The notes under the pieces were generated by a model. It did no database searches and had not been told where the DNA came from. It was given only the letters and a program-made list of their open reading frames with translations. Shown piece after piece: positions 1 through 64,000 of a stretch of DNA of 64,000 nucleotides; positions within the stretch are counted from its first letter, which is position 1, and every line of letters begins with the position of its first letter. The position numbers and the translations under genes were made by a program. Source of the DNA: an uncultured Clostridia bacterium. GTDB taxonomy: Bacteria > Bacillota > Clostridia > TANB77 > CAG-465. Location: positions 96,012 through 160,011 of the forward strand of contig CALXJI010000005.1 in NCBI GenBank assembly GCA_944388585.1. The letters run 5' to 3'.

Positions 1-1113
1 AAGATCTATTGTATTTATTTTTTTTATCTTTTTATTATTTAGTTTTACAGATATTATAGATAAAATATAAATAAATACTGTAAATAATAAAAGTATACAT
101 ATAAACATACCATAATCCGACTTAAGAATTATTTCTAACTTATACTTTAATATAAAATTTATAATTTGATTAATTAATATTGCTATAATAACAGATATTG
201 CAATTGATATTCCAATTATAGCAAGAATTCTATATTTCATTATTATATATATATCTTTTACTTTATATCCAATAGCCTTAAAAATCGCAATATCCATAGT
301 TTCATCATTAATAATATTAGAAATTATAATGCTTACTGATACATAATTAAATACAACAGCTAAAACTAATATTACTATTACTAATAAAGAAGCTATATTG
401 TATAATTTTATATCTGCTTGGCCACTAATATTGCTCAGATTTGCACTACAATCAAATTTATTTCTTAGTTCATCTATAACCAAGTCAACATTTTTATAAT
501 CGTCTACAATTGCAGTAATATAAGTTTGCGTTTCTATTTTTTTATTAACACTTACAATATAATTTTTTAAAGCTTCGTTAATATATAAATATCCCCTATT
601 TCCTTCCTGTATCCCGACAATATTTGCTGTAACAGTAATATTATTTAATTTTAGTGTTACTTCTTTTCCTAAATAATCTGATAAATCTACACGAGTATTG
701 GTTCTATCATACACAAAATTTGGTATTATTATCTGATAATTATCCTCATCGTCAAACAGATTTCCTTTATTAACATTTTGAATTTCTTCATTCATACAAT
801 AACCTACAGAAAAGTAATAATTATCTTCCATAGTAATACTTATTCCAGAATTAATTCCTTTATATGCAACATCAATATACTCTAGATTATTTATTTCATC
901 CATTTTAGAATCAGAAAATTCATAATCACTACTTACAAACAATACCCTATTTGCAATATTATTTTTAATCTTATTTTCTAAAACATCATTTAATAATGTC
1001 ATACAATAGACAATAGATAGTATAAAACCAAAAGTTATAGATATAGAAATAATGTATAATATTAACTTATTTCTTTTAAAAAAGTTTTTATATGCAGGTT
1101 CAAATAATCTCAT
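1..1113 (-). CDS. ABC transporter permease, FtsX-like (second permease; start ATG at 1111-1113 with upstream AGGTGA RBS; C-terminus runs off window)
   Basis: Reverse-strand translation from 1113 gives MRLFEPAYKNFFKRNKLILYIISISITFGF... with an N-terminal TM helix, a large extracytoplasmic domain and C-terminal ...DIAIFKAIGYK... helices typical of the FtsX/MacB family. Not in the ORF track because it is truncated by the window edge. Confidence 0.6.
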   Translation of the reverse strand, partial: MRLFEPAYKNFFKRNKLILYIISISITFGFILSIVYCMTLLNDVLENKIKNNIANRVLFVSSDYEFSDSKMDEINNLEYIDVAYKGINSGISITMEDNYYFSVGYCMNEEIQNVNKGNLFDDEDNYQIIIPNFVYDRTNTRVDLSDYLGKEVTLKLNNITVTANIVGIQEGNRGYLYINEALKNYIVSVNKKIETQTYITAIVDDYKNVDLVIDELRNKFDCSANLSNISGQADIKLYNIASLLVIVILVLAVVFNYVSVSIIISNIINDETMDIAIFKAIGYKVKDIYIIMKYRILAIIGISIAISVIIAILINQIINFILKYKLEIILKSDYGMFICILLLFTVFIYILSIISVKLNNKKIKKINTIDL

Positions 1114-1121
1114 ATAATCAC

Positions 1122-2390
1122 CTAACCTTCTTTATTTAGTGATAAAGGTGTTTTCTTGAATATTCCTTTTCCACCTAAATAACTTGCAATTGTCGGTATT
1201 AATATTGAAAAAATTAAAGCAACAATGCATACCCAAACATTTAAATTAACATTAAGTCTATCAAAATCTATATTTTTATTAAAAATAAATATTTTAATAA
1301 GATATATTGAAATAATAGAAATAATTAATCCTATTAAATATGCTCTTATTCCTATAATCAAATTTTCAAAAAGTAATATAGTCTTAATATTTTTGTTCTT
1401 ATACCCAATTGCTTTAAGTATTCCTATTTCATACTTTCTGTCATCAATTGCTTTTATACTTGATGTAGTAATACTAGATAAAACAATTATCATTAACACA
1501 GATAATACGATTGCTGTAACTACATTTATTATAACTACTATATACGTATTTACGGTACTTCTAACTATACATCTATAACCTAATTCCTCTACTTTTTCCA
1601 TTGTATTATTCAAATTCAAAGAATTATCTACATAAGCTATTATCTGCTCATCAGGACCTGAATAAATCACATTAGGATTTAAAACTGTATTTTCTTCGAC
1701 ATTCTTATTTATTTTAATTACATCTTCAAAAGAAACAAACAAATTATCTTCAAAAGGATATTCATCTACATCATATATTCCTATCACCTCAAACTCTTCT
1801 GTAAAAGTTTCTTTTCTAATACGTTCACCATTGCTCTCATCATATGAAAAATAATATATATTAATTTTCTTACCTAAAAAATCTTCACCATTTATGTACG
1901 CTTCTCTATCATATACTTGTTCTTTATTTTGCGAATATTTTCCATAATATATTTTATTTGGAATTAGACATACATTTGTCTCACCATTTTCTATATTTCT
2001 TCCTTGCATAACACTAGGCTGAATATTAACATCAGCTCCTTTAAAACTCAACCTCATATTTTCTTCATACTCATCAAAAAAATCACTATAAATAGTAGTC
2101 ATAGTTCTTTCTTCTTTTTCTGGAATTACTTTTGCTATATGATCTATCTCTTTAATGCTATTTATAATATCTTCTTGTTTTTCTTCAGGTACACCAAGTA
2201 CTACAATTGATCTATATGCTATATTATTTACCAATGCTCTATTCATATAATTACTTAAACATATATTAAAACTAATAACTAAAAGGCAAATAATAACAGA
2301 AATTGCTATTAGTATCGTATTAGAAATAACACCTTTTTTTCTTCTACTAAGATTCTTGTTTGCTAAAAATATATAATCTTTTATTTTCAT
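1122..2390 (-). CDS. ABC transporter permease, FtsX/MacB-like
   Basis: N-terminal TM helix, a periplasmic-like domain and a C-terminal 3-TM bundle (GILKAIGYKNKNI motif). Confidence 0.75.
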   Translation of the reverse strand: MKIKDYIFLANKNLSRRKKGVISNTILIAISVIICLLVISFNICLSNYMNRALVNNIAYRSIVVLGVPEEKQEDIINSIKEIDHIAKVIPEKEERTMTTIYSDFFDEYEENMRLSFKGADVNIQPSVMQGRNIENGETNVCLIPNKIYYGKYSQNKEQVYDREAYINGEDFLGKKINIYYFSYDESNGERIRKETFTEEFEVIGIYDVDEYPFEDNLFVSFEDVIKINKNVEENTVLNPNVIYSGPDEQIIAYVDNSLNLNNTMEKVEELGYRCIVRSTVNTYIVVIINVVTAIVLSVLMIIVLSSITTSSIKAIDDRKYEIGILKAIGYKNKNIKTILLFENLIIGIRAYLIGLIISIISIYLIKIFIFNKNIDFDRLNVNLNVWVCIVALIFSILIPTIASYLGGKGIFKKTPLSLNKEG

Positions 2391-2392
2391 AC

Positions 2393-3067
2393 TTACTCAC
2401 TCAACTTTCCTGAATTCATATAAAATACTTTATCTGCATACTTTTTAATATTTTCATTATGACTTACTACTACAACTGCTTTTCCATTATTTGCAAGATC
2501 TCTTAAAGTATTATATACAATTTCTTCATTTTTTACATCTAAGTTTCCTGTAGGCTCATCTGCTAAAATAAAATCAGGATCATTTGCAAGTGCTCTTGCT
2601 ATAGCAATTCTTTGTTGTTCACCTCCAGATAATTCTTTAGGATAATGATTAATCCTATTTTCAAGTCCAAAATTAGTTAAAAGCTTTAATGCTTTTCTTC
2701 TTCTATTGCTACTTTCAATATCTTTATTTATATACATTGGTAACATTACATTTTCAATAGCTGTAAGCTTTGGATTTAAATAAAAAGACTGAAACACAAA
2801 CCCAATCTTTTTTTGTCTTATATCTGCCTTTTCATCCTCTGAAATATTAGAAACATCTTGTCCATCAATATAAAGTTCTCCACTAGTTAAATTATCTAAT
2901 AATCCAAGTATCTGTATTAGCGTACTCTTTCCTGAACCTGAATGTCCCATAATAACATAAAGTTTTCCCATGTCAATTTTTAAATTTACATTATCCATTG
3001 CAGTAATTTTCTCATCTTTAAGACTATACTCCTTAATTCCATTTTTTAAAACTATACTTTTTTCCAT
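2393..3067 (-). CDS. ABC transporter ATP-binding protein (MacB/LolD-like)
   Basis: Walker A GHSGSGKST, ABC signature LSGGEQQRIAIARAL, Walker B ILADEPTGNLD. Confidence 0.9.
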   Translation of the reverse strand: MEKSIVLKNGIKEYSLKDEKITAMDNVNLKIDMGKLYVIMGHSGSGKSTLIQILGLLDNLTSGELYIDGQDVSNISEDEKADIRQKKIGFVFQSFYLNPKLTAIENVMLPMYINKDIESSNRRRKALKLLTNFGLENRINHYPKELSGGEQQRIAIARALANDPDFILADEPTGNLDVKNEEIVYNTLRDLANNGKAVVVVSHNENIKKYADKVFYMNSGKLSE

Positions 3068-3285
3068 ACACAAATCCTTTCCATTATAATATTAAAATTA
3101 TAATTTTATATCTTACACAAATAGAACAAAAATGAACTGTTTTATAATTATTTACTACATAGAAGTATACATTGCTTAACTGAGTATATTTTTTTGATTT
3201 TATACTAACTATTACCGATTAATAACTATTGATTTTATTTTAGCATAATAATTGAAATATATAAATGTTTTAAAAAAAATTTCTC

Positions 3286-4247
3286 TTATAATTTTAAGAG
3301 AAATTTTTCAAACACATATTTTAAATAATCTGTTACATTTGATTTTGATACATTGTTATTTGCTACTATATTACTTTCACCTATTTTTTCATTAGTTGCT
3401 TTATCAAAAATCTCAACTTTTCCAACTACTTGATCTATTTCTATTGGACTACTTAATCCTTCATTATATGTAATCACTTGCTCTGTTTCTATATTTTGAC
3501 CTTTATTTAATAATGAATAAACGTCATTTTCTATTCTTGTTTCTAGTTTATCTTTTACATTTTTACTTACTGTAATTTGATCTAAAATTGTATTTGATGA
3601 ACATATTTTTTTGGTTTCATAAGTAGAGAAGCCATAATCAAGTAATGTTTTTGTTTCTTCTGTTCTAATATCTGATGTTGGAGCTTTCATAACAACACTA
3701 ATAAACGTAGTATCGCCTCTTGTAGCGGTAGCAACTAAATTATATAATGCATTCGATGTATATCCAGTTTTTAATCCTGTTGCTCCATCATAATATCTTA
3801 TAAGCTTATTAGTACTACTAAGTCCAAATTCTCCATTTCTTAAAGTGTCCATCCAAATTGATGTATAATTTAAAATATTAGGATGTTTGGTTATTAATTC
3901 CCTAGACATTATTGCTATATCTTTTGCACTAGTATAATGCCCTTCTTCATCTATTCCATGTGAATTCATAAAATGTGTATTTTCCATACCTAACTCTTCC
4001 GCCTTAGCATTCATCATATTTACAAAATTTTCTTCACTTCCACCAATAAGTTCTGCCATAGCTACTGTTACATCATTTGCTGATACTACACATATAGCTT
4101 TTAGTGCATCATCTATTGTTATTTGTTCTCCTTCTTTAAACCAAATTTGCGAACCTCCCATTTCAGATGCTTTTTTACTACATGTTACAGTATCATCATA
4201 TGAAAGTCCACCATAATCTATTTGCTCCATTATTAAAAGCAATGTCA
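3286..4247 (-). CDS. D-alanyl-D-alanine carboxypeptidase (PBP5/Dac family), 3' part of a gene interrupted by the inserted element
   Basis: Begins mid-domain at (M)KVMTLLLIMEQID and contains the SxN motif (SAN) and the KTG motif (LKTGYT). The N-terminal signal peptide and SxxK motif are found 16 kb away at 20593..20862. Confidence 0.8.
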
Positions 4248-5926
4248 TAACCTTCATTATCGCCAGTCAAAAGACACTTCTTTGGACTATTTTTTTGGGC
4301 TTTTAAAAAGCCCAATTTAAAGTTAATCTCATCTATTTCATCAAATTTAAAATAAATTTGTAGTTTTACATTTTTTCTATTATTATCTATTTTTGTAACT
4401 ATTATCTTATCTACTAATAGTTCTAAATATAAATCTAAGTTTTCTCTTTTACTTAAATCTAACTCATCAACTATAACTTTTTTTAAATTTTCTATATACT
4501 TATCAAAGTTTTTCATTTCTTCTTTTTTTTGCTCGTTTTCTTTAACTTTTTCTTTTAAGTTATTTAATTCTATATTTAATTTGTCATTTCTTTCTTTAAA
4601 CTCTTCATCATCTATATAACCATTTAAGTTAAGATTTAATAACTTTTCTTTTTTATTGCTCACATTTTGCATCTTTTTTTCTAAATTAGTATATTCATTA
4701 TTAATCTTTAAGTCTAAATTATTTTTTTGATATATATTTAATAATTTATTTATTATTTTATTTTTATTCATTTCAAATTTAGAAAATACACTTTTAATAA
4801 TTTCATATAGTTCTTCTTCTAACAAAATTGGACTTGCACAAACTTTTACTCCACCATTATCATATCTAGCACATACCCAAACTGGTCTACATTTTCTTTT
4901 TGGTCCAGCTGACCTAATAAAATTGGTTTGGTGTTCACTACATATTAATTTTCCACTAAATCCATATCTATTAGAAAATTTACTTTTATCTGGATTATTT
5001 TCATAAAATTTTTTACTTCTTTTTTCAAAAATCTCATTAGCTTTATTCCAAAGTTCTTCACTCACAATTGGTGGCACTATACTCTCATCATCACATTTTT
5101 TTACTATCCAATCTTTTCTATCATTTCTTACTTGCTTGGAACTCCTATAATCTAATTTAGAAGTAGTATTTGAACAATAATATCCTTTATATTTAGGATT
5201 AACCAAACATCTTTTTAAATTTGTTGGACTAATACGAGTATTATTACTAGTCTTATATCCATTTTCATATAATATGTGTGATATTTTTTCAAATCCATAC
5301 TTGCCAGTAGCATATAGTTCAAATAGTTTTCTTACAACTTCTGCTTCTTTTTCATCTATAACAAGTTTTCCTTTATCTTTTACATATCCACGAATATTAT
5401 TGTTCCCCAATACTCTATTTTTTTCAACAGACCTTTTAAGACCAAACCTTACTCTTTCTGATAGCTTTCTTACTTCATCTTGTGCTATACTTGCCATTAT
5501 TGCAAGTCTTAATTCTGAGTCTGGTAGTATTGTATTTATGTTATCTGTCTCGAAGTACACTCCCACATTTCTTTCTAAAAGTTCTCTAGTATATTTTATA
5601 CTATCTAAAGTATCACGAGCAAATCTACTTATTTCTTTCGTAAGAATTAAATCAAATTTATCTTTTTTTGAGTCTTCAATCATATTTAAAAAATCTTCTC
5701 TTTTTTTTGTACTAGTTCCACTTATTCCCTCATCAACATATCCTTCAATATATGTCCAATTCGAAACACTTTTGATTTTATTTTCATAGTAAAACTTTTG
5801 ATTTTCTAAAGAATTTAGTTGATTTTCTTTTTCAGACGATACTCTTGCATAAAAAGTAACTCTTAAATTCAAGTCATATATGCTTTTACCTGACATCAAT
5901 TCTTTTCTTAGATTTGCAAAGCTCAT
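4196..5926 (-). CDS. Large serine recombinase (resolvase catalytic domain + recombinase domain + zinc ribbon + coiled coil)
   Basis: N-terminal YARVSSEKENQ catalytic serine motif; DEGISGTS; recombinase domain; Cys-rich zinc ribbon; K/E-rich coiled coil. The last ~16 codons and the stop lie in host dac-derived DNA beyond the GTCAT core. Confidence 0.9.
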   Translation of the reverse strand: MSFANLRKELMSGKSIYDLNLRVTFYARVSSEKENQLNSLENQKFYYENKIKSVSNWTYIEGYVDEGISGTSTKKREDFLNMIEDSKKDKFDLILTKEISRFARDTLDSIKYTRELLERNVGVYFETDNINTILPDSELRLAIMASIAQDEVRKLSERVRFGLKRSVEKNRVLGNNNIRGYVKDKGKLVIDEKEAEVVRKLFELYATGKYGFEKISHILYENGYKTSNNTRISPTNLKRCLVNPKYKGYYCSNTTSKLDYRSSKQVRNDRKDWIVKKCDDESIVPPIVSEELWNKANEIFEKRSKKFYENNPDKSKFSNRYGFSGKLICSEHQTNFIRSAGPKRKCRPVWVCARYDNGGVKVCASPILLEEELYEIIKSVFSKFEMNKNKIINKLLNIYQKNNLDLKINNEYTNLEKKMQNVSNKKEKLLNLNLNGYIDDEEFKERNDKLNIELNNLKEKVKENEQKKEEMKNFDKYIENLKKVIVDELDLSKRENLDLYLELLVDKIIVTKIDNNRKNVKLQIYFKFDEIDEINFKLGFLKAQKNSPKKCLLTGDNEGYDIAFNNGANRLWWTFI

Positions 5927-5949
5927 ATTAATTTTCCTCCAACTTTTGT

Positions 5950-6120
5950 ATAAATTTAACTACTTTTTGAAACTAGACTAAGTTCCTCTAGTATTTTATT
6001 ATTAGCATAAATATACATTTCGTAGGTTATATAATTTTTTTCATATAATCTTCTGTTAATTTTTTCTTCAATTTTCAACTCGTTCTTTTCATCTGTTAAT
6101 ATATTTAATTTATCTTTCAA
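5950..6120 (-). CDS. Small ORF (56 aa, TTG start, RBS AGGAGTGG) immediately upstream of and co-oriented with the recombinase gene; candidate regulator or directionality factor
   Basis: Own translation gives MKDKLNILTDEKNELKIEEKINRRLYEKNYITYEMYIYANNKILEELSLVSKSS. It ends 21 nt before the recombinase RBS GGAGG. Below the ORF-track size cutoff. Confidence 0.3.
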
Positions 6121-6214
6121 TATAACCACTCCTAGTTAAATCTTATTAAAGTTTATTATTTTTATTCTAATATAAAAATTATATTATATATATCCATATA
6201 TAGTTTTTTATTTT

Positions 6215-6305
6215 TGTACATTTTGTACATTGGTCTTATAAGTATTGGTACATAAACATTTGTTGTATTACATACATTTGTATCAATGTACAAATAAAAT
6301 GTACA
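6215..6305. repeat. Cluster of TGTACA hexamer repeats (iterons or operators) directly 3' of the primase-helicase gene
   Basis: TGTACA or GTACA at 6215, 6224, 6247, 6287 and 6300, plus CATACA and GTATCA variants. The reverse-complement arrangement tgtacaaaatgtaca recurs at 20428-20441. Confidence 0.5.
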
Positions 6306-9131
6306 TTAATCACAATTAGGTGGATTAGTTCCATAAGGTTGTAATTCTAAATATGGAACTTTATCTTTTTTTACTGCCCATACTATTTCCGTTTTATCTC
6401 TTGAAGTAGGACCTGGCATTTTCTTTCTAATAGTTGCTCTATCACTACCAACTTTTAAATATCCCTCATCTGATAAATGTTTTTGAAGTCCAGTTTTATT
6501 TATAGGAAATTTTATACCTTGTTGTGCATAAAACTTAGATACTTCATTTAGTACAGTTTCTGGGAAAAAATAATAATAGTTATTGTACTCATCTTTTGTT
6601 TCATCTACAAAACCTATAAGAGTTTTATTTTTATTATCTGTTAAATAAGACTCTTGCCAGTTTCTAACTATATATATTTTTCCGGTATTTTCAAGTTGAC
6701 TTATAGCATTAAAAAACATACTTATAGGTTTATTATCTTGTATTTTTAAAGTTTGCTCATTTGCTACAAAATTTAAAATATCCCAACTTTCTTTAAGTAG
6801 TTTCTCTTTATCTTGTTCGCTTATTATCTCATAAGATATTAGAAAGCTAATAAATAATTCATAAGATATTTGTAAGAAACATATTATTTCCGCGGTTCTC
6901 CCATGTAATAAATTATTTGTAATATCATTTCTATATTTTTCAAATTTATCCTTAGCATTATTTTTAATCTTATCAATGTTTGCTATTAGAACTTTAATAT
7001 ATTGTTTCATTGCATAAGATAATTTGTCTTTATTTCTTTGAAGTATAGTTAGTTTATCTAAATCTATACTATCTTTTTTTAAATCAATAATAAAACATCT
7101 AGCTAAACGGCTTTCTGATACCTCTGGAAATGATTCGCCAGTTACTAAACATAGACCTCGTGCTTTATAAGATTTTCTTAAAGTAACATCTACATTTAAT
7201 CTACCTCTAGCACTTCTGTCGCCATAGATAGCTATAACTTTTTCAAGAGTGTTTTTCATCTTTTTAGCCTCATTTGTTTCTGTACTAGGGTAGTAATCAT
7301 CTAATACTACCAAAGTGTCTGCTAATAAGTTACTTCTAACCTCAATACTATTTATTGTGTCTTTGCAACTGCATACAAAGCTATCTTTATCAAATCTACC
7401 AAAATGACAATTTAATAAAGCCGATAATGAACTCTTTCTACTACCACTTACTCCTACAACTGCAATTAAAAAATCTGGTACAATTCCTAAATCATCTAAT
7501 GATGACACTAAAGGAGCTAGATATGTAAAAGCAAATAATGGTAAGGTTATCTTTTTATCTGCTACATCTAAAATGCTATATGATAGTTGCAAACACTCTT
7601 TCAAATCATATTCTTGATTTGTAAATTCATATCTAACTAAACTATCATCAAGATTAACTTTTATAGTATCATCTCCACCAATATTTCCATTGTTGTACAA
7701 ATATACATACTTATCATTTTGTTTTATAAAACCAGTATGTGTATATACAACTTCTTTCTGCATATTTTTAGATACTATTTGTGTAACTTCACGAAGTTTA
7801 TCCTTATTACTTACTCCTGCATTTACTATTGGCGACATATCCCAAGTATTGTTTATTAACCATTTCATAGAGGTAAAATCTTCAATTTTTACTTCAATTT
7901 CATCTAATACATCACCATTACTCAAAACTGCTTTAATTTTATATACTGCTGATTTCTCTCCATTTCCATTATCATATATAATTACTTTACTTATAATTGG
8001 AACAAAATTAGATATTTTCTCTTTCTTTTCATATAGGCCATCTTCTGCAAAGACATAATTACTATTTTCTAGTAGTTCAATGTCCTTTTGATAATCATTA
8101 GGAATACTAGAGTTAGCTTTCTTTTTAACTTCTTTTTCTTTTACTTTTATTACATCTAGCTTATAAAAAATATCACTTTCATAAGCTATTGCTTTACCAC
8201 CAAAAAACATACTTGCCAAATTTGTTGGCTTAGAATCAGGATAGAATATACTTAGCTTGTCTAACAAATAATTAATAAAGCCTTTTGCTATTTCATAATC
8301 TGTTATTACTTCATTTAGTATATATACTAACCTCATCTTATGTTGTTTCTCGCTATGACTAAAACTATAATATGCAAATGTAGGTAATAGATTTATTTGT
8401 TTACAATAGTCAATAATCTTCTCTATTGTAATATGTCTTTTATCATCAGTAGTAAAATTTACTTTCTTTCCATTTTCTTCAATAGCATTATCTATATCTA
8501 TCATATATAGTTGTTGTCCTTTAAAATTTTCTTTAGCATTACCTTTAATACCTGATGGTATAGTTGTTTTTCCTAAAACAATGTTTTGTTTTATTTCATC
8601 TAGTGTATAGCCCTTAAATTGATTTTCATTAATCCTATTTTTTATACCTCCAACTTCATAACCTTGAGGCTTTGTAGAAAATTCAACTTCATCAAACATA
8701 CAAACTATTTTGTCTATTTTTTCTGCCACACTTACTTTAATAGCATTCTTAGATTTTGAATTATTTTGATTGGACTTCCTTTTAGATGTTGATTTACTAT
8801 ATGTAATATTATCATCTATTTGAAAATCTTTTTTAATAATATCAATAGCTTGTTCTTTAGAAACATTTTTATATCTTGCAACAAAATCTACAATATTTTT
8901 ACCAATAAAATTCTTATCTCCAAAATCACTTATATACTTATCTGATACACTAAAAGATGGGTTGGAATCCTTTCTAAATGGACTACTGTAGGCGATACTA
9001 TCGCCTCTAGCTATACCTTCTCCTAAATAATGTTCTACAACTTCTTTATTATCTAGAATACTACACAATTCTTCTATACTCACTTTTCTACCTCCTTTTA
9101 TTAAAAAGGAAACACACTTGATTTTTCGCAA
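6306..9131 (-). CDS. Replication protein: primase-polymerase (degenerate CHC2 zinc-finger-like N-terminus, DxD prim-pol motif) fused to a P-loop NTPase/helicase-like domain
   Basis: SSPFRKDSNPSFSV resembles the DnaG CHC2 motif CPFHxExTPSFxV but with Cys and His replaced. LYMIDIDNA prim-pol signature. Variant P-loop VVGVSGSRKSS. Size and architecture match Pri-Rep proteins of integrative elements. Confidence 0.55.
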   Translation of the reverse strand: MRKIKCVSFLIKGGRKVSIEELCSILDNKEVVEHYLGEGIARGDSIAYSSPFRKDSNPSFSVSDKYISDFGDKNFIGKNIVDFVARYKNVSKEQAIDIIKKDFQIDDNITYSKSTSKRKSNQNNSKSKNAIKVSVAEKIDKIVCMFDEVEFSTKPQGYEVGGIKNRINENQFKGYTLDEIKQNIVLGKTTIPSGIKGNAKENFKGQQLYMIDIDNAIEENGKKVNFTTDDKRHITIEKIIDYCKQINLLPTFAYYSFSHSEKQHKMRLVYILNEVITDYEIAKGFINYLLDKLSIFYPDSKPTNLASMFFGGKAIAYESDIFYKLDVIKVKEKEVKKKANSSIPNDYQKDIELLENSNYVFAEDGLYEKKEKISNFVPIISKVIIYDNGNGEKSAVYKIKAVLSNGDVLDEIEVKIEDFTSMKWLINNTWDMSPIVNAGVSNKDKLREVTQIVSKNMQKEVVYTHTGFIKQNDKYVYLYNNGNIGGDDTIKVNLDDSLVRYEFTNQEYDLKECLQLSYSILDVADKKITLPLFAFTYLAPLVSSLDDLGIVPDFLIAVVGVSGSRKSSLSALLNCHFGRFDKDSFVCSCKDTINSIEVRSNLLADTLVVLDDYYPSTETNEAKKMKNTLEKVIAIYGDRSARGRLNVDVTLRKSYKARGLCLVTGESFPEVSESRLARCFIIDLKKDSIDLDKLTILQRNKDKLSYAMKQYIKVLIANIDKIKNNAKDKFEKYRNDITNNLLHGRTAEIICFLQISYELFISFLISYEIISEQDKEKLLKESWDILNFVANEQTLKIQDNKPISMFFNAISQLENTGKIYIVRNWQESYLTDNKNKTLIGFVDETKDEYNNYYYFFPETVLNEVSKFYAQQGIKFPINKTGLQKHLSDEGYLKVGSDRATIRKKMPGPTSRDKTEIVWAVKKDKVPYLELQPYGTNPPNCD

Positions 9132-9284
9132 ATCTTATCATATAATATAATAGAAATGTAAAATAAAAGTGCATTTCCATAATTTTTTGAGTTGAAAGAA
9201 TTTTTTAGGGGCCTAATCTATAAAATTCTTTCTATTTTTTATATTATCAAACAAAGGTTTGTTTGTACATATTTCAAGTGATTT

Positions 9285-9881
9285 TTAAACAACAAAGTAA
9301 TCTTCACATTGACTAACATCTATTTCTCCCTCTTCAAGTTTGGCTACTTCTTGAAGTGTTGAAACATCTCCCACAAAATAGAAAATGTTATCTTCAAGTT
9401 GATTAAACTCACTTGAAGGTTGATATATAGTTGATTCTTGGGGAGTTGTAAGCTCCCAAAAACCAACTTTATATGAGTCATCAACTTTTACTCTACCTAT
9501 TTCTCTAAAAGAGTTGTATACCCTACGCATTCCACATCTATTGGAATACTGTAAAACTTCGCCATTCTTTTTAAAATATCCCAAGGAACTAACAATAGTT
9601 CCAGGAGTTATAGAATTGTCGCTATATCCATAGACTATGACTATTTGTCCATTAGCGAACTTCAATTTTAGTCTTGGAAGCTCGTTAGGGCCCATATCTT
9701 TTTTCTCTAGGAATACAGCAATATTTTCTGTAACTCTTACATATCCCTCATCAGTTTTTACTAATAATAGTACATCTTGATTTTGTTGTACTGCTTCAGC
9801 TTTTATTTGCTGAAATCTTTCTATTATAGGCTTATACATGCCTATCACTCCTTTCTTTTTTACAATATACACTTTTTTCAA
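9285..9881 (-). CDS. Hypothetical protein (198 aa)
   Basis: Long ORF with coding-like composition; no recognisable motif. Confidence 0.45.
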   Translation of the reverse strand: MKKVYIVKKKGVIGMYKPIIERFQQIKAEAVQQNQDVLLLVKTDEGYVRVTENIAVFLEKKDMGPNELPRLKLKFANGQIVIVYGYSDNSITPGTIVSSLGYFKKNGEVLQYSNRCGMRRVYNSFREIGRVKVDDSYKVGFWELTTPQESTIYQPSSEFNQLEDNIFYFVGDVSTLQEVAKLEEGEIDVSQCEDYFVV

Positions 9882-10098
9882 TGTGCGACTTACAAGTAGC
9901 TTAAATTGCTATTGTAACTTTTATTATTTCGTAGTATAATATTTATATATTTTTACTACGCATATCACGTGATAAAACAATTATAAGCGACAAAAACCTT
10001 GAAGTCAATGCATTTTCTTTGAATTTGTTAAAGTGTAGGAGTAGTAAAAAATGTTGAAAAAAGTGAATTTTTTTACTACGCAATTTAGGAGGAAAAAG

Positions 10099-11262
10099 AT
10101 GTATATAAATATAATAGATAACAAAACCTATACAAATGATTTAATTATAAGCGAAGTGAAATATGGTACAGCACTTATTGATTTTTTAAATACAGATTTA
10201 ACAGACTATATTACAAAAATCACAGAATTTTCTGGAAAGTTTATTTATGAAAATGAAAATGAAATAAAACCTTATAATGTTGATTATAAAAATAATGATA
10301 TTACTAGTTACCCAAACTGTTTAGATGCATATAGTTACTTATGTAAATATGTTAGATTTATAAGAACAATTAAAAGCAGTTGCAAATATGTTAATCTGCA
10401 TATTAATGAACTAGAAGAAAATTTAAAGGAAGTTGCAAAATATGATATAGATGAATTTAATAAAAGTATTACTAATACTAGTCCTAATATGAACGAAACT
10501 ATACATAGCTATGTTAAATATCTGATAGAATATTTAATACTTTGTCAAAAAGCATTGAAGAAAGCAGTTTATTATATACTTGATGTCAATAACACAAATC
10601 TAAATGATTTATCATTAAACAAAAGACTAGCTTACTTCCAATGTAAAAATGATTTAAGTAACTTACATATTATATTAACATATATGACTGAACAAGAATT
10701 ACTAGATATGATATTTATAAATAATAAAATTAATGTTTCTGATAATACTTTTGTTTTTAAAGAAAAAGATAACCTTATAGGACTCTCAGATAAGCAATTA
10801 CTAAACAGAATAAAAAGCTCTAATGTATCTATTAGTTATAATAAATATTTTAGAACTATAAAAGAACTAGGCATTTTTGAAATTGAACAAATGATTTTGA
10901 ATAAAACACAAGTAAAAAGATGTGAATTTTGTAATAATTACTTTATTTCTAAAGACAAAAAGAAAAAAACTTGTAGTACTATTTGTGGAAAAAAAGTCAA
11001 TTATCAAAAGACTAAGCAAGATGAACTACAAAACTTATATAACAGAACTTTGGAAAGTATGCAAAAAGGTATGAAAAATAATAAAGATAAATACGAACCT
11101 GTAAAAGAATATTTTAAATCGGTATATAATAGTGTAAAGGAAATGAATAAAAATTCTAATGAAATTAAAAAATTTAAAAAAATGTGTGTAGATATAAAAG
11201 CAAAAACACCTAAATATAATTATAGTGTTGATTATTTAAAAAATCTATGGGAAAAGGAATAG
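10099..11262 (+). CDS. Hypothetical protein with C-terminal CxxC...CxxC zinc ribbon (start moved to ATG 10099 after AGGAGG)
   Basis: CEFCNNYF...CSTICGKK near the C-terminus. The only long plus-strand gene in this part of the element. Confidence 0.5.
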   Translation: MYINIIDNKTYTNDLIISEVKYGTALIDFLNTDLTDYITKITEFSGKFIYENENEIKPYNVDYKNNDITSYPNCLDAYSYLCKYVRFIRTIKSSCKYVNLHINELEENLKEVAKYDIDEFNKSITNTSPNMNETIHSYVKYLIEYLILCQKALKKAVYYILDVNNTNLNDLSLNKRLAYFQCKNDLSNLHIILTYMTEQELLDMIFINNKINVSDNTFVFKEKDNLIGLSDKQLLNRIKSSNVSISYNKYFRTIKELGIFEIEQMILNKTQVKRCEFCNNYFISKDKKKKTCSTICGKKVNYQKTKQDELQNLYNRTLESMQKGMKNNKDKYEPVKEYFKSVYNSVKEMNKNSNEIKKFKKMCVDIKAKTPKYNYSVDYLKNLWEKE

Positions 11263-11314
11263 TGGTATGACTATTCCTTTTTATACCGTATGTCAAAACT
11301 AATCATTTTTCCAA

Positions 11315-12016
11315 CTAATTTTTTCCACAATTTTTTTGTTCTAAGAGTTGCACAACAATGTCTGGATATGAATTTTGCATTTGAATAATACTACTATATT
11401 GAAGTTCAACCATTTCAAATTTTTTTGAATCTTCTATTTGTTCACCAAATACTAATTTGTATATTTTAATTATAATATTATGAGCATAATCTAATAAAAT
11501 AGGAATTTCATTATATGCAGGTATTTCATCAGCTTTAAAACTTTTTATTCCCAAATCATAAGATTTATCCAAATGTGCAACATTTTTATCCCTCAAGGTT
11601 TTAAGATTATCTAAAGCTTTCATATTTTCCAATTTTTCTAATTCAGATTTAGCATATTTTATTATTTCTGAATTTTTTTTATTAAGAAGTTTATTACATT
11701 GAACACAATTTAACATATAAAATACTGTAATTGAATCATTACTAGAGTCATTATCATAAATTTTAGCTAATTTCATAAATAAAGAGTATTGTAATCCATC
11801 AATGACAGAACAATAGTACTCTTTATATTTAGGCATTTTACTAAAATCCATACACATTCTATCAAATAATAAATATTGTGATTTAGCAAAAAAAATCTCT
11901 CTATATAGCAAGTCAACTCTCTTTTTAAACTTGTCTATTTCACATTTTTGAATTTTTGTTTTAGTTTCTTCCATAATACTCACGCCGAATTTATATATTC
12001 GACAGCCTCCTCTCAT
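11315..12016 (-). CDS. Hypothetical protein with a HEPN-like Rx4-6H motif (RDKNVAH); possible Abi-like cargo
   Basis: Predominantly alpha-helical; RDKNVAHLDK fits the HEPN catalytic motif. Start ambiguous (M1 or the internal MEETKTK). Confidence 0.35.
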   Translation of the reverse strand: MRGGCRIYKFGVSIMEETKTKIQKCEIDKFKKRVDLLYREIFFAKSQYLLFDRMCMDFSKMPKYKEYYCSVIDGLQYSLFMKLAKIYDNDSSNDSITVFYMLNCVQCNKLLNKKNSEIIKYAKSELEKLENMKALDNLKTLRDKNVAHLDKSYDLGIKSFKADEIPAYNEIPILLDYAHNIIIKIYKLVFGEQIEDSKKFEMVELQYSSIIQMQNSYPDIVVQLLEQKNCGKN

Positions 12017-12366
12017 TTTTGGTTATATTTTACCATATTATATTTTTTTGAACAACTTTTTACAAAAATAAAAAATATATATAACAATAGTTAAAAAATA
12101 AGTGTTACTGTTTTTATCTTATAACTAGGTAAGATAGCAACACATTTTTTTATATCATATTTTATTTTTCCAATTGGATTTAAAAATCATACTCAATGTA
12201 TCACATTAGAAATTCTGATTTATTCAAAGAAAATGTGTTATTTGTTTATATTTCAATACTTAGAAAGCATTTTATAAAAATAACTTTTAGTAAATGTAAT
12301 AAAAAATATGTACGAATTACATTCAATGTATTATAATGTATAAAAATTTAAGGAGATGTATGTAGT

Positions 12367-12936
12367 ATGAATTTAGTAGAACCAATTAGAGATTTGAACA
12401 AAATCGAAGAAATGAAAAAAGTATTATTAGAACAAGGAAAAGGCAAAAGAAATTATCTTATTTTCAAAGTAGGTATAAATATTGGTATAAGGGTATCAGA
12501 TATTATAAAGCTTAAAGTAAGTGATATTAGATATGAAAATGGTACTATGCGAGATGACATTACAATTATAGAAAAGAAAACAAATAAAAAGAAGACATTT
12601 AGATTTAATATCGAATTAAAAAAAGAACTAGAAGATTACACTAAACAAATGCAACAATATGAGTATATTTTTAAAAGTAGGAAAGGAGCTAATCAACCTC
12701 TTACGCGCACGCAAGTATATAGATTTCTTAATGATGCAGCAAAAATGGTTGGTATCACTGATAGTATAGGAACTCACACTATGAGAAAGACCTTTGGTTT
12801 CCACAACTATAAAAAATATGCTGATGTTGCTATGTTGCAAACAATATTTAATCATAGTAGCCCTAGTATCACACTTCGATATATAGGTATATCACAAGAT
12901 GAAATCAACAATATGTATGATGACTTTTGCTTATAA
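12367..12936 (+). CDS. Short tyrosine recombinase, FimB/FimE-like (catalytic domain only, 189 aa)
   Basis: KRNYLIFKVGINIGIRVSDIIKLKVSDI parallels FimB ARNYCLTLLCFIHGFRASEICRLRISDI. HxxR box in GTHTMRKTFG. His and Tyr in FNHSSPSITLRY. Confidence 0.8.
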   Translation: MNLVEPIRDLNKIEEMKKVLLEQGKGKRNYLIFKVGINIGIRVSDIIKLKVSDIRYENGTMRDDITIIEKKTNKKKTFRFNIELKKELEDYTKQMQQYEYIFKSRKGANQPLTRTQVYRFLNDAAKMVGITDSIGTHTMRKTFGFHNYKKYADVAMLQTIFNHSSPSITLRYIGISQDEINNMYDDFCL

Positions 12937-12967
12937 GTTAATATAATTTTATATCTTAATAATAAAA
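12930..12967 (+). repeat. 38-bp repeat copy A (cttataagttaatataattttatatcttaataataaaa), followed directly by aaaagtgtctt (12964-12974), which matches the element end-arm motif
   Basis: Near-identical (3 mismatches) to 20232..20269. The 18-bp core taatataatttaatatct also occurs at 17781..17798. Confidence 0.6.
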
Positions 12968-13011
12968 GTGTCTTAAAATATAAATATGAATATCACTTTT
13001 AGACAAATTAG

Positions 13012-13055
13012 TCAAAAAATGAGAGTAGTACCATAGTATTACTCTCATTTATTCT
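13012..13055. terminator. Bidirectional rho-independent terminator between convergent genes
   Basis: aatgagagta - 12-nt loop - tactctcatt, a perfect 10-bp stem flanked by A-run and T-run. Confidence 0.6.
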
Positions 13056-13066
13056 ATGTAATAAGC

Positions 13067-13603
13067 TTAAAAATTTGATGAATTTAAGCGATTTATCACA
13101 TTTTCTTTTTTTATATCTACAACCTCTTTATAAGTAATTCCATCAGCATTAGGTGCAAATCCATAATAAAACTTACTTCCATACAATTTTTTTAGTGTTT
13201 GATTTGTTGTAGTACATTCTACAATATAAATTCCATTTACCTCTTCAATTGTTTTAACTGTAAGTTCATTCTCTCTACACTCTTCTCCTAAATACTGTCT
13301 TGCATGATTCTCTGCCCAATATCTATTTTCTTGTAATGGAGTAGGAAAGAAAATAGGTTGCACAATAAATTTCCAACCACAAAATATAAAAATAATAACT
13401 ATAATTATATAAATAATTAATCCTTTTGTACTTGAATTATTTGTCACATTATTATTATTATTATCTTCTTCAACATTGAGTTTATTTTCAACATTTTGTT
13501 CAACATTACTATTATTTTCTTCATTTTTACTTATAGTTTGTCCACACTTATCACAAAATTTACTATCATCATCAATTTGACTTCCACAATTTTTACAATA
13601 CAT
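13067..13603 (-). CDS. Zinc-ribbon (CxxC...CxxC) membrane-anchored hypothetical protein
   Basis: MYCKNCGSQIDDDSKFCDKCG N-terminus, an Asn-rich linker, one TM helix and a C-terminal globular domain. Confidence 0.5.
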   Translation of the reverse strand: MYCKNCGSQIDDDSKFCDKCGQTISKNEENNSNVEQNVENKLNVEEDNNNNNVTNNSSTKGLIIYIIIVIIFIFCGWKFIVQPIFFPTPLQENRYWAENHARQYLGEECRENELTVKTIEEVNGIYIVECTTTNQTLKKLYGSKFYYGFAPNADGITYKEVVDIKKENVINRLNSSNF

Positions 13604-13620
13604 AACCTTTCAACCCCTTT

Positions 13621-14655
13621 TTAATTTTTATATTCTTTATTTTCAATAAATAAGTCTAATATTCTTTCTAATTCTTCCATTAGATTTAATAAATCACTAA
13701 CTTTATATTCTTCACTTAATTTTATCTTTGCTAAAATCATTGACTCATTAGCTTGTCTTTTATTAAATTTTTCAAACTTTATATTACTTTTATTTGAAAA
13801 ATATTTTTCTATTTTATCTTGTAATTTATTTCTTTCATCTTCATTATATTTTAAATTACCATTTTCTTTATTTTCAAAGCGACCTCTAATTCTTAATTCA
13901 TATTTACTTTTATTTATATTTGTTTCAAGATATAAATAATCTAAGAAGTAATTCTTATCTAATCCTCTTATATACCAAGTATAAAATACACTACCTCTAA
14001 CTCTACCAACACCACATTTATTTATTTCATTTTTTTCACTATGACTACAATATACATTTGGTAATTCATATTGTAGATATTGTTCCATACTAATTTCTTT
14101 CAATGAAAACTTTTTAATATTCTTACACTTATATTCTATCAAACTTAAATAATTGTAATAATCAATGTAAATATCATTTTTTATATGATAATTTTCCATT
14201 ATTTCAAGCATAAACTTTCTATCAATTAATACATCTACATCAATTTGATTTGGTTCATAAAACATCTTATAATATGTAGTTATTATATTTTCTTCCTTTA
14301 TTCCTTTATTAATTAATTTATTTTTATATTTGTTTATTTGATTACTATGTTCTGAAGTTAGTTTCTTATCTTCAATTATAATGTATATTGTTTCATTATT
14401 TTCATTTTCAAAACTTATTAAAACATCTATATTTTTATCTTGTTTTAATATTTTTACATTATTATAATCATTGAACTTTAAATTTCTTTTAGTGTTTTTC
14501 TTATTATACTTTTCTATAATTTTATCTAAAAACTTTTTTGATACTTCATACAATTCTGAATTTTCTTCTTTGTGATTAATCCACTCTACCAACCAACAAA
14601 TAAAAGCATCTTGACTAAGCTCCTTAGTCGCATATTTGAATATGTTATTTTCCAT
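13621..14655 (-). CDS. Hypothetical protein, candidate PD-(D/E)xK nuclease fold
   Basis: NIDVLISF ... IYIIIEDKKLTSEHSNQ gives a D...ExK arrangement. RBS GGAGG at 14662-14668. Confidence 0.35.
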   Translation of the reverse strand: MENNIFKYATKELSQDAFICWLVEWINHKEENSELYEVSKKFLDKIIEKYNKKNTKRNLKFNDYNNVKILKQDKNIDVLISFENENNETIYIIIEDKKLTSEHSNQINKYKNKLINKGIKEENIITTYYKMFYEPNQIDVDVLIDRKFMLEIMENYHIKNDIYIDYYNYLSLIEYKCKNIKKFSLKEISMEQYLQYELPNVYCSHSEKNEINKCGVGRVRGSVFYTWYIRGLDKNYFLDYLYLETNINKSKYELRIRGRFENKENGNLKYNEDERNKLQDKIEKYFSNKSNIKFEKFNKRQANESMILAKIKLSEEYKVSDLLNLMEELERILDLFIENKEYKN

Positions 14656-14675
14656 ATAAAAACCTCCTCATATTA

Positions 14676-14692
14676 TATGACAATATGTCATA
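14676..14692. promoter_or_regulatory. Palindromic operator candidate TATGACA-ata-TGTCATA in the divergent promoter region
   Basis: 7-bp perfect inverted arms between the RBS of 13621..14655 and the XRE gene. Confidence 0.4.
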
Positions 14693-14763
14693 CTAATTAT
14701 ACCAATTTTCAACTTTTTTTACAACCCTTTTATTGTTATAATTTAATAAAAGGAGTAGATAGA

Positions 14764-15132
14764 GTGGATAAAATAAAGAAAAACAAAGAAATTTCACCCA
14801 AAAAGAATTTACAAAAAATTAGGGAAGATAATCATTACTCACAAAGAAAAGTCGCTGAAGATAATAATACTTATCAAGAAGTTATATCTAGGTTAGAGTC
14901 TGGAACTAGGACTTCAAATATTGAGTTTATAATGCAATTAGCTAACTATTTTCATTGCTCTACAGACTATCTTTTAGATTTAACAAATGACCCAACTCCA
15001 ATATCTATTTTATCTTCTAAAAGTGATTTAAGCGAAAAAGAAAAGTATATTTTAAGAGAATATAATTCTTTAAGTGATGATAACAAACTAAGATTAGAAG
15101 GCATATTAATTGCATTAAAAAGCATACAATAG
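14764..15132 (+). CDS. XRE-family helix-turn-helix transcriptional regulator (GTG start after AAGGAG)
   Basis: LQKIREDNHYSQRKVAEDNNTYQEVISRLESGTRTSNIEFIMQLANYFHCSTDYLL is a classic HTH_3. The upstream part of the track ORF overlaps the convergent gene and lacks an RBS. Confidence 0.7.
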   Translation: MDKIKKNKEISPKKNLQKIREDNHYSQRKVAEDNNTYQEVISRLESGTRTSNIEFIMQLANYFHCSTDYLLDLTNDPTPISILSSKSDLSEKEKYILREYNSLSDDNKLRLEGILIALKSIQ

Positions 15133-15249
15133 TGTAATAATACTTTTGTATGCTTCTTTTTTCTCCTTTATATCTTAAATTAACTTTCTACTAATAGATA
15201 TAAATTTATATAACTAAGTATAGAAAGTTCTTCTAAATAAAACCTCATT

Positions 15250-15600
15250 TCAATGGTTATTATTTAATTTTATAAAGTTATCAAAAAATATCTTAAACAC
15301 TTTTTCATTATCTATCTCATAAAAGTAATCTATAAAATCATATTCCTTATTATAACTATCTTTCTTAAATATACCAACAATATTTATAGCGAAAAAACCA
15401 CTATGTGTGTTAAAAAATTCTTTTACTACTTTTTCTTTTATATCTCCAATAATACATAAGAATAGTGGAGGTATATTATAGTTTAAATCTTTAAGTTCAT
15501 CACTATATACAATTTTTACATTATCATTTAAAACTATATCTTTTATTATTTCTTTACCAAATACTCCTAATGGAATTACCACTATATCTTGAATTTTCAT
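15250..15600 (-). CDS. Hypothetical protein (116 aa), 4-bp overlap with the upstream gene
   Basis: ATGA overlap coupling with 15597..15974. Confidence 0.45.
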   Translation of the reverse strand: MKIQDIVVIPLGVFGKEIIKDIVLNDNVKIVYSDELKDLNYNIPPLFLCIIGDIKEKVVKEFFNTHSGFFAINIVGIFKKDSYNKEYDFIDYFYEIDNEKVFKIFFDNFIKLNNNH

Positions 15601-15974
15601 CTCTCCTTTTTTATTTCATAAACAATAAATTTTACATTAAGTACAATACTAATACCCTCTAATATTCTAAATGTTTCATTATTTGTTCTTTCCTTAAATC
15701 TATTATTGTTTTTAATTTTAGATAGGTTAATTATTACTATACTATTATTAAAGTTTTTTAGTTCTTTTATTAAGTTATCTAATTTATATGTAGTAAAATA
15801 TTCAACATTATCTTTACCATAAAATATATCATCATCTTTATATAACAATACTTTTGAAGTAGGTAGGTTAAATTCTTTTCTTATAATATCTACATCTTTC
15901 TTTTCCTTATCAAATATTTCCATTTTATATATACTTTCCTTTTTAATTCCTACATCTAACAAAAATAACCCCAT
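15597..15974 (-). CDS. Hypothetical protein (125 aa)
   Basis: Operon partner downstream of the HTH-WYL-like gene. Confidence 0.45.
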   Translation of the reverse strand: MGLFLLDVGIKKESIYKMEIFDKEKKDVDIIRKEFNLPTSKVLLYKDDDIFYGKDNVEYFTTYKLDNLIKELKNFNNSIVIINLSKIKNNNRFKERTNNETFRILEGISIVLNVKFIVYEIKKER

Positions 15975-16071
15975 AATGAGCCTCCAAACTTATTTATTTA
16001 GAGTATATCATTTTGAAGTTATTTTGTATATGAATTTTATACTATGAATTTTTCGCTGGTCTAAAAATGTA

Positions 16072-16761
16072 TTACTTATTTTTTTCTTCATCTAAAAACT
16101 CACACTCTTCATCTAAAATTTTTATATCTTTCATACTACTTAATAAAATTCCAATATTATTATTGAGTGTATTATTTGTTCCTATAACTATATAATTAAA
16201 AGGTGTAAGTACTTTAAATTTCCTATACACAATATATTGTGGAGAGTATATAATATTCTTTCCATTATGTATAAATTGTATCTTTTTCTTTTCTTCTATT
16301 GCTTGTGAAACTATTTCTAAACTATTTACTAATTCCCAATTCTTTGTTTTTTGTTCTTTCATTTTTGCTATATTTGATTTTAGTTTTTCTCTATCAAATA
16401 TATTAATTTGTTTTTCTAATTTATTTACCAAAAGATTTGATGTTTCTTCATTTATATCATTAGCTAACTTTATTTGATTTATAATCATAATAATTTCTCC
16501 TAATGTGAAGTCTATATCTATATTTTTAATATAATAATAACCTTTGCGATTATCATTATATGTAGATATATCATAACCAAACTTTTCTATAAGTAAGTTT
16601 ATATTTCTTCTTATAGTTCTACTATCTATATTTACATCATAATCTTTCTTTATCAATTCTTTTATATCATTACAACTTAATATGTGTTCATCATCACTAT
16701 ATTTTTTTAGTGTATTCAACACATATAGTATATTTCCTTTATTTTCATTTCCTTTTTCCAA
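16072..16761 (-). CDS. Putative transcriptional regulator, N-terminal HTH (HTH_11-like) plus C-terminal WYL-like domain (BrxR/CapW-like architecture)
   Basis: ILYVLNTLKKYSDDEHILSCNDIKELIKKDYDVNIDSRTIRRNINLLIEKFGYDI fits the DeoR/HTH_11 pattern. C-terminal IQFIHNGKNIIYSPQYIVYRKFKVLTPFNYIVIG is WYL-like. Confidence 0.4.
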   Translation of the reverse strand: MEKGNENKGNILYVLNTLKKYSDDEHILSCNDIKELIKKDYDVNIDSRTIRRNINLLIEKFGYDISTYNDNRKGYYYIKNIDIDFTLGEIIMIINQIKLANDINEETSNLLVNKLEKQINIFDREKLKSNIAKMKEQKTKNWELVNSLEIVSQAIEEKKKIQFIHNGKNIIYSPQYIVYRKFKVLTPFNYIVIGTNNTLNNNIGILLSSMKDIKILDEECEFLDEEKNK

Positions 16762-16827
16762 TTAAACCACCTTTCTATATTATACAAAATTAGTTTGTAA
16801 ATCACAAGTAACAAGAGTAACACTTAT

Positions 16828-17061
16828 TTATAACATACCTTTTCTATTTAAAGTTCTTACAATTTCACTTCCTAAACCTGTTCTTAAAGTTTTAAATATA
16901 GAATTAAAATATATACTCTCTTTTCTATATTTGGTATAGATATAGTCATTACAATTACTCTTATGAGTTTCAATATATAGTTTTATTCTCTTTTGAATTT
17001 CACTATTTTGTGGAATATTACTTAGTATTATTTCTACAATATCTAAATCATCTTCTCTCAT
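16828..17061 (-). CDS. Hypothetical protein (77 aa)
   Basis: 4-bp overlap with the upstream ORF. Confidence 0.4.
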   Translation of the reverse strand: MREDDLDIVEIILSNIPQNSEIQKRIKLYIETHKSNCNDYIYTKYRKESIYFNSIFKTLRTGLGSEIVRTLNRKGML

Positions 17062-17387
17062 AGTAGTCTCCTTTTTAAATCAAATCTTTCCATATACTTC
17101 TTTATTTTTTCTTCACTTAAAGATATAGTCTCTCCATTTTCTTGACCTACCACTAAAAAATCTCCAACTATAATATCTCCAAATTCATATAAAACTAAAT
17201 TAGGAGATAGACTTAATAATTTACCCTCATCATTTATAATAATATCTACATCATCTTCTAACTCTACAATATCTATTAGACCACCTACATACTTTTGTAG
17301 AGTAGATAGGTTATTTTCTATCTCTATTACTTTTGGTTGTTCAAACACTTTTACTAAAATACATCTTAATTTTTCCTTTTTACTCAT
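17058..17387 (-). CDS. Hypothetical protein (109 aa)
   Basis: RBS-preceded ORF; first gene after a 465-bp repeat-rich intergenic region. Confidence 0.4.
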   Translation of the reverse strand: MSKKEKLRCILVKVFEQPKVIEIENNLSTLQKYVGGLIDIVELEDDVDIIINDEGKLLSLSPNLVLYEFGDIIVGDFLVVGQENGETISLSEEKIKKYMERFDLKRRLL

Positions 17388-17853
17388 TTTTTATCTTCCT
17401 TTATCATAAATTTAAACTTTTTATTCCATTGATTCCATATTAAACCTAGATTAAATTTTATATCTTTTTATATTAGTTATATATCTTTAATACAAAAGTT
17501 TCTTTAAATTAAACCTAGATTATCACTTTTGAAAAACAATTAAAATATGGTATTAATACTAAAAAATGACCCACATAGAGTCTATCTCTATATGAGTCTA
17601 TCTACTAAAATATACAACAAACTAAAATCTACTACCACTATAAACACCACCTTTAAACTTAAAACTAAACCTCTTATCTTAGTATAATTTTAAATTGTGA
17701 TTTTTCAAAAGTACATACTTTTTCTTTAAGTTTTAGAAAGTTTTAAGTGGGTGTCCATTTAAAGAACTTTACCTATTAAGTAATATAATTTAATATCTAT
17801 AAGTAGAAAGTTCCTTAGGATTAAATCTGGAATTAGTGGGTTATATTTAAAGT

Positions 17854-18045
17854 TTAATTCTCTCCTTTATTGTATTGGAATAAATATCTACTTTTTATAA
17901 ATTCATCTAAATCATCTTCTCTAATCATAAAACCTTTACCCATATAGATAGCTTTTAGTTTCTGCTCTGCAATATAACTTCTTATAGTGTGAGGTGTTAC
18001 TTTTAAAATGTCTGCTACTTCTTTTACTTTGTAAATATTAGTCAT
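17854..18045 (-). CDS. Excisionase-family / MerR-like HTH DNA-binding protein (63 aa)
   Basis: VKEVADILKVTPHTIRSYIAEQKLKAIYMGKGFMIREDDLDEF matches the excisionase-family DNA-binding pattern. Confidence 0.6.
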   Translation of the reverse strand: MTNIYKVKEVADILKVTPHTIRSYIAEQKLKAIYMGKGFMIREDDLDEFIKSRYLFQYNKGEN

Positions 18046-18121
18046 TGTGTTATCACTCCTTTTATTTAGATATACTTAATATATATCTTTCATATAAATA
18101 TATAGAAAGTGTGATAAAATC

Positions 18122-19696
18122 TTATTTTTTATATAGTTTAGATAATACAATAACCTTTTTATTAAGGTATAAAGAATAAGTCTTTTTCTCTTTTTGATAA
18201 GATAGAATAGAGGAGATAGTTTTATTATTAAGAGAAATATATTTTATACCAATTTTAGATAAGTCTTTAATAAGTTGAGTATCTTTATTAAGATGTCTCC
18301 TTACAAACTTCTCAGTACCATTTAAAATATTATTATAAGATAATCCATTGTTTTTTCTTTCTTCATTTAAAACTCTTAGAGAAGTAATTAAATCTTCAAT
18401 AGTAATATAACCATACTTTTGTAAATCAGTGTTATTAGATAAAATAGTGTATATATATTCAATAGTTTTAATATCTCTATTTTTATATTTATTCTCTAAA
18501 TTACTATTTCTATATATTAGTTGAGAAGAAGTGTTACCCGTGTTCCTTGTAAGTAGTGAGTAAGTTATATTTTTATAATAATTTAATAAGTCCTTAGATA
18601 TAAAGTCTATATTTATAAAATCTTCTTTTAATAAATATGGAATAATTAGAGTAGTAGGTCTTTGTTTAGATTTAAAATAGTTAGTATTATTTTTTACACT
18701 ATCTAATCTTTTAAATATATTTAGTAAGTAGAGTATTTTTATTTTCTTACTATAACCTCTAATTTCTCTAAATATATCTTTTATAGATAGAGTAAGTAGT
18801 ATATTATCTTCTATTATTAAGTAATTATTAGGAGTATGTAAATAATTATATTTTAGTTCTTTTATTATAGGTATAAAATCTATCTTTTCTAAGAGTAGTT
18901 TAAAATTACTATTTTGTTTTAGACTAGTTAGTTTGTTTATTACTTCTAGATTATTTATTATAGTTCTATGTACTATATATCTATCATAAGAAGATATTAT
19001 TCTATCTATATTAGTAGGAGAAAATGCACTTTTTTTAGTATATTTTTTTACATTACTAAAAGTAACTCTATTATTACTCTCTCTAACTATAGAAGTATTT
19101 TTTTTAGTTAGAGTTTTAACATTATTAAATAATAAATAATCACAATACCTACAACCAAACCATTTATCTATATTTTTATTACTATCTTTTTTTATAACAC
19201 TATCTATTATGTACTTATTCATCTTTTGTAAATATCTAGTGTCTTTCTCATATTGTTGGTTAATCTTTACAATATGTTGCAGTTTAAGTAACTCATTAGA
19301 AGAATAAACCACAGTATATTGTTTATTATCTCTATGTTTTATATTATCTAAGTGTGATACTAATTCTAAATTACAAAGTCTATTATCTAATTTATCTTTA
19401 TTAATGTGATTTACCTCATAATCTTTATCTAATAATTCCTTTAATTTAACATCATACCTACTATAAAATTCTATTATTACTCTTTGTAGAGTAGTTACAA
19501 CATTATCTAATTTTCTTAGAACTAAATAATCATTTTCATTTACTCTTACATTGTGTAGTTCCATTATATTTAACAAATATCTAATCAAACTACTATCATT
19601 ATCAATTTTTCCTGAAACACTATTATTTATCATATTATAAATTAAGGTTGTTGTTTCATCATAATACAATAAAAGTGTCATATTATCTTTTATCAT
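18122..19696 (-). CDS. Hypothetical protein (524 aa), N/K/Y/I-rich
   Basis: Long uninterrupted ORF. Its DNA is conspicuously rich in TAG, AGTAG and TTAG on the non-coding strand, unlike flanking genes. Confidence 0.45.
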   Translation of the reverse strand: MIKDNMTLLLYYDETTTLIYNMINNSVSGKIDNDSSLIRYLLNIMELHNVRVNENDYLVLRKLDNVVTTLQRVIIEFYSRYDVKLKELLDKDYEVNHINKDKLDNRLCNLELVSHLDNIKHRDNKQYTVVYSSNELLKLQHIVKINQQYEKDTRYLQKMNKYIIDSVIKKDSNKNIDKWFGCRYCDYLLFNNVKTLTKKNTSIVRESNNRVTFSNVKKYTKKSAFSPTNIDRIISSYDRYIVHRTIINNLEVINKLTSLKQNSNFKLLLEKIDFIPIIKELKYNYLHTPNNYLIIEDNILLTLSIKDIFREIRGYSKKIKILYLLNIFKRLDSVKNNTNYFKSKQRPTTLIIPYLLKEDFINIDFISKDLLNYYKNITYSLLTRNTGNTSSQLIYRNSNLENKYKNRDIKTIEYIYTILSNNTDLQKYGYITIEDLITSLRVLNEERKNNGLSYNNILNGTEKFVRRHLNKDTQLIKDLSKIGIKYISLNNKTISSILSYQKEKKTYSLYLNKKVIVLSKLYKK

Positions 19697-19802
19697 AGTA
19701 ATTAACTCCTTTACTTAAAATAAACTAAAAGTATATACACTTTCTAAGTAAATATATATAATTACTATCAAAAAATTAATAAAATGACACTTTTTAAATT
19801 GT

Positions 19803-20120
19803 TTAATCTTCCTTATTCTTATTATTTTCAAATACTTCACACATTAGAGTAATGCCGGTAGTAAGTCCATCTCTAAAATATAAGTTATCCATAAAAGAAT
19901 TTCTTGCATTAGACATATCCATATAATCTTTTACACAATTTAGTATATTATCATAATCCTTTTTATCTATTGTGTCTTTTAAATACTTATATCTTTTTTC
20001 TAATTTTTCTCCAAATTCATTATAATCTTTTCTTTCATATTTAGTCATCGAAGGTAACCTGCCCTCTAATACATCAAATAGTTGTTGTAAAATTTTTTGT
20101 TCTTCAACTCCATTTTCCAT
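19803..20120 (-). CDS. Hypothetical protein (105 aa)
   Basis: First gene of the long minus-strand operon inside the element's right end. Confidence 0.45.
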   Translation of the reverse strand: MENGVEEQKILQQLFDVLEGRLPSMTKYERKDYNEFGEKLEKRYKYLKDTIDKKDYDNILNCVKDYMDMSNARNSFMDNLYFRDGLTTGITLMCEVFENNKNKED

Positions 20121-20231
20121 AATGTAAATTCTCCTTTCTATGAGGTAAATTATATATAGTTGGAATAGAGAAGTACATATTTTTTCTACATTTTATAAAA
20201 TTGATTCCACATTTAATTGTGGAGTATTTTA

Positions 20232-20269
20232 CTTATAAAATAATATAATTTAATATCTTAATAATAAAA
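20232..20269 (+). repeat. 38-bp repeat copy B (cttataaaataatataatttaatatcttaataataaaa)
   Basis: Direct repeat of 12930..12967. Confidence 0.6.
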
Positions 20270-20349
20270 ATTAACTAGAATTAAACCTCATTAACTCTAG
20301 TTATATTTTTAATTAAATATTTGTATATAAATTTATAAGAAAATATTTG

Positions 20350-20441
20350 TGTACATTAAAATACATTAGTTGTACAAATATATGTATATTAGATTTTATT
20401 TATTTTTATATAGTTTGAAGTTACTTAGTACAAAATGTACA
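20350..20441. repeat. Second cluster of TGTACA hexamers, in the promoter region of the 19803..20120 operon
   Basis: TGTACA at 20350, 20371 and 20436, GTACA at 20428. gtacaaaatgtaca is the reverse complement of tgtacattttgtac at 6215-6229. Confidence 0.5.
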
Positions 20442-20485
20442 AAAAAATTTATATATTATTTTATATTAATATATATAAAAAAAAG

Positions 20486-20543
20486 AACAGTATTTCTACT
20501 ATTCTAAAATTTTACGTATACATATACTGTGTAGAATACTGTT
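20486..20543. terminator. Long inverted repeat (aacagtatttctac ... gtagaatactgtt, 13-14-bp arms, 31-nt spacer) followed by a T-run, just inside the element's right end
   Basis: Read directly from sequence. The hairpin is flanked by an A-run and a T-run, so it can act in both directions. Confidence 0.4.
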
Positions 20544-20592
20544 TTTTGGTCATTTCTTCTATTCTTTCTTCTCTCAAAATCAAAAGTGTCTT

Positions 20593-20862
20593 TTAATAGG
20601 TCATTACTTTAGTAACTGATGCTGGTAACATATGTTCATTTTCATTATTTGCATATAGTATTTTCCCTGTAGTAGGTTCCATTAAAATCTGAGAATAAGA
20701 CTCAAAAGTAAAAGACGGATTTGCAACAGTTGAAATACTACTTTCAATTCCCTCATTTTTTACTTTATATAAATACCCTACTCCCAAAATATAATTACAA
20801 TTTATTACATTTATCAATAACATACAAACTATTATTTTAAAAAACTTATTCACATATTCCAC
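20593..20862 (-). CDS. D-alanyl-D-alanine carboxypeptidase, 5' part (signal peptide plus SxxK active-site motif), truncated by the element
   Basis: Signal-peptide-like N-terminus. Ends ...MLPASVTKVMTY*; the active-site SVTK is followed immediately by the junction. Confidence 0.8.
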   Translation of the reverse strand: MEYVNKFFKIIVCMLLINVINCNYILGVGYLYKVKNEGIESSISTVANPSFTFESYSQILMEPTTGKILYANNENEHMLPASVTKVMTY

Positions 20863-20966
20863 CTCAATACAGTTTATTACTTTATTAGGTAAAATATTAT
20901 TAATTTGAACATATTAATATTTTAACAAATAAAAAAGCACTTCATGTTTGACGTGCTCTTTTTTAA

Positions 20967-21206
20967 TTATCTTTCCTTTTTTAATTTATTACCATAAACT
21001 TCAATTACAAATTTTATAGTTTCTTCATTTCCAGAATAAATTTCATCTCTTTGTTTTGTATAAAGTTCATTTCTTTTATTTAGTTCTTTAATTATTTTCT
21101 CATCTGTTTCTCTTTCAAGTGCAAATAAATTATCTGCTATCATCTCTGCTATTATCTCAATTGCAACATCTGTGTTCATTAATTTGTTATTAAACATAAT
21201 TATCAC
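20967..21206 (-). CDS. Hypothetical small protein (79 aa)
   Basis: ORF with helical, charged sequence. Confidence 0.4.
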   Translation of the reverse strand: MIIMFNNKLMNTDVAIEIIAEMIADNLFALERETDEKIIKELNKRNELYTKQRDEIYSGNEETIKFVIEVYGNKLKKER

Positions 21207-21341
21207 CTCTTTATTAAATATATCATATATTATATCATATTAAAAAAATATGTATTTACATATATTATCTACATTAATTTTAAATTATTTTTACTAAAGT
21301 GTACTTTTATTAATTTAAATTAATTATATAATAATTACTAA

Positions 21342-21578
21342 TTAATCTGACTCTACATCATTGAATAAATTATCTGCAAAAAACTCAGATAAAGTTAAAT
21401 TAAAGACTTCACATATATGAAGTAACGTATCTAATTTTAATAATTTGGTTTTCCCGTTAAGAAACGTAGTTATAGTCGAACATGGTATGCCTGATTCTTT
21501 GCAAACATACCATATGTTTACGTCATGCTCTTTTAAAAGATTATTTACTTTTAGTCTAATAGCATCCGATAGTTGCAT
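21342..21578 (-). CDS. XRE-family HTH transcriptional regulator (78 aa)
   Basis: IWYVCKESGIPCSTITTFLNGKTKLLKLDTLLHICEVFNLTLSEFF. Confidence 0.7.
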   Translation of the reverse strand: MQLSDAIRLKVNNLLKEHDVNIWYVCKESGIPCSTITTFLNGKTKLLKLDTLLHICEVFNLTLSEFFADNLFNDVESD

Positions 21579-21740
21579 AACTACGCTCCTTTCAAAATTA
21601 GTATAACAAATTTTAATGTTTTACTACTTGGGCGAATTGAAGTGATCTGCATTTTACTTCAATTTACCCAAGTAGCTTTTTTGTGACTTATGTTATAATT
21701 ATTGGTAAATATTTTAATAATATTTATTAAGGAGGATTTT

Positions 21741-21884
21741 ATGTACGGAAAAATAGATGATATTTTAAAGAAAAAATACGATGAAATTGTAATTCCACCA
21801 GATATATTCGATTTTGATAAAATATTTAAAAAATATAATGAACTTTATAAAAATAAAAGAAGAAATAAAAAAAGAAAAAATTAA
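21741..21884 (+). CDS. Small basic-tailed hypothetical protein (47 aa; ATG after GGAGGA)
   Basis: RBS ggagga 5 nt upstream; C-terminal KNKRRNKKRKN. Confidence 0.3.
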   Translation: MYGKIDDILKKKYDEIVIPPDIFDFDKIFKKYNELYKNKRRNKKRKN

Positions 21885-22120
21885 TTATTATTTTTGCTAT
21901 TAATATATAGCATTATTTTTTAAATATAAAAAATATAAAAATGAATATAAAATTGATATATAAAATTTAATAAGATAATTTAAATATAATTTGATAAAAT
22001 AAATCTGAATTGGTGTTAAGTTAGAAAACAATATTAGTAAAAATATATATCTTCCTTTTATTTAATATACTAAACTCTTTATTGAAAATCAACAATATAC
22101 TAATAATAATTCTTATACAA

Positions 22121-22149
22121 AAAAAGAATGCTAAAAAGCATTCTTTTTT
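22121..22149. terminator. Bidirectional terminator hairpin overlapping the last codons of 22131..22676
   Basis: aagaatgct - aaaa - agcattctt flanked by A-run and T-run. Confidence 0.55.
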
Positions 22150-22676
22150 AATTTCTCTTCTACACTATATTCATTGAAATAATCCATTTTTCCTTTAAAA
22201 AATTCATCATTAAGTTTAATAAATTGTACATCTTTATAAAAAGCAGCCTTTTTGCAAAAGCTTCTATCCATAGTAAGTGAATTAACAGGATCAATTATAT
22301 AGCAATTCTCAGCCATTACAATATACGTTAATATCCTTTCTCCTTCATTTCCTCTAGACAATAAATAAATATTAGCCTTTATATTTAATAAATCCAATAT
22401 ATATTTTATAGTCCTTGCTACTCCTAAAGATGTTGCTTTTTTCTCAATAAGAGCAGAATACATAGAATTATACTCATCATTTATTTGATCTTCATAGACT
22501 AGTGTATCAACAGCAGTATCTACAAAAGAGATTGTCGCTTTCATATAGTTTTCTAATGCAGATGAAATTTCTCTAGGGTCGCTACTATATTTTTTTATTA
22601 ATTCTATTATCCCTTTTAAAACCAAATTTAATTGATATTCTTCTGCTTCTTTTTGGTTTAATTCTTTTCCAGACAT
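22131..22676 (-). CDS. Hypothetical protein, paralog family member 1 (181 aa)
   Basis: Shares the A-x-S/C-x-G-V-A-x-x-I-x-x-L-L core with 23520..24266 and 24276..24926. Confidence 0.5.
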   Translation of the reverse strand: MSGKELNQKEAEEYQLNLVLKGIIELIKKYSSDPREISSALENYMKATISFVDTAVDTLVYEDQINDEYNSMYSALIEKKATSLGVARTIKYILDLLNIKANIYLLSRGNEGERILTYIVMAENCYIIDPVNSLTMDRSFCKKAAFYKDVQFIKLNDEFFKGKMDYFNEYSVEEKLKKNAF

Positions 22677-22752
22677 ATATTTTTCCTCCTTTAAATTTAA
22701 AGTTAGTTAATATTTTTAGCTTTATGTATTATATCATTTTTTGTACTTTATG

Positions 22753-23517
22753 TCAACTATTCAAAATATAGTTTGTAGCAATCTTAATTACTTCTTCTAA
22801 TTCTCCAGGTTTTTTAAATCTATGATCAGCACCTTTTACCATATATAATTTGACATTTTTACTAAATTTCTTTTGAAACTTTATAGAATCTTCTATAGGT
22901 GCCATATCATCCAAAGTTCCATGAATTATCAATATATTATCTTTTTTATTATATACTTTAAATAAATCATTTTTAGTCAATTCCTCATAATATTCTTTTG
23001 TAATTATAATATTGCGTTCAAAACCTAATATACACTTTTCTTTTTTCAAAAATTCATTTAATGGTATTTTTAAAATATTTTCTTCAAATATTTTTCTCAT
23101 ATTTAATGCTGGACATCTTAAAACTATTGAATTATATATTTTAGTGCCCTCGTTAATTTTCAATAATACTACATATGCTCCATAACTTGTAGCAAAAAAT
23201 CCTACTTCTATATTATTAAATTTCTCTTCAATATAATTTTCAACATCATTTATATCACTTATACAATTTTCTACTTTATAATTATACCCATTCGTATTAC
23301 TTATTCCATGCCCTGGAAAATCAAATGTAATAACTCCTATATTATAATTTGTCAGTGATTTTGCTAAATTAATTATAGCTGAGCTTTTCTTATCTCCTCC
23401 AAATCCATGACATGCTATTATAATTTTTCTAACATTTCTATCATCTGGAAGATACAAATCACAAAAAATTTTGTATAATTTTTTAGATGAAACTATATTA
23501 ATTTCTTCCTTAATCAT
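22753..23517 (-). CDS. Alpha/beta-fold hydrolase
   Basis: HGFGGDK, nucleophile elbow GFFATSYGA, and HGTLDD...ADHRF. Confidence 0.7.
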   Translation of the reverse strand: MIKEEINIVSSKKLYKIFCDLYLPDDRNVRKIIIACHGFGGDKKSSAIINLAKSLTNYNIGVITFDFPGHGISNTNGYNYKVENCISDINDVENYIEEKFNNIEVGFFATSYGAYVVLLKINEGTKIYNSIVLRCPALNMRKIFEENILKIPLNEFLKKEKCILGFERNIIITKEYYEELTKNDLFKVYNKKDNILIIHGTLDDMAPIEDSIKFQKKFSKNVKLYMVKGADHRFKKPGELEEVIKIATNYILNS

Positions 23518-23519
23518 AA

Positions 23520-24266
23520 TTATACCTCCTTAATGTCTTTTTGAATATCATCTAAATTTGTTACAAGATTATATTCTTCATCAATTTTCTTCATATCAAG
23601 ATCTATAATATTAGATGTTTGCTCTCCTAGTCCATTTTTACCAACCTTATTTTCTATAAATTCATCAGGATTTTTTTCAACTATATATACCTTTTTTCTC
23701 ATATATTCCTCAAAATCTTCTCCCTTTCTCTCTCTATTAGCTTGACGCTCTGGATCTAAAACTACTTTATGCTCTTTTCCATCTTCTGATTTATAATTTG
23801 CAACTGTCAAATAATGAAAAAAAGGTTTTAATCTTTTTTGCCCTGTCTCTAATTCATAATGAGTATCTGGCAATGCTGCTAAATGTGTTTCTGTATCTAT
23901 GCCATTTACTTCTAATAGAAGTCTTGTAGCCTCACTAAATCCTACACATATAGCTTCTTTTTCAAAAAAAGCAGAAAATGCTGTCCTATATCTTAACTGA
24001 CTATTTTCAATTTGAAGATTCTGCTTCATTGCATCAAAATATGTTTTATTAAGCGATACATTTTCTTTCATATATCTATTCACATTATTTATTTTTTCGA
24101 CATCTGAAAATTCTTCTTTACTATTATTTACAACTTTAGAATAATCTAACAAATAGTCTTTAAGTATTTCAAGCATATCCATATTATAAAATTCCTCACC
24201 ATGTAAATCATCACCTATTACTTTTCTCATAGCTTTTTCAACAATCTCTTCATGATCTATACTCAT
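23520..24266 (-). CDS. Hypothetical protein, paralog family member 2 (248 aa), retains Cys in the shared core (AICVGFSEA...LLEV...H)
   Basis: YRTAFSAFFEKEAICVGFSEATRLLLEVNGIDTETH; possible transglutaminase-like/papain-like Cys-His arrangement. Confidence 0.45.
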   Translation of the reverse strand: MSIDHEEIVEKAMRKVIGDDLHGEEFYNMDMLEILKDYLLDYSKVVNNSKEEFSDVEKINNVNRYMKENVSLNKTYFDAMKQNLQIENSQLRYRTAFSAFFEKEAICVGFSEATRLLLEVNGIDTETHLAALPDTHYELETGQKRLKPFFHYLTVANYKSEDGKEHKVVLDPERQANRERKGEDFEEYMRKKVYIVEKNPDEFIENKVGKNGLGEQTSNIIDLDMKKIDEEYNLVTNLDDIQKDIKEV

Positions 24267-24275
24267 AATATCCTC

Positions 24276-24926
24276 CTAAACTTCAAATAATTTACATATG
24301 TTATCTTTTCCATTAACAAATTTAATATTTTCTTTATTTAATAATTCTTTTGCATTTATACCATATCCATTCGGAAAAACTTTATTTTCAAAAAAGCTAT
24401 TATTTGGTAAAATATATGTTGCTTTATTTAAAATTTCATTATAATCCCACATATTTCTATTACAAGATTGTTCAAGTAGTGGAGCTATAACAAAATATTT
24501 ATTATTATTATTTTTTACTACTACAGCATAATTTAATATTTTATTATCTAAAGTGTATAGTATTGTTTTATTTTCTATATTTTCTACTTCTAAAAGTATA
24601 GATATTGCTTCTGCCACTCCAACAGACATAGCTTCTCTTTTTACAAAAGCAGCATATGCAGTTCTATATATCATCTCATCTTCATCAAATTCTAAATCAT
24701 CTCCATATTCATACTCACCATATTGTGCTCTTTCTTTAACAGTAGATAAAATATAATTATTTATTCTTTTTACTTTTTCTTCAATATTTTGATAATCGAA
24801 ATTCTTGTTTTCATACAAGCTACAAATAATAGAACTTACAATCCTATTTATACTTTCTGTATGCACTCTATCTAGATACATAGGATCTTTTGATATTTTA
24901 TCTACAATTTGAAAATATTTATTCAT
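24276..24926 (-). CDS. Hypothetical protein, paralog family member 3 (216 aa), Cys replaced by Ser in the shared core
   Basis: YRTAYAAFVKREAMSVGVAEAISILLEVENIEN. Confidence 0.45.
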   Translation of the reverse strand: MNKYFQIVDKISKDPMYLDRVHTESINRIVSSIICSLYENKNFDYQNIEEKVKRINNYILSTVKERAQYGEYEYGDDLEFDEDEMIYRTAYAAFVKREAMSVGVAEAISILLEVENIENKTILYTLDNKILNYAVVVKNNNNKYFVIAPLLEQSCNRNMWDYNEILNKATYILPNNSFFENKVFPNGYGINAKELLNKENIKFVNGKDNICKLFEV

Positions 24927-25038
24927 ACAATCACCTTATTTCAATTATAATATATATTCTAAAATTAAACCATACGTTTGAAAACTATTATACATTTTTT
25001 TTACTTTTCTACATATTAATATTATAAAGGAGGTAATT

Positions 25039-26286
25039 ATGAATCCATTTGATTTTTGTAGTCCAATAACAAATCAAAAATATTATAATTGGAAAAATAT
25101 ATATCCAATGCCATATGATAAAAATACTACTAGCCCTTATACAAAAGCTAGAGTAATACTTATGAACGGATGTGAAACAGAGCAAGTTTTCTTTCTACAT
25201 CAGTTTAGTAGAAATTGTTCAGATAATGATTTAAGAAGAGAAATTGCAAAATTAAGAAGAATTGAACAACAACAGCAAAAACTAGTACAATGTCTAAAAC
25301 CAATTAATGAAAATATATTAGAAGAAACAATAATATATGAACTACTTGCTGTAGATCTAACTGCTAGACTTGCAAAATGCGAACCAGATGTATATGTAAA
25401 ACAGGCACTAGATTTTGCATTACTAGAAGATTTTGACCATTTATATAGATATTCAAATCTTATGAAACTTGAATATGGAAAAAATGCAGAATATTTAGTA
25501 GGAAGATATACTGAAATAATGCCAGCAAGACCTACAATTTCACATCATAGACACCCAGTTGATACAATAAGACGTGCAACAAATTCAGAAGCCTCAAATA
25601 TTACTAAGTTACATTGCAATATTATAACTGCTGCGGAACAACAAACCATGAATTTTTATATGAATGTATGTAACTTATATCCTTCTGATTTGGGAAGAAG
25701 ATTATATCAAGAAATTGGAATGGTCGAAGAAGATCACGTAACGCATTATGGAAGTTTATTAAATACAAATATGACTTATTTAGAAAATTTAGTTATGCAT
25801 ATGTACACAGCATGCTATTTATATTATTCTTGCCTACAAGATGAAGATAATCAACAAGCAAAATGTGTTTGGAAAGAGTGTTTTTATCAAGAAGTGGCAA
25901 ACTTAAAAAAATCTGCTGATTTACTAGAAAAATACGAAAATAAACATTGGTCTTGCGTAATTGCAGATGGTGCTTTTCCAGGACTACTAACACTTGGCCC
26001 TAATGTAGAATATATAAGAGATGTAATAAAAAATACTGTTACAAATACAACTTTAAAAGAAGATTATTGTCCTGTAAATCTTATGCCTTTAGATAGTAAC
26101 TTCTTTGAATATCAAGCAATTGTAAATTCAGATATTGAATGTGTACCAAGTCACAACGTTATATGTAAAACAATAAATAAATTTAGTGCAGATTATAGAT
26201 ACGAAAAATCTCCAAATCCAATACCTGATCTTCAAACAAGAAATGTAGATAATGTGACACTAGGAAGAGTTCCAAACTCAAAATAA
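25039..26286 (+). CDS. Ferritin-like diiron-carboxylate superfamily protein (415 aa), function unknown
   Basis: Two E...ExxH motifs: ELLAVD...LLEDFDH and AAEQQ...MVEEDHVTH. RBS GGAGG. Confidence 0.5.
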   Translation: MNPFDFCSPITNQKYYNWKNIYPMPYDKNTTSPYTKARVILMNGCETEQVFFLHQFSRNCSDNDLRREIAKLRRIEQQQQKLVQCLKPINENILEETIIYELLAVDLTARLAKCEPDVYVKQALDFALLEDFDHLYRYSNLMKLEYGKNAEYLVGRYTEIMPARPTISHHRHPVDTIRRATNSEASNITKLHCNIITAAEQQTMNFYMNVCNLYPSDLGRRLYQEIGMVEEDHVTHYGSLLNTNMTYLENLVMHMYTACYLYYSCLQDEDNQQAKCVWKECFYQEVANLKKSADLLEKYENKHWSCVIADGAFPGLLTLGPNVEYIRDVIKNTVTNTTLKEDYCPVNLMPLDSNFFEYQAIVNSDIECVPSHNVICKTINKFSADYRYEKSPNPIPDLQTRNVDNVTLGRVPNSK

Positions 26287-26312
26287 AGCTCCCCATTTGG
26301 GGAGTTTTTTTG
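26287..26312 (+). terminator. Rho-independent terminator
   Basis: agctcccc-attt-ggggag followed by ttttttt. Confidence 0.7.
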
Positions 26313-26320
26313 GATTTATT

Positions 26321-27007
26321 TTAATTAAAAACTAAGCTTAAATTATTATATGGAATTTCTACTTCAAATATTCCAGCTACATATGGTGCTACTGTATATG
26401 AATTAAAGATAATAACAAAAGAATCTTTGGTAAATATAAAATTTTTATAATTATCTAGATCTTTTTGTAATCCGTTTTCTAACCACTCTTCATTTGAATA
26501 TTGTTTTATATTAGTATCATCTTTTAACTTATTATAGCATTCTGAATAAAATAAATCTAAAATATCATTATTTTTTTGTTTTAAATAATCTATATCTATT
26601 ATAGTGTCTTCTATGAAGCTTACTGTAAATATTTCTTCTATATCATGACTTATTCCAACATTACTTTTTATAATAAATTTAAAACTTTTATAATCTTTAT
26701 ATTCATATTCTTCAAACGAAATTTCTAATTTTTTCTTATCTGTTGTAAAACTTGCATTTTCAAATTTACTTTTATAATAATCTATTTTTTTTATAATAGT
26801 GTTATTTACATTCTGATATTCTGTTACTGGATAAAATATATTTATTTTTTTATTATCGTCTTCTATACTTATATTCTCTATTTTATATTCTTCAGAATTA
26901 TTTATAACATCTTTTACTTCTACTGTATCTGTATTAATAGTTACAATTTTTGATGATGCTATTATTACTAAGCATAATAAAAGAGCAAGTAATCTTTTAT
27001 GATTCAT
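26321..27007 (-). CDS. Exported hypothetical protein (signal peptide)
   Basis: MNHKRLLALLLCLVIIASS signal sequence. Confidence 0.5.
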   Translation of the reverse strand: MNHKRLLALLLCLVIIASSKIVTINTDTVEVKDVINNSEEYKIENISIEDDNKKINIFYPVTEYQNVNNTIIKKIDYYKSKFENASFTTDKKKLEISFEEYEYKDYKSFKFIIKSNVGISHDIEEIFTVSFIEDTIIDIDYLKQKNNDILDLFYSECYNKLKDDTNIKQYSNEEWLENGLQKDLDNYKNFIFTKDSFVIIFNSYTVAPYVAGIFEVEIPYNNLSLVFN

Positions 27008-27053
27008 ATTATCACCTAAAACATTATATGCTCTTATTTGTTATTTTATTATA

Positions 27054-27461
27054 TTATTTCTCATCAAAATCAAAAGGCACACTTAAAAAAAATTTTACTT
27101 TTTGATTTATCTCTAATCCATCAATATAACATATTATATCTATATCTTTACACATATCCACAATATACTGTAAACACACTCCACAAGGAATAAGTGTTTT
27201 ATCAAATTCTTTACTATCTTTACTTTTACCTACAACTGCAATTGCAATAAAATCTTTATCACCATGAGATATAGCGTTTTGTATAGCATTTCTTTCAGCA
27301 CAAACTGACAAATTTGGAATTTTAGTGTCTTCTACATTAACTCCAATATAAACAGTTCCACTTTTAGCAAGTAATGCAGCACCAACCATATATCCAGTAG
27401 TAGGTGAATATGCATTTTTGCATGCATTTTTTGCAATATTTATTAAATCTTCTTGTTTCAT
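27054..27461 (-). CDS. cdd: Cytidine deaminase
   Basis: CAERNAIQNAI and PCGVCLQYI zinc-binding motifs. Confidence 0.85.
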   Translation of the reverse strand: MKQEDLINIAKNACKNAYSPTTGYMVGAALLAKSGTVYIGVNVEDTKIPNLSVCAERNAIQNAISHGDKDFIAIAVVGKSKDSKEFDKTLIPCGVCLQYIVDMCKDIDIICYIDGLEINQKVKFFLSVPFDFDEK

Positions 27462-27462
27462 A

Positions 27463-28257
27463 TTAGTTCCTCCATATATTTATATAATTTATTATATCAG
27501 GTCCTATTAATACTATTTGATAAACTATTAAGACTAATATAATACCTAAAAGCGCACTATAAACCATATTTATTTTTCTAGCTTTAGTATTTGATACTTT
27601 CATTCCAAATATCATAAAACTTAAAATTGCACATATAGCAGCGACAATAAAACTTTTTGTTATTATACATGCATATGTACTAAGTCCAAAAGCTAAAGCT
27701 ATCTTAAGACTAGGACCAGTATGTGCATAGTCATTTCCTTTTCCTAAAAGCCCCTTTAATATTACTACTAATATTGCGATCATAAACACTATAGTAAGTA
27801 ATATATGTGTTCTTGAAGCAAAAATAGAAGAAATAAGTGCTGTAGTTGCATTTGTAAGCTTGTCTGCAAATAAAAAATATGCAACTATTACAGATATAGT
27901 AGATGATATTAATACACCACCAGCAGCAATATCTTTAGCAGCTTTTGCTCTATCATCATATTTATCCGTAACTAAATCAACTATATATTCAGCAACAGAA
28001 TTCATCATTTCAGAAAAAATAACAAAACCTATTGTCAAACATAAGCACACAAATTCTACTTTATTAAATCCAAGTACGATACTTGCAAGGAGCACACATA
28101 TTGCTATAAAATAGTCGATTCTTAAATTTCTTTCTGTTTTAAAAGCTCGTATTATACCATCTATGGAATGCCCTAAAGCTGTAGCAAAATTTTTATTTTT
28201 TACATTCTTTAGCTTTTCTAAATTTTTTTCTTTTTCTTGTTGGTTATTATTATCCAT
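27463..28257 (-). CDS. dgkA: Diacylglycerol/undecaprenol kinase DgkA domain fused to an extra C-terminal polytopic membrane domain
   Basis: N-terminal ~120 aa is DgkA-like (ALGHSIDGIIRAF...). About 140 additional hydrophobic residues follow. Sits between ybeY and cdd as in Bacillus. Confidence 0.65.
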   Translation of the reverse strand: MDNNNQQEKEKNLEKLKNVKNKNFATALGHSIDGIIRAFKTERNLRIDYFIAICVLLASIVLGFNKVEFVCLCLTIGFVIFSEMMNSVAEYIVDLVTDKYDDRAKAAKDIAAGGVLISSTISVIVAYFLFADKLTNATTALISSIFASRTHILLTIVFMIAILVVILKGLLGKGNDYAHTGPSLKIALAFGLSTYACIITKSFIVAAICAILSFMIFGMKVSNTKARKINMVYSALLGIILVLIVYQIVLIGPDIINYINIWRN

Positions 28258-28762
28258 CTATTCTTCCAACTCCTATTTTCTCTAGAATTTTCTCTTCTAA
28301 AGATCTCATTTGTTCTTTTTCCTGTTTAATTTCATGATCATATCCCAACAAATGACATACGCCATGTGTTATCATATAAAGCATCTCTCTTAATATACCA
28401 GTATTATATTCTTGAGCATGCTCTTGCAAAATATCTATGCAAAGAATTATATCTCCAAGTTCCATTTCTTTTACCTTTTTATCTTCATCTAAGTTACAAA
28501 AATTATTTATTTCTTCTCTTGAAAAAATTGGAAAAGATAATACATCTGTAGGTCTATCTACATTTCTATACTCCTTATTAATTTTATGTATTTCTTCTTT
28601 ACTTACGGCACTTATAGATATAGAAACATTTTCATCTTTTATTTTTTTTTCATCTAAAGCAATACTAACAATAACTTCTATATCTTTTGTTATATCCTTT
28701 TTACACTTTTCTTTTATGTATCTTACAAGCTCTTCATCTAAATCTACATTTATTTTATTCAT
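28250..28762 (-). CDS. ybeY: Endoribonuclease YbeY (rRNA maturation factor)
   Basis: HGVCHLLGYDH metal-binding motif. Confidence 0.85.
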   Translation of the reverse strand: MNKINVDLDEELVRYIKEKCKKDITKDIEVIVSIALDEKKIKDENVSISISAVSKEEIHKINKEYRNVDRPTDVLSFPIFSREEINNFCNLDEDKKVKEMELGDIILCIDILQEHAQEYNTGILREMLYMITHGVCHLLGYDHEIKQEKEQMRSLEEKILEKIGVGRIDG

Positions 28763-28763
28763 C

Positions 28764-29948
28764 TTAAGTCCTTTCTCTAAAATATCCTACTTCTTCTAAT
28801 ATATTTATTTCAAATTTAATATTTATTTTATTATTATCCTCTTGTTCAATTACAAGATTCTTATCTAGCAGTTCACCATTTTTAGTATTAGGAAGAATCT
28901 CATCTTTTATATAATTTTCACAATCTATGTTTGCTCTTTCTAATATTTGATCTTTAGTCAACAATTTATCTTTTAAATTATATATATCAAATCTATATAA
29001 AATAAAAGATATATTGTTTCCAAATAAATTTATATCTTTACTATTTTTTATTATATCATAATTTAATGATTTATCCAAATAGTTTATATAATTTTCTTTA
29101 TCATTTATGCCTATTCCTATACTATATTTACTTTTTCCAGTATATTCCTTTTCTTGTACATTATAATAGTATTGATTTTTATATTCATACTGTGTCTTTA
29201 ACATTACTGTTCCTTTTGCTGTTACATCTTTAGTTTCTAAAAATTCACTATATATTTTTCCTTCTATAAGAATTCGTCCTTCTTCAACATATTCTCCTAC
29301 ATTTAAAATTGATGTTCCATTTTCAACAGTAATTTTTTCTATTATTCCACTTTTATTTGCTATTATATCTCCTATTGAATTTTCATTTATTGCTGAATCT
29401 GGAAGTTTTGTTTTTTCAACTATCTTTACATGAGCATGTGTACCGTCTATTTCAATACCTGCCCAAGCTATATCTGATAAATTTACTCTTAATGAATTTA
29501 TTATCTTTTTTGTCTTAATTCCTATTTTATTTTTTCCTACATATAAACCAGACTCTTTTAAAGCATCATATATTTTCTCTTGACTAATATATGTATTGCC
29601 ACTTATATCAATGTCCCATATGAATGTAGTTGAAACAATACTTATTAATATAAACACTAGAATAAGTAAAAAAGCAAGCCTTCTTTTTCTATATTTAAAA
29701 AATTTAAAATATAATCCTTTTTTAGATATTATTTTAATATTGCATTTTGTTTTTCTAGCAATAACTTTTAATTTTTTAAAATCTTTTAATGCAATATTAA
29801 ATCTAACAATACCATTAACTATATTTTTAATATTCCATATTTTTATATTATTTATTTTACACAAATTTATAAATCTTTCTGTAAAAAAACCTTGTATTTC
29901 CACTTCAACTGTTCCATTTATTCTTTTTATACCATCTTCTAGTTCCAT
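28764..29948 (-). CDS. yqfD: Sporulation protein YqfD (stage IV)
   Basis: YqfD-family architecture (N-terminal domain, TM helix, C-terminal domain) and synteny with yqfC-ybeY. Confidence 0.8.
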   Translation of the reverse strand: MELEDGIKRINGTVEVEIQGFFTERFINLCKINNIKIWNIKNIVNGIVRFNIALKDFKKLKVIARKTKCNIKIISKKGLYFKFFKYRKRRLAFLLILVFILISIVSTTFIWDIDISGNTYISQEKIYDALKESGLYVGKNKIGIKTKKIINSLRVNLSDIAWAGIEIDGTHAHVKIVEKTKLPDSAINENSIGDIIANKSGIIEKITVENGTSILNVGEYVEEGRILIEGKIYSEFLETKDVTAKGTVMLKTQYEYKNQYYYNVQEKEYTGKSKYSIGIGINDKENYINYLDKSLNYDIIKNSKDINLFGNNISFILYRFDIYNLKDKLLTKDQILERANIDCENYIKDEILPNTKNGELLDKNLVIEQEDNNKINIKFEINILEEVGYFRERT

Positions 29949-29955
29949 AATCCCC

Positions 29956-30285
29956 CTATCTACTTATATATCCTATGTTAGTAATATTTCCTGATATAAG
30001 TAACTCATTATCATTTATTTCATTTATATTTAAATTTCTACCATCTATAATTATATAAATATTCTTAGTTTGAACTTTTATATAATTATCATAATAATCT
30101 ACAATATTATTACTTCCTTCTATTAATATTTCTGTATTTTCTATCATCGTAATTTTTGCATAATCATAAACTAATTCATCTGGAAGGTTTAATTTTTCTA
30201 AGAATTTCTCTTTAGCAACTGAAACTTTATTTTTAAAATTAATTTTTTTTAGCAGTTTTTTTCCTTCTTTTCTATCTATTCCCAA
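29956..30285 (-). CDS. yqfC: Sporulation protein YqfC
   Basis: Small YqfC-family protein immediately upstream of yqfD. Confidence 0.75.
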   Translation of the reverse strand: MGIDRKEGKKLLKKINFKNKVSVAKEKFLEKLNLPDELVYDYAKITMIENTEILIEGSNNIVDYYDNYIKVQTKNIYIIIDGRNLNINEINDNELLISGNITNIGYISR

Positions 30286-30451
30286 AAAATATCACTCCCT
30301 TTTTAATTATATTTTATTATTATAATTTTATTCTAAAGTTATATATATATGATTATTTTTTATGTTATACATTATACTTAAATAATTGGAAAATATTGAC
30401 AAATTTTCAAAAATGTAGTACTATAATACTATTGATTTTTGGAGGTTAACA

Positions 30452-31126
30452 ATGTTAAAAATTGCACTTTGTGATGATAATTTAGATTCAATCCAATTAG
30501 TAAAAAAATTAATTGAATCACAATTAATAGAACAGAATGTTAATGCAGAAATTAGTATTGTAACAGATGATCAAGAAAAAATTGAAGAGCTAATTAAAAA
30601 TAAAAAAATAGATATTCTAATATTAGATGTAGAATTTAAAAACAATGCTTTAAACGGCATAGAATTTGCAAAAAAGCTAAGAAAATTTAATAAAGAATTC
30701 TATTTAATATTTTTATCTGCACACCAAAGATTTTTATATCCAGCTCTTGTTACTAAAATATTTGATTATTTAATAAAGCCTGTTAATATAGATACTATAA
30801 GTGATCTTGTTTCAAGAATAAAAGAAGAGTTTTCAGATGATAATAGTATATTTATAAAAATAAATAAATGGTATTCTATTAAATCTGATGAAATAATATA
30901 TATGGAAAAAAGTATTAATAAAACTAATATTATTACAACTAAAGGTGTAGTTTCATGTACAAAAACACTTGAAAAAATGCAAGAGTCATTACCTAAAAAT
31001 TTTATACGCTGCCATAGATCATTTATAGTAAATAAAAATAAAATAATTTCCATAGATAAAAAGAAAAAACAACTATATCTAGGAAATGATATATACTGTC
31101 CTATAAATGATAAATTTAATATATAA
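30452..31126 (+). CDS. LytTR-family response regulator (receiver + LytTR DNA-binding domain), no adjacent histidine kinase
   Basis: ILILDVEF phospho-acceptor Asp; LytTR C-terminus CHRSFIVNKNKI. Confidence 0.8.
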   Translation: MLKIALCDDNLDSIQLVKKLIESQLIEQNVNAEISIVTDDQEKIEELIKNKKIDILILDVEFKNNALNGIEFAKKLRKFNKEFYLIFLSAHQRFLYPALVTKIFDYLIKPVNIDTISDLVSRIKEEFSDDNSIFIKINKWYSIKSDEIIYMEKSINKTNIITTKGVVSCTKTLEKMQESLPKNFIRCHRSFIVNKNKIISIDKKKKQLYLGNDIYCPINDKFNI

Positions 31127-31133
31127 TATAAAA

Positions 31134-31162
31134 AAAGCTTGAAATTAATCAAGCTTTTTTAA
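31134..31162. terminator. Bidirectional terminator
   Basis: aagcttga-aattaa-tcaagctt followed by tttttt. Confidence 0.65.
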
Positions 31163-31671
31163 AATATTATAACTTCATTAGTCATACCTTTTTTATTTTT
31201 TGTATTTAAAAAGCGACCTTTTGTTCCTCTTGGCATATCTTCAAAAGAATTATACTTTACTACTTCAAATTTATAGTCTATTAATTTAGGTTTGTTGTCT
31301 ATTAATACCAATTCTTTCATTAAAATTTTTTGGTCTTTAATATAACTAATAGGTTTATTATATAAAGCTATTATAGTTGACGGTGTGCTTGTTATACATC
31401 TTGGTACTATAAATTCATTTTCAACAGTCATTATGCATCTTGCACCAATATTTTTTTCTAATTTTTCATAAGCAAATGCCTTTATTACCTCTTCTTTTCC
31501 TAACCATACGTTATACCCAAAATGATGAATCCTTCTTATAGTCAAAAATTTTTCAAAAGTTCCTAAATAATTTTCTTTTACCACTACACATAGCTTAGCG
31601 GTATTCCATAATATACTATCATCTCCTCCATAATAGTAATCAATAATATGCGGTAAAATCATACGCAACAC
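31159..31671 (-). CDS. Hypothetical protein (170 aa)
   Basis: ORF with RBS; no recognisable motif. Confidence 0.5.
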   Translation of the reverse strand: MLRMILPHIIDYYYGGDDSILWNTAKLCVVVKENYLGTFEKFLTIRRIHHFGYNVWLGKEEVIKAFAYEKLEKNIGARCIMTVENEFIVPRCITSTPSTIIALYNKPISYIKDQKILMKELVLIDNKPKLIDYKFEVVKYNSFEDMPRGTKGRFLNTKNKKGMTNEVIIF

Positions 31672-31799
31672 CCTCCTTTTTTATTAAAAAAATTTTTTTA
31701 TTAAAACGATGATGACATTATAGCACTTTTTGCCGAAAAAGTCAAATTATGTAAACGCAAAAATAGCTTAGAAAACTTTCTAAGCTATTTTTTAGTTAA

Positions 31800-33413
31800 T
31801 TATTGTTGTTTTTGAAGAATTTGTTTGCCGTCAAATCCATAAAATCCTGTTGTAAGTTCTACTACACTTACTGTCTCATCCCTATTAATATATTCTGATA
31901 ATGGATATGCATATGTTTGCTTTCCACTTTTAACACTATATACATTTACATTATCACCATCTTGTATACCTATATACTTTTCATTATAAAATACTTTTGT
32001 GCCATTAACTTTATCTAATTTTATATTTCCTTCGAAATCAACAACGGAAACCTTTAAATTCTTAGTATCTTCAATAGTTAGATAATAATCATTTGCTAAT
32101 ACATTATCTTCTGTTCCTAAAGCTATTAATTGCTCATTTCCTAAAACTAGACTTCTTGCTAAGTTTCCAGATTCGTCATATTTACCTATTAATAACCCTG
32201 ATCCTTTTTGTGTATATTCATTTACATCAGTAATTATTTGTTTTCCATTAAAGTTAAATACTTCATATTTATTTGTATCTTCAATTGAATTTAAAACTAG
32301 AAATTGTAAATTATTTGTACTAGCACCATTAAATTCATATCCTTCTATAACTTTTTCTTTTTTATTTTCATTTATTATTTTTACCCCATTATTTTCATTT
32401 ATTATAAAATAAACATTTCCTTCAATATCTTGAACAGGGTTAATCTTTGATTCACTTTCTAAAATTTGCTTAAAATCTGAATCATAAACAGTATATTTAT
32501 ATTCTCTTGTTCCTGATGTAACATTTTTTTGCTCTAATACAACATACTTTTTAAAGTATACTCTTACGTCAGCAGAATAATCAGCTGAAGTATCAATTTC
32601 TGTTTTTAATTTTGTATTTTTATCATAAAAGCTTATTTTTCCTTCTTCTTTTAGTATATTATATGAAAAGTTAACATCTTGCTTATCTGCAAACAGCTCT
32701 TCTCCAGTTACTAAATTAAAATATCTTTTTACTCCATCTACAGATATATATATTACTGTGTCATACTCACTATTAAATTTATTTGAATAAGATATACTAT
32801 GTAATGCACTCTCAGTCTCCATTATTGTTTTTCCTTGTTCATTTATAAAATAATATTTATTTTCTTTTTGACACTCAAATACTACTTCTGTTGCTTCTTG
32901 AACAGTTGTTATAGAAATATAGTCATATTCTGGATTTATTATTATTTTACCATCATAATTTATAACACCATACTTTCCATCCTTTTCTACTTTGTAGTAT
33001 TTTCCTCCAACAACTTGGACATAGCTATCATATTCTCCAAAATTAACTATACTTTTATTGTTTTTATTTATTAATGCCATTTGTGTAACAGTATTATCTT
33101 CTTCACTTAATTTTGATACACATGTAACATCATAATAAAAATCATCCATTGAAGTATAACCCTCATATGTTTTTGTGTTTCCATCTAAATCAACAAAAGT
33201 ATATGTATTATCTGTTACATTAATTAATTTTTGGTATCCTATTAATTCATTTTCATTACCATTTGATTTGAAACAATTTCTAACAATTAATACTATAGCA
33301 ACAATTACTACTATTAAAATAAATAACCTAACTATTGGTCTTCTTAATATCTTTTTTAGAGTAATGTTACTTTTTTTATCTGTATTATTTTTTGAAGTTC
33401 CATTTCTATCCAT
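31800..33413 (-). CDS. Membrane-anchored WG-repeat (KxYGxI..DGK.II.P.YD.I) protein
   Basis: N-terminal TM helix; repeated GKYGVINYDGKIIINPEYDYI-type units. Confidence 0.6.
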   Translation of the reverse strand: MDRNGTSKNNTDKKSNITLKKILRRPIVRLFILIVVIVAIVLIVRNCFKSNGNENELIGYQKLINVTDNTYTFVDLDGNTKTYEGYTSMDDFYYDVTCVSKLSEEDNTVTQMALINKNNKSIVNFGEYDSYVQVVGGKYYKVEKDGKYGVINYDGKIIINPEYDYISITTVQEATEVVFECQKENKYYFINEQGKTIMETESALHSISYSNKFNSEYDTVIYISVDGVKRYFNLVTGEELFADKQDVNFSYNILKEEGKISFYDKNTKLKTEIDTSADYSADVRVYFKKYVVLEQKNVTSGTREYKYTVYDSDFKQILESESKINPVQDIEGNVYFIINENNGVKIINENKKEKVIEGYEFNGASTNNLQFLVLNSIEDTNKYEVFNFNGKQIITDVNEYTQKGSGLLIGKYDESGNLARSLVLGNEQLIALGTEDNVLANDYYLTIEDTKNLKVSVVDFEGNIKLDKVNGTKVFYNEKYIGIQDGDNVNVYSVKSGKQTYAYPLSEYINRDETVSVVELTTGFYGFDGKQILQKQQ

Positions 33414-33503
33414 TTTCTACCTCTTTTCTATTATAAATTACATGTATATCGTACACTATTTTCTATATTTTGTCAATATTTTTCAATTATACACATATTA
33501 TAT

Positions 33504-34112
33504 TTAAATTTGTACTTTTATTCCATATAAATCATATCTATATACTAAAAAGCTTCTACTAATTTCATTTTCTATTTTAAATGTTATATTTCTAGTAATA
33601 CTTTCATCTTTTTTTAATTTTAAAGATATAAAATCATCATTATACTGTGGAAAATATGTTTTATTATTCTCCTCATCATATATAAAGAAGTCATAAGTTG
33701 ATAAACTTACATTATCCTCTAAAGCTTTAAAAGTAATATTTGCTATATAATTATTTTCTTTACTTATACTATTTATTTTAACTTCTAGTACATTATTTAT
33801 ATTTATATTATCTCCCATACTAAAACAATCATAAGTATCTATAACACTATTGCTAAACATATTCTTATTATTTGTATTATCATTATAACTAAAATATGTA
33901 TATACTCCTATAATAGTAGACACTATTATAGCTACTATAGACACAACAACAGAAATAATATATATTTCACCTTTTTTAAAGTTATTTTTATTTTTTAAGT
34001 TATATTTACTTAAAATTATAGTAATAATTGCTAAGATTATAGAAATAATAAAACCAAAATATGGTATAAAAGATGAAATAAAAGAAAGTATCGCTAAGAT
34101 AAATTCTATCAT
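33504..34112 (-). CDS. Membrane hypothetical protein (two N-terminal TM helices plus a beta-rich domain)
   Basis: Hydrophobic N-terminus followed by a soluble domain. Confidence 0.5.
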   Translation of the reverse strand: MIEFILAILSFISSFIPYFGFIISIILAIITIILSKYNLKNKNNFKKGEIYIISVVVSIVAIIVSTIIGVYTYFSYNDNTNNKNMFSNSVIDTYDCFSMGDNININNVLEVKINSISKENNYIANITFKALEDNVSLSTYDFFIYDEENNKTYFPQYNDDFISLKLKKDESITRNITFKIENEISRSFLVYRYDLYGIKVQI

Positions 34113-34133
34113 ACACTTCCTCCTAAACTTATT

Positions 34134-34454
34134 TTATACTTTATAATCACAAAACTCATTTAAATTATCTAGCATCCATACTATTTGTTGCTTTATTGTA
34201 AATTTCTCTGAATAAAGAATATACTTCATATCAGATATTTCTTTAGAAAACAAAACATTATACTTTTCTTCAATCTTTATAATATAATCATAAAAATACA
34301 AATTTTTATCTATTTTTACCTTTTTATATTTTAGCATCTTTCTAAATAATCTCTTATATTGATCTTCCATTATTTCTAAAGCCTTTTGATAATTTTTATT
34401 TTTTGTTGAATTTTGTATTTTTCTTTCAATTCTTTTTATATTCATACATATCAC
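34134..34454 (-). CDS. Hypothetical protein (106 aa)
   Basis: ORF only. Confidence 0.4.
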   Translation of the reverse strand: MICMNIKRIERKIQNSTKNKNYQKALEIMEDQYKRLFRKMLKYKKVKIDKNLYFYDYIIKIEEKYNVLFSKEISDMKYILYSEKFTIKQQIVWMLDNLNEFCDYKV

Positions 34455-34604
34455 AAAACTAATATATCATAAATATAATATTTAATCAATAACTAAAATA
34501 ATAAAATAAATTTGTTACTTTATATTATATTATTTAACACAAAATCATTTTTCATATAATATAAAAAAAACTTCATATATTCTATATGAAGTTTTTTAAT
34601 TTAT

Positions 34605-35528
34605 TTATGCTTTTTTCTGCTTTTTCTCATTCTTATTCTTTTTATTAAATATTCTATCTAGTGAATACCATAAATTTGAAGCTATAAATATTGACGAGAA
34701 AGTTCCTTCAGTAATACCTATAACTAGAGGTATTGAGAATTGTTTTAAAGTCTCTTGATTGTATATTAAAGAAAATACAAGAACTACTCCAATTGCAGCT
34801 ATTGTTGTAAGAGAAGTCATAATTGTTCTATGCATTGTCTGATTTATACTATCATTAATAACAGCCTTTTTATCTGATGATTTTGTAATTAACTTACTAT
34901 TTTCTCTTATTCTATCATAAACTATTATAGTATCGTTTATTGAATATCCAATTATTGTCAAAATGACTGCTACAAATGTTCCATTTATAGGAAATTTAAA
35001 TATTCCATATACTGCAAATATAAATAATACATCAAATAATAAAGCAAGTACCGCAGATATTGCTGCTATATATCCTAATGTTTTAAATCTAATAGCTACA
35101 TATACTAATATTAAAATTACTGACACTACAACTGCAATTATAGCTGAATTTAATAAATCTTGTCCATAAGATGCTTGTACATTTTTTACAGTTGCCTCTC
35201 CCATATTTGTATACCTTTCTTGTAAAGCTGAAACTATATTATCTGACATTTCTTCAGATATAGTTTCAGTAGTAATACTTACAGAATTATTACCAATACT
35301 TGATGTTTGTATTTCTGGAACAAGACCTAATACTTCCTCTACAATGTTACTTACATCATTGTTTTTATACTCTTCATTTAAGTCTACTTGTATTCTTGTG
35401 CCACCTTTAAAATCTATATCAAATTTATACCCTGTAACTATTCCAAAAATTATTCCACAAATAACTATTATTAAAGAGATAGCAAATATAATGTTTTTAT
35501 GTTTTAAATAATCAAAATTAAAATTCAT
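34605..35528 (-). CDS. secF: Protein translocase subunit SecF
   Basis: SecF topology and conserved motifs; adjacent to secD. Confidence 0.85.
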   Translation of the reverse strand: MNFNFDYLKHKNIIFAISLIIVICGIIFGIVTGYKFDIDFKGGTRIQVDLNEEYKNNDVSNIVEEVLGLVPEIQTSSIGNNSVSITTETISEEMSDNIVSALQERYTNMGEATVKNVQASYGQDLLNSAIIAVVVSVILILVYVAIRFKTLGYIAAISAVLALLFDVLFIFAVYGIFKFPINGTFVAVILTIIGYSINDTIIVYDRIRENSKLITKSSDKKAVINDSINQTMHRTIMTSLTTIAAIGVVLVFSLIYNQETLKQFSIPLVIGITEGTFSSIFIASNLWYSLDRIFNKKNKNEKKQKKA

Positions 35529-35529
35529 A

Positions 35530-36825
35530 TTATTCTACCTCCTTTTTTAGTCCAAATAATCTTGTGCTCTTACCTGCTAGAGGCATAAATTGTTTTAATA
35601 TAAATTTAGTTACTACAACTGCTGTAAATAAACTTAAAATAACACCTAGTGCAAGTACTATTCCAAATCCTTTTACCATACCTGAACCTAATAAATATAA
35701 TACTAGTGCAACTATTATAGTTGTTATATTACCGTCTATAATTGTTGTCATAGCATTTTTAAAGCTTTTGTCAAAAGCTTTTTTATATGCAAGTTTTTTT
35801 GAAAGTTCTTCTTTTAATCTTTCATATATTATTACATTAGCATCAACTGCCATACCTATAGATAAAATTAAACCTGCTATTCCAGATAAAGTCATTGTAG
35901 TACCAGTATTAGCAATAATTAATAATAATAAAGATATATATATTACTAAAGCTATTGTTGAAACAATACCTGGTAATCTATATTTTATAATCATTATTAA
36001 GCAAACTAATATAAGTGCAACTGCTCCTGCTTTTACACTAACTTGTAAAGCTTGTTGGCCTACATATGGTCCTATATATTCTTTATTTACTACATTTAAA
36101 TTAAATGGTAAACTTCCTGAGTCTATAAGCATAGCATACTCTTCTGCTGTTGCTTTCTTTTCTGCATATGTTCCTTCTCCAACTGTTATAATAGCAGTTG
36201 AAGAGTCAATCTTAGAATTTACCAAAGGTGAAGCTATACATTCTTCATCTAAATATATTGGCATTTCTTTTCCAACTAATTCTTCTGTAGCTTCAGCAAA
36301 TTTTGTTGCTCCTTCTTGACTAAATGTTAAGATAACATGTGGTGTACCTATTCCTGTGCTATCCACTGCATCATCACTATATTGTGCTGACTCAATATCG
36401 TCACCTTCTAAAAGTACATTTCCATCTGAATCTCTAAATTGAATAACTGCTGTTTGATCTAATCCTTCTACAGCTGCTAAGGGATCTACTGATGTATCAC
36501 TAGTATCTGCTGGTATTTCAACATTAATTTGATTTGTATTTGTGTCAAGTCTAATAATATAATCATAGATGTTCTTAGCTTCTAATCTGTTCTGAATAAC
36601 TGCTTTAGATTTTTCTAAATCTGATTGTGTAATTTCTTCTCCATCTTCTGACTCAGCCTGATATACTATAGAAACGCCTCCACTTATATCAAGCCCAGTT
36701 TTTATATCTCTTATTCCTTTTACAATAGTTGTATCCCCAACTTTGATTCCAAATATTGCAAGATATGCTAAGAGTATCATTATAACTAAAGAAATTACTA
36801 TTTTTAAAATATTACCTTTCTTCAA
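35530..36825 (-). CDS. secD: Protein translocase subunit SecD
   Basis: SecD periplasmic domain plus 6-TM C-terminus. Confidence 0.85.
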   Translation of the reverse strand: MKKGNILKIVISLVIMILLAYLAIFGIKVGDTTIVKGIRDIKTGLDISGGVSIVYQAESEDGEEITQSDLEKSKAVIQNRLEAKNIYDYIIRLDTNTNQINVEIPADTSDTSVDPLAAVEGLDQTAVIQFRDSDGNVLLEGDDIESAQYSDDAVDSTGIGTPHVILTFSQEGATKFAEATEELVGKEMPIYLDEECIASPLVNSKIDSSTAIITVGEGTYAEKKATAEEYAMLIDSGSLPFNLNVVNKEYIGPYVGQQALQVSVKAGAVALILVCLIMIIKYRLPGIVSTIALVIYISLLLLIIANTGTTMTLSGIAGLILSIGMAVDANVIIYERLKEELSKKLAYKKAFDKSFKNAMTTIIDGNITTIIVALVLYLLGSGMVKGFGIVLALGVILSLFTAVVVTKFILKQFMPLAGKSTRLFGLKKEVE

Positions 36826-36952
36826 TTAAATCCCTCCTATAACAATAGTTATTATACTATTTTTAAATATTATAGTCAATATTGCATAATAAATGCATTA
36901 CTAAAAAATGATAAAATCCTGCTTAATTTTTATATTAAACAGGATTCTTTCA

Positions 36953-37564
36953 CTAATTATTTTCTTCCTTAACAGGATTATTATCTTCTACCACCTTATC
37001 TTTAATAGTTATATCTTTTCCTTTATATATGATCTTTTCTATCTCATCATAATGCTTTTGAGTATCTTTAATAGCATATAGTACAGTTGCACTTCCATAA
37101 GCTTTATCTGCATTGGTATATATAATTATTATACCGTAACCTATTATTCTATCAATTATTGATCTTCTAATTTCAACTTCTCTTATATTTATATAATCAA
37201 TTGTTTTTCTAGTTTGATTTAAAAAACTATTTTGCGAAATCATACAATCTTCATAAAATTTGTAGCTCATACCTTTGTATTCAAAAATTTGAAAAATAAT
37301 TCTTGCTATAAACAATATAATTGTAACAACTATTACAATTATCATCACTCCGCTACATACATTATATATTGTATTTATCATTTCATTATTAAAACCTAAA
37401 ATGTAAGATTTAACAAATAATAATATAATTTTTATAGCAATAGCTAGAATTATAGACATTAAAGCAGATCTAATTTTTCTGCCTGTTGGCATAGTAAGCT
37501 CATATATAAAATTAAAAGTAGGCTTTAATTCATACAAAACTTCTCCCTTATCTTCCATATACAT
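36953..37564 (-). CDS. Membrane protein with bacterial PH-like (YdbS/YdbT-type) domain
   Basis: Two TM helices followed by a bPH-like C-terminal segment. Confidence 0.45.
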   Translation of the reverse strand: MYMEDKGEVLYELKPTFNFIYELTMPTGRKIRSALMSIILAIAIKIILLFVKSYILGFNNEMINTIYNVCSGVMIIVIVVTIILFIARIIFQIFEYKGMSYKFYEDCMISQNSFLNQTRKTIDYINIREVEIRRSIIDRIIGYGIIIIYTNADKAYGSATVLYAIKDTQKHYDEIEKIIYKGKDITIKDKVVEDNNPVKEENN

Positions 37565-37602
37565 ACCTCCAAATATAAAAAATAATATTATTTATATTAT
37601 AA

Positions 37603-38301
37603 TTAATTTTTTATAATTGTTCCAATTTTTTCTCCGCTTACTGCTTTTCTTATAGAATTTTCTTCATTAAGTGCAAATACAAGTATAGGAATATTATTTT
37701 CCATGCATAAAGTAATAGCAGTAGCATCCATAACTCCAAGCTTTTCATTTATTGATTGCATATATGTTATTTTATCATATTTTATTGCATCATCATATTT
37801 TTTAGGATCTTTATTATATACACCATCAACGTTTTTTGCAAGTAGAATTACCTCAGAATCCATTTCTACTGCTCTTAATGCTGCAGCTGAATCTGTTGTA
37901 AAATATGGACTTCCTGTTCCACATGCAAATATAACAATTCTTCCTTTTTCTAAATGTCTTACTGCTTTTCTTCTTATATAAGGCTCTGCTATCTGTTTCA
38001 TTTCAATTGCTGTTTGCACTCTTGTTTGTACTCCTTTTGATTCAAGCATTTCTTGTAACGCTAATGCGTTTAGGGTTGTAGCAAGCATTCCCATGTAGTC
38101 TGATGTTGTTCTTTTTATATAATTACCACCATATTTTCCTCTCCAAAAATTTCCTGCACCAATTACAACTGCAACTTCTACTCCATCTCTATTTAAATCT
38201 ACTAGCTGATCTGCCACTCTTTCCAATTTACTACTTTCTATTCCTCTTCCATCATCTTGTCCAATAGCTTCTCCGCTTAATTTAACTAATATTCTTTTAT
38301 A
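37603..38301 (-). CDS. pyrH: UMP kinase
   Basis: [14 protein letters not shown]-terminus after GGAGGA RBS. Confidence 0.9.
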
Positions 38302-38395
38302 CATTTCCATCCTCCATTTTTTCAATTATATTGATTATATCATTTAATAAATTTGATGTCAATTAAAAAAAAATACTCGATAAACGAGTATTTTT

Positions 38396-39043
38396 TTAAC
38401 CATTGATTTGTTTCATAACTTCTTCAGCAAAGTTTTCTTCTTTTTTCTCGATTCCTTCGCCTCTTTCATATCTAACAAATCTTCTTATTACTATATTTTC
38501 TCCAATTTTTGATATTAATTCTGTTAAAAGTTGTCCAACTGTTTTATCTGGATCTTTAACAAAAGGTTGATCTAATAGACAAATTTCAGAATAAAACTTA
38601 TCCATTCTACCTTCTACAATTTTTTCAACAATAGCTTCCGGTTTTCCTTCACTTAAAGCTTTTTGCTTTTGTGCTTCTTTTTCTGCATTTACAATTGAAG
38701 CAGGTACATCCTCACGTTTTACATATTGAGGAGCAGCAGCTGCTATATGCATAGCTATATCTTTAACAAATTGCTTAAATTCATCATTTGTAGCAACAAA
38801 ATCTGTTTCAGAGTTAACCTCAACTAACGCACCATATTTTCCATTGTGAATATATGCTTCAACTAGTCCTTCTGCAGCAACTCTTCCAGCTTTTTTAGCT
38901 GCTTTTGCCATTCCTTTTTCCTTTAAAAGTTGTATTGCTTTTTCCATATCTCCTTCTGCTTGTGTAAGGATTTTTTTGCAGTCCATTATTCCTGCACCTG
39001 TTCTATCTCTTAATTCTTTAACTTGCTCGGCTGTTATTGCCAT
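38396..39043 (-). CDS. tsf: Elongation factor Ts (short form)
   Basis: [26 protein letters not shown]. Confidence 0.9.
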
Positions 39044-39068
39044 TTAAAGCACCTCCTATATATTAATA

Positions 39069-39932
39069 TTATTCTTGTTCTTGATTTTCGTTATTTTCTT
39101 CTTTAACTTCAGCTTCTTCTTTCTTAGCATCCTTTTTTGCGTAATTTCTTCTATTGTTTTGTTTTGGTTTTCTTTCTATTTTATCAACGCCTTCTTTTTC
39201 AACTAATTCTTGCATAGTTTCAATTTCATCGTCTTCAATAGTTGTTAAATTACCTTCTTTAGCTTCATTTACAGCGTCAGCTATTTTACCAGCAATTAAG
39301 CTTACTGATCTTACTGCATCATCATTACCAGGAATTACAAAATCTACATCTTCTGGATTACAATTTGAGTCAATTAATCCAATTGTAGGTATACCTAATT
39401 TTCTAGCTTCCTTAGTACAAATATATTCTTTTTTAGAATCTGCTAAAAATATTAATGATGGAAGTTTTTCCATATTTTTAATACCACCTAAGTTTGTATT
39501 TAAAATATTCATTTCTTTTCTTAAATTAATAACTTCTTTTTTTGGTAAAACATCAAATGTTCCATCAGCTTCCATTTTTTCTAATTCATTAAGTCTAGCT
39601 ATTCTTTTTTTAATAGTAGCAAAGTTAGTTAATGTACCACCTAACCATCTGCTATTGATATAAAACATTCCACATTTTTCTGCTTCTTGTTTTATTGTTT
39701 CTTGGATTTGTTTCTTTGTTCCTACAAATAAAACTAATCCTCCTTCTGCTACAACTTTTTTAGTTTCATTGTAAGCTTCTTGTAATTTCTTTAAAGTTTT
39801 TTGTAAATCTAAAATATATATTCCATTTCTAGCTGTGAATATATATGGAGCCATTCTAGGATCCCATCTTTTTGTTTGGTGTCCAAAATGTACACCAGCT
39901 TCTAGTAATGATTTCATTGGTATAATTGCCAT
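39069..39932 (-). CDS. rpsB: 30S ribosomal protein S2 with charged C-terminal extension
   Basis: Conserved S2 core; K/E-rich tail. Confidence 0.9.
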
Positions 39933-40135
39933 TTAAAAATTCCTCCTTCTTCTTATCCCTCCATAATTATCTTAGCTTTATTTATCCACATTTATGGCAG
40001 AAGTATAAAGCTCCAATTATGTGTGTATTTGTATGTCTACTAGATATAACATACAGCGTTTTTATTATAACATAAATATAGCTTTTATGCAATATTTTAT
40101 GTAAAAAAATAAAAAGAATAAATGAGAAAACTCAC

Positions 40136-41950
40136 TTATTCTTTAAATATAGCTTCAAATTCATCTCCAGTTATTTTTTCTTTTTCAATTAACAATTTAG
40201 CAACTTTATGTAATTTTTCAATATTTTCCTTTAATATAGTTTCTGCTGTTCTATATGCACTCAATACTATATCTCTTATTTCAATATCTATTTGTGAAGC
40301 TGTATTTTCACTATAGTCTCTATTATGTGTTGTCATATCTTTTCCTAAAAAGACTTCTTCTTCTGATCCACCAAAACATATAGGTCCTAGTTTTTCTGAC
40401 ATACCATATTTTGTAACCATTTCTCTAGCTATTTTAGTTGCTCTTTCAATATCATTTGAGGCACCTGTACTTATATCATCAAGTACTAATTGTTCTGCTA
40501 CTCTTCCTCCTAACAAAGATACGATATGTTCTTTCATTTCAGATTTTGAAGCATAGCTTTTATCTTCATTAGGTTTATACATAGTATATCCGCCAGCCAT
40601 TCCTCTTGGAATTATAGATATCTCATGTATATCATCATGTGTTGGTAAAAATCTTGCAACAACTGCGTGACCTGCTTCATGATAAGCTGTAAGCTTTCTT
40701 TCTTTATCACTAATAACTTTACTTTTCTTTTCAGGTCCCATCATTACCTTTACTAATGCTTCTTCAACATCATTTATATCAATTGTCTTTTTATCTTTTC
40801 TCGCTGCAAGCAATGCAGATTCATTAATCATATTTTCTAGATCAGCACCGCTAAAGCCTGCAGTATTTTTAGCTATTACTTTAAAATCAATACCAGCAAC
40901 AAATGGTTTATTTTTAGCATGTAACTTTAATATTTCTTCTCTTGCTTTAACATCTGGCTGACCAACAACAATTTGTCTGTCAAATCTACCAGGTCTTAAT
41001 AAAGCAGGATCCAATATATCTGGTCTATTTGTTGCAGCCATTACTATAATACTTTCATGTGTTGCAAATCCATCCATTTCAACAAGTAATTGGTTTAAAG
41101 TCTGCTCTCTTTCATCATGACCACCACCAAGGCCTGCACCTCTATGACGACCAACAGCATCAATTTCATCTATAAATATAATACATGGTGAATTTGCTTT
41201 TGCCTCTTTAAACATATCTCTTACACGAGAAGCACCCACACCAACAAACATTTCAACAAAGTCTGATCCACTTATACTAAAGAATGGAACATTTGCCTCA
41301 CCTGCAACAGCCTTTGCAAGTAATGTTTTACCAGTACCAGGTCCACCAACAAGTAATATACCTTTTGGTATTCTTGCACCCATGTCTATATATTTTTTAG
41401 GATTTTTTAAAAATTCTACTTCTTCTTTTAACTCTTCTTTTTCTTCATCAAGTCCTGCAACATCATTAAATGTTATTTTTTTAGGTGAATTTTTATCTAT
41501 CTTTTGAGCTCTGCTTCTACCAAAATCCATTGCTTTATTATTGCTATCATTTGTTCTACGCAATGCATACATTAATATAAATAATGTACCTAATAGCAAT
41601 AATATATTTGGAATATATGGAGCTAATGCTTCCATAACTGTCTCTTGTGCAACGGTAAGTTCAAATTCACCACCTGCTACTCTATCTTGTACAACCTCAA
41701 TAAAAGTCGTAGAAGATGGGATATCTACAATTCTTGTTACATCTTCTTCATCCTTTAATATTACATTAGCAGTCATTCTATCTGTACTTAATTGAATACT
41801 AGATACAGCTTGCTCATCTATTTTTTGCATTAATTCTGTATATGACATCTCTCTTGTCTGGTTAGTATCAAGTAATGTTATAGCATAAATTGCAAGAGCT
41901 ATTAACACTATATATATTGCTAACGTTCTAAAAGCACTTTTCTTATTCAT
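40136..41950 (-). CDS. ftsH: ATP-dependent zinc metalloprotease FtsH
   Basis: Walker A GPPGTGKT, second region of homology, HEAGH zinc motif. Start at MNKKS after GGGGG RBS. Confidence 0.9.
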
Positions 41951-42947
41951 GTTTTCCCCCTTCATTATATATAACAGCATTATTTTTCTTTATTATCTCT
42001 ATTTTAAATTTATTACCAATTATATACATCTTACCTTTAATATTATTTTGTAGTAAATTCAAAATATCTAATATATGGATACTTTCTATTCCATCTAAAT
42101 TAGATATACTTCTCTCTATTATTTTTCTTATTATTCTCTTTTTTATACTATTATGTTCATCCATAAATAAAGAAAAATTGAATATAATACTAGAGTTATC
42201 CTCTTTTATAATAATTTTTTGTAATATATTATTACAATAATTGTCTATAAAATCATTATCCTCTTTTAATATTTCTCTCATTCTACTTATATTTGTAATA
42301 AAGTTAGGATTAAGTTTTTCTAAAAAAGGAATTAAAGTTAATCTTATCTTATTTCTAAGATAAATTTCTTCTTCATTTGTTTTATCAAAACAAGGATTTA
42401 ACTCTAGTTCCTTATTATATAATAAAATATCCTTTTTTTCAATAGTAAGAAGAGGTCTTATAATGTTGTTAAATTTAAAATCCATACCTGTAAGCCCCTT
42501 AAGCCCAGTTCCTCTTACAATATTTAAAAGTATTGTTTCCACATTATCATTTAAATTGTGAGCAACAGCAATACTATCTGCATTTTCTTTTTTTCTTACC
42601 TCTTCAAAAAAATCATATCTTATACTTCTACCACATGCTTCTTCAGACATTTTTCTTTCCTTAGATAAAGCAGGTACATCCGCCTTTAAATAATAAAAAG
42701 GAATATTTCTAACTTTGCAAAATTTTTCAACATATACCTTTTCTTGTTCAGATTCTTCTCTAATACCATGATTTACATGTGCAACTACTACTTTAAATTT
42801 CAATTTATCTTTTAACTTAAATAAAGAATCAAGTAGACACATTGAATCTGGTCCACCTGATACTGCAACTACTATTTTATCATCTTTTTTTATTAAATTA
42901 TTATTAATTATATTATCTTGAACAATATTTATAATATCTTCTACCAT
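41943..42947 (-). CDS. tilS: tRNA(Ile)-lysidine synthetase
   Basis: PP-loop SGGPDS. Start set to MVEDII, 1 nt after the dnaB stop. Confidence 0.8.
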
Positions 42948-42948
42948 A

Positions 42949-44286
42949 CTATTCATTTCCTTTATATAAATTAGCAAATTTTGTATATTTACCCATCCAA
43001 GCAAGTTCTACTGTTCCTGTTTCTCCATTTCTATTTTTAGCAATTATTACTTCTGCTATATTCTTTTTTTCTGTTTCTTTATCATAATAATCTTCTCTAT
43101 GTAAAAACATTACTATATCAGCATCCTGCTCTATAGAACCTGATTCACGAAGATCACTAAGCATAGGTCTATGATCTGCTCTAGATTCTGTAGCACGGCT
43201 TAACTGTGAAAGAGCAATAACTGGAACATCAAGCTCTTTTGCCAAGATTTTTAATGATCTAGAAATTTCAGATATCTCTTGCTGTCTTGATGCATTATTT
43301 GTTCTTGACTCCATTAATTGTAAGTAATCTATTATAATTAATCCTACATTTTTTTCAAGTTTTGCTTTTCTACATTTAGCTCTAATTTCAGATGAGCTTA
43401 AAGCTGGCGTATCATCTATATAGATAGGAATATCAGATAATCTTCCACTAGCCTCACCAAGTTTTAACCACTCATCTGAATCTAAATTTGCATTATTAAG
43501 CTTCATACTATCTATTTCACTTTCACTACTTAATATTCTTTTTACTAATTGCTCTTTTGACATCTCTAAGCTAAATATCATAACAGGAACTTTATCATGC
43601 ATTGCAACAAAAGATGCTATGTTTAATACAAATGCTGATTTTCCCATTGCAGGACGTGCTGCAACTATAATTAAATCCGAATTATTAAGTCCTGATATTT
43701 TTTCATCTAAATCTATAAATCCTGATTCTATACCAGATAATCTACTTTTATTTTGATACATTTTCTCTATAGAATCAAATGCATCAACAAGTATTTCTTT
43801 CATGCTTGCATAACCTTTGCTATTTCTATTTTGTACTAAATCAAAAATACCTTTTTCTGATTGTTCTATTATAGAATCAAGCTCTTCAGTTTGAGAATAT
43901 CCAGTCTTTATGATATCATTTGCAACTCTTATTAAATTTCTTAATGTAGATTTTTCTTCAACTATTTTTACATAGTTTTCAATATTTGATGTTGTAGGTA
44001 CATTATCTATTAAAGTAGCAAGATTTTGAGTTCCACCGATTCTTTCTAAAGTTCCTCTAAGTCTTAATTGTTCTGTTACAGTTATCATATCTATTTCTTT
44101 ACCAATAGAATATATATCCATCATTGCTGAGTATATTTCTCTATTATCTTCTCTATAAAAATCTTCTGGTTTTAATACTTCTACTGCTGCTTGTACTGCA
44201 TCCCTAGATACTAGCATTGAACCAAGTACTGCTTGTTCTGCTAATGTATCGTTAGGTTGAACTTTATTTACTACTTCACCTTCCAT
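42949..44286 (-). CDS. dnaB: Replicative DNA helicase (DnaB family)
   Basis: DnaB N-terminal domain plus RecA-like domain with Walker A AARPAMGKS. Confidence 0.9.
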   Translation of the reverse strand: MEGEVVNKVQPNDTLAEQAVLGSMLVSRDAVQAAVEVLKPEDFYREDNREIYSAMMDIYSIGKEIDMITVTEQLRLRGTLERIGGTQNLATLIDNVPTTSNIENYVKIVEEKSTLRNLIRVANDIIKTGYSQTEELDSIIEQSEKGIFDLVQNRNSKGYASMKEILVDAFDSIEKMYQNKSRLSGIESGFIDLDEKISGLNNSDLIIVAARPAMGKSAFVLNIASFVAMHDKVPVMIFSLEMSKEQLVKRILSSESEIDSMKLNNANLDSDEWLKLGEASGRLSDIPIYIDDTPALSSSEIRAKCRKAKLEKNVGLIIIDYLQLMESRTNNASRQQEISEISRSLKILAKELDVPVIALSQLSRATESRADHRPMLSDLRESGSIEQDADIVMFLHREDYYDKETEKKNIAEVIIAKNRNGETGTVELAWMGKYTKFANLYKGNE

Positions 44287-44295
44287 TGTCTACAC

Positions 44296-44742
44296 CTACA
44301 TTCCTACAACATTAATTTTTAATTTTGCTATTACTCCTTCATATAATTTTACATTTACACTATAAGTGCCTAAACTTTTAATTTGATCTTTTATTATAAT
44401 TTTCTTTTTATTAACATCAATATTGAATTTATCTTTTATAGCTTGTGCTATGTCCTTTTCTGTAACACTTCCATAAAGTCTACTTCCTTCACCGACTTTA
44501 TGTCTAAATTCAATAAAACCTTTTTCTAATATTTCTTTATTTTTATTCGCCTCTTCTGTTTCTGTTTTCTTTTTGAATTTTTGTGAGTCTATTTTACCTT
44601 TTGCTTCATTTATATTTTTTCCATCAGCAACTGATGCAAGTTTTTTTGGAAGTAAAAAATTTCTTGCATACCCTTCGCTAACTTCAACAATTTGTAGCTT
44701 TTTTCCTAGCCCCTTTACATCTTGATTTAATACTACCTTCAT
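44296..44742 (-). CDS. rplI: 50S ribosomal protein L9
   Basis: MKVVLNQDVKGLGKK. Confidence 0.9.
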   Translation of the reverse strand: MKVVLNQDVKGLGKKLQIVEVSEGYARNFLLPKKLASVADGKNINEAKGKIDSQKFKKKTETEEANKNKEILEKGFIEFRHKVGEGSRLYGSVTEKDIAQAIKDKFNIDVNKKKIIIKDQIKSLGTYSVNVKLYEGVIAKLKINVVGM

Positions 44743-44752
44743 ATTAACCTCC

Positions 44753-46723
44753 TTATTGTGCTAAATATGATTCTATACTATCTATCAACTTCTCTTTTGC
44801 TTCTTGTAAGCTAACACCTGCTATTTGCGCACCCGCAAAAGTTAGATGTCCGCCACCTCCAATTTTTTCTAATATAGTTTGAACATTGATATCTCCCATA
44901 GATCTACCAGATATCATTACAACATCATCTACTTTACATAGCACAAATGATGCTTGTATTCCAGATATAGATAGCATTTCATCTGCTGCTTGTGCTGCTA
45001 TAATTGGCATATCATTATATGTTTCATCTGACATAGAAATAGCAATTTTCTTATGTAAAAACTCCGCATTTTTAACAATATTTACTTTTGCTATATATGT
45101 ATTAAAATCATTTTGAAATAAATATTTTACCTCTGTAACATCTATTCCAAATTTTTTCAAATATGCGGCAACTTCAAAAGTTCTAACTCCAGTCTTAAAC
45201 ATAAAGTTTTTAGTATCTACTACAATACCAGCATACATGCATTCTGCTTCATCAGATGTAATGTCTATCCCATCTATATACATAAGTAACTCTGCAACTA
45301 ATTCAGATGCAGAAGATGCATAAATTTCGTGATATGTTAAAACTGCATTATCTATAAATTCCGGTCCACGTCTATGATGATCTATAATTACAACTTTTTC
45401 TATATCATCTAATATATTAGGATCAACTAAATATGACCTTTTATGTGTATCTACAACAAATAACAAAGCATTTGTAAAATCATCATTTTTTATTTGAGAG
45501 TATGTTTTAAATACCTCCTCATATTGCTCACTCTGCTTTATTTTCTCTATAACACCTTCTGTACTTGCATTACATTTATTATCTACTATAATATTTACTT
45601 GTTTATTTAAAAATTTAGCTATTTTAGCTATACCTATTGCTGAGCCAATACAATCAATATCTGAATTTCTATGTCCCATTACATATACTTTTTCAGATTT
45701 TTCTATTAGCTCCTTAATTGCTTGTGCCATAGTTCTTGCTTTAACTTTACTTGTTTTTTCAAGTCCCAAATTTGAACCACCAAAAAAGTCATATTTTTTA
45801 TCTTTTTTTACTACAGCTTGATCTCCGCCTCTTCCTAAAGCAATATCTAAGGCTGAACTTCCAGCATTATATCTTTCCTCTAAAGTATCTTCATTATATG
45901 AAATACCTAAAGAAACTGTAATAGGAAGCTTTGTAATTTTAGTTACATTTCTTACTCTCTCTAATATATCAAATGAATTTTGCTCCATCTTATCTATATA
46001 TTTCTTCTCTATAAATATAGCATATTTATCTTTATCAAGTCTTGCAAGAACACCTTTGTTTTCTCTTGCCCAACTTCTAATTTCTTTAGTTAGAGCAGAT
46101 GTAACTTCAGCTTTTTGAATTTCATCTAAGCCTTGAAGTGTTTCTTCATAATTATCTATAAATAAAATTCCTATAGCTACTCTTGTATCTTCTAATGCCT
46201 TTTTTAAGTTATTTTCATATGTTTTATCCAAAAAAGAAACTAACATACAATTAAAGTTTTCAAATTGTATATTATTGCATATAGCATTATATATATATCC
46301 GCTTCCAAGCTCTTCAATAACACTTGAAGTTGGACTTTTTTTCTTTAAAGATTCAAGTTTTAGTGCTACTTTTTCTATATATTCATCTGGTAAAAGATGT
46401 TCTGAAACATTATTCTTCCATATAATATCTCCTTGCATGCTAACAATCGCCATAGGTATATCTATAAGATCTAATGTCTCTTTAAAAATAGAATCTACAT
46501 TTTTAGATATTTCACCTAATTTATATTTTTTATCTTTTAGCTCTTTTATACACATTAAAATAGCAATTATACATAGTGCTAGTATAATAAAAATATCAAT
46601 ATATAAAGTAATAGGTATCATAATAGATATAAAAGCTGCACATATTATTAGTATTGATATAATAACAATTCGTGCAGAAAAAGACTTAAAAAAATTAGAT
46701 CTATTTTCTCTATCCTTACTCAT
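44753..46723 (-). CDS. gdpP: c-di-AMP phosphodiesterase GdpP (TM + PAS-like + degenerate GGDEF + DHH/DHHA1)
   Basis: DHH motifs (VMGHRNSDIDCIGSA, DHHR); conserved position upstream of rplI. Confidence 0.8.
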   Translation of the reverse strand: MSKDRENRSNFFKSFSARIVIISILIICAAFISIMIPITLYIDIFIILALCIIAILMCIKELKDKKYKLGEISKNVDSIFKETLDLIDIPMAIVSMQGDIIWKNNVSEHLLPDEYIEKVALKLESLKKKSPTSSVIEELGSGYIYNAICNNIQFENFNCMLVSFLDKTYENNLKKALEDTRVAIGILFIDNYEETLQGLDEIQKAEVTSALTKEIRSWARENKGVLARLDKDKYAIFIEKKYIDKMEQNSFDILERVRNVTKITKLPITVSLGISYNEDTLEERYNAGSSALDIALGRGGDQAVVKKDKKYDFFGGSNLGLEKTSKVKARTMAQAIKELIEKSEKVYVMGHRNSDIDCIGSAIGIAKIAKFLNKQVNIIVDNKCNASTEGVIEKIKQSEQYEEVFKTYSQIKNDDFTNALLFVVDTHKRSYLVDPNILDDIEKVVIIDHHRRGPEFIDNAVLTYHEIYASSASELVAELLMYIDGIDITSDEAECMYAGIVVDTKNFMFKTGVRTFEVAAYLKKFGIDVTEVKYLFQNDFNTYIAKVNIVKNAEFLHKKIAISMSDETYNDMPIIAAQAADEMLSISGIQASFVLCKVDDVVMISGRSMGDINVQTILEKIGGGGHLTFAGAQIAGVSLQEAKEKLIDSIESYLAQ

Positions 46724-46886
46724 AAATGAAACTTCCTCTTTTCTTGTAATTTTCCTATATTTTACTATTTTTATGTAAAAATGTCAAGTAAACATAAAAT
46801 TTTAACATACATATATGACGCTTTTTTATTAGCTTATGAATAGAAAAAGGAAAATATAATATTATCATTATATTTTCCTTACATTT

Positions 46887-47669
46887 TTATACTGTTACCT
46901 TTTCAGATAGTCTAATCCTATCTGCAATCATAGCTATAAATTCTGAATTAGTTGGTTTACCTTTATTGGAATTTACTGTGTATCCAAATATTTTTTCATG
47001 CATTTCAATTTGTCCTCTATTCCAAGCTACTTCTATAGCATGTCTAATAGCTCTTTCAACCCTTGATGGCGTTGTATTGAATTTCTCGGATAAAGTAGGA
47101 TACAAAGTTTTAGTAATAGAATTTATTATATCTTCATCGTTTACTGCCAACATAATAGCTTCTCTGATATACTGATACCCTTTAATGTGTGCAGGAACAC
47201 CAACATCATGTATCATTTGAGTTACTCTTACCTCAAGAGGTAAACTTTTATTACCATATGCTACCATATACTCTTCTTTTACTTCATCTTTTTCTTTTAA
47301 AATATCTCTAACTCTATCGATTAATGTTATCATATCAAAAGGTTTTACCACATAATAAGTAGCTCCAAGAGAAATTGCTTTTTGTGTAACCTTTTCTTGT
47401 CCTATTGCTGACATGATTACAATAAGAGGTTTTTCCATTCCTACTTCATCAGATAATTCTTCAAGCACTGTTAATCCATCTTTTTCAGGCATTACAACAT
47501 CTAGTAACAAAACATCTGGCTTAGACTGTTTTATAGCACTTATTGCATTTGTTCCATCATATAATGGATCTAATGCAACCATATCTTTTTGAGAGTTGAT
47601 GTACATATTTATTAATTTTACAAATTCTTTATTATCATCAACTACCATTATTTTAGTTTTATTTTCCAT
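46887..47669 (-). CDS. spo0A: Stage 0 sporulation protein A
   Basis: Receiver domain plus Spo0A C-terminal signature [15 protein letters not shown]...[15 protein letters not shown]...[10 protein letters not shown]. Confidence 0.9.
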
Positions 47670-47769
47670 TTTAATTGCTCCATTTCCAGTCTATCCTATA
47701 AAGCATCAATATTATACAATTCTTTTCATTTAAAATCAATAGTTATCATTATTTTTTCAAATCAATTTT

Positions 47770-47776
47770 TGTCGAA
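47770..47776 (+). promoter_or_regulatory. 0A-box-like heptamer TGTCGAA upstream of spo0A
   Basis: Exact Spo0A-box consensus in the spo0A 5' region. Confidence 0.35.
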
Positions 47777-47927
47777 ATTATCATATATTAATTAAAAAAT
47801 ATAAATTTATCTTTTTTCCAATAATTTCCTGTATTATTTTTTTTTAAAAGCACAAATTATTAGTGTAAAGTATATTAAATTTCATTTTATATATGCTTTA
47901 ATACCAAAAAATTGGAGGTGAATTTAA

Positions 47928-48143
47928 ATGGCATCAACAAATAGTAAAATGACAAACAAACAAGCTAAAGCTGCTTTAGACAAATTTAAATATGAAGTAG
48001 CAAATGAAATCGGTGTAAACCTAAAACAAGGTTATAATGGAGATTTAACTTCTAAACAAGCTGGTTCTATAGGTGGTGAAATGGTTAAAAGATTAGTTGC
48101 TAATGCTGCTAACCAAATGCAATCTCAACAACCTAACCAATAA
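47928..48143 (+). CDS. Small acid-soluble spore protein, alpha/beta type
   Basis: KFKYEVANEIGVNL...SKQAGSIGGEMVKRLV signature. Confidence 0.85.
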   Translation: MASTNSKMTNKQAKAALDKFKYEVANEIGVNLKQGYNGDLTSKQAGSIGGEMVKRLVANAANQMQSQQPNQ

Positions 48144-48187
48144 TTATTAAATGAAGATAAAAAAGTGAGCACTGTTGCTCACTTTTG

Positions 48188-50296
48188 TTATTTTAAAAAT
48201 CTACAAATGTTAGTCTCATATACAAGTTCTAATTTATGAAGTGCTCTTGTCATAGATACATATAATAGCTTCATATCTAATCTATTATCATATTTATATA
48301 TTTCATCTTCTACATCTGCTATTATTACAACATCAAATTCAAGTCCTTTTGATAAATACGATGTAAGTAAACATATACCTCCCTCATATTTTTCTTGATC
48401 TTTATATATAATCTCAGATTCAATATTATTTTCTTTTAATTTTTTATTCATATTTACTAATTCTTTTTGATTTTTATAAATTATTGCTATTGATTTAAAA
48501 CCAGCCTCTTTATATTTTTTTACTTGATTAACTATGTAATTTTCTTTATCAGACTTATTTATCTTACTTTTTATAACAGGACCGGCACTTCTTATTACAG
48601 GCAAAGCTTCATCTAAACCTATTTCTTTAGAAATCTTATTTGCCTCATTCATTATCTCTATTGATGTTCTATATGATTTTTTTAATTTTATATACTCTGC
48701 CTCTTTAAAAATATCTTCAAGTATTTCATTAAAATCATCTATTGATTTATATGAATATATTCCTTGTGCAATATCACCAAAAATAGAAAAAGTAGCATTA
48801 CTTATCAACAGTTTCAACATATAAAAAGTAAATTTTCCAAAATCTTGTGCTTCATCCACAACCACTTGTTTATATTTTTTAAATTTTTCATTTCCAAATA
48901 AATAATATTTTATATATAAAAGAGCAGCTATATCTTCATTTTGACATGTCTTTTTCTTTAATAAATACATAGTATCACTTTTTAACTCTATCATATCATC
49001 AAGTGAATTTATAAAATCTATATATATATTTAATACTTTAATCTTATCTATATTTAATAACTTCTTTAATTGTTTTTCAAATCCATTGGAAGTTAGTTCC
49101 TTTAGCATATCAAACTCTTTTTTAATTAAATTTCTCTTTCTATTAACATCTTTTTCATTTTGACATAACGTATCCATAGAATTTTTAATATACTCATAAA
49201 CATCATTGTTATTTTTTAACCTATTTGCAATAACCTTAGATGTCATTTCTAATTTTTGCGATACACAACTTCCATTTACAGTTTTATATACATTTTCTAT
49301 ATCTTCTTTAGATAATACTTGTATATTATTTATAACAAGTCCTTTTGCCGAAATAAAGCCACTTTCTATATCATTTAGATAATTATCTAATAATCTATAA
49401 TAATCCATGCTATTTTTAAATTTCAAATACTTTTTTTCCACACCATTGTCTATAATATCAGATAAATTCTTAGTTACATCTTCAAATAAAATATCTTCAT
49501 CTATAAATTTTTTTGCTAATTCTTCTATTGTAAGTTGTACAGCATTTCCCGCATCTAAATCTGGAAGTACATTAGAAATATAGTTAATAAAAAACTTATT
49601 AGGTCCAATAACCATAAATTGATCTGCTTTATATTTATCTGAATTATTATACATTAAATATGCTATTCTATGAAGTGCAACTGTTGTTTTACCACTTCCT
49701 GCTACTCCTTGAACAACAATATTCTTTTCTATTCCCTTACGTATAATATAATTTTGTTCTCCCTGTATTGATGCTACAATATTTTTCAATCTATTATCTG
49801 CATTTGCACCCAAATACGGCTTTAAAAGTTCATCATCTGATACAGAATCAACATCAAATATATCCGTTACTCTTTTATTTGATATTATTATCTGTCTTTT
49901 TAAGCTCATATCACCTTTTACTATACCTTCTGGTGCAATATATTCTACTCTTCCCAAATTACTATCATAATACAAAGTAGAAATAGGAGCACGCCAATCT
50001 GTAATAACTATATTTCCATCAAGATCTAGTACTCCTATTTTACCTATATATATTTTCTCTTTATTTTGCTTTTTATCATCTTTAAAATCAATTCTTGCAA
50101 AATATGGTCTTTCTTTTATCTTAGCTATATTTGTAATTTTTGTAGCAGTAATGCTCATTAAATTTGAGAGTAATATAGGATTATGAGAATATTTCTTTGG
50201 TAAAGTTAAAAGAACTTGTTCTTCCTCCTTTTTTATAATATCTAACTTTTCTTCAATTTTATTTAATTTTTTATTTTCATATTCTAATTCTTCCAT
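48188..50296 (-). CDS. UvrD/Rep-family DNA helicase (HelD-like)
   Basis: VVQGVAGSGKTTVALHRIAYL Walker A and VVVDEAQD motif II. Confidence 0.75.
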   Translation of the reverse strand: MEELEYENKKLNKIEEKLDIIKKEEEQVLLTLPKKYSHNPILLSNLMSITATKITNIAKIKERPYFARIDFKDDKKQNKEKIYIGKIGVLDLDGNIVITDWRAPISTLYYDSNLGRVEYIAPEGIVKGDMSLKRQIIISNKRVTDIFDVDSVSDDELLKPYLGANADNRLKNIVASIQGEQNYIIRKGIEKNIVVQGVAGSGKTTVALHRIAYLMYNNSDKYKADQFMVIGPNKFFINYISNVLPDLDAGNAVQLTIEELAKKFIDEDILFEDVTKNLSDIIDNGVEKKYLKFKNSMDYYRLLDNYLNDIESGFISAKGLVINNIQVLSKEDIENVYKTVNGSCVSQKLEMTSKVIANRLKNNNDVYEYIKNSMDTLCQNEKDVNRKRNLIKKEFDMLKELTSNGFEKQLKKLLNIDKIKVLNIYIDFINSLDDMIELKSDTMYLLKKKTCQNEDIAALLYIKYYLFGNEKFKKYKQVVVDEAQDFGKFTFYMLKLLISNATFSIFGDIAQGIYSYKSIDDFNEILEDIFKEAEYIKLKKSYRTSIEIMNEANKISKEIGLDEALPVIRSAGPVIKSKINKSDKENYIVNQVKKYKEAGFKSIAIIYKNQKELVNMNKKLKENNIESEIIYKDQEKYEGGICLLTSYLSKGLEFDVVIIADVEDEIYKYDNRLDMKLLYVSMTRALHKLELVYETNICRFLK

Positions 50297-50401
50297 TATA
50301 CCCTCCTTATCACAATGAGTATTATTATAACCTTAATTTATGTAAAATGCAATAGATAAGAAAAAGATTGGTGTTAAATTATAACATCAATCTTTTTTTA
50401 T

Positions 50402-51445
50402 TTAGTATTCGTACCAACTATGTGTCTTTTCATATAAGTCCTCTATTGGAGCAAATGGTGTAGCTTTATTTTTATATAATACATCAATATAATCTTGCTT
50501 TAATTGATAATTTATAACTTTATATTTACCAATATTATCTATACTAGTCAATACAGGTTCATTTTTATAATTATCAATGTCTATACCGTAGTCTACTCCA
50601 TTTACAGAAAATAAATATGCAATTTTCTTTCCATTTATATCAAATACTTTTCCCATATAATATTTATTTTCTACATTCATTCTATCAAATCTTGATTTTT
50701 GAGCTTCTAGATCTTTAAAAATAATCTTCATTTCTTCAATAGTTGAATAATCCAACAGATCATATCTTGTCTTTTTTACAAAATGTTTTGGCTTATTGTA
50801 ATTAACAAAATATTCTTCATTATTAATAACTACTCTCATTGTCTCATTTACTTTGTCAAAAGAAGCATCTACGTCTATAATGGTAAGTAATTTAAATAAT
50901 TTAAAACATTCAACATAAAACTCATTAATAGAATATATTAAATATAATTCCTTATCAACACGTATAACATCTCCTACCGTAATGTTTACTGGCACACCTA
51001 AACTTATTTTATATTCTTCATTTAAATGAGTTTTATTAGTGCAAATAGTTATTCTTCTTTGTATAGCTTTTCTATCTTCAAAATCCAGTGAATATTTTTT
51101 CCTTGAAATATCTGATATAGGAATCTTATACACATATCTAAGACTTAAGTTTGAATCTCCACTTTGCTCATATTTTTTTAAGTTTATATTGTAGTTCATA
51201 AATCTAAAATTTATTGGAAGATCATAGTTACTAATTTTATATGCATAAATGTGATTAAATCCCTTACCTATTACTAAATAGTCTTCATATTTTTGAGCGA
51301 TTTCCAAATTTCTAAAATCAATATCTCCAAGCTGGATTTTAGCAGATATTACATCGCCTTTTTTTAATGAATAAAAAAGTTTCCTTTGCTCTTTTGTAAT
51401 TTTAAAATTTTCTTTAAGTATACCAACACTATTAAGTGTTTTCAT
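50402..51445 (-). CDS. Hypothetical protein, tandem paralog A (347 aa)
   Basis: Homologous throughout to 51618..52691; conserved tail ATPFAPIEDLYEKTHSWYEY. Confidence 0.5.
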   Translation of the reverse strand: MKTLNSVGILKENFKITKEQRKLFYSLKKGDVISAKIQLGDIDFRNLEIAQKYEDYLVIGKGFNHIYAYKISNYDLPINFRFMNYNINLKKYEQSGDSNLSLRYVYKIPISDISRKKYSLDFEDRKAIQRRITICTNKTHLNEEYKISLGVPVNITVGDVIRVDKELYLIYSINEFYVECFKLFKLLTIIDVDASFDKVNETMRVVINNEEYFVNYNKPKHFVKKTRYDLLDYSTIEEMKIIFKDLEAQKSRFDRMNVENKYYMGKVFDINGKKIAYLFSVNGVDYGIDIDNYKNEPVLTSIDNIGKYKVINYQLKQDYIDVLYKNKATPFAPIEDLYEKTHSWYEY

Positions 51446-51573
51446 ACAAACTCCTCCTTTATAATAATTTTTGGTAAAAAATATTTTTGATACACAAATA
51501 TTATACTATATTTATGTAAAATTATCAACGTTCATATAATGTATTTTTCACATTTTATCAATGTATTCAATAT

Positions 51574-51608
51574 ATAAAAAAGATTGATATTAATTAAATA
51601 TCAATCTC
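51574..51608 (-). terminator. Rho-independent terminator after paralog B (agattgatat-taattaa-atatcaatct plus T-run on the minus strand)
   Basis: Perfect 10-bp stem. A related hairpin (aagattggtgtta...taacatcaatctt) follows paralog A at ~50366-50400. Confidence 0.6.
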
Positions 51609-51617
51609 TCAAAAAAC

Positions 51618-52691
51618 TTACTCATCAAAATGTCTATACCAATCATTATATTTCACATATATATCCTCAATAGGAGCAAAGGGTTCAACTTTACTTTTAA
51701 ATAAATTTTCTATATATTCTTTTTTAAAATCTTCATCTATTATATCAAAATTTGCAATTTCACAAAATTCTCTTAAGCTAGGATTTTCTTTAAATTTTTT
51801 AATATCTATCCCATAATCTTTTCCATTTGCTGAAAATAAATATACTATTCTTTCACCGTCTATATCAAACACTGTTCCAATATCATATTTATTTTCAACA
51901 TTTAATCCATCTAATCTTTCTTTTTGATGAATTAAATTTCTCTCAATAACTTCTATTTCTTCTTTTGTAGCAAACTCTAGTAGCGAAAACTTTGGTATTT
52001 TATTAAAATATCTAACTTTTTTATATTCGATATAATATTGGTTTCCGTCTACTATTACTTGCATTATATCATTTATTCTATCAAATACACATTTTCCATT
52101 TACAGATAATTTATATTTTTTATTATAATCGTGCTCCAATAATTTAAAACAAGCTAACGTATGTAGAGTAACAAAATATACTAAATATTTAAAATTATTA
52201 ACAAGTATTACATCTCCTGGAAAAATTTCTAATGGAACATCAAGATCAAACTTAGTATCATTATATGGTCCAGATATTTTTTCTTTACATATAGATAATC
52301 TTCTTTTTATCTGCTTTTGATCTTCTATATCTATTGAAAATTTTTTAGCAGCTATATCACATATTGGAATTTTATATACTTCATCCATGTCTACAAAATA
52401 GTCTCTATCCATTTCTTTATATTTATTTGTTTTTATACAATAATCCATATTGTTAGTCTCACTATCTTTATTGTCACTCAATTTTAAAGCGTATATATTA
52501 TTTAAATCTTTATATATAACTAAATAATTAATATATTGTTTAGCAAAGCTTACATTTTTAAAATCAACTCTAAAATATTGATTTTTTGCCAAGAATATAT
52601 CTCCTCTCTTTAAAGATTTAAAAACATTTTTTTGTTTTTTAGTAATTTTCAGATTTTTACTAATTATGTTTAAATTATCTACAACCTTCAT
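51618..52691 (-). CDS. Hypothetical protein, tandem paralog B (357 aa)
   Basis: Conserved tail VEPFAPIEDIYVKYNDWY; N-terminal KRGDIFLAKNQY segment. Confidence 0.5.
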   Translation of the reverse strand: MKVVDNLNIISKNLKITKKQKNVFKSLKRGDIFLAKNQYFRVDFKNVSFAKQYINYLVIYKDLNNIYALKLSDNKDSETNNMDYCIKTNKYKEMDRDYFVDMDEVYKIPICDIAAKKFSIDIEDQKQIKRRLSICKEKISGPYNDTKFDLDVPLEIFPGDVILVNNFKYLVYFVTLHTLACFKLLEHDYNKKYKLSVNGKCVFDRINDIMQVIVDGNQYYIEYKKVRYFNKIPKFSLLEFATKEEIEVIERNLIHQKERLDGLNVENKYDIGTVFDIDGERIVYLFSANGKDYGIDIKKFKENPSLREFCEIANFDIIDEDFKKEYIENLFKSKVEPFAPIEDIYVKYNDWYRHFDE

Positions 52692-52896
52692 ACATATTCC
52701 TCCTTTTACATTAGTTTTAAGAGTAAAAAATTATTCGCACAAATATTATACCATTTTTATTGCATTAGTCAAGTTTTATGTAAAATCAGATCAATATTAT
52801 TCATATTATGTCTATCATATAACAAAATTTATTTTATTATTATATTGTAATTGACTATTGTAAACGTATATTATATTATATAGGTAGGTGATTAAT

Positions 52897-53346
52897 ATGA
52901 AAAAGAAATGGATATATGCATGCATATTAATATTTTGTATACTAATAATAGTTATACTTGCTATATTATTTAATGCACAAAATATGAAAAATATTCTAGC
53001 TAATGAAGAAAATCAAGTAAATGCTTTATATGAAATTTATGATAATTTTATATCATTAACATTTCCAGAAGCAGATATAAAATTAGATGAATCTGCACTA
53101 AAAAATATTATAACTTCACAAATATTTAATGAAGCTAATCAAGAAAAACTTAAAGAATTGGAAAAAGTAACTGATGATCCAAATTTATACACACTTTCAT
53201 ATAATTATAATGAAGATAAAAAAATTTTAACTCTATATCTAAAAGATGAAAATGGATATCTTCATGCAAATAAAGAATATAAATTGGAAATAAAAGATAA
53301 TACTATTGTTTATACACCATCACAAATAACACAAATAAGTAAATAA
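52897..53346 (+). CDS. Membrane-anchored hypothetical protein (start moved to ATG 52897)
   Basis: MKKKWIYACILIFCILIIVILAILF signal anchor. Confidence 0.45.
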   Translation: MKKKWIYACILIFCILIIVILAILFNAQNMKNILANEENQVNALYEIYDNFISLTFPEADIKLDESALKNIITSQIFNEANQEKLKELEKVTDDPNLYTLSYNYNEDKKILTLYLKDENGYLHANKEYKLEIKDNTIVYTPSQITQISK

Positions 53347-53452
53347 AAAAATTAAGAAAGCTAAATGAATAGCTTTCTTTTTTTATCAAATATTAATATA
53401 GTAAAAAGCATAAAAAAAGATGATACTAATGTATCACCCTTTTTAATCACGT

Positions 53453-54766
53453 TTATCCTAAAAATCCAGAATAATTTCTGCTTACCATTTGTGTCTCTAA
53501 ACTTGTTAACACTTCTAATGAAACACTAACTAAGATTAATATAGAGTTACCACTAAATGATATAGATTGATTTGTAAATGCCTGTAATATAATAGGTAGT
53601 ATGGCAATAAGTGCTAAAAATAATGCACCTGCACTAGTTACCTTTATTAATACAGAATTTATATATTCTGATGTATTTTTACCAGCTCTAATTCCTGGTA
53701 TAAATCCACCATTTTTCTTTAAATTATTTGCAATTTCTACAGGATTTACTATAAACATTGTATAAATAAATGTGAATAGTATAATTAATGCCATATAAAT
53801 TACAGCATATCCTAATAAGTAATACCATGGACTACTTGATGAAGCTGTAAATAGTGTATATACGCCTTTCCAAAATCCTGTTAAGTTATTTACATCTGTA
53901 ACAAGACTTATTATTATACTTGGGAATGACATAAATGACATTGCAAATATAAGTGGCATAACACCTGCCATTGCAAGTTTTATTGGAATATGTGTACTTT
54001 GTCCACCATACATTTTTCTTCCAACAACTCTTTTAGCATAATTTACTGGTATTCTACGTTCAGCTTTTTGAACAAATACAACTCCAGCAATTACAGCAAT
54101 AAGTCCTACCATTAATGCAGCAAAAATTAATATTCCTGTAAATCCACTTCCAGCTATACCTGCAAAAGAACTAATTGTTGTAGGTAATCCTGCTACTATA
54201 CCAAAGAAAACTATCATTGATATACCATTACCTATACCATGCTCAGTTATCTTATCTCCAAGCCATGTAAGTAATGATGTACCAGCCATTAATGAAACTA
54301 TAAATAATATAAATCCTAAAACTTTACCAGCACCATATGTTAGAGGTGTTAATAAATAAGTATTATATGTAAAATATAGTCCTAATCCTTCAATGAAAGC
54401 AAAAGCTATTGTTAAATATTTAGTATATTTTGAAAGCTTCTTTCTTCCTTCTTCGCCTTCTTTAGATAATTTTTCTAAACTTGGTATTACAAATTGTAAT
54501 AAATTTAAAACGATAGATGCAGTAATGTATGGTCCAATAGTCATAGCAAATATAGATAATCTACTAAAAGCTCCACCAGATATTAAGTTTATCATAGCAG
54601 TTAAACCATTAGAACTTGCACCTAACTGCTCATTTAAAGCTATTTTATCTAGACCAGGTATTGTTATAAATGTACCTACTCTAAATAAAACTAAAATTAA
54701 AAATGTAAAAAGTAATTTTTTTCTTATATCTTTAACTGAGAATATGTTTTTTATAGTTTCTAACAT
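53453..54766 (-). CDS. secY: Preprotein translocase SecY
   Basis: 10-TM SecY with conserved motifs; follows rplO. Confidence 0.9.
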   Translation of the reverse strand: MLETIKNIFSVKDIRKKLLFTFLILVLFRVGTFITIPGLDKIALNEQLGASSNGLTAMINLISGGAFSRLSIFAMTIGPYITASIVLNLLQFVIPSLEKLSKEGEEGRKKLSKYTKYLTIAFAFIEGLGLYFTYNTYLLTPLTYGAGKVLGFILFIVSLMAGTSLLTWLGDKITEHGIGNGISMIVFFGIVAGLPTTISSFAGIAGSGFTGILIFAALMVGLIAVIAGVVFVQKAERRIPVNYAKRVVGRKMYGGQSTHIPIKLAMAGVMPLIFAMSFMSFPSIIISLVTDVNNLTGFWKGVYTLFTASSSSPWYYLLGYAVIYMALIILFTFIYTMFIVNPVEIANNLKKNGGFIPGIRAGKNTSEYINSVLIKVTSAGALFLALIAILPIILQAFTNQSISFSGNSILILVSVSLEVLTSLETQMVSRNYSGFLG

Positions 54767-54767
54767 A

Positions 54768-55208
54768 TTACTTCACCTCAGTCTTTCCACCTACAGCTTG
54801 TATTTTTTCTTCAGCAGTTTTTGAAAATTTAGTAGCTACAACAGTAAGTTTTTTTGTAAGAGTTCCATTTCCTAGAACCTTTACACCATCTAGTTCTTTT
54901 CTAATAATACCTTCAGACAATAAAAGTTTAGCATCAACAACAGTACCATCATCAAATCTTTCTAAATCACTTAAATTTACAACTGCATATTCAGTTGCAA
55001 ATCTATTTTTAAATCCTCTCTTTGGGATTCTTCTATATAAAGGTGTTTGTCCACCTTCAAATCCTCTTCTAATGCTACCGCCTGATCTAGCCTTTTGACC
55101 TTTATGTCCTTTTCCAGCTGTTTTTCCAAGACCACTTCCTATTCCTCTACCAACTCTTTTTGAGTTTGTAGTAGCTCCATATGCTGGGCCTAACTCGTGA
55201 ATCTTCAT
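54768..55208 (-). CDS. rplO: 50S ribosomal protein L15
   Basis: Conserved L15 sequence. Confidence 0.9.
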
Positions 55209-55253
55209 TCAAGCTTCCTCCTCTCTTTTCATATTATCGTAATTATTATATCA

Positions 55254-55763
55254 TTATTTAAGTATTTCTTCTACTGTTTTTCCTCTAAGTTTTGCAACTT
55301 CTTCTGGTGTTCTCATAGCTTTTAATGCTTTTATAGTTGCATATACAACATTTCTGCTATTACGAGAGCCAAGAGTTTTAGCTGTTACGTTTTTAACTCC
55401 TGCAAGCTCTAGAACTGGTCTTACTGCACCACCTGCTATTATACCAGTACCTTCAACTGCTGGTTTTAAAATTACTTTAGATGAACCAAAATTAGTTGTA
55501 TATTCATGAGGTAATGTACCATTTACTAGTGATACCTCAACTAAATTTTTCTTAGCATCATCAGTTGCCTTTTTGATAGCTTCTGGAACTTCTGAAGATT
55601 TACCTGTACCAACACCTACGCGACCATTTGAATCACCAACAACTACTAGTACACTAAATCTAAAAGTTCTACCACCTTTAACAACTTTAGCAACTCTACT
55701 TACATTAACAACTTTTTCTTTTAATTCAGTTTTAGTTTCTGCCATTTTTGTTTCTCCTTTCAT
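55254..55763 (-). CDS. rpsE: 30S ribosomal protein S5
   Basis: Conserved S5 sequence. Confidence 0.9.
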
Positions 55764-56122
55764 TAGAATTCTAACCCAGCTTCTCTAGCTGCGTCTGCTA
55801 ATGCTTTAACTTTACCATGGTATAAATAACCATTTCTATCAAAGACAACAGTGTTTATTTTTGCTTCTTTTGCACGTTTTGCGATTAATTTTCCAACTTC
55901 TGTTGCTGCTTCAATATTAGAAGCTTTAGTTTTTACTTCTTTATCTAAAGTTGAAGCTGAACAAATAGTTGATTGTTTTTCATCGTCTATTAATTGTGCA
56001 TATATATTATTTAGACTTTTGTAAACACAAAGTCTTGGTCTCATAGAAGTACCTTGAACTTTAGTTCTTACTCTTTTTTGTCTAATAGCTCTTGTGACAT
56101 TTCTACTTGTCTTATTGATCAT
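55763..56122 (-). CDS. rplR: 50S ribosomal protein L18
   Basis: Conserved L18. Confidence 0.9.
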
Positions 56123-56151
56123 TTTTAGACTCCCTCCTTAAACTTCTAAGA

Positions 56152-56688
56152 TTATTTCTTACCGCCAGCTTTTCCTTCTTTTCTCTTTATTCTTTCGCCA
56201 GCATATTTAATACCTTTTCCTTTATATGGTTCAGGTAATCTCTTTTCTCTAATGTTAGCAGCTACTTGACCAACTAATTGTTTGTCAATACCTTTTACTA
56301 CTATTGTATTTGGGTTAGGTACTTCTAAAGTTATTCCTTCCATTTCTTCAATTTCTACTGGATGAGAATATCCTAAAGTTAGTACAACCTTTTTACCTTG
56401 TTTTTGCGCTCTATATCCTACACCATTTACTTCAAGTGTTTTTTCAAAACCTTGTGTTACACCAATTATCATATTATTTATTAAAGTTCTAGTTAAACCA
56501 TGAATATTTCCGTGTAATTCATTATCTATAGAAACTTTTATTTGATTTCCTTCTTGAGCTATCTTAACACAATCTAAGAATGTATCTGTAAGTGTTCCTT
56601 TAGGTCCTTTTACAGTAACTACATTTCCTTCTATTTTAACTTCAACACCTGCTGGTATTTCGATAGGATTTTTACCTATTCTTGACAT
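56152..56688 (-). CDS. rplF: 50S ribosomal protein L6
   Basis: Conserved L6. Confidence 0.9.
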
Positions 56689-56721
56689 TTTGGTATACCC
56701 TCCTTTATTATCAAATATTTA

Positions 56722-57114
56722 TTACCAAATATATGCTAAAACTTCGCCACCAACATTTTCTTTTCTAGCAGCTTTATCTGTCATTATTCCTTTTGATGTA
56801 GAAATAATAGCTATTCCTAGTCCATTTAAAACTCTAGGTAAATCTTCTACATTTGCATATATTCTAAGACCAGGTTTACTTATTCTTTTTAAACCTTGTA
56901 AAACTTTTGAATTATTTACATATTTTAATGTTATTCTTATTGTTTTGTGATTATCTTCAATTATATCCATTGATTCAACAAAACCTTCAGATACTAAAAT
57001 ATTTGCTATTGCTTCCTTTTCCTTAGAATAAGGAACGTCAACTGTTGCATGTTTTTGTGCGTTAGCATTTCTTATTCTAGTTAACATGTCTGCAATTGGA
57101 TCTGTTGTATTCAT
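56722..57114 (-). CDS. rpsH: 30S ribosomal protein S8
   Basis: Conserved S8. Confidence 0.9.
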
Positions 57115-57133
57115 TTCCTTTATTCCTCCTTTT

Positions 57134-57319
57134 CTACCAGCTTGCTTTTTTTACACCTGGTATATCTCCTTGATATGCTAGTTTTCTAAAGCATAAACGG
57201 CATATTCCATATTTTCTCATGTAAGCATGTGGTCTTCCACATATTTTACATCTATTATAATATCTTGTGCTAAATTTTGGTTCTCTTTTTTGTTTAGCTA
57301 TCATAGATTTTTTTGCCAT
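57134..57319 (-). CDS. rpsZ: 30S ribosomal protein S14 type Z (zinc-binding)
   Basis: [22 protein letters not shown]. Confidence 0.9.
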
Positions 57320-57333
57320 TTTTCAAGTCCTCC

Positions 57334-57873
57334 CTACTTTTCAGCGAATGGTAAACCTAGCATTTCTAATAATGCATAAGCTTCTTCATCAGTTTTTGCA
57401 GTTGTAACAAAAACTATATCCATTCCTCTTACTTTATCAATTTTATCATATTCTATTTCAGGGAATATAATTTGCTCTTTTACTCCCATATTATAGTTTC
57501 CTCTTCCATCAAAAGAATTAGGATTTACACCTTTGAAATCTCTTACACGAGGAAGCGCTACATTGAATAATTTAGTAGCAAAATCATACATTTTTTTATT
57601 TCTTAAAGTTACTTTACATCCAATATTCATACCTTCTCTTAACTTGAAAGCAGCTATTGATTTTTTTGCTTTAGTAACTATTGGTTTTTGTCCAGCTATT
57701 AAAGTTAAATCTCCCATTGCAACATCTAGAGCTTTTGAGTTATCTTTAACATCTGAAACACCCATGTTTATAACGATTTTTTCAAGCTTTGGTACTTCCA
57801 TTATAGATTTGTATCCGAACTTTTCTTTTAATGCTGGAACTACCTCTTTGTTATACTTTTCTTTAAGGTCCAT
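57334..57873 (-). CDS. rplE: 50S ribosomal protein L5
   Basis: Conserved L5. Confidence 0.9.
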
Positions 57874-57891
57874 TTATTTTTTCCCTCCTTA

Positions 57892-58212
57892 CTACTTTAT
57901 TTCATTACAGCTTTTACAGAATCTTGTTTTTGTTCCGTCTTCGTTTATTTTAATACCTAATCTTACACCCTTTTCACATTTATCACAATAAAAGTTTACT
58001 TTTGATACATCAATTGGGCATTCTATCTTTATAATACCAGACTCTTGACCTTGTTTTCTAGCTTTAACATGTTTTGTTCTAACATTTACATCTTTAACAG
58101 TTACTTTACCATTTTTTCTATCAATATCTAGTATTGTACCTTTTTTTCCTTTTTCTGAACCTGTATTTACTATTACAGTATCACCTTTTTTTAATTTTAA
58201 CTTTCTTAACAC
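57892..58212 (-). CDS. rplX: 50S ribosomal protein L24
   Basis: KOW motif KKGDTVIVNTG. Confidence 0.9.
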   Translation of the reverse strand: MLRKLKLKKGDTVIVNTGSEKGKKGTILDIDRKNGKVTVKDVNVRTKHVKARKQGQESGIIKIECPIDVSKVNFYCDKCEKGVRLGIKINEDGTKTRFCKSCNEIK

Positions 58213-58231
58213 TTCTTTTCACCTCCGTATA

Positions 58232-58600
58232 TTAAAGAACTTCTGGTGCTAGAGATAAAATCTTCATGTATTCGTTATCTCTTAGTTCTCTTGCCACTGG
58301 TCCAAAAATACGTGTTCCCCTTGGAGTCTTATCATCTTTAATTAAAACAGCTGCGTTTTCATCAAATCTTATATAAGATCCATCTTCACGTCTAAGACCT
58401 CTTTTACTTCTAACAATAACAGCTTTTACAACATCGCCTTTTTTAACAGCTGAGTTAGGTGCTGCCTTTTTTACAGAAGCTACAATAACGTCTCCAATAT
58501 TTCCCCATTTTCTATATGATCCACCAAGAACTCTAATACACATTAATTCTTTTGCTCCTGTATTGTCTGCAACTTTTAACAATGTTTGTTGTTGTATCAT
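58232..58600 (-). CDS. rplN: 50S ribosomal protein L14
   Basis: [17 protein letters not shown]. Confidence 0.9.
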
Positions 58601-58629
58601 GGATTTAGTCCTCCCTTCAAATTACATTA

Positions 58630-58905
58630 CTATTTAACTTTTTCCACAATTCTTACAAGTCTATATCTTTTATCTTTACTTAGTGGTCTAGTTTCCATTA
58701 CTTCTACAATATCTCCGATATTGCACTCATTATTTTCGTCATGAGCTTTAATTTTTAAAGTATGATTTCTAATTTTTCCATAAAGTGGATCTTTAACTTT
58801 ATCATCAATAGAAACAACGATTGTTTTGTCCATTTTATTACTTACAACTTTACCTTGTTTAGTTTTTCTTAAATTTCTTTCCACGTTCTTATCCTCCTTT
58901 ACCAC
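58630..58905 (-). CDS. rpsQ: 30S ribosomal protein S17
   Basis: Conserved S17. Confidence 0.9.
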
Positions 58906-59105
58906 TAATTACTTTCCTTCTCTGATATTAAAGTATTCACTCTAGCAATTTCTTTTCTTACTAAAGTTAGTTTTTTAGGGTTATCAAGGCCTTTTAGAGA
59001 GTGTTGAAATCTTAATTTAAAAAGCTCGTTTTTTAATGCTTTTAATTCTTTTTGTAATTCTTCAACTGACATATTTTTATATTCATTGATTTTACTAGAT
59101 TTCAT
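58905..59105 (-). CDS. rpmC: 50S ribosomal protein L29
   Basis: Conserved L29. Confidence 0.9.
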
Positions 59106-59533
59106 TATTGTTCTCCTCCTTCTTGATCTTCTCTTTTAACTATTTTACATTTTACAGGAAGTTTATGCATTGCTTTTGTTAAAGCTTCTTTTGAAGTAGC
59201 TTCATCAAGTCCAGCTATTTCAAACATTATTCTTCCTGGCTTTACAGCAGCTACAAAATATTCTGGATTTCCTTTACCAGATCCCATACGTGATTCTGCA
59301 GGGTGTTTAGTAATAGGTTTATCTGGGAATATCTTTATCCAAGATTTACCAACTTTTTTAGTATATCTTGAAATTGTTACTCTCACTGCTTCTATTTGGT
59401 TTGCTGTAATCCAAGCTGGTTCTAATGCTTGTATTCCATACTCACCATCTGTTACTTTAGTACCTCTGTAAGCTTTTCCTTTTAAGATACCTTTTTGTAC
59501 TTTTCTATATTTTGTTCTTTTTGGTGACAACAT
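59105..59533 (-). CDS. rplP: 50S ribosomal protein L16
   Basis: Conserved L16. Confidence 0.9.
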
Positions 59534-59535
59534 TT

Positions 59536-60192
59536 TTAGTTACCTCCTTTTTCAGTTTTTTTTGCAGGAAGTACTTCACCTTTATATATCCAAACTTTAA
59601 CACCTATAATTCCGTATGTAGTTTTTGCTTCAGCAAATCCATAGTCTATATCAGCTCTTAAAGTTTGAAGAGGAATTGTACCTTCATGATAATACTCTGT
59701 TCTTGCTATTTCTGCTCCACCTAGACGACCAGATACAGCAGTCTTAATTCCTAGAGCTCCTGCTTTCATAGTTTTTTGTATTGCTTGTTTCATAGCTTTT
59801 CTAAAAGATATTCTTTTTTCAAGTTGTAAAGCTATGTTTTCTGCAACTAATTGTGCAGCTAAGTCTACATCTTTAACTTCAACAATATTTAAAGATATTT
59901 CTTTTCCTATCTTTTTACTTAATTTATTTTTTATTTCTTCTATAGCTGCTCCGCCTTTACCAATTATCATACCAGGCTTTGCTGCATATATATCTACTAA
60001 AACTTTATTACCTTTTCTGGCAATTTGTAATTTATATATACCAGCTGGTTTTAATAAGTCTTTAAGATATGTACGTATATTATAATCTTCTACTAGATTA
60101 TTAGAGTAATCTTGCTTATTAGCATACCATGTTGAAGACCAGTCTTTAATTATTCCAACTCTAAGTCCGTGTGGACTAACTTTTTGTCCCAT
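59536..60192 (-). CDS. rpsC: 30S ribosomal protein S3
   Basis: Conserved S3 (KH domain). Confidence 0.9.
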
Positions 60193-60207
60193 TATAACTT
60201 ACCTCCT

Positions 60208-60549
60208 TTATGCTTCTTTTAACACAACTGTAATGTGACTAGTTCTTTTTCTTATTCTGTTAGCTCTTCCTTGAGCTCTTGGCATAATTCTTTTCATTGT
60301 AGTTCCTTGGTTAGCATATATTTCTGAAATATATAATTTAGATTCATCCATTTGATTATTATTAACTGCATTAGCCATTGCTGATTTAACTAATTTTGCA
60401 ACCATAGGTGCAGCTGCTTTATTAGTATATTTTAATATTGCTAGTGCTTCTTTTGCATTTTTTCCTCTAATAGTATCAATAACTATTTTTACTTTTCTGG
60501 CACTAATTCTAGCATGACGTAATTCAGCTCTTGCTTGTTTTTCTTCCAT
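60208..60549 (-). CDS. rplV: 50S ribosomal protein L22
   Basis: Conserved L22. Confidence 0.9.
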   Translation of the reverse strand: MEEKQARAELRHARISARKVKIVIDTIRGKNAKEALAILKYTNKAAAPMVAKLVKSAMANAVNNNQMDESKLYISEIYANQGTTMKRIMPRAQGRANRIRKRTSHITVVLKEA

Positions 60550-60579
60550 TTCTTAAGCTCCTCCTTTTTTTAAAGTTTA

Positions 60580-60858
60580 TTAGTTTACTTTAGTCTTTTT
60601 ATCTCCTGCGTGTCCTCTGAATAATCTTGTAGGAGCAAATTCTCCTAACTTATGTCCTACCATTTCTTCTGTTACATATACTGGAACATGTTTTCTACCA
60701 TCATGTACTGCTATAGTGTGACCAATCATTTGAGGATATATAGTAGAGGATCTTGACCAAGTTTTTATAGCTTCTTTTCTATCTTCTTCATTTAATTTTT
60801 CAACCTTTGCTAATAATCTTTCATCGCAATAAGGTCCTTTTTTAAGTGATCTTGACAT
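60580..60858 (-). CDS. rpsS: 30S ribosomal protein S19
   Basis: Conserved S19. Confidence 0.9.
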
Positions 60859-60876
60859 CTTTTATACCTCCATATA

Positions 60877-61710
60877 CTATTTTCTATTTCTTCTCTTAAC
60901 AATATATTTATCTGTTCTATTATTATTTTTTCTTGTTTTATAACCGTGAGCTGGTTTACCCCAAGGAGTACGTGGTCCAGTGTGTCCAACTGGTGCTCTA
61001 CCTTCACCACCACCATGTGGGTGATCAACTGGATTCATAACAGAACCTCTAACTGTAGGTCTTATTCCCATATTTCTTGTTCTACCTGCTTTACCAAGTT
61101 TAACATTTTCAGCTTCTAAGTTACCTACTTGACCTATACATGCTCTACAATCAACACTTATAAGTCTCATTTCTCCAGAAGGCATTCTAATATGTGCATA
61201 TTTTCCTTCTTTTGCCATAAGTTGAGCTGACATACCAGCACTTCTTACAAGTTGTGCACCTTTACCTTTATGTAGTTCTATATTATATATCATAGTACCT
61301 ACTGGTATTGCATCTATTGGCAGACAGTTTCCTGGTTTTATATCTGCTTTATTTGAAGATATAACTTTATCTCCATCTGTAAGTCCTAATGGAGCTATTA
61401 TATATGCTCTTTCTCCATCTTCATATTCTATTAAAGCGATATTTGCAGTTCTGTTTGGATCGTATTCAATACCAATAACAGTTGCTTCCATATCAACTTT
61501 ATTTCTTTTAAAATCAATTACTCTATATTTTCTTCTGCTTCCACCACCATGATGTCTTACAGTAATTTTACCAGAATTGTTTCTACCTGCATTCTTCTTT
61601 AATACAGTTAACAAACTTTTTTCTGGTGTGCTTTTTGTAATCTCATCGTTTGTTAATGTTGTTGTATTTCTAAGTGATGGAGTAACAGGTCTAAATGATT
61701 TTATTCCCAT
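60877..61710 (-). CDS. rplB: 50S ribosomal protein L2
   Basis: Conserved L2. Confidence 0.9.
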
Positions 61711-61723
61711 TTCTTATTCCCTC

Positions 61724-62086
61724 CTAGTTATTTCCAAATGCTGAACTAATTTCTTCTATTTCAGTTTTATATTTTTTATTAACTTTAGTTTCTTTTCCAC
61801 CTTTAGCAAGATATTTTTCATCTGCTGGGTTAGTATCAATACTTACTATAGCTTTTTTCCAAGCTTTTGTTGACCCTTGGTGTACTCCAACTCTTTTAGC
61901 TTTTCCATCATATCTTAAAGTGTTTACTTTTAATACTTTAACTCCAAAAAGCTCTTCAACTGCATTTTTTATTTCTACTTTTGATGAATTTAATGCAACC
62001 TCAAAAGTATATTTTCCATTTGCAATTTCGCTATAACTTTTTTCAGTCATAATAGGCTTAATTATAACGTCTTCTGCATGTTTCAT
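61724..62086 (-). CDS. rplW: 50S ribosomal protein L23 (with ~25-aa C-terminal extension)
   Basis: Conserved L23 core. Confidence 0.85.
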   Translation of the reverse strand: MKHAEDVIIKPIMTEKSYSEIANGKYTFEVALNSSKVEIKNAVEELFGVKVLKVNTLRYDGKAKRVGVHQGSTKAWKKAIVSIDTNPADEKYLAKGGKETKVNKKYKTEIEEISSAFGNN

Positions 62087-62706
62087 TATGCGTACACCTC
62101 CTCTAATTTCTTAACAGCATCTTTAGTAACAACTAATGAATCGTATTTTAATAAATCAAAAATATTCATTGTATTAACTAAAGTAGTTTTAACACCTTCA
62201 ATGTTTCTAGCTGATGCTTGAACATTTAAGTTTTTCTCATCTAACATAACTAAAGCATTATTTACTTTTATATTATCTAATACTTTAAGCATACTTTTTG
62301 TTTTGATTTCATCTAAATTTAATTTATCTAAAACAACTAACTTTCCTTCTTGTAATTTTGAAGTTAATACAGATTTGAATGCAAGTTGTTTTACTTTTTT
62401 AGGAATTGAATATCTATAAGATCTAGGTTTAGGTCCTAATGCAATACCACCCTTGATCCATTGTGGAGCTCTTATACTTCCTTGTCTAGCTCTACCAGTT
62501 CCTTTTTGTTTCCATGGTTTTTTACCACCACCGCTTACTTCTGATCTTGTTTTAGTAGATTGAGTTCCTTGTCTTTGATTTGCTAAATAATTAACTAAAG
62601 CTGTATGAACAACAACATCGTTAACTTCTACACCAAAAACATTTTCGTTTAATTCAATATCTTCTACTTTCTTACCATCCATATTTAAAACGTCAACTTT
62701 TAGCAT
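62086..62706 (-). CDS. rplD: 50S ribosomal protein L4
   Basis: Conserved L4. Confidence 0.9.
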   Translation of the reverse strand: MLKVDVLNMDGKKVEDIELNENVFGVEVNDVVVHTALVNYLANQRQGTQSTKTRSEVSGGGKKPWKQKGTGRARQGSIRAPQWIKGGIALGPKPRSYRYSIPKKVKQLAFKSVLTSKLQEGKLVVLDKLNLDEIKTKSMLKVLDNIKVNNALVMLDEKNLNVQASARNIEGVKTTLVNTMNIFDLLKYDSLVVTKDAVKKLEEVYA

Positions 62707-62725
62707 CTTTTCTCCTCCTTCCTAA

Positions 62726-63352
62726 TTACTTTACACTTTTTCTTACTCTAACAATTGATTTTTTAGCACCTGGAATTGAACCTTTTACTAAAATAACATT
62801 TTTGTCAGTATCAACTTTTACTACATCTAGATTTAAAATTGTAGATGTTTGGCTTCCCATATGTCCTGGTAGTTTTTTACCTTTAAATACTCTACCTGGA
62901 GTTGTTGTAGAACCCATTGAACCTGGTCTTCTGTGATACATAGAACCATGTCCCATTGGTCCTCTATGTTGACCATGTCTTTTAATAACACCTTGGAATC
63001 CTTTACCTTTTGAAGTTCCTTGAACATCTACTTTATCGTTTTGTTCAAAAGCTTCTACAGTGATTTTGTTTCCAACTTCATATTCATCAACATTTTCAAC
63101 TTTAATTTCTTTTAGGTATTTTTGAACTTCAACACCTGCTTTTGCAAATATTCCTTTGTGTGGTTTGTTTGCATTTTTTTCCTTAATATCGCCAAAACTT
63201 ACTACAATAGCATTATATCCATCTTTATCTTGAGTTTTCTTAGCTACTACAGTTAATGGCATAGCTTCAATTGCTGTTACTGGTATAGCTACTCCGTTTT
63301 CTCCGAAGATTTGAGTCATACCAATTTTTTTACCGTAAATCTCTTTTACCAT
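62726..63352 (-). CDS. rplC: 50S ribosomal protein L3
   Basis: Conserved L3. Confidence 0.9.
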
Positions 63353-63456
63353 TTTTATTTCCTCCCTTAATTTTTACTTTACTTCAACCAAATTTTAATA
63401 TCAGGGTTTGTCATTGCCTAAGTTTTAGGATGACCTATTAAAATTTTAGAAGTATA

Positions 63457-63774
63457 TTATAATTTAACTTCGATGTCTACACCTGCTGGCATATCAATTG
63501 ACATTAGAGCATCAACTGTTGCTTGGTTTGGTGATAACACATCAATTACTCTTTTGTGAGTTCTCATTTCAAATTGTTCTCTTGAATCTTTATGTTTGTG
63601 TGGAGAACGTAATATTGTAATGATCTCTTTTTCAGTAGGTAGTGGAATTGGACCTGAAACTTCAGAACCAGTTTTTCTAGCTACTTCAACAATTTTTGAT
63701 GCTGCTTGTTCAAGCACAACATGATCATAAGCTTTAAGTCTTATTCTCATTTTTTTTGTTTGTTCTTTTGACAT
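63457..63774 (-). CDS. rpsJ: 30S ribosomal protein S10
   Basis: [10 protein letters not shown]...VDIEVKL. Confidence 0.9.
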
Positions 63775-64000
63775 ATGTAAAACACTCCTTTTCTATAGTT
63801 TGCCGGTTTGACAAGTTTTACACCACCCCGTGTGTTTCATATTTTACATATATTAAAACCAAATTCTACTACTGTAGCAATTTGGCAAATACACGTTAAT
63901 CTATACTTGCCGCCCGATTTAAAATCAGACATGCTCCATAGAAGTTCCCTACCTCGCTGGGTAGCCACATTCTACTTCAACGCAAATCAACATCAATATT

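What the first reader, a model, noticed from the sequence alone, without database searches (positions are those of the whole stretch)
3286..20862. A D-Ala-D-Ala carboxypeptidase (Dac/PBP5) gene is split by a 16.4-kb serine-recombinase element, a candidate skin-like intervening element in a spore-former
The minus-strand ORF 20593..20862 has a signal peptide and ends ...MLPASVTKVMTY*. The minus-strand ORF 3286..4257 starts (M)KVMTLLLIMEQID... and continues with SAN (SxN) and KTG motifs. Joining the two at the shared GTCAT cores (4243-4247 and 20600-20604) restores one continuous reading frame, ...ASVTKVMTLLLIMEQIDYGG..., of about 406 aa, a normal Dac length. The ~16.4 kb between them starts with a large serine recombinase gene next to the junction. 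The window is from a spore-former (spo0A, alpha/beta SASP, yqfC, yqfD). In Bacillus, dacB and dacF are compartment-specific sporulation genes. Known intervening elements (skin in sigK, SPbeta in spsM, others in spoVFB, spoVR, gerE) are excised by a serine recombinase in the mother cell to rebuild the gene. I do not recall a dac gene reported as a target. If this dac is a sporulation paralog, this would be a new developmentally excised element; otherwise it is a plain gene disruption.
Basis: partly seen in the sequence, partly recalled or inferred. Interest (0 to 1): 0.85.

Follow-up and report, generated by a model that had tools for sequence, protein, structure and literature searches.

The report
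Mobile element splitting a dac gene
A 16.4-kb non-viral mobile element cuts a cell-wall (D-Ala-D-Ala carboxypeptidase) gene of an uncultured spore-forming gut Clostridium exactly at its catalytic codon, and it belongs to a widespread, undescribed family of such elements that may switch the gene back on during spore formation, although excision itself has not been shown.

Summary
A 404-406 aa S11 D-Ala-D-Ala carboxypeptidase gene is split by a 16,356-bp insertion. At least ten related genomes carry the uninterrupted gene, and their alignments break at the junction.

I correct one detail. The crossover is not the GTCAT "core". It is the AA of the catalytic lysine codon of SxxK (4253-4254 and 20609-20610), flanked in attP by a 23-bp imperfect palindrome.

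The element has no phage structural genes. It carries a large serine recombinase (LSR), a conserved 54-aa ORF just upstream of it, a primase-like gene and defence-type cargo.

Eight of nine examined LSR lineages (50-98% identity) sit at this same codon of S11 genes, in elements of 3.5-16 kb. The ninth splits the sporulation gene ylmC/ymxH.

A sigma-E-type promoter pattern precedes 39% of orthologous dac genes against 1.1% of control genes. An A-variant of it precedes this dac, yqfC and the small-ORF/LSR operon.

So a skin-like, mother-cell excision is plausible (about 0.5) but unproven. No excised form was found. Two lineages show frameshifted dac. The element is recently mobile between hosts. 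I found no earlier report of dac as a target.

The parts
3286..4252 (-). dac C-terminal fragment (host DNA), residues from ~Val88 to the stop; holds the SAN and KTG motifs and the PBP5_C domain
   Evidence: the same fragment in L081 carries Peptidase_S11 + PBP5_C; collinear with intact orthologues up to 4254
4253..4254 (-). crossover dinucleotide AA in attR
   Evidence: sequence to one side (GGCGATAATGAA) is invariant with the element; sequence to the other side varies with the host and matches the empty site of L001
4255..4277 (-). attP left arm (GTGTCTTTTGACTGGCGATAATG), lying inside the 3' end of the recombinase gene
   Evidence: 16 of 23 bases are complementary to the right arm at 20586..20608
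4196..5926 (-). large serine recombinase, 576 aa; its last ~17 codons read across attR into host DNA
   Evidence: Pfam Resolvase/Recombinase/Zn_ribbon_recom; NCBIfam CcrC/CcrB/XisF below cut-off; PDB 3g13 conjugative-transposon recombinase, 145 bits; host-dependent C-terminal tails
5956..6120 (-). conserved small ORF (54 aa from the TTG; 57 aa from the GTG at 6129), candidate recombination directionality factor
   Evidence: a homologue lies immediately upstream of the LSR in all 8 element types examined; no Pfam, NCBIfam or PHROG match
6140..6167 (-). sigma-E-like bipartite motif GAATAAA-N13-AATAAGAT upstream of the small ORF
   Evidence: same geometry as upstream of yqfC (30333) and dac
6306..9131 (-). 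941-aa primase-like replication protein
   Evidence: weak CHC2 zinc finger; phrog_25531 and weak DNA primase
11315..12016 (-). AbiU2 (HEPN) abortive-infection-type cargo gene
   Evidence: Pfam PF18734, E=1e-18
12367..12936 (+). short (189 aa) tyrosine recombinase
   Evidence: Pfam Phage_integrase, E=1e-25; also present in L083
13621..14655 (-). candidate defence gene (PDC-S26-like)
   Evidence: PADLOC E=5.5e-10
14572..15132 (+). XRE-type HTH regulator (true start probably internal)
   Evidence: Pfam HTH_19/HTH_3
16072..16761 (-). WYL-like regulator
   Evidence: PADLOC WYL, E=1.4e-5
17058..17387 (-). DUF3846 protein
   Evidence: Pfam E=6e-26
17854..18045 (-). HTH_17 / excisionase-type small DNA-binding protein
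   Evidence: Pfam PF12728, E=6e-12
18122..19696 (-). 524-aa protein with an HNH_3 motif
19803..20120 (-). DUF6809-like protein
20586..20608 (-). attP right arm (AGTAATGACCTATTAAAAGACAC); supplies the ...VMTY* tail of the N-fragment ORF
20609..20610 (-). crossover dinucleotide AA in attL (first two bases of the SVTK lysine codon)
20611..20862 (-). dac N-terminal fragment (host DNA): signal peptide to Ser-Val-Thr; likely start is the GTG at 20853
20871..20899 (-). sigma-E-like motif TAATATT-N14-AATAAACT upstream of dac, held at the same position in the close orthologues

Best explanation
SHOWN. The window carries a 16,356-bp non-phage integrative element. A large serine recombinase (LSR) inserted it by attP x attB recombination at the AA of the catalytic lysine codon (SxxK) of an S11 D-Ala-D-Ala carboxypeptidase gene. 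While integrated, the gene is dead: the catalytic Ser-x-x and the rest of the enzyme are 16 kb apart, and the element supplies no replacement. attL x attR recombination would rebuild the gene exactly. The element is one member of a broad family of 'LSR + small ORF' integration modules. These modules carry unrelated cargo (3.5-16 kb), and all target this same codon in two S11 subfamilies of gut Clostridia.

INFERRED. The targeted dac is a mother-cell (sigma-E) sporulation gene acting on the spore cortex. The conserved 54-aa ORF is the directionality factor. It is transcribed, with or ahead of the LSR, from a sigma-E-type promoter. The element would then be cut out in the terminally differentiating mother cell, as skin is from sigK. 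dac is rebuilt there, and the germ-line (forespore) copy keeps the element.

The structural part I hold at about 0.95 and the developmental part at about 0.5.
For: Anatomy and empty sites.

Crossover at the AA of the Lys codon, with a palindromic attP:
- LSR bodies that are 99.4-99.8% identical sit next to host dac DNA that is only 88-91% identical, and the switch in identity falls exactly after GGCGATAATGAA.
- The attP core AATG-AA-nGTAAT is shared with the L098 type.

Family-level site specificity:
- LSR lineages P0001/window, P0002, P0003, P0007, P0010, P0020 and P0014 (98-53% identity) all lie at the SxxK codon of S11 genes. L104 and L105 are in the opposite orientation.
- This meets the operational criterion for 'regulated gene integrity' of Mageeney et al. 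2020: a tight integrase clade that disrupts the same domain position in independent events (PMC7192596).

Link to sporulation:
- The pattern [GT][AC]ATA..-N13/14-CATA...T precedes 28/72 orthologous dac genes versus 8/729 control genes of the same loci (p=4e-25). Sigma-K, sigma-G and sigma-A patterns scored 0/72, and sigma-F scored 1/72.
- In the window, the A-variant of this motif occurs upstream of only 3 of 65 larger genes, one of them yqfC. It also occurs upstream of dac and of the small ORF. The yqfC-yqfD operon and the skin RDF CD1234 are sigma-E-controlled in C. difficile (PMC3789822).
- The second target subfamily is closest to B. subtilis DacB (3mfd, 199.7 bits), a sigma-E mother-cell gene. 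One such gene (L104) has a canonical GAATAAA-N13-CATATATT motif.
- The sister LSR clade splits the sporulation gene ylmC/ymxH.

Architecture: it matches skin, with the recombinase at the edge next to the C-terminal fragment, no shared cargo, and sizes down to a few kb (Galperin preprint).

No decay: the window's split dac shows dN/dS 0.056 against the intact L001 gene, compared with 0.075-0.105 for intact-versus-intact pairs.
Against: - No excision product was found. There was no attP junction in viral or JGI metagenome contigs. Those collections hold only one contig with the element, so this negative is weak. The predicted 592-aa excised-form LSR is absent from the protein collection, and none of the 15 listed cluster members has an attP-type tail.
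- The element is strain-variable. It is absent from L001, the closest relative found (95% identical Dac). It also moved recently between hosts. It carries its own XRE and HTH_17 regulators, a primase-like gene and defence cargo, as an ordinary mobile island would.
- The LSR is closest to conjugative-transposon and Ccr-type recombinases. The gin paper states that CcrA/CcrB act in both directions without an RDF.
- The dac of the P0002 lineage has the same +1 frameshift in three samples, and the L103 dac is also frameshifted. Reconstitution there would give no enzyme.
- By sequence, the window's Dac is nearer to a synteny-defined DacF (42% identity, 265 bits) than to B. subtilis DacB (138 bits). 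DacF-type genes are forespore genes in Bacillus and C. difficile.
- In the window's own clade the -10 box begins with A rather than the canonical C. I chose the pattern after seeing some of the sequences, and promoter calls in 23% G+C DNA are fragile.
- The small-ORF promoters of the L098/L103 and L101 types do not fit the motif.
Confidence: 0.5

Rival explanations
1. Plain site-specific mobile island. The LSR family uses the highly conserved SxxK-coding DNA of dispensable low-molecular-weight PBP genes as a broad-host-range 'safe harbour'. The gene is simply knocked out. Excision happens only rarely or for transfer, and has no developmental role.
For: - Recent horizontal spread: the LSR is 99.4-99.8% identical between loci whose flanking dac is only 88-91% identical.
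- Strain-variable presence.
- Typical island cargo and regulators.
- Closest structural relative is a conjugative-transposon recombinase.
- Frameshifted dac in the P0002 lineage in three samples, and in L103.
- No excised forms found.
- RepA_N plasmid replication genes in the 4-kb elements.
Against: - Integrases that target coding genes usually preserve them (Mageeney 2020). This family never does.
- Enrichment of a sigma-E-type promoter upstream of the target genes, with a like motif upstream of the small ORF/LSR operon in three element types.
- The sister clade also hits a sporulation-specific gene.
- The window's split dac shows no relaxation of constraint.
- Minimal 3.5-kb elements with no transfer functions persist.
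Confidence: 0.35
2. Reversible episomal switch, of the 'active lysogeny' type. The element excises in dividing cells or in the forespore. It persists as a replicating circle through its primase-like or RepA_N functions. The LSR alone later re-integrates it. Dac activity, and so peptidoglycan cross-linking, would be toggled in a heritable but reversible way.
For: - Replication genes in both large and small elements.
- The window-type Dac is most similar to forespore DacF.
- LSRs integrate efficiently without accessory factors (established knowledge of the family; PMC12286644 abstract).
- Reversible regulated gene integrity is known at comK and mutL.
Against: No circular form was found. Sigma-F and sigma-G patterns are absent upstream of the dac orthologues. 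There is no evidence on copy number or replication.
Confidence: 0.1
3. Assembly artefact or chimeric contig that joins unrelated DNA inside dac.
For: The window comes from an uncultured organism whose relatives are all metagenome-assembled genomes.
Against: The same attR junction is assembled independently in many samples (24 contigs read for P0001, L081-L088, L106). The junction has the dyad-symmetric att structure expected of an LSR.
Confidence: 0.01

Closest known systems
skin elements in sigK (B. subtilis SpoIVCA/Skr; C. difficile CD1231/CD1234)
   Same: An LSR gene sits at the very edge of the element, next to the C-terminal gene fragment. Cargo is variable and unrelated, and sizes go down to a few kb (2.6-48 kb). 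Precise joining restores a gene. The host is a spore-former. There is a small accessory gene, and in C. difficile the RDF is sigma-E-controlled.
   Different: The target is a cortex DD-carboxypeptidase, not a sigma factor. Insertion is at the catalytic codon. Excision and its timing are untested here. This element is clearly still moving between hosts, and it has no phage genes.
gin element in gerE of B. cereus (GirC/GirX)
   Same: A non-phage gene-intervening element with an LSR plus a small directionality factor. Identical copies in different strains imply recent transfer. Extra recombinase genes lie in the cargo.
   Different: gin excision during sporulation, and GirX function, were shown experimentally; here they are inferred. 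The target and LSR lineage differ. The att core of gin is a 9-bp consensus, whereas here identity is required only at the AA dinucleotide.
SPbeta in spsM (SprA/SprB) and the yin element in yabG of C. botulinum
   Same: LSR-mediated disruption of mother-cell sporulation genes, with reconstitution on excision.
   Different: Those are prophages or prophage-like. This element has no PHROG structural hits. SPbeta integrase gave no PDB sequence match to this LSR at E<1e-5.
Conjugative-transposon and SCC-type large serine recombinases (CcrA/B/C; PDB 3g13 'putative conjugative transposon recombinase')
   Same: These are the best sequence matches of the recombinase. The carriers are non-phage elements with accessory cargo.
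   Different: All NCBIfam scores are far below the family cut-offs (139 versus 900 bits). The target site is different. No conjugation or mec-type genes are present.
Cyanobacterial heterocyst elements (fdxN element, XisF)
   Same: An LSR (XisF hit, E=2e-22) excises an element from a gene in a terminally differentiated cell.
   Different: Different phylum, developmental programme and target. The score is below the cut-off.

Membership tests
Large serine recombinase (integrase) system | N-terminal resolvase catalytic domain with the active-site serine, plus the recombinase domain and zinc-ribbon/coiled-coil domain | tested here: met
   Pfam PF00239 (E=3.5e-28), PF07508 (1e-19), PF13408 (6e-6); YARVSS motif read directly in the sequence
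Large serine recombinase (integrase) system | Short att sites with imperfect dyad symmetry around a non-palindromic central dinucleotide; no target duplication beyond it | tested here: met
   attP is 23 bp + AA + 23 bp with 16/23 complementary bases. The junction is mapped to AA by host-versus-element sequence discontinuity. The opposite insertion orientation in L104/L105 goes with an inverted attP.
Large serine recombinase (integrase) system | Catalysis of attP x attB integration, and RDF-dependent attL x attR excision | not testable with these tools
   Needs in vitro or in vivo recombination assays.
Sporulation-specific gene-intervening element (skin / SPbeta / vfbin / gin type) | The element interrupts a protein-coding gene, and precise excision restores one ORF | tested here: met
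Sporulation-specific gene-intervening element (skin / SPbeta / vfbin / gin type) | The host is an endospore former | tested here: met
   Spo0A and YqfD above the NCBIfam cut-offs; YqfC E=1e-17; SASP ORF. Sporulation itself has not been observed, because the organism is uncultured.
Sporulation-specific gene-intervening element (skin / SPbeta / vfbin / gin type) | The interrupted gene is a mother-cell sporulation gene | tested here: inconclusive
   For: enrichment of a sigma-E-type promoter pattern upstream of orthologues (28/72 versus 8/729), and sister elements in DacB-like genes. Against: the protein is closest to DacF, and the window's own -10 box is a non-canonical A-variant.
Sporulation-specific gene-intervening element (skin / SPbeta / vfbin / gin type) | The recombinase and/or RDF is expressed from a sporulation sigma-factor promoter | tested here: inconclusive
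   A sigma-E-like A-variant motif lies upstream of the small ORF in the window, L089/L095 and L104/L105, with boxes conserved and spacers diverged. It is absent in the L098/L103 and L101 types.
Sporulation-specific gene-intervening element (skin / SPbeta / vfbin / gin type) | Excision occurs during sporulation, in the mother cell | not testable with these tools
   Searches for excised forms found nothing, but those collections hardly sample this organism.
Prophage or defective prophage | Phage structural, packaging or lysis genes | tested here: not met
   PHROGs gave only primase- and HNH-type hits. No relative was found in IMG/VR.
S11 D-Ala-D-Ala carboxypeptidase (PBP5/DacA/DacB/DacF group) | SxxK, SxN and KTG motifs, Peptidase_S11 and PBP5_C domains, signal peptide | tested here: met
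   Motifs are read in the rebuilt protein. Pfam domains are on the C-fragment. PDB PBP5-type hits reach E=4e-55. All NCBIfam equivalog models (DacD, DacA and others) score below their cut-offs, so no specific paralogue name can be assigned.

The most novel reading that the evidence does not exclude
A large, undescribed family of minimal 'serine recombinase + small factor' cassettes acts as sigma-E-timed, mother-cell-specific on-switches. The genes switched are spore-cortex DD-carboxypeptidases of both the DacB-like and DacF/A-like kinds, and in a sister clade YlmC/YmxH, across uncultured gut Clostridia. Programmed DNA rearrangement would then be a common layer of control over cortex maturation and spore heterogeneity in the gut microbiota, well beyond sigK.
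Probability: 0.4. Interest if true: 0.8.

Novelty: new member of a known kind. Interest (0 to 1): 0.62.

Why it matters
If excision is developmental, dac (and ylmC/ymxH) would join sigK, spsM, spoVFB, spoVR, gerE and yabG as genes rebuilt by programmed DNA rearrangement. It would also show that the phenomenon is common in uncultured, low-G+C gut Clostridia, where sporulation drives transmission between hosts. It would link mobile elements to cortex cross-linking, and so to spore heat resistance and germination.

Even if it is a plain insertion, two things are useful. First, the family is a clean natural series of orthogonal LSRs with mapped attB/attP pairs and a candidate small RDF, which are sought-after genome-engineering parts. 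Second, the split gene is an annotation trap: dac 'pseudogenes' in metagenome-assembled genomes.

Tried and rejected
- GTCAT as the crossover: rejected. Host-specific bases begin 9 nt earlier, right after GAA, and the L089 attL/attR pair differs inside that 'core'.
- Prophage or satellite origin: nothing in IMG/VR with the LSR, and no PHROG structural hits.
- Classifying the Dac by synteny with spoIIA (dacF) across the 80 loci: only the Bacillaceae locus L066 shows it, so this is uninformative for Clostridia.
- Sigma-F/G reading of the dac promoter: the real DacF of L066 has GTATA-N15-GGCGAGAAT. The window has nothing similar, and the sigma-G and sigma-F patterns scored 0/72 and 1/72.
- Calibrating sigma-G on the SASP promoter of the window: no clean canonical match, so abandoned.
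- My first motif count in the window (6 observed versus 3.6 expected) was circular and weak. I replaced it with the orthologue-versus-control test.
- Evidence of excision in nature: attP pattern scans, a control scan, an exact look-up of four predicted excised-form LSR proteins, and C-terminal tails of cluster members. All were negative, but sampling is poor.
- AlphaFold complex or fusion of the small ORF with the LSR: not accepted by the tool.
- Homologue search with the small ORF: only three near-identical hits, too few for a profile or model.
- An apparent truncation of the dac C-fragment in L082 turned out to be a scaffold gap of Ns.
- Literature: no dac target in Abe 2014, Abe 2017, Douillard 2023, Mageeney 2020 (text and held supplements) or Galperin 2022. 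Table 2 of Mageeney 2020 is not held as text, so its 19 novel targets could not be read directly.

Full report
OBSERVATION

The minus-strand ORF 20593..20862 ends ...MLPASVTKVMTY*. The minus-strand ORF 3286..4257 starts MKVMTLLLIMEQ... and carries the SAN and KTG motifs. Joined, they give one 406-aa frame. It is 404 aa from the more likely start, the GTG at 20853 that follows the RBS GAGGTGG. The frame has the SxxK, SxN and KTG signature of S11 DD-carboxypeptidases.

Between the two fragments lie 16,356 bp. Their first gene, next to the C-terminal fragment, is a 576-aa large serine recombinase (LSR) with Resolvase, Recombinase and Zn_ribbon_recom domains.

The split is not a chance arrangement. 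A scan of one genome per species found the uninterrupted gene in L001 (95% aa identity), L002 (93%), and L003-L009 and L025 (73-79%). The blastn alignments of these loci to the window jump from 20600 directly to 4254 (to 4248 in two loci).

The organism is an uncultured gut Clostridia bacterium with about 23% G+C. It encodes Spo0A (340.8 bits), YqfD, YqfC and an alpha/beta-type SASP.

WHERE THE CROSSOVER REALLY IS

Three observations place the exchange at an AA dinucleotide, at 4253-4254 in attR and 20609-20610 in attL.

1. LSR genes that are 99.4-99.8% identical to the window's occur next to host dac DNA that is only 88-91% identical. The switch from element-type to host-type sequence falls exactly after ...GGCGATAATGAA. 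In L081-L088 the following bases (AGTTATGACTTTACT...) are those of the empty site of L001.
2. For the same reason, the LSR proteins of one 90% cluster share their body but differ after ...LLTGDNE (GYDIAF..., SYDFTF..., SNDTSF..., NNDTSF...).
3. With AA as the centre, attP reads GTGTCTTTTGACTGGCGATAATG-AA-AGTAATGACCTATTAAAAGACAC. This is a 23-bp imperfect inverted repeat (16/23). A distant relative (L098) has the analogous GGTAAC-CTACAATG-AA-TGTAATCA-GTTACC.

The AA is the first two bases of the catalytic lysine codon of SxxK. The predicted attB is ...GTT ACT AAG GTT ATG ACA TTG..., and the protein join (...SVTKVMTLLL...) is unchanged. The 3' end of the LSR gene contains the attP left arm and reads on into host DNA, so its last ~17 codons depend on the host.

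WHAT THE ELEMENT IS

It has no phage structural, packaging or lysis genes by PHROGs. It has no relative in IMG/VR. It encodes:
- the LSR;
- a 54-aa ORF 29 nt upstream of the LSR;
- a 941-aa primase-like protein;
- AbiU2;
- a PDC-S26-like candidate defence gene;
- a WYL-like regulator;
- a short tyrosine recombinase;
- an XRE regulator;
- an HTH_17 (excisionase-type) protein;
- DUF3846 and DUF6809 proteins, and an HNH-motif protein.

The LSR's nearest solved relative is a 'putative conjugative transposon recombinase' (3g13, 145 bits). Its best NCBIfam models are CcrC and CcrB, far below their cut-offs. It is therefore a non-viral integrative island. It is absent from L001, the closest relative found (95% identical Dac).

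A FAMILY DEDICATED TO THIS SITE

I looked up the genomic context of nine LSR lineages found with the window's protein. Eight of them lie at the SxxK codon of an S11 gene:

| LSR lineage | Identity to window LSR | Element | Loci |
|---|---|---|---|
| P0001 / window | 98% | 16 kb | L081-L088 |
| P0002 | 72% | ~5.2 kb: CYTH, guanylate kinase | L095-L097 |
| P0003 | 71% | ~7.3 kb: glycosyltransferase, phosphoesterase | L089-L094 |
| P0007 | 55% | ~4 kb with RepA_N | L098-L100 |
| P0010 | 54% | ~4.4 kb | L103 |
| P0020 | 53% | ~3.5 kb, one cargo gene | L104 |
| P0014 | 53% | left end beyond the fetched locus | L105 |

In L104 and L105 the element is inverted relative to dac, as expected if attP is inverted around its central dinucleotide.

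The targets belong to two S11 subfamilies. The window type (ASVTKVMT) is 42% identical (265 bits) to a DacF defined by synteny (dacF-spoIIAA-spoIIAB-sigF in Lederbergia, L066). The second type (ASTTKIMT) has B. subtilis DacB (3mfd) as its best solved relative, at 199.7 bits.

Every element has a homologue of the small ORF immediately upstream of the LSR. The core of the family is L-x-L-x-I-E-x-x-I-N-x-x-L-[YF]. It has no match in Pfam, NCBIfam or PHROGs.

The ninth lineage, the 585-aa P0057 clade, is very abundant (listed in 422 index blocks). It instead splits a ylmC/ymxH-family sporulation gene next to an rRNA operon.

IS THE TARGET A SPORULATION GENE?

Sequence similarity alone cannot assign the compartment. 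In Bacillus, dacB is a sigma-E mother-cell gene, dacF is a sigma-F/G forespore gene, and dacA is vegetative. In C. difficile, the known sporulation DD-carboxypeptidases CD1291 and CD2141 are forespore genes.

I therefore tested promoters. I took the published description of sigma-E promoters. My own knowledge of the B. subtilis consensus is kmATATT-N14-CATACAhT. [quoted passage not shown]

The pattern [GT][AC]ATA..-N13/14-CATA...T occurs in the 100 nt upstream of 28 of 72 orthologous dac genes. It occurs upstream of only 8 of 729 other genes in the same loci (Fisher p = 4e-25). Sigma-K, sigma-G and sigma-A patterns scored 0/72, and sigma-F scored 1/72. Eleven of the 28 hits share one sequence, so roughly 16 are independent.

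In the window's own very A+T-rich clade, the same two boxes sit at a fixed position (-46), but the -10 box starts with A: TAATATT-N14-AATAAACT. In that clade this A-variant precedes about 8 of 10 dac genes, against roughly 4% of other genes.

In the window, the A-variant occurs upstream of only 3 of 65 larger genes. One of these is yqfC, whose C. difficile orthologue has a mapped sigma-E promoter. It also occurs upstream of dac, and upstream of the small ORF/LSR operon (GAATAAA-N13-AATAAGAT, 6140-6167). The L089/L095 and L104/L105 elements have it upstream of their small ORFs too, with conserved boxes and diverged spacers. The L098/L103 and L101 types do not.

This is suggestive and in silico. 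The pattern was fixed after I had seen part of the data.

EVIDENCE AGAINST A DEVELOPMENTAL SWITCH

- No excised form was found. A control scan showed that the DNA collections searched hold only one contig with the element, so this negative is weak.
- The element moved recently between hosts and is strain-variable.
- It has its own regulators and a Tn/Ccr-like LSR. The gin paper states that CcrA/CcrB act without an RDF.
- The dac of the P0002 lineage carries the same +1 frameshift 45 nt after the junction in three independent samples. The L103 dac is also frameshifted. Rebuilding those genes would not give an enzyme.
- By contrast, the window's split gene is intact. Its dN/dS against the uninterrupted L001 gene is 0.056 (dS 0.46), as low as between intact genes (0.075-0.105). 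A recent insertion would give the same result.

MECHANISM, WITH SHOWN AND INFERRED STEPS MARKED

Shown:
- LSR-type insertion at the AA of the catalytic Lys codon;
- inactivation of dac while the element is integrated;
- exact restoration on attL x attR recombination;
- a family-wide dedication to this site;
- co-inheritance of a small ORF with the LSR.

Inferred:
- The small ORF is the directionality factor.
- It and the LSR are transcribed by sigma-E RNA polymerase in the mother cell.
- The element is excised there as a circle, and dac is rebuilt and expressed from its own sigma-E-type promoter to trim cortex peptides.
- The forespore chromosome keeps the element.

I put this at about 0.5. 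The plain mobile-island reading (dac as a conserved, dispensable landing site) gets about 0.35. A reversible episomal switch gets about 0.1.

COMPARISON WITH WHAT IS KNOWN

In architecture this is closest to skin. There the recombinase also sits at the edge next to the C-terminal fragment, no cargo is shared, and sizes range from 2.6 to 48 kb. It is also close to the non-phage gin element of gerE, which has an LSR plus the small factor GirX and shows recent transfer between strains.

It meets the structural criteria of that class, and the operational 'regulated gene integrity' criterion of Mageeney et al.. The defining functional criterion, sporulation-specific excision, could not be tested.

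I found no report of dac or ylmC/ymxH as targets in the papers and supplements searched. Verdict: a real, well-defined feature. It is a new member, and in fact a new and widespread family, of gene-intervening LSR elements. Its developmental role is plausible but unproven.

Noticed in passing
L101:9745-11855 (also L102): A sister LSR clade (P0057, 51% identical, 585 aa, listed in 422 index blocks) has its own small upstream ORF. It splits a ylmC/ymxH-family sporulation gene: the C-fragment matches TIGR02888 positions 36-76, E=1.5e-9. An rRNA operon lies directly next to it. I know of no report of this target either.
   Followed up: partly
L095:11670-11790, L096, L097; L103:9690-10730: The interrupted dac of the P0002 lineage has an identical +1 frameshift (GATTCACGGTAAAATG) 45 nt after the junction in three independent samples. 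The L103 dac C-fragment is also frameshifted. Some interrupted dac genes are decaying.
   Followed up: yes
window 1-4254 versus 20600-30396, compared with L001: Identity to the element-free relative L001 is 97.3% on the C-fragment side of the insertion but only 87-89% on the N-fragment side. This suggests a recombination boundary at or near the element, for example acquisition of the element together with flanking DNA.
   Followed up: no
window 21907-24943: A variable region lies upstream of dac. Two paralogous genes (23520..24266 and 24276..24926, minus strand) have no counterpart in L001, and 21.9-22.8 kb is also rearranged among relatives.
   Followed up: no
window 26321-27051: The 228-aa gene 26321..27007 (minus strand) is the only larger gene in the window preceded by the strict sigma-E-type pattern (TAATAAA-N14-CATATAAT, 44 nt upstream). 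It is a candidate sporulation gene of unknown function.
   Followed up: no
window 4196-4252: The recombinase ORF runs across attR. Its last ~17 residues are encoded by host dac DNA in another frame and differ from host to host. After excision the ORF would be 592 aa, ending ...GDNESNDLLKDTFDF...KF.
   Followed up: yes
L104:5099-9894 and L105:8001-9896: Minimal elements of about 3.5 kb (one cargo gene + small ORF + LSR) sit in DacB-like genes in the opposite orientation to the window's element. The L104 dac has a canonical GAATAAA-N13-CATATATT motif 87 nt upstream.
   Followed up: partly
window 11315-16761: The cargo includes AbiU2 (HEPN), a PDC-S26-like candidate defence gene, a WYL-like regulator and a 189-aa tyrosine recombinase that lacks an N-terminal domain. 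The element doubles as a small defence island.
   Followed up: partly
L098:8253-8993, L103:6072-6755: The ~4-kb dac-intervening elements carry a RepA_N plasmid replication initiator, so the excised circles might replicate as mini-plasmids.
   Followed up: no

What the first reader, a model, noticed from the sequence alone, without database searches (positions are those of the whole stretch)
4196..4300. Attachment-site architecture: 5-bp GTCAT direct repeat, imperfect inverted arms, and a recombinase frame that runs across the junction
Both junctions carry GTCAT (4243-4247; 20600-20604) with no further identity outside it. That is consistent with a short crossover core for a serine recombinase. 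Just inside the ends lie inverted copies of one motif: caaaagacactt (4269-4280) and aaaagtgtctttt (20583-20595). The recombinase ORF (start 5926) reads through the core; its last 16 codons and stop (…GYDIAFNNGANRLWWTFI*) are supplied by dac-derived DNA. After excision and circularisation the same frame would continue into the element's right end (…GYDLLKDTFDFERRKNRRNDQKTVFYTVYVYVKF*), changing the C-terminus by about 18 residues. So the integrated and excised forms would make different recombinase isoforms.
Basis: seen in the sequence. Interest (0 to 1): 0.55.

Follow-up and report, generated by a model that had tools for sequence, protein, structure and literature searches.

The report
Recombinase gene split by its own integration
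A 16-kb mobile element sits inside a cell-wall (dac) gene of a gut Clostridium, and its serine recombinase gene straddles the attachment site, so integration swaps the enzyme's last ~35 residues for host-encoded ones, a feature conserved across a family of elements that interrupt sporulation genes.

Summary
A dac (Peptidase_S11) gene is split by a 16,356-bp element that carries a large serine recombinase (LSR) at one edge. GTCAT is at both junctions (left copy 4244-4248, not 4243-4247). The inverted arms are real and conserved in four homologous elements.

GTCAT is not the core. Three lines of evidence place the crossover at AA on the minus strand (TT at 4253-4254 and 20609-20610):
- Empty-site alleles from conspecific strains.
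- A second integration of the same element into another dac allele.
- The symmetry centre of the reconstructed attP in 5 of 5 elements.

The recombinase ORF does cross the junction. Residues 559-576 are out-of-frame dac. In the circle the frame continues for 34 codons to a stop that abuts a conserved hairpin plus U-run. The same architecture recurs in dac-type relatives and in elements inside a SpoVD-like PBP gene, where the circular-form tail has dN/dS of about 0.3-0.5. So the gene's native 3' end lies across attP.

Relatives target spoIVA, spoVD-like, sigma-factor and ylmC-like genes, which fits a sporulation gene-intervening element. Different roles for the two isoforms remain inferred.

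The parts
3286..4252 (-). 3' part of the dac gene (B' half-site onwards; encodes ..(V)MTLLLIMEQ.. to the stop)
   Evidence: PF00768 profile positions 42-239 plus PBP5_C. Collinear with intact 403-aa alleles P0121-P0168. The joined gene is 99.26% identical to L019.
   Evidence: The base after GAA follows the host allele: G here, A in L012-L017. The symmetry centre falls here.
4244..4248 (+).
4196..5926 (-). Large serine recombinase ORF as it exists in the integrated state (576 aa); residues 559-576 and the stop (4196-4252) are encoded by out-of-frame dac DNA
   Evidence: Pfam Resolvase, Recombinase and Zn_ribbon_recom. Translation. Tails of homologues P0001-P0006 are also out-of-frame dac.
5956..6129 (-). 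Conserved small ORF (51-57 aa) immediately upstream of the recombinase; candidate directionality factor or cofactor
   Evidence: Present next to the LSR in all dac-type elements and in L027 and L030. Detected in the same position in 17 of 72 more distant relatives at E<0.01. No Pfam or NCBIfam family.
4253..20608 (-). The inserted element, 16,356 bp (one copy of the crossover dinucleotide counted)
   Evidence: Absent from syntenic empty-site loci L018-L023. Length.
20504..20608 (-). Displaced native 3' end of the recombinase gene: 34 codons (SNDLLKDTFDFERRKNRRNDQKTVFYTVYVYVKF) plus TAG, in frame with codon 558 only after circularisation; the first ~26 nt are the P' half-site
   Evidence: L001, L005 and L026 have a 35-codon equivalent ending ..INF*. 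It has decayed in the minimal element L024.
20477..20505 (-). Terminator-like hairpin (9-bp stem, GAAA loop, U8) that starts inside the circular-form stop codon
   Evidence: dG -11.7 kcal/mol, z -4.3, 0 of 200 shuffles fold as well. Conserved with one-sided stem changes in L001, L005 and L026. Not called by the consensus scanner, which requires 3 G-C pairs.
20600..20604 (+). Right GTCAT copy; lies in the element-derived P' half-site
20609..20853 (-). 5' part of dac (start GTG at 20853, ..PASVTK up to the crossover); in the integrated state the frame stops at 20593 (..VMTY*)
   Evidence: PF00768 profile positions 6-45. Identical to L019 over the 60 nt that precede the crossover.

Best explanation
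Shown by comparison:
- A 16.4-kb integrative element is inserted in the SxxK-motif region of a dac (D-Ala-D-Ala carboxypeptidase) gene of an uncultured, spore-forming gut Clostridium.
- The element was inserted by its own large serine recombinase, with strand exchange at a non-palindromic AA/TT dinucleotide.
- That dinucleotide is the centre of a roughly 52-bp imperfectly palindromic attP.
- attP lies inside the recombinase coding sequence, 34 codons before its natural stop and terminator.
- Integration therefore splits the recombinase gene. The prophage-state enzyme (576 aa) keeps all catalytic and DNA-binding domains but ends in 18 residues read out of frame from dac.
- Circularisation restores the native 592-aa protein and its terminator, and at the same time rebuilds an intact 403-aa Dac.

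Inferred:
- Excision is carried out by the truncated/chimeric enzyme, probably with the conserved 51-57-aa protein encoded just upstream acting as directionality factor.
- Excision probably occurs in the sporulating mother cell, as for skin, SPbeta, gin and yin.
- Integration into a new host is carried out by the full-length enzyme made from the circle.
- The native tail is needed only in the circular/integrative phase. This would explain why it is conserved in mobile-looking elements and decays in minimal, apparently domesticated ones.
For: Gene split and empty sites:
- Pfam shows the split.
- 48 clusters of intact 403-aa Dac at 91-99% identity exist.
- Empty-site loci L018-L023 have the same neighbouring genes.

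Crossover at AA:
- All six intact alleles read GTT-ATGAC, whereas attL reads GTA-ATGAC.
- The window's attR reads GAA|G and L012-L017 (98%-identical LSR, different dac allele) read GAA|A. In each case the base matches the host allele, AAG or AAA.
- Joining at AA gives 1212 nt with no mismatch to L019 within 27 nt of the junction. Joining in GTCAT would add two mismatches exactly at the junction, against a background of 9 in 1212.
- The attP symmetry score peaks at AA in 5 of 5 elements: 16-19 of 26, against 13 or fewer at the other offsets tested. The chance of a score of 17 or more is about 7.5e-4 per position.

Split recombinase gene:
- Circular-form tails are 34-35 codons and end in F*, with a conserved hairpin plus U-run directly after, in the window, L001, L005 and L026.
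- An independent replicate comes from SpoVD-like-PBP-targeting relatives L092, L064 and L065. Their tails of 33-51 aa are conserved as protein, with dN/dS 0.29-0.47 outside the half-site, and the other two frames are full of stops.
- LSRs at 49-54% identity still enter dac at the same codon and run on into host DNA.

Sporulation context:
- Relatives end inside SpoIVA_C, PBP plus PASTA, sigma region 4 and ylmC-like gene fragments.
- yabP, yqfD and GerA genes lie nearby in conspecific or related loci.

Small ORF: conserved next to the LSR.

Precedents: an AA centre and a 42-aa RDF in gin (PMC5595907), and the skinCd RDF (PMC5025042).
Against: - No circular junction (attP) sequence was found in viral or JGI metagenome contigs, so excision is not shown directly.
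- Whether this dac is the sporulation paralogue (dacB or dacF) could not be decided. NCBIfam gives only generic DacA/DacD-like matches below cut-off, and the promoter inspection was inconclusive.
- The element is present in only some strains and occurs in two dac alleles about 9% apart. This looks like recent mobility rather than an old domesticated switch.
- The tail region is predicted to be disordered, though in a low-confidence model.
- Integrated tails vary freely in length, 11-18 aa. The tail has decayed in L024 and L089 while the LSR stays intact. The tail could therefore be dispensable.
- The comparative sample for the dac-type tail amounts to only three lineages.
Confidence: 0.72

Rival explanations
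1. One reading: GTCAT/ATGAC is the crossover core. All DNA 5' of it on the minus strand at attR is element DNA, and all DNA 5' of it at attL is host DNA.
For: ATGAC is the longest run of identity between attL and attR in the window. In L005 the identity run, AAAAGTTATGACT, includes it.
Against: - In L001 and L024 the identity stops at ATG (ATGGC versus ATGAC or ATGAG), which excludes GA and AC.
- The only fully shared options inside it are AT, which is palindromic and so gives no polarity, and TG.
- It requires an unobserved AAA-GTA host allele, and it requires the element to differ from its 98% twin at exactly the host-polymorphic base.
- attP symmetry scores at those offsets are at background level, 4-13 of 26.
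Confidence: 0.05
2. The read-through is a neutral by-product. attP happens to overlap a dispensable, disordered C-terminal tail, and the two 'isoforms' are functionally equivalent. The conserved sequence on the P' side is conserved as a DNA binding site and as a terminator that insulates the element from dac transcription, not as coding sequence.
For: - Residues 539-576 have pLDDT below 30 and no secondary structure (low-quality model).
- Integrated tails differ in length and sequence.
- The tail has decayed in L024 and L089 although the LSR is intact.
- The hairpin lies in the right orientation to stop transcripts coming from the dac promoter.
Against: - The open frame persists for 34-35 codons in 26% G+C DNA in separate lineages. 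From base composition this is expected about 4% of the time per lineage (my estimate).
- The stop codon abuts the hairpin in both lineages, and the length difference between them is a multiple of three.
- In the SpoVD-type class the tail beyond the half-site has dN/dS 0.29-0.47, and the other frames are closed.
- A paper title reports that the extreme C-terminus of the LSR SprA takes part in directionality control (Abe et al. 2021, cited in PMC10747680; the paper was not readable).
Confidence: 0.3
3. Dead-end insertion: a mobile island has simply knocked out a redundant, non-essential dac paralogue. It is not excised in any programmed way, so there is no developmental role.
For: - Many conspecific strains carry the intact gene.
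- The cargo looks like a mobilisable or defence island: primase-like 941-aa protein, AbiU2, excisionase-family HTH, WYL, PDC-S26.
- The sporulation specificity of this dac is unproven.
Against: - Both dac halves are free of frameshifts and stops and are 99.26% identical to an intact allele.
- The same codon is targeted by LSRs down to 49% identity in different hosts.
- Some elements are as small as 3.5 kb and hold little beyond the LSR, the small ORF and two other short genes. This is the pattern described for skin-like elements (10.1101/2022.02.25.481979).
- Sister clades target spoIVA, a spoVD-like gene and a sigma-factor gene.
Confidence: 0.2

Closest known systems
skin element / SpoIVCA (B. 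subtilis) and skinCd / CD1231 + RDF CD1234 (C. difficile)
   Same: - An LSR at the edge of an element that interrupts a sporulation gene.
- Excision rebuilds the ORF.
- att sites have a short shared core flanked by imperfect inverted repeats of about 21-22 bp (PMC5025042).
- Element sizes run from 2.6 to 48 kb with no shared cargo (10.1101/2022.02.25.481979).
   Different: - The target is dac, not sigK.
- Here the LSR ORF runs through the crossover, so its last 34 codons lie at the far end of the element. The papers read do not describe this for skin.
- Developmental timing is untested here.
gin element of B. cereus (GirC + 42-aa GirX) in gerE
   Same: - A non-prophage intervening element.
- An LSR plus a tiny directionality factor with no known motif.
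- attP (attG) is an imperfect palindrome, with cleavage predicted at an AA dinucleotide at its centre (PMC5595907).
   Different: - Different target and host clade.
- The small ORF here (51-57 aa) is only a candidate.
- No split recombinase gene is reported for gin.
SPbeta SprA/SprB (spsM) and the yin element (yabG, C. botulinum)
   Same: Serine-integrase-mediated reconstitution of mother-cell genes. [quoted passage not shown]
   Different: These are full or defective prophages. No swap of the C-terminus on integration is described for them.
Myxophage Mx8 IntP
   Same: attP lies inside the integrase coding sequence. Integration creates a recombinant gene with a new 3' end, and the altered enzyme remains active with modified properties (PMC6070905).
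   Different: - Mx8 IntP is, from my own knowledge, a tyrosine integrase, whereas this enzyme is a serine recombinase.
- Its targets are the attB1 and attB2 sites, not a protein-coding gene that gets interrupted.
Archaeal 'suicidal' SSV1/pTN3/pT26-2-type integrases
   Same: The recombination site lies within the integrase's own gene, which is split on integration. The review suggests this acts as a built-in control of directionality (PMC8371274).
   Different: - Those are tyrosine recombinases.
- The split separates Int(N) from the catalytic Int(C) and inactivates the enzyme.
- The review calls them exclusive to archaea.
- Here only a short C-terminal tail is exchanged, and the enzyme is presumably still active.
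Integration-dependent immunity of mycobacteriophages (own knowledge: Broussard et al. 2013, Mol Cell)
   Same: attP lies inside a coding sequence, so integration changes the C-terminus of a phage protein and hence its behaviour.
   Different: The gene affected there is the repressor, and the integrase is a tyrosine enzyme.

Membership tests
Large serine recombinase (serine integrase) | N-terminal resolvase catalytic domain with the R-x-S nucleophile motif | tested here: met
   PF00239, E 3.5e-28, residues 25-171. YARVSSEKENQ motif at residues 26-36.
Large serine recombinase (serine integrase) | Recombinase domain (PF07508) followed by a zinc-ribbon domain (PF13408) | tested here: met
   PF07508, E 1.1e-19. 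PF13408 scores 26.9 bits against a cut-off of 25.3, so it passes only just.
Large serine recombinase (serine integrase) | Coiled-coil insertion after the zinc ribbon | tested here: inconclusive
   The AF2 model has long helices at 370-488, but mean pLDDT is 57.
Large serine recombinase (serine integrase) | Short att sites; attP an imperfect palindrome centred on a non-palindromic dinucleotide shared with attB | tested here: met
   An AA centre is supported by allele comparison and by symmetry in 5 of 5 elements. This is comparative, not biochemical, evidence.
Large serine recombinase (serine integrase) | Excision requires a separate directionality factor | not testable with these tools
   Only a candidate exists: the conserved 51-57-aa ORF upstream.
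Sporulation gene-intervening elements (skin, SPbeta, gin, vfbin, yin type) | Interrupts the coding sequence of a sporulation-specific (usually mother-cell) gene | tested here: inconclusive
   dac is split, but its assignment to dacB or dacF failed. Indirect support: sister LSRs sit in spoIVA, spoVD-like, sigma region 4 and ylmC-like genes.
Sporulation gene-intervening elements (skin, SPbeta, gin, vfbin, yin type) | Precise excision restores an intact ORF | tested here: met
   The in-silico join gives 1212 nt / 403 aa, 99.26% identical to a natural intact allele. Excision itself was not observed.
Sporulation gene-intervening elements (skin, SPbeta, gin, vfbin, yin type) | [quoted passage not shown] | tested here: met
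   This is the layout noted for skin elements.
Sporulation gene-intervening elements (skin, SPbeta, gin, vfbin, yin type) | Excision timed to sporulation in the mother cell | not testable with these tools
   Needs culture work. The host is an uncultured Clostridium MAG lineage.
Self-splitting integrases (Mx8 IntP; archaeal suicidal integrases) | att site located inside the integrase's own ORF, so integration alters the gene | tested here: met
Self-splitting integrases (Mx8 IntP; archaeal suicidal integrases) | Tyrosine recombinase chemistry | tested here: not met
   The enzyme is a serine recombinase. It works like these systems in gene layout but is not a member.
Self-splitting integrases (Mx8 IntP; archaeal suicidal integrases) | Integration separates or removes the catalytic part (archaeal type) | tested here: not met
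   All Pfam domains (residues 25-379) and the structured C-terminal region up to about residue 537 stay intact. Only residues from 559 onward change.

The most novel reading that the evidence does not exclude
A whole family of large serine recombinases in spore-forming Clostridia keeps attP inside its own 3' coding region. Each integration therefore removes a conserved native C-terminal tail and replaces it with host-encoded residues. In one clade the replacement is the in-frame region 4.2 of a sigma factor. The swap would work as a built-in record of integration state that biases the enzyme's behaviour: full-length enzyme for integration, tail-less or chimeric enzyme plus the small upstream protein for excision. 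It would be a bacterial, serine-recombinase counterpart of Mx8 IntP and of the archaeal 'suicidal' integrases.
Probability: 0.25. Interest if true: 0.75.

Novelty: new variant of a known kind. Interest (0 to 1): 0.6.

Why it matters
- It adds dac to the list of genes whose integrity is controlled by an integrative element. In passing it adds spoIVA, a spoVD-like PBP gene and a ylmC-like gene as further candidates. I found none of these in the papers I could search.
- It gives a precise, testable att-site model for a new LSR: an AA centre, attP of about 52 bp, and attB inside the conserved SxxK region. That may be useful for recombinase engineering.
- It shows that a serine recombinase gene can be split by its own integration, with the displaced tail kept under purifying selection. 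Directionality control in LSRs is an active question, and the extreme C-terminus has been implicated for SprA. This family offers natural 'with tail' and 'without tail' enzyme pairs to test that idea directly.
- A practical point for annotation: gene callers report only the chimeric prophage-state protein, so database entries for this family carry host-derived C-termini.

Tried and rejected
- Genome-contig scan with the LSR alignment gave only four loci. One (L011, uncultured Clostridium sp. MAG) matches residues 1-69 at a contig end. It helped only as a hint to the organism.
- Exact-pattern searches for the reconstructed attP junction, allowing all three candidate crossovers, found nothing in viral contigs or metagenome contigs.
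- Viral contigs relatives: L030 is a frameshifted LSR nested in another LSR gene, and L031 is a fragment. Neither gave an unintegrated form.
- tblastn against 50,697 phage records found no relative covering 80% or more of the query. The best hit (MT837325, 7.1 kb) is a chromosomal-looking fragment, not a circle.
- Pfam and NCBIfam found no family for the small upstream ORF.
- NCBIfam could not tell dacB, dacF and dacA apart. I inspected the dac upstream regions for sigmaE/F/G/K-type promoters by eye, and the result was too ambiguous in this AT-rich DNA to use.
- The consensus terminator scanner missed the conserved hairpin because the stem has only two G-C pairs. I used folding instead.
- An automated search for far-end partners by perfect inverted matches gave mostly chance hits in AT-rich loci. 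Only L092 was real. The others were recovered by tblastn with the PBP N-fragment.
- The AF2 model of the LSR was built from a 7-sequence alignment and has low confidence (pLDDT 57). I used it only for the statement that the tail is disordered.
- Abe et al. 2021 (SprA extreme C-terminus) is not held. Only its title is used.
- I considered and rejected the reading that the inverted arms form an mRNA terminator in the circle. The structure is a 15-bp stem with a 33-nt partly paired interior, dG -19.5 kcal/mol. It lies 25 codons upstream of the conserved stop, so it is better explained as the attP palindrome.
Full report
**What is in the window**

The window has 25.7% G+C. On the minus strand a Peptidase_S11 (dac) gene is in two pieces. 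The 5' piece ends ..PASVTKVMT-Y* at 20593-20862. The 3' piece begins (MKVMT)LLLIMEQ.. at 3286-4257. They match Pfam PF00768 profile positions 6-45 and 42-239 respectively.

Between the two pieces lie 16.4 kb of foreign-looking genes. The ORF at 4196-5926(-) is a 576-aa large serine recombinase (LSR) with Resolvase, Recombinase and Zn_ribbon_recom domains. Other cargo includes:
- a 941-aa protein with a weak primase match,
- an AbiU2 HEPN protein,
- a 189-aa tyrosine-integrase fragment,
- an excisionase-family HTH,
- a WYL-like protein and a PDC-S26-like protein.

**Checking the observation**

- GTCAT is at 20600-20604 as stated. The two arms are at 4268-4279 and 20582-20594, also one base off.
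- The arms share an 11-nt perfect inverted match. Between random 60-nt window segments, a match that long occurs with p of about 0.003.
- The 5-mer itself is uninformative, with 70 occurrences in the window.
- The ORF does read through the junction and ends ..GYDIAFNNGANRLWWTFI*.

**The insertion is real and polymorphic**

Searching the in-silico rejoined Dac found 48 clusters of uninterrupted 403-aa proteins at 91-99% identity over full length. Contigs that encode three of them (L018-L023) show the same neighbours as the window: a 78-aa HTH gene, a 76-aa ORF, dac, an ABC ATPase and an FtsX permease. They have no element. These are empty sites in conspecific strains.

The only named genome match is an uncultured Clostridium sp. 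MAG. yabP, yqfD and GerA genes in these and related loci indicate a spore former.

**Where the crossover is**

On the minus strand the two junctions read:
- attL: ..GTTACTAAAGTAATGACCTATTAAAAGACAC..
- attR..GGCGATAATGAAGGTTATGACATTGC..

In register they share AA, GT and ATGAC. Four observations favour AA.

1. All six intact alleles read GTT-ATGAC, never GTA. The closest allele (L019/L020) reads ACTAAGGTTATGACATTGC, which is exactly attL-left up to AA plus attR-right after AA.
2. Elements whose LSR is 98% identical (P0001; L012-L017) sit in a different dac allele that reads ACTAAAGTTATGACTTTAC. Their attR reads GATAATGAA|AGTTATGACTTTAC. The base after GAA therefore tracks the host allele (A there, G here) and must be host DNA.
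3. Joining at AA gives a 1212-nt gene that is 99.26% identical to L019, with no mismatch within 27 nt of the joint. Joining inside GTCAT would add two mismatches at the joint, against a background of 9 in 1212.
4. I reconstructed attP for the five dac-type elements whose two ends are both available: the window, L001, L005, L024 and L026. Their LSRs are 68-72% identical to the window's, and the elements are 3.5-7.2 kb. Reverse-complement symmetry peaks sharply at the AA dinucleotide in all five. The scores are 16-19 of 26 there and 13 or fewer at the other offsets tested, which include the GT and ATGAC positions. A score of 17 or more has p of about 7.5e-4 per window position.

Further points:
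- In L001 and L024, attL/attR identity ends at ATG, which excludes the GA and AC steps of GTCAT.
- AA/TT is non-palindromic, as polarity requires.
- With AA as the centre, all four half-sites share an inner RGTWAY-like motif: AGTAAT, GGTTAT, AGTAAC and CATTAT (read). This explains GTCAT as similarity between the P' and B' half-sites.
- The gin element offers a close precedent. Its attG is an imperfect palindrome, with cleavage predicted at an AA at its centre (PMC5595907).

On the plus strand the crossover is TT at 4253-4254 and 20609-20610. The element is 16,356 bp.

**The recombinase frame**

With this crossover, codon 558 (GAA) is the last element-encoded codon. Residues 559-576 and the stop come from dac read out of frame. 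After circularisation the frame continues as SNDLLKDTFDFERRKNRRNDQKTVFYTVYVYVKF*, which is 34 codons and gives 592 aa in total.

This is not peculiar to the window:
- P0001-P0006 all end in out-of-frame dac (..SYD.TFNNG.NR..).
- LSRs at 54% and 49% identity (L033, L034) enter dac at the same codon and run on for about 13-19 codons.
- In L001, L005 and L026 the circular frame stays open for 35 codons and ends ..CYINF*.
- In both lineages the stop codon overlaps the foot of a 9-bp hairpin with a GAAA loop and a U-run. In the window this is 20477-20505(-), with dG -11.7 kcal/mol, z -4.3 and 0 of 200 shuffles folding as well. In L001 it has one-sided stem changes.
- The distance from crossover to stop differs between the lineages by exactly 3 nt.
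- In the smallest element (L024, 3.5 kb) the tail is closed after 20 codons and the hairpin is gone.

**An independent replicate**

A metagenome scan returned 80 relatives at 42-72% identity. In every case where the ORF end is on the contig, the LSR runs to the element edge, next to a host gene fragment. The fragments are:
- SpoIVA_C (21 loci; E 4e-40),
- class-B PBP transpeptidase plus PASTA, SpoVD-like (21 loci),
- sigma-70 region 4, read in frame as the last ~27-30 residues of the LSR (10 loci),
- dac (2 loci),
- Asn_synthase,
- a Gate (SpmA/B-like) protein.

The abundant relative P0057 ends inside what looks like a ylmC/ymxH-like gene fragment upstream of an rRNA operon. That identification is from the motif only; there is no Pfam hit.

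For three SpoVD-type elements with both ends (L092, L064, L065), attP is again a palindrome: TCATTTATTAGAC, 16 nt, GTCTAATAAATGA. The circular-form tail is 33-51 aa and is conserved as protein (..CLINDT.T.TRGI.S.YTKKYDVEY.YNCF.). Outside the half-site its dN/dS is 0.29-0.47. The other two frames are full of stops. In L089 the tail has decayed.

The split recombinase gene is therefore a family trait, and the displaced tail is under purifying selection in some lineages and lost in others.

**How it most likely works**

Shown by comparison:
- LSR-mediated insertion at AA within the SxxK-coding region of dac.
- attP inside the LSR ORF.
- Integration exchanges the tail and removes the terminator.
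- Excision would restore both genes.

Inferred:
- The prophage-state enzyme, which keeps all domains up to about residue 537, performs excision. It probably does so with the conserved 51-57-aa ORF directly upstream (5956-6129).
- That ORF accompanies the LSR in all dac-type elements and in L027 and L030. It is detectable in the same position in 17 of 72 distant relatives. It matches no family, like the 42-aa GirX.
- The target spectrum of the family suggests mother-cell, sporulation-timed excision, as for skin, SPbeta, gin and yin.
- The full-length enzyme would be made only from the circle and would serve integration. This fits tail decay in minimal elements that may no longer move.
- A role for the tail in directionality is plausible, given the title of Abe et al. 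2021 on SprA (seen in reference lists). It is untested here.

**Cautions**

- No circle junction was found in public contigs.
- The dac paralogue type is unresolved.
- The AF2 model is poor, with mean pLDDT 57. It predicts residues 539-576 to be disordered, which is equally compatible with a dispensable tail.
- The element occurs in two dac alleles about 9% apart and is absent from many strains. The 16-kb version looks recently mobile rather than anciently domesticated.

**Comparison with known systems**

By domain content and att-site logic this is a member of the LSR family. It works like the sporulation gene-intervening elements, but full membership of that class needs developmental data.

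The attP-inside-int layout is known for the Mx8 integrase, where integration gives a new 3' end and altered properties (PMC6070905). It is also known for the archaeal 'suicidal' tyrosine integrases, which a review describes as exclusive to archaea (PMC8371274). I found no description of this layout for a serine recombinase. I also found no report of a dac-, spoIVA- or spoVD-interrupting element. The library searched is incomplete, so prior reports cannot be excluded.

**Verdict**

There are coordinate slips, and the 'core' is misidentified.
The isoform idea is strengthened by conservation, and the GTCAT crossover is rejected.
- Novelty: a new variant of a known kind.
- Interest: 0.6.

Noticed in passing
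L041, L071, L093, L095, L096, L102, L103, L107, L108, L111 (3' ends of the LSR ORFs): In ten relatives the LSR ORF ends ..ISL.QIGISQAQVSRLEKNALKNM.K.I*. This is sigma-70 region 4.2 read in frame, so the prophage-state recombinase would be a fusion to the last ~27-30 residues of a sigma factor, presumably sigK in a skin-like element. The Pfam Sigma70_r4 match is weak because the segment is short.
   Followed up: partly
L035-L109 (many; for example L044 11629-11913, L055 3190-3663): About 21 relatives sit directly upstream of the C-terminal fragment of spoIVA (SpoIVA_C, E 4e-40). About 21 more sit upstream of the C-terminal half of a class-B PBP with a PASTA domain (SpoVD-like). Single cases lie next to Asn_synthase and Gate (SpmA/B-like) fragments. 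I did not find any of these reported as element-interrupted genes.
   Followed up: partly
L027 7700-7860 and 8374-13405: P0057 is a widespread LSR, listed in 422 blocks of the collection. It ends inside a fragment resembling a ylmC/ymxH-type sporulation gene (..IIVPGGTNKLMSLFSNTNDIVIPWEKIRCISEDLILVEI*), about 500 nt upstream of a complete rRNA operon. That position explains why many of its contigs break there. The gene was identified by motif only; there is no Pfam hit.
   Followed up: partly
window 20330-20460: The AT-rich non-coding stretch inside the right end of the element has several TGTACA / GTACAAA(A)TGTACAAA-like repeats. They are possibly operator sites for an element regulator.
   Followed up: no
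window 6306-20120: The element cargo looks like a mobilisable or defence island rather than a prophage. It holds a 941-aa protein with weak primase similarity, AbiU2 (HEPN), a 189-aa tyrosine-integrase C-terminal fragment, a zinc-ribbon protein, a PDC-S26-like protein, a WYL-like protein, DUF3846, an excisionase-family HTH and an HNH_3-containing 524-aa protein. No virion genes were recognised.
   Followed up: partly
L012-L017 versus window 1122-3073: The same element (LSR 98% identical) occurs in hosts whose dac is followed directly by a SAF/ChapFlgA gene cluster. In the window and in L021 an ABC-ATPase/FtsX/375-aa block lies in between. So the element is shared between strains or species that differ in local gene content.
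   Followed up: no
L030 6001-8822: An IMG/VR contig carries a frameshifted relative of the LSR, with the conserved small ORF upstream. It is inserted into the coding sequence of a second, unrelated LSR gene, making a recombinase nested within a recombinase.
   Followed up: no
L024 289-4083 and L025: This is the smallest dac-type element, 3.5 kb. It holds only a Ham1-like gene, two small ORFs and the LSR. Its displaced LSR tail and terminator have decayed, which may mark a domesticated, excision-only derivative.
   Followed up: partly

What the first reader, a model, noticed from the sequence alone, without database searches (positions are those of the whole stretch)
6130..9131. Primase-polymerase/helicase gene with a degenerate CHC2 zinc finger, followed directly by TGTACA iterons: candidate replication module and origin
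The 941-aa protein has SSPFRKDSNPSFSV where DnaG-type primases have CPFHxExTPSFxV, so the Cys and His ligands are replaced. It also has a prim-pol DxD motif (LYMIDIDNA) and a variant P-loop (GVSGSRKSS). Directly after its stop codon (6306) lie at least five TGTACA or GTACA hexamers at 6215-6305, starting with the tandem pair tgtacattttgtaca at 6215-6229. The reverse-complement arrangement gtacaaaatgtaca recurs at 20428-20441 inside the other end of the element, and a single TGTACA sits at 9265-9270. A rep gene followed by iterons is the layout of SaPI/PICI-type satellites and integrative plasmids. It suggests the element can replicate on its own after excision. The TGTACA sites could instead be operators for an element repressor, since both clusters lie in promoter regions of minus-strand operons.
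Basis: partly seen in the sequence, partly recalled or inferred. Interest (0 to 1): 0.6.

Follow-up and report, generated by a model that had tools for sequence, protein, structure and literature searches.

The report
Mobile element primase-helicase plus origin
A 16-kb mobile element lodged inside a cell-wall gene of a gut Clostridium carries one large gene that fuses a DNA primase to a replicative helicase, followed at once by short repeated DNA sites that look like the element's own replication origin; the design is already known from staphylococcal SaPI and SCCmec islands, but the primase half is a new flavour.

Summary

From the base after the stop codon, TGTACA hexamers lie 2 + 2 around a 57-bp spacer. 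This is the most hexamer-repetitive 100 bp in the window. Eight of twelve related lineages, and helicase-only relatives including an archaeon, show the same layout (two units, spacer, two inverted units) at the same place, with different unit sequences. In a 91% relative the array stays with rep while the integrase module is swapped. This matches the published SaPI/SCCmec origin design.

I read the array as the element's Rep-bound origin (confidence about 0.65). An operator role is the main rival. A second, inverted paralogous copy lies near the other element end (20350-20441). Known kind, new variant.

The parts
6306..9083 (-). rep gene: 925-aa fused primase / initiator-helicase (GTG start, TAA stop at 6306-6308)
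   Evidence: ORF and RBS. The homologue P0001 is called at 925 aa. Full AlphaFold model has mean pLDDT 79.8.
8799..9083 (-). N-terminal DnaG-type zinc-binding-domain fold without zinc ligands (residues 1-95; SSPFRK at 8970-8987, ISDFGDK at 8913-8933)
8130..8762 (-). AEP (primase-polymerase) domain, residues 108-318; DID 8490-8498, SHSEKQHKMR 8331-8360, YPDSK 8229-8243
6729..8111 (-). Cch / SaPIbov1-Rep-type MCM-like helicase body (N-terminal beta domain, AAA+ core with Walker A 7431-7454 and Walker B 7296-7301, helical region)
6309..6728 (-). C-terminal domain with a winged-helix pattern (helix 841-853, helix 863-872, strands 885-889 and 897-905); candidate origin-binding domain
   Evidence: Secondary structure of the model. 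It is 98% identical between the window and L015, which share the array; this is the most conserved segment. The role is inferred from the Cch2 and SaPI Rep C-terminal domains (PMC7581432, PMC9371898).
6211..6308 (.). Array 1: TGTACA units at 6215, 6224 | 57-bp spacer holding degenerate copies (GGTACA 6247) | 6287, 6300. Candidate origin iterons
   Evidence: Conserved, together with rep, in L008, L014 and L015.
6130..6210 (.). Very A+T-rich block (11% G+C, lowest 0.7% of 80-bp windows) next to array 1; candidate unwinding region and/or promoter of the small-ORF/recombinase operon
   Evidence: Weak promoter-like site at 6196-6169.
20348..20445 (.). Array 2: inverted paralogue of array 1 (TGTACA 20350, 20371 | 50-bp spacer at 12% G+C | AGTACA 20427, TGTACA 20436), 160-250 bp from the right element end
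   Evidence: Identical in L187-L189.
9264..9269 (.). Single TGTACA about 180 bp upstream of the rep start; possible autoregulatory site, not significant on its own
   Evidence: Present at the equivalent place in L008, L014 and L015.
4196..6129 (-). 57-aa ORF (5956-6129) and large serine recombinase (4196-5926) immediately downstream of array 1, at the left element end
   Evidence: Pfam Resolvase + Recombinase + Zn_ribbon_recom. The same layout is seen in L008 and L193.
4249..20603 (.). The roughly 16.35-kb integrative element that carries the module; it splits a Peptidase_S11 gene, with GTCAT at both junctions
   Evidence: Pfam on 3286-4257 and 20593-20862. Junction sequences.

Best explanation
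The gene encodes the element's self-contained replication initiator. Its C-terminal winged-helix domain is proposed to recognise the TGTACA units that start right after its own stop codon. The Cch/SaPIbov1-Rep-type MCM-like ring would load there, probably as two hexamers, one on each pair of units, and melt the adjacent A+T-rich DNA. The N-terminal AEP domain would lay down primers, assisted by a zinc-free DnaG-type template-binding domain. A host polymerase would then extend those primers. After the large serine recombinase excises the 16-kb element from the dac gene, the circle could replicate. Shown here: the three-domain identity of the protein, the non-random array, and the recurrence of the array layout in relatives. 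Inferred: binding of Rep to TGTACA, melting, priming, and actual replication. Array 2 would be a second Rep-binding site. In the circle it lies on the other side of the recombinase operon and attP. A regulatory or cis-replication role, like crr of phage P4, is speculation.

For: Array. The probability of the cluster by chance is about 1e-5, and it is the top-ranked 100-bp window of 64 kb.

Comparative evidence.
- Right after the stop codon, 8 of 12 full-length lineages carry two units, a spacer, then two inverted units. The unit sequences have diverged: TGTACA; ATGTAATTT; GTGTAAAAGGTGTAAT; AATGTGATTTGT; AATGTAACTTATGTG; TGTAGTTTGTGTAAA.
- The inverted-repeat scores are in the top 4% of background windows for 7 of 9 lineages and in the top 0.6% for 5.
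- Unit spacing differs between the two arms (9 vs 13 bp here; 18-19 vs 9 bp in L007 and L025). Selection therefore acts on the units, not on base pairing.
- Helicase-only relatives show the same arrangement, including a Methanotrichaceae genome with AGGGATA x3 / TATCCCT x3 / AGGGAT x3.
- In L015 (rep 91% identical) homology runs through the array and stops at window position 6178, where a different integration module begins.
- The C-terminal domain is the most conserved part of the protein between these two (98%).

Literature. SaPI origins are 6-12 penta- or hexanucleotide iterons immediately downstream of rep, with at least 2 on each side of an A+T-rich centre pointing in opposite directions, and they are bound by the Rep winged helix (PMC9371898). 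In SCCmec the cch2-ccrC intergenic iterons are bound by the Cch2 C-terminal domain (PMC7581432).

Against the operator alternative: the element's XRE gene (14761-15132) has no TGTACA nearby.
Against: - No binding or replication data exist.
- The 57-bp spacer of array 1 is not A+T-richer than the genome (24.6% vs 25.7% G+C). The A+T-rich block lies beside the units, not between them.
- The same units recur at a second locus in two lineages: here at 20350-20441, and about 4.4 kb upstream of rep in L017, L021 and L034. A single TGTACA also lies upstream of rep. This pattern also fits a regulator's operators.
- Four of twelve lineages have no array after rep. L016, L018-20, L011, L026 and L030/31 have a terminator or an abutting gene there.
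- TGTACA is a palindrome, so unit orientation here rests only on the flanking bases.
- In L029 and L050 one unit overlaps a good -35/-10 pair.
Confidence: 0.65

Rival explanations
1. The TGTACA arrays are operators for a transcription regulator of the element, either Rep itself acting as a repressor or another DNA-binding protein. They would control the small-ORF/recombinase operon, the rep promoter and the DUF6809-DUF3846 operon. The origin, if there is one, would lie elsewhere.
For: The units occur in three intergenic places upstream of minus-strand genes. A 6-bp palindrome suits a dimeric HTH protein. In the GTGTAAT lineage the second cluster also sits at the head of the leftward DnaB_C/DUF3846 operon. 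In L029 and L050 a unit overlaps TTTACA-17-TATAAT. The element encodes XRE, HTH_17 and an HTH_11-like protein.
Against: There is no TGTACA near the XRE gene, where autoregulation would be expected. In L001 and L004 the region between the CI-like gene and rep carries different palindromes (TTGACA-N4-TGTCAA type), so the CI-like repressors probably read other sites. The array stays with rep when the downstream module is swapped. It is found after helicase genes in distant relatives. Promoter-like matches are at or below chance, and a terminator-like hairpin (20204-20225) lies between array 2 and the next gene.
Confidence: 0.22
2. The inverted arms form an RNA or DNA hairpin that acts as a transcription terminator or attenuator between rep and the recombinase operon, or as a single-strand initiation signal.
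For: The arms can pair: DNA fold -15.1 kcal/mol, z = -2.2 against shuffles. The position at the end of a gene fits. RepB', a structural neighbour of the AEP domain, uses hairpin ssi sites (RSF1010 biology is from my own knowledge).
Against: No terminator-like site is found at 5900-6400. No U-run follows the stem on either strand. The two arms differ in unit spacing (9 vs 13 bp), and only the hexamers are conserved. The loop is 51-57 nt. The z-score is modest, with 7 of 200 shuffles folding as well.
Confidence: 0.06
3. The module is a relic. The element is a domesticated gene-interrupting insert that only excises to restore the dac gene, and it no longer replicates. The arrays would then be vestigial.
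For: It sits inside a coding sequence, like sporulation-linked intervening elements (PMC5595907, PMC7192596). The zinc-binding-like domain diverges faster than the rest (70% vs 91-98% identity to L015).
Against: The 925-codon ORF is intact, and all catalytic residues are invariant across homologues of 37-42% identity. The element occurs in several samples and host backgrounds. Arrays 1 and 2 are both preserved.
Confidence: 0.07

Closest known systems
SaPI replication module (Pri, Rep, ori), especially SaPIbov1 Rep (PDB 8tch) and the fused SaPI5 PriRep (7ola)
   Different: The host is a Clostridium, not Staphylococcus. Only about 14% identity. The primase half is a zinc-free DnaG-type zinc-binding domain plus an unclassified AEP. 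There are only 4 perfect units. The A+T-rich block lies beside the units rather than between them. A second array exists. No packaging or interference genes and no Stl-type switch were detected. The recombinase is a serine recombinase rather than a tyrosine integrase.
SCCmec Cch / Cch2 - ori - Ccr locus
   Different: SCC elements pair the helicase with LP1413 or CCPol-MP (an A-family polymerase that acts as a primase). Here an AEP is fused to the helicase. SCC integrates at rlmH, whereas this element integrates inside a dac gene. The iterons here are palindromic hexamers in a 2+2 inverted arrangement rather than three direct pentamers.
Bacillota genomic islands with primase, then COG3378/DUF927 helicase, then large serine recombinase (Rice laboratory survey, PMC10061031)
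   Same: Same class of island, also reported in Clostridioides difficile and C. perfringens. That paper notes that DnaG- or AEP-family primases are often upstream of or fused to these helicases.
   Different: Those examples were chosen for Pol-SSB primases and insert in rlmH or ssrA. The zinc-free zinc-binding domain plus AEP unit described here is not among them.
Multidomain AEP proteins of mobile elements (PrimPol-PV1 supergroup: PrimQH, all3500 and others; PMC5862659)
   Same: An AEP fused to DUF927-type ATPases with a C-terminal winged helix proposed to recognise origins. Encoded by integrated elements. RepB' is a structural neighbour.
   Different: There the accessory domain (PriCT or a Zn-binding domain) follows the AEP. 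Here a DnaG-type domain precedes it and has lost its ligands. I did not test family assignment within the AEP superfamily.
Phage P4 alpha protein with ori and crr (from my own knowledge, not checked here)
   Same: One polypeptide combines primase, helicase and a C-terminal origin-binding domain. The same short iterons occur at two separate loci, both bound by the protein.
   Different: The P4 primase is Toprim-type and its helicase is SF3-type. A crr-like role for array 2 is speculation.
DnaG primase zinc-binding domain (PF01807; 1d0q, 2au3)
   Same: Fold and sequence-profile relationship of residues 1-95.
   Different: The C, H, C, C ligands are replaced by S34, R37, D53, D56/K57. There is no Toprim domain. 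The domain is fused to an AEP.

Membership tests
SaPI/PICI-type replicon (Pri-Rep-ori) | Initiator-helicase of the Rep type with a C-terminal winged-helix domain | tested here: met
SaPI/PICI-type replicon (Pri-Rep-ori) | Origin immediately downstream of rep: 6-12 penta/hexanucleotide iterons, at least 2 on each side of an A+T-rich centre, in opposite directions | tested here: inconclusive
   Four perfect and 1-3 degenerate hexamers start at the base after the stop codon, in a 2+2 arrangement. Opposite orientation is clear in relatives with asymmetric units. The centre is not A+T-enriched (24.6% G+C), and the 11% G+C block is adjacent instead.
SaPI/PICI-type replicon (Pri-Rep-ori) | Rep binds the iterons and the island replicates after induction | not testable with these tools
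   Needs EMSA or footprinting and copy-number measurement.
PICI (phage-inducible chromosomal island) as an element class | Packaging or capsid-redirection genes (terS, cpm, ppi) and a helper-phage-controlled master repressor | tested here: not met
   Pfam and PHROGs scans of the element's ORFs find none. An XRE gene exists, but nothing links it to a helper phage.
SCC-type element (cch/ccr) | Cch-like (DUF927, MCM-like) helicase next to large serine recombinase gene(s), with intergenic repeats | tested here: met
SCC-type element (cch/ccr) | Integration at the 3' end of rlmH (orfX) in staphylococci, with LP1413 or CCPol-MP partners | tested here: not met
   The insertion is inside a Peptidase_S11 gene of a Clostridium. 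No A-family polymerase or LP1413-like hit among neighbouring genes.
AEP (archaeo-eukaryotic primase) superfamily | AEP catalytic fold | tested here: met
AEP (archaeo-eukaryotic primase) superfamily | Motif I hhhDhD, motif II sxH, motif III hD (PMC5862659) | tested here: met
   LYMIDID (D196, D198), KQH (H248) and YPD (D283) are invariant in 14 sequences, in the expected order, and at strand ends of the model. Spatial clustering in the model was not checked.
AEP (archaeo-eukaryotic primase) superfamily | Match to a curated AEP sequence model (Pfam Prim-Pol and similar) | tested here: not met
   No Pfam hit at E<=10 for any of 9 members, and no PDB sequence hit. The only sequence-level hit is phrog_25531, 'unknown function'.
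DnaG-type primase | CHC2 zinc finger with Cys/His ligands | tested here: not met
   The fold and profile relationship are present, but the ligands are S34, R37, D53, D56/K57. They are lost in the whole clade, including the stand-alone proteins of about 316 aa.
DnaG-type primase | Toprim catalytic domain | tested here: not met
   No Toprim hit. The catalytic domain is an AEP. A distant relative of the helicase module (P0046) does carry a zinc-binding domain plus Toprim.

The most novel reading that the evidence does not exclude
The zinc-free DnaG-type domain and the AEP domain together form a previously undescribed chimeric primase unit. It occurs stand-alone (about 316 aa) or fused to a Cch-like helicase. 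A conserved Arg-Asp pair would replace the metal site. The element would use a two-site origin: array 1 after rep, plus an inverted paralogue that lies just beyond the recombinase gene and attP in the excised circle. This arrangement would couple replication or copy control to excision, in the manner of P4 ori/crr.
Probability: 0.2. Interest if true: 0.55.

Novelty: new variant of a known kind. Interest (0 to 1): 0.4.

Why it matters
It extends the SaPI/SCCmec type of self-replicating island (initiator-helicase, then iteron origin, then recombinase) to uncultured gut Clostridia and, for the helicase-plus-iteron layout, to an archaeon. It defines a small clade of primases that join a bacterial-type template-binding domain, now metal-free, to an archaeo-eukaryotic catalytic core. 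This is a concrete case of module swapping between the two primase families. It also gives experimentally tractable predictions: Rep C-terminal domain binding to TGTACA, and a minimal replicon at 6130-9290. A Clostridium-compatible minimal replicon could be of practical use. None of this overturns current understanding.

Tried and rejected
- Sequence-only searches for the middle domain (Pfam on 9 members, PDB profile) found nothing. Only fold comparison identified it.
- The single-sequence PDB search was empty.
- A metagenome scan with the 18-mer GTACAAAATGTACAAAAA returned 120 unrelated A+T-rich hits, none homologous to the element.
- Loci with identical or 97-99% identical DNA (L008, L014, L187-189) were too similar for footprinting.
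- A strict hexamer-recurrence statistic (at least 2 G/C) misses the A+T-rich units of most relatives, so the inverted-repeat score was used instead.
- Promoter and terminator consensus scans gave chance-level results.
- There are no Rfam families in the element and no DnaA boxes near the arrays.
- The XRE protein as the TGTACA reader: no sites lie near its gene.
- Arm-type recombination sites: serine recombinases do not use them, and array 1 is 2 kb from the att core.
- Intrinsic terminator: no U-run and unequal arms.
Full report
1. OBSERVATION

The minus-strand ORF 6306..9131 is real. Its likely start is the GTG at 9083, eight bases after AAAGGAGGT, which gives 925 aa. The 97%-identical homologue P0001 is called at exactly that length.

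TGTACA is not over-represented in the window as a whole: 18 copies against 16.2 expected. But four copies fall within 91 bp at 6215-6305. The Poisson probability is about 2e-8, or about 1e-5 after correcting for window number. No other 100-bp window of the 64 kb reaches five copies of any hexamer. The first unit abuts the stop codon (TAATGTACA). Three more copies, plus an AGTACA, lie at 20350-20441.

2. THE PROTEIN

Single-sequence searches say little. Pfam gives only a sub-threshold Zn_ribbon_DnaG hit (18.1 bits). PHROGs gives weak 'DNA primase' hits and an unknown family. The PDB sequence search gives nothing.

3. CONTEXT

The gene lies in a roughly 16.35-kb element (4249-20603). The element splits a Peptidase_S11 D-Ala-D-Ala carboxypeptidase gene inside its SxxK motif, and GTCAT is present at both junctions. 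A large serine recombinase (4196-5926) and a 57-aa ORF follow the array. Relatives keep the order (repressor or small ORF), rep, (xis or small ORF), integrase at the element end. The integrase is either a serine or a tyrosine recombinase. In L193 the primase (317 aa) and the DUF927 helicase (620 aa) are separate genes, followed by a small ORF and a serine recombinase.

4. THE ARRAYS

Array 1 consists of two units 9 bp apart (6215, 6224), a 57-bp spacer with degenerate copies, and two units 13 bp apart (6287, 6300).

Immediately after the rep stop codon, eight of twelve full-length lineages have the same plan: two units, a spacer, then two inverted units. The unit sequences differ:
- ATGTAATTT in L007 and L025
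- TTGTAAAAAGTGTGAT / ATTACACTTTTTACAA in L021
- GTGTAAAAGGTGTAAT in L023 and L034
- AATGTGATTTGT in L022
- AATGTAACTTATGTG in L024
- TGTAGTTTGTGTAAA in L001

Against 532 random 130-bp windows from the same loci, the best inverted-repeat score is in the top 4% for seven of nine lineages and in the top 0.6% for five. Arm spacings are unequal, so the short units are what is conserved, not the base pairing.

Helicase-only relatives show the same feature (L028, L029, L050, L040, and G/C-run arrays in Paenibacillus). The clearest case is a Methanotrichaceae genome with AGGGATA x3, TATCCCT x3 and AGGGAT x3 after the stop.

In L015 (rep 91% identical), homology runs through the array and ends at window position 6178, where a different integration module starts. 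The array therefore travels with rep. Between these two proteins the C-terminal domain is the best-conserved part (98%, against 70% for the zinc-binding-like domain).

5. COMPARISON WITH KNOWN ORIGINS

SaPI origins are 6-12 penta- or hexanucleotide iterons immediately downstream of rep, with at least two on each side of an A+T-rich centre pointing in opposite directions. The Rep winged helix reads them (PMC9371898). In SCCmec the cch2-ccrC intergenic repeats (AAGTG) are bound by the Cch2 C-terminal domain (PMC7581432). Primase, helicase and large-serine-recombinase islands are widespread in Bacillota, including clostridia (PMC10061031).

The present locus fits these designs with one deviation. 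The spacer of array 1 is not A+T-enriched (24.6% vs 25.7% G+C). Instead an 11% G+C block (6130-6210, lowest 0.7% of windows) lies beside the units.

6. WHAT DOES NOT FIT SIMPLY

Array 2 (20348-20445) is an inverted paralogue of array 1. The whole roughly 150 bp aligns, and its spacer is 12% G+C. It lies 160-250 bp from the right element end. In the excised circle it would therefore sit about 2.2 kb from array 1, on the far side of the recombinase operon and attP.

A second cluster also exists in the GTGTAAT lineage, about 4.4 kb upstream of rep, at the head of the leftward operon. It is absent from the sequence held for five other lineages.

This pattern, together with the single site upstream of rep, keeps an operator reading alive. 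Several points count against that reading:
- No TGTACA lies near the XRE gene.
- Different palindromes occupy the CI-like control region of relatives.
- Promoter-like matches are at chance level or absent.
- A terminator-like hairpin lies between array 2 and the next gene.

Hairpin or terminator readings are weak: z = -2.2, no U-run, unequal arms. There are no Rfam hits and no DnaA boxes.

7. VERDICT

The protein assignment is firm at the fold level. The origin assignment is a well-supported inference (about 0.65) and is not shown. This is a new variant of a known kind of module. The new points are the zinc-free DnaG-type domain joined to an unclassified AEP, and the duplicated array.

Noticed in passing
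window 3286-4257 and 20593-20862 (junctions near 4244-4248 and 20600-20604): The element interrupts a Peptidase_S11 (D-Ala-D-Ala carboxypeptidase) gene exactly in the SxxK active-site motif (ASVTKVMT | LLLIMEQ), with GTCAT at both junctions. Excision should restore the gene. This makes it a candidate case of regulated gene integrity, like the sporulation-linked intervening elements. The same insertion is seen in L008, L009 and L187-L189. I did not establish whether this dac gene is a sporulation gene.
   Followed up: partly
window 4196-4260: The serine recombinase ORF runs about 17 codons past the element boundary into dac DNA before its stop codon. Its C-terminal tail should therefore differ between the integrated and excised states. 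In the related element L001/L002, the recombinase is called at 587 aa on one contig and 568 aa on the other.
   Followed up: no
window 20330-20500 vs 6150-6320: Array 2 is a full inverted paralogue of array 1, not just a shared hexamer. Its spacer is very A+T-rich (12% G+C), so it fits the SaPI origin definition better than array 1 does.
   Followed up: partly
window 12367-12936 (+): A 189-aa protein consisting only of the Phage_integrase catalytic domain. Equivalent genes of 186-189 aa are conserved in related elements (L001, L007, L008, L193) that already carry a full serine or tyrosine recombinase. Its role is unknown.
   Followed up: no
window 11315-12016 (-): An AbiU2-type HEPN protein (Pfam E=1e-18), a probable anti-phage cargo gene of the element. 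Relatives carry other defence cargo (Hachiman-like HamA plus helicase, and restriction-modification genes, in L010).
   Followed up: no
rep residues 1-95 (window 8799-9083) vs L015: The zinc-free zinc-binding-like domain is only 70% identical between the window and L015. The AEP domain is 91%, the helicase 94% and the C-terminal domain 98% identical. This points to relaxed or diversifying selection on this domain.
   Followed up: no
L193 3392-8264; P0168-P0179: Stand-alone primases of about 316 aa with the same two domains (zinc-free zinc-binding domain plus AEP) exist. In L193 one is followed by a separate 620-aa DUF927 helicase, an inverted-repeat region, a small ORF and a large serine recombinase. 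This is the unfused version of the window's module.
   Followed up: partly
L042 7683-7900 (Methanotrichaceae MAG): An archaeal 931-aa relative of the helicase is followed by a textbook iteron field: AGGGATA x3, then TATCCCT x3 inverted, then AGGGAT x3. The rep-then-iterons layout therefore crosses domains of life.
   Followed up: partly
window 20204-20225 and 9190-9230: Two hairpins. One is a bidirectional terminator-like stem (ATTCCACA...TGTGGAGT) between array 2 and the DUF6809 gene. The other is a perfect 11-bp stem (GAAAGAATTTT / AAAATTCTTTC) between the 198-aa gene and rep.
   Followed up: no
phage and plasmid records H3-H6, H10-H11: The AEP domain alone has 29-34% identical relatives in Enterococcus phage Efs 1-1-1, in Bacillus phage Deep-Purple (annotated hypothetical) and in 31-37-kb Bacillus licheniformis plasmids. 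This AEP type is therefore also used by phages and small plasmids.
   Followed up: no

Follow-up and report, generated by a model that had tools for sequence, protein, structure and literature searches.

Why would an integrated element that already carries an integrase keep a second, very short site-specific recombinase? The question is raised by a 189-aa protein encoded in the stretch of DNA analysed here, 64,000 nucleotides from an uncultured Clostridia bacterium (the window). An earlier note, based on inspection of the letters, likened this protein to FimB and FimE and suggested that direct repeats flanking its gene turn a neighboring 7.3-kb block into a nested, separately excisable module. 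Could the enzyme instead serve the element as a whole? We favor, at roughly even odds (about 0.5), a reading in which the gene and its surrounding non-coding DNA constitute an autoregulated multimer-resolution cassette with an accessory recombinase, one whose canonical site is absent in this window.

A tyrosine recombinase reduced to its catalytic domain

The 189-aa protein matches the Phage_integrase family (PF00589) over residues 12-174 with 90.8 bits and an E-value of 1.1e-25 (gathering cut-off 27.1), and phrog_216, 'integrase', with an E-value of 2.6e-58. In an alignment of 27 sequences, with homologues at 55-89% identity, the catalytic residues K71, H137, R140, H163 and Y172 are invariant and R42 is found in 26 of 27. 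The R-K-H-R-H + Tyr set is complete, and the description of this protein as a bare catalytic domain with its catalytic residues in place is borne out. AlphaFold2 predicts a single domain (pLDDT 90.3, pTM 0.85). In Foldseek it comes closest to the catalytic domains of XerA (5hxy, E 2e-7) and XerH (5jjv). With TM-scores of 0.73 on the query and 0.42-0.53 on these targets, the model corresponds to the C-terminal half of XerA/XerH only. Within type I elements (defined below) purifying selection acts on the gene, with a dN/dS of 0.16 at a dS of 0.37 in the comparison with L098. Judged by its sequence, it is a real, still-selected tyrosine recombinase that consists of the catalytic domain only.

To which of the well-studied recombinases is this enzyme closest? 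Its best sequence and fold matches are Xer proteins (XerA; 4a8e, 5hxy, 5jjv). Like the family described here, the Xer systems XerA/dif, XerH/difH and XerS/difSL combine one recombinase with one palindromic site, often beside the gene, and we take the half-site ATGTAA to resemble the XerD arm of Firmicutes dif. Unlike Xer recombinases, the 189-aa protein has no core-binding domain, and its matches are Xer C-terminal domains, for example residues 109-274 of 292. Its scores stay far under the equivalog cut-offs of 220-335 bits (XerA, 94.1 vs 220; XerD, 70.9 vs 329.6; XerC, 68.7 vs 335), and its gene resides on mobile elements rather than at a chromosome terminus, with no link to FtsK. FimB and FimE, on the other hand, are of the same size and likewise without a core-binding domain, and both align end to end (FimB residues 16-189, 24% identity; FimE residues 11-184, 22%). 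The likeness claimed at the outset therefore holds for size and architecture. It does not extend to family membership, as the scores against the FimB/E models (NCBIfam PRK09870 and PRK09871) are 41.9 bits vs a cut-off of 221 and 44.5 vs 222. The Xer models outscore the FimB/E models, and the protein is Xer-like in sequence and fold, and FimB/E-like in architecture only. It is best classed in the tyrosine recombinase superfamily, as a member of a large family without a core-binding domain.

An accessory gene in the variable region of an integrated island

The recombinase gene lies within an island of ~16.4 kb (about 4196-20592) that interrupts a Peptidase_S11 gene, leaving its C-terminal part at 3286-4257 and its N-terminal part at 20593-20862; the features of this locus are collected in Table 1. 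The island's own integrase is a large serine recombinase, and that the island holds a second, short and catalytically complete tyrosine recombinase was correctly recognized before. The genome that matches best, at 99% identity, is L017, an uncultured Clostridia MAG. The identical 189-aa protein is present in 204 blocks of the assembly collection. Of the 23 metagenome contigs examined that encode it, the ten listed come from different samples and all align collinearly to the window (97-99.9% identity); the sole variant among the ten is a 165-bp tandem duplication in L002.

Sister elements, which we reached via recombinase homologues at 79-89% identity, have the same genes in the same order as the island. 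The block that had been taken for cargo (12.97-20.23 kb) belongs to a region encoding a 344-aa protein, an XRE protein, proteins of 116, 125, 229 and 77 aa, DUF3846, HTH_17, a 524-aa HNH_3 protein and DUF6809. This region is 96.2% identical in L014, 95.4% in L098 and 96.9% in L100, and is syntenic at ~73% in L102. Both L014 and L102 have a full-length tyrosine integrase at their end, and L014 adjoins rpsI/rplM. A block common to elements with different integration modules is a conserved backbone, not cargo. The same comparison tells us that the 189-aa protein is not the integrase, as a serine recombinase is present here and a full-length tyrosine integrase in sister elements. We conclude that it is accessory to the island, being neither its integrase nor the driver of a nested module. 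The variable region of the island is confined to 9.3-13.5 kb and comprises the recombinase gene, AbiU2 (found in this lineage only) and changing zinc-ribbon, rotamase and SHOCT genes. A weak primase-like match in the island's 941-aa protein is the sole hint of replication of the excised element.

Table 1. Features of the locus, in window coordinates.
Feature	Position	Strand	Basis
Large serine recombinase, the island's own integrase, at the split Peptidase_S11 junction	4196-5926	-	Domain/family profile matches
Left arm of 13-nt inverted repeat (AACACATTTTTTT), contains half-site-like GCAACACA	12139-12151		Repeat pair
Right arm of 13-nt inverted repeat (AAGAAAATGTGTT), 75 nt from left arm	12227-12239		Repeat pair
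Recombinase cassette: gene with its promoter region and ~80 nt of conserved non-coding DNA on the 3' side, copy A included	12249-13016		BLAST breakpoints vs L014, L100, L102
Promoter-proximal half-site cluster: ATGTAATA (12294-12301), ATGTAC (12308-12313), palindrome TACATTCAATGTA (12318-12330), -10 TATAAT (12332-12337)	12294-12337	+	Sequence
Short tyrosine recombinase gene, 189 aa, catalytic domain only	12367-12936	+	PF00589, phrog_216, AlphaFold2
Repeat copy A, includes the 38-mer; travels with the cassette in all sister elements	12921-12986	+	Repeat search, profile
Hairpin AATGAGAGTAGTAC-cata-GTATTACTCTCATT, terminator of the 178-aa gene, decayed palindrome counterpart	13017-13050		Terminator scan, sister comparison
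Conserved backbone (formerly 'cargo')	13541-20478	-	Identity to L014, L098, L100; synteny in L102
Repeat copy D, inverted, between convergent XRE and 116-aa genes	15169-15230	-	Repeat search, profile
Repeat copy E, partial, 70-130 nt upstream of DUF3846 gene	17456-17519	+	Repeat search, profile
Repeat copy B, dyad-symmetric outer arms AGAACTTTAC / GTAGAAAGTTC	17764-17831	+	Repeat search, profile
Repeat copy C, 100-170 nt upstream of DUF6809 gene	20224-20289	+	Repeat search, profile

The recombinase cassette occurs in two orientations

When the window is aligned to L014, L100 and L102, the cassette matches on the same strand and both flanks on the opposite strand, which means that the cassette is inverted relative to the backbone. 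We refer to elements with this inverted arrangement as type I (window, L098, L099) and to those in which cassette and backbone are co-directional as type II (L014-16, L018, L100-102). The cassette is 78-84% identical where its flanks reach 91-99% (L014, L100); for L100, flanks of 97-99% identity enclose a cassette of only 84%, indicative of variable-region exchange between element variants and not of a live switch.

Is the cassette itself mobile? It might move or invert itself and recruit genes such as AbiU2, either integron-like or as a hot-spot. Both orientations do occur in otherwise near-identical elements, the cassette belongs to the only region that varies, one with a turnover of AbiU2, rotamase, SHOCT and zinc-ribbon genes, and no neighbor gene is conserved across the recombinase family. 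A self-moving unit is nonetheless unlikely: neither inverted nor direct repeats are conserved at the cassette ends, the breakpoints fall outside the palindrome described below, orientation is constant within each lineage, and the contrast in identity between cassette and flanks fits homologous exchange between variants, not flipping in place.

A family of ~186-aa recombinases with a conserved palindrome upstream

The 189-aa protein has 3243 homologues, the best 120 of which measure 184-225 aa, mostly 186. In tblastn searches the family was found on 2606 plasmids of Enterococcus, Bacillus, Lactiplantibacillus, Lactococcus, Clostridium and others, and in 233 phages, including phi105 and streptococcal prophages, with the gene just upstream of the terminase. 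Its carriers are plasmids, temperate phages, satellites and integrative elements of Firmicutes, and the gene studied here is an ordinary member of this very common family of accessory recombinases. No partner gene is conserved across 78 loci, where the largest cluster of neighbors accounts for 9 of the 78. The 'XerD' of pBAS2 is a full-length Xer protein outside this family, and a literature search retrieved no functional study of this short tyrosine recombinase family.

A conserved site is found in front of the gene. A palindrome of the 10-4-10 form precedes the gene in 48 of 80 genome loci, compared with 16 of 1374 control windows (1.2%), and in 43 of these 48 it is placed at -145 to -187 (mode, -161 to -164). 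In 44 of the 80 relatives it takes the form of a near-perfect 30-bp palindrome, AATGTAACACAAT-N4-ATTGTGTTACATT, ~160 bp upstream of the gene, with two 13-nt arms around an asymmetric 4-nt spacer. The consensus of 39 distinct sites reads AATgTAAcAcAATa-nn-tATTtTgTTAcATT, and none of them has a palindromic center. The palindrome is lacking in ~40% of the 80 loci, and in both phage examples examined, phi105 and Javan310.

Matching half-sites overlap the -35/-10 region of family genes. Palindromes with a GTAA-type core are accompanied by 45 GTAA-type and 13 TTAA-type proximal half-sites, those with a TTAA-type core by 21 TTAA-type and 3 GTAA-type half-sites. This covariation of core and promoter half-sites argues that a single protein reads both sets. 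Two complete small plasmids, pRSJ9_1 and pPM8, each possess exactly one full site, next to the gene. The palindrome could also be an operator only.

In its geometry the site matches the IRS of the TnpI recombinases of Tn4430 and Tn5401. TnpI comprises 284 aa and keeps its N-terminal domain. In both systems a single tyrosine recombinase has a site that adjoins its own gene, the core consists of two 13-14-bp inverted motifs around an asymmetric 4-bp spacer, further copies of the motif are found close by, as accessory sites, and the setting is mobile DNA of Firmicutes; in the window, the half-sites at 12294-12330 would correspond to such accessory copies. The IRS of Tn4430 combines two 14-bp inverted motifs around a 4-bp spacer with accessory motifs, and is cleaved with a stagger of 6 bp (PMC2847244). 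The likeness is one of site geometry: whereas TnpI serves a Tn3-family transposon, the proteins described here are of 186-189 aa with the catalytic domain only, their accessory half-sites are ~95 bp from the core and cover the promoter, their hosts are plasmids, phages and islands, and this window lacks the core.

Classically, an oriT and its relaxase also show such a layout, with an inverted repeat ahead of an autoregulated gene. Might the protein then be an atypical relaxase or replication initiator that nicks the palindrome, as TcpM does on pCW3, or mainly a DNA-binding regulator? TcpM (IntP) of the Clostridium perfringens plasmid pCW3 is derived from a tyrosine recombinase, belongs to a clostridial mobile element and has its cis site upstream of the gene. 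Some relatives of the 189-aa protein are found in conjugative-type contexts with TraG and sortase, and 1230 of the 2606 family plasmids are typed as non-mobilizable. Against this, TcpM is a protein of 266 aa, annotated as a MobM-type relaxase, to which ours is a distant relative at most: 23% identity over 151 residues, 29.6 bits and a profile probability of 45%, in an alignment that ends before the His/Tyr box. We rejected membership of the TcpM-type relaxases on account of this remote relatedness. Moreover, a MOBP relaxase and MobC are already encoded on pRSJ9_1, conservation extends to the whole RKHRH-Y set, as for a true recombinase, and the 13-4-13 geometry fits recombination cores. Taken together, we regard a nicking enzyme or plain regulator as quite unlikely.

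Remnants of the site in the window

What is left of the conserved site at the present locus? The promoter-proximal arrangement of half-sites is retained, and is the one that also precedes homologues throughout the family. The gene in this window has no canonical palindrome upstream, and no second canonical site was found elsewhere in the island. Type II elements, by comparison, have a near-canonical GTAACAC-N9/10-GTGTTAC at about -140 to -170, irrespective of the upstream gene. The hairpin behind the recombinase gene in the window is the decayed counterpart of GAGAGTAACAC-N10-GTGTTACTTTC, which in sister elements is located 5' of that gene. In the window and in L098 the corresponding hairpin is found 3' of the gene, with a spacing of 4-6 nt as opposed to 9-10 in type II elements and in the family consensus. 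With this shortened spacing and a run of T after it, the hairpin now resembles an ordinary terminator. For the palindrome of L014 we dismissed the interpretation as a plain terminator, because it is kept behind different upstream genes and has the spacing of the family.

Isolated motifs that resemble half-sites occur further upstream, GTGTTAC at 12102, GCAACACA at 12137 and ATGTGTTA at 12231. The latter two form the inverted repeat noticed earlier (split arms 12137-12146 / 12230-12239), with arms that deviate from the family consensus at an invariant position. That repeat is real, yet longer than the 10 bp first described: its arms are 13 nt, 75 nt apart, complementary at 12 of 13 positions in the window and at 13 of 13 in L098. 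It has the same orientation in all related contigs.

Could the enzyme be a DNA invertase of the FimB/E or RecV type, which flips either this 75-bp segment or the 2.5-kb segment between repeat copies D and B? Like FimB/E, it has an architecture that lacks a core-binding domain. The 13-nt inverted repeat, which is conserved and in L098 perfect, contains the half-site-like AACACA and separates the divergent genes for AbiU2 and the recombinase; copies D and B are 82% complementary over 51 nt. In FimB/FimE systems, however, a segment inverts, and none was seen to do so here: both segments have one and the same orientation in 14 of 14 related contigs from independent samples. For the proposed switch at 12149-12229 in particular, no inversion was present in the 14 assembled contigs, in which minority orientations would be invisible. 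Besides, the two complete small plasmids of the family carry one full site, which is insufficient for inversion, the protein scores far under the FimB/E family cut-offs, a loop of 75 bp is very short for synapsis, and the split arms depart from the consensus as mentioned. An invertase is thus very unlikely.

Five element-specific repeats that probably are not recombination sites

The 38-mer that gave rise to the nested-module proposal is found at 12930-12967 and again, with 3 mismatches and on the same strand, at 20232-20269, and its 18-mer core recurs at 17781-17798, all as originally reported; two matches of the 38-mer occurred in 0 of 100 shuffles. A repeat search with MAFFT and an nhmmer profile revealed that these are parts of five units of ~65 nt, A-E, one of them inverted, and not of one pair. 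Copy A abuts the 3' end of the recombinase gene and nothing equivalent exists at its 5' side, so that the gene is not flanked by repeats. All five units are intergenic and fall within 12.9-20.3 kb of the island. Over the 64-kb window the profile found nothing further of significance (next hit, E 0.34), which identifies the repeats as element-specific and not as general genomic repeats. The outer arms of B and D are dyad-symmetric, and both units are kept at the same positions in L014 and L102. The 91% match of A and C over 43 nt is seen in type I only; in type II sister elements they are ~70-74% similar and are inverted repeats, while the block between them is unchanged.

Folding of the five units as single-stranded DNA gave structures no better than those of shuffles (z +0.44, +0.90, -1.89, -0.87, +0.80), and for want of stable single-strand folds we rejected an integron attC-like hairpin nature. 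No Rfam family matched in 4-21 kb, repeats included. Promoter-like sites are not enriched (81 found vs 86.8 expected). Copy A holds a promoter match, ATGACT-16-TATAAT, which is uninformative in DNA of 22% GC. Judging by their positions before or after backbone transcription units, A-E are probably regulatory or module-boundary sequences and probably not recombination sites; the fallback offered in the earlier note, regulatory sites, is plausible.

The motif aaaagtgtctt follows copy A at 12964-12974 and is otherwise found only at 20582-20592, next to attR (two matches in 1 of 100 shuffles), and attL carries its reverse complement at about 4271-4280. Its position and its matches near both att sites were thus described accurately. 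The proposed link to these sites did not hold up, in that the motif persists in copy A of L014, an element that uses a tyrosine integrase and sits at a different site; the resemblance is probably coincidental.

Excision of a 7.3-kb module by recombination between A and C has in its favor that the two are direct repeats with 91% identity over 43 nt, that copy A abuts the recombinase gene and that the repeat family is confined to the element, but it is highly improbable given five copies with one inverted, a block that is conserved backbone, inverted and diverged A and C around an unchanged block in type II, units that lack the 10-4-10 dyad and differ from the family's conserved site, no significant single-strand folds, and no such deletion in the 10 of 10 contigs listed of the 23 with the identical protein. 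An A x C deletion would leave the protein unchanged, so our look-up by identical protein would have retrieved it. Scans for deletion or circle junctions yielded one contig with the parental arrangement in JGI metagenomes and none among viral contigs, which is weak evidence as the organism is hardly represented in either. There is no sign that the repeats near the recombinase mark a separately excisable sub-element, and the tempting picture of an element within an element can be removed from this locus. What remains is a backbone separated from a variable accessory region with AbiU2 and the recombinase cassette.

A possible role in multimer resolution

How might a multimer-resolution cassette operate? 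Recombinase monomers would bind both arms of the palindrome, the presumed crossover site, and may also bind the promoter-proximal half-sites, which as accessory sites would repress the recombinase gene. If an excised or replicating element dimerises, two directly repeated sites would be available for recombination, which would restore monomers. One site per replicon, beside a recombinase gene that is autoregulated, would be the signature of multimer or cointegrate resolution, and we consider the 189-aa enzyme most likely to be a housekeeping resolution enzyme of this kind.

On a broader view, which we put forward tentatively and with more doubt than belief, the family may represent a hitherto unrecognized autonomous module, composed of a recombinase without a core-binding domain, a 13-4-13 palindrome and promoter half-sites, that provides general multimer resolution for thousands of plasmids, phages and islands in Firmicutes. 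In the present island, inversion of the cassette and loss of the canonical site may have redirected this module towards new targets, for example A-E.

The family is among the commonest bearers of the label 'site-specific integrase' on Gram-positive plasmids and prophages, and the palindrome with its covarying promoter half-sites supplies a concrete, testable target site for it. A very small recombinase with a ~30-bp site would, if confirmed, make a compact tool. Should the proposed role be true, annotation pipelines could stop counting the genes of this family as integrases and as markers of integrated elements.

Integration modules and backbone

Is the integration module a fixed part of this element family? 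In the window, the island splits a D-Ala-D-Ala carboxypeptidase (Peptidase_S11) gene into two parts, and the gene of its large serine recombinase overlaps the junction, a layout that resembles intervening elements whose excision restores a gene. A serine recombinase in the Peptidase_S11 gene is likewise present in the sister elements L098 and L099, and the sister elements L014 and L102 carry a tyrosine integrase. The inverted repeats that bound the backbone are kept in L014 (L014:1383-1412 and 16714-16743; 30 nt, 87% complementary). Since one common backbone, 73-96% identical, is joined to integration modules of two unrelated kinds, at unrelated insertion sites, this part of the element appears to be exchangeable.

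Features of the island and its insertion site
Feature	Window position	Remark
Peptidase_S11 gene, parts	3286-4257; 20593-20862	split by island
Large serine recombinase	4196-5926	overlaps junction with Peptidase_S11 gene
Inverted repeats, ~75 nt	6147-6228; 20414-20487	contain TGTACAAAATGTACAAAAA; backbone bounds, just inside integrase module and attR
941-aa protein	6306-9131	
AbiU2 (HEPN) abortive-infection gene	11315-12016	between 403-aa gene and recombinase cassette

Accessory region and variants

The variable accessory region of the element extends over 9.3-13.5 kb of the window; its AbiU2 gene is limited to the window lineage. L099 lacks the 344-aa gene and encodes an extra DnaB_C helicase (L099:14800-16140) between the 116- and 125-aa genes. 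The boundary of this gene-content difference lies near D, one of the intergenic repeat units of the island, which fits the reading that these units mark module junctions. A tandem duplication of ~165 bp was seen in one metagenome variant (L002:15374-15560, corresponding to window 17580-17744), in the HTH_17/DUF3846 intergenic region between repeat units E and B. Gene calling gave just 215 aa for the 524-aa HNH_3 gene in one sample (L001:15678-17328), although the DNA there is collinear, and a frameshift or stop is likely behind the shortened call.

Phage homologues and replication

In streptococcal prophages (Javan310, 6001-6543) a homologue of the small tyrosine recombinase is encoded where the replication module ends. 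This gene has a tRNA-like sequence immediately upstream and is followed by the terminase genes. The 30-bp family palindrome found upstream of the recombinase gene in many relatives is absent at this prophage locus, as examined in Javan310, and the role of the small recombinase in phages may therefore be different.

The 941-aa protein of the island has no Pfam or NCBIfam matches. Its weak PHROG matches include the DNA primase family phrog_1139 (E 1.9e-4), a similarity which hints at an ability of the element to replicate.
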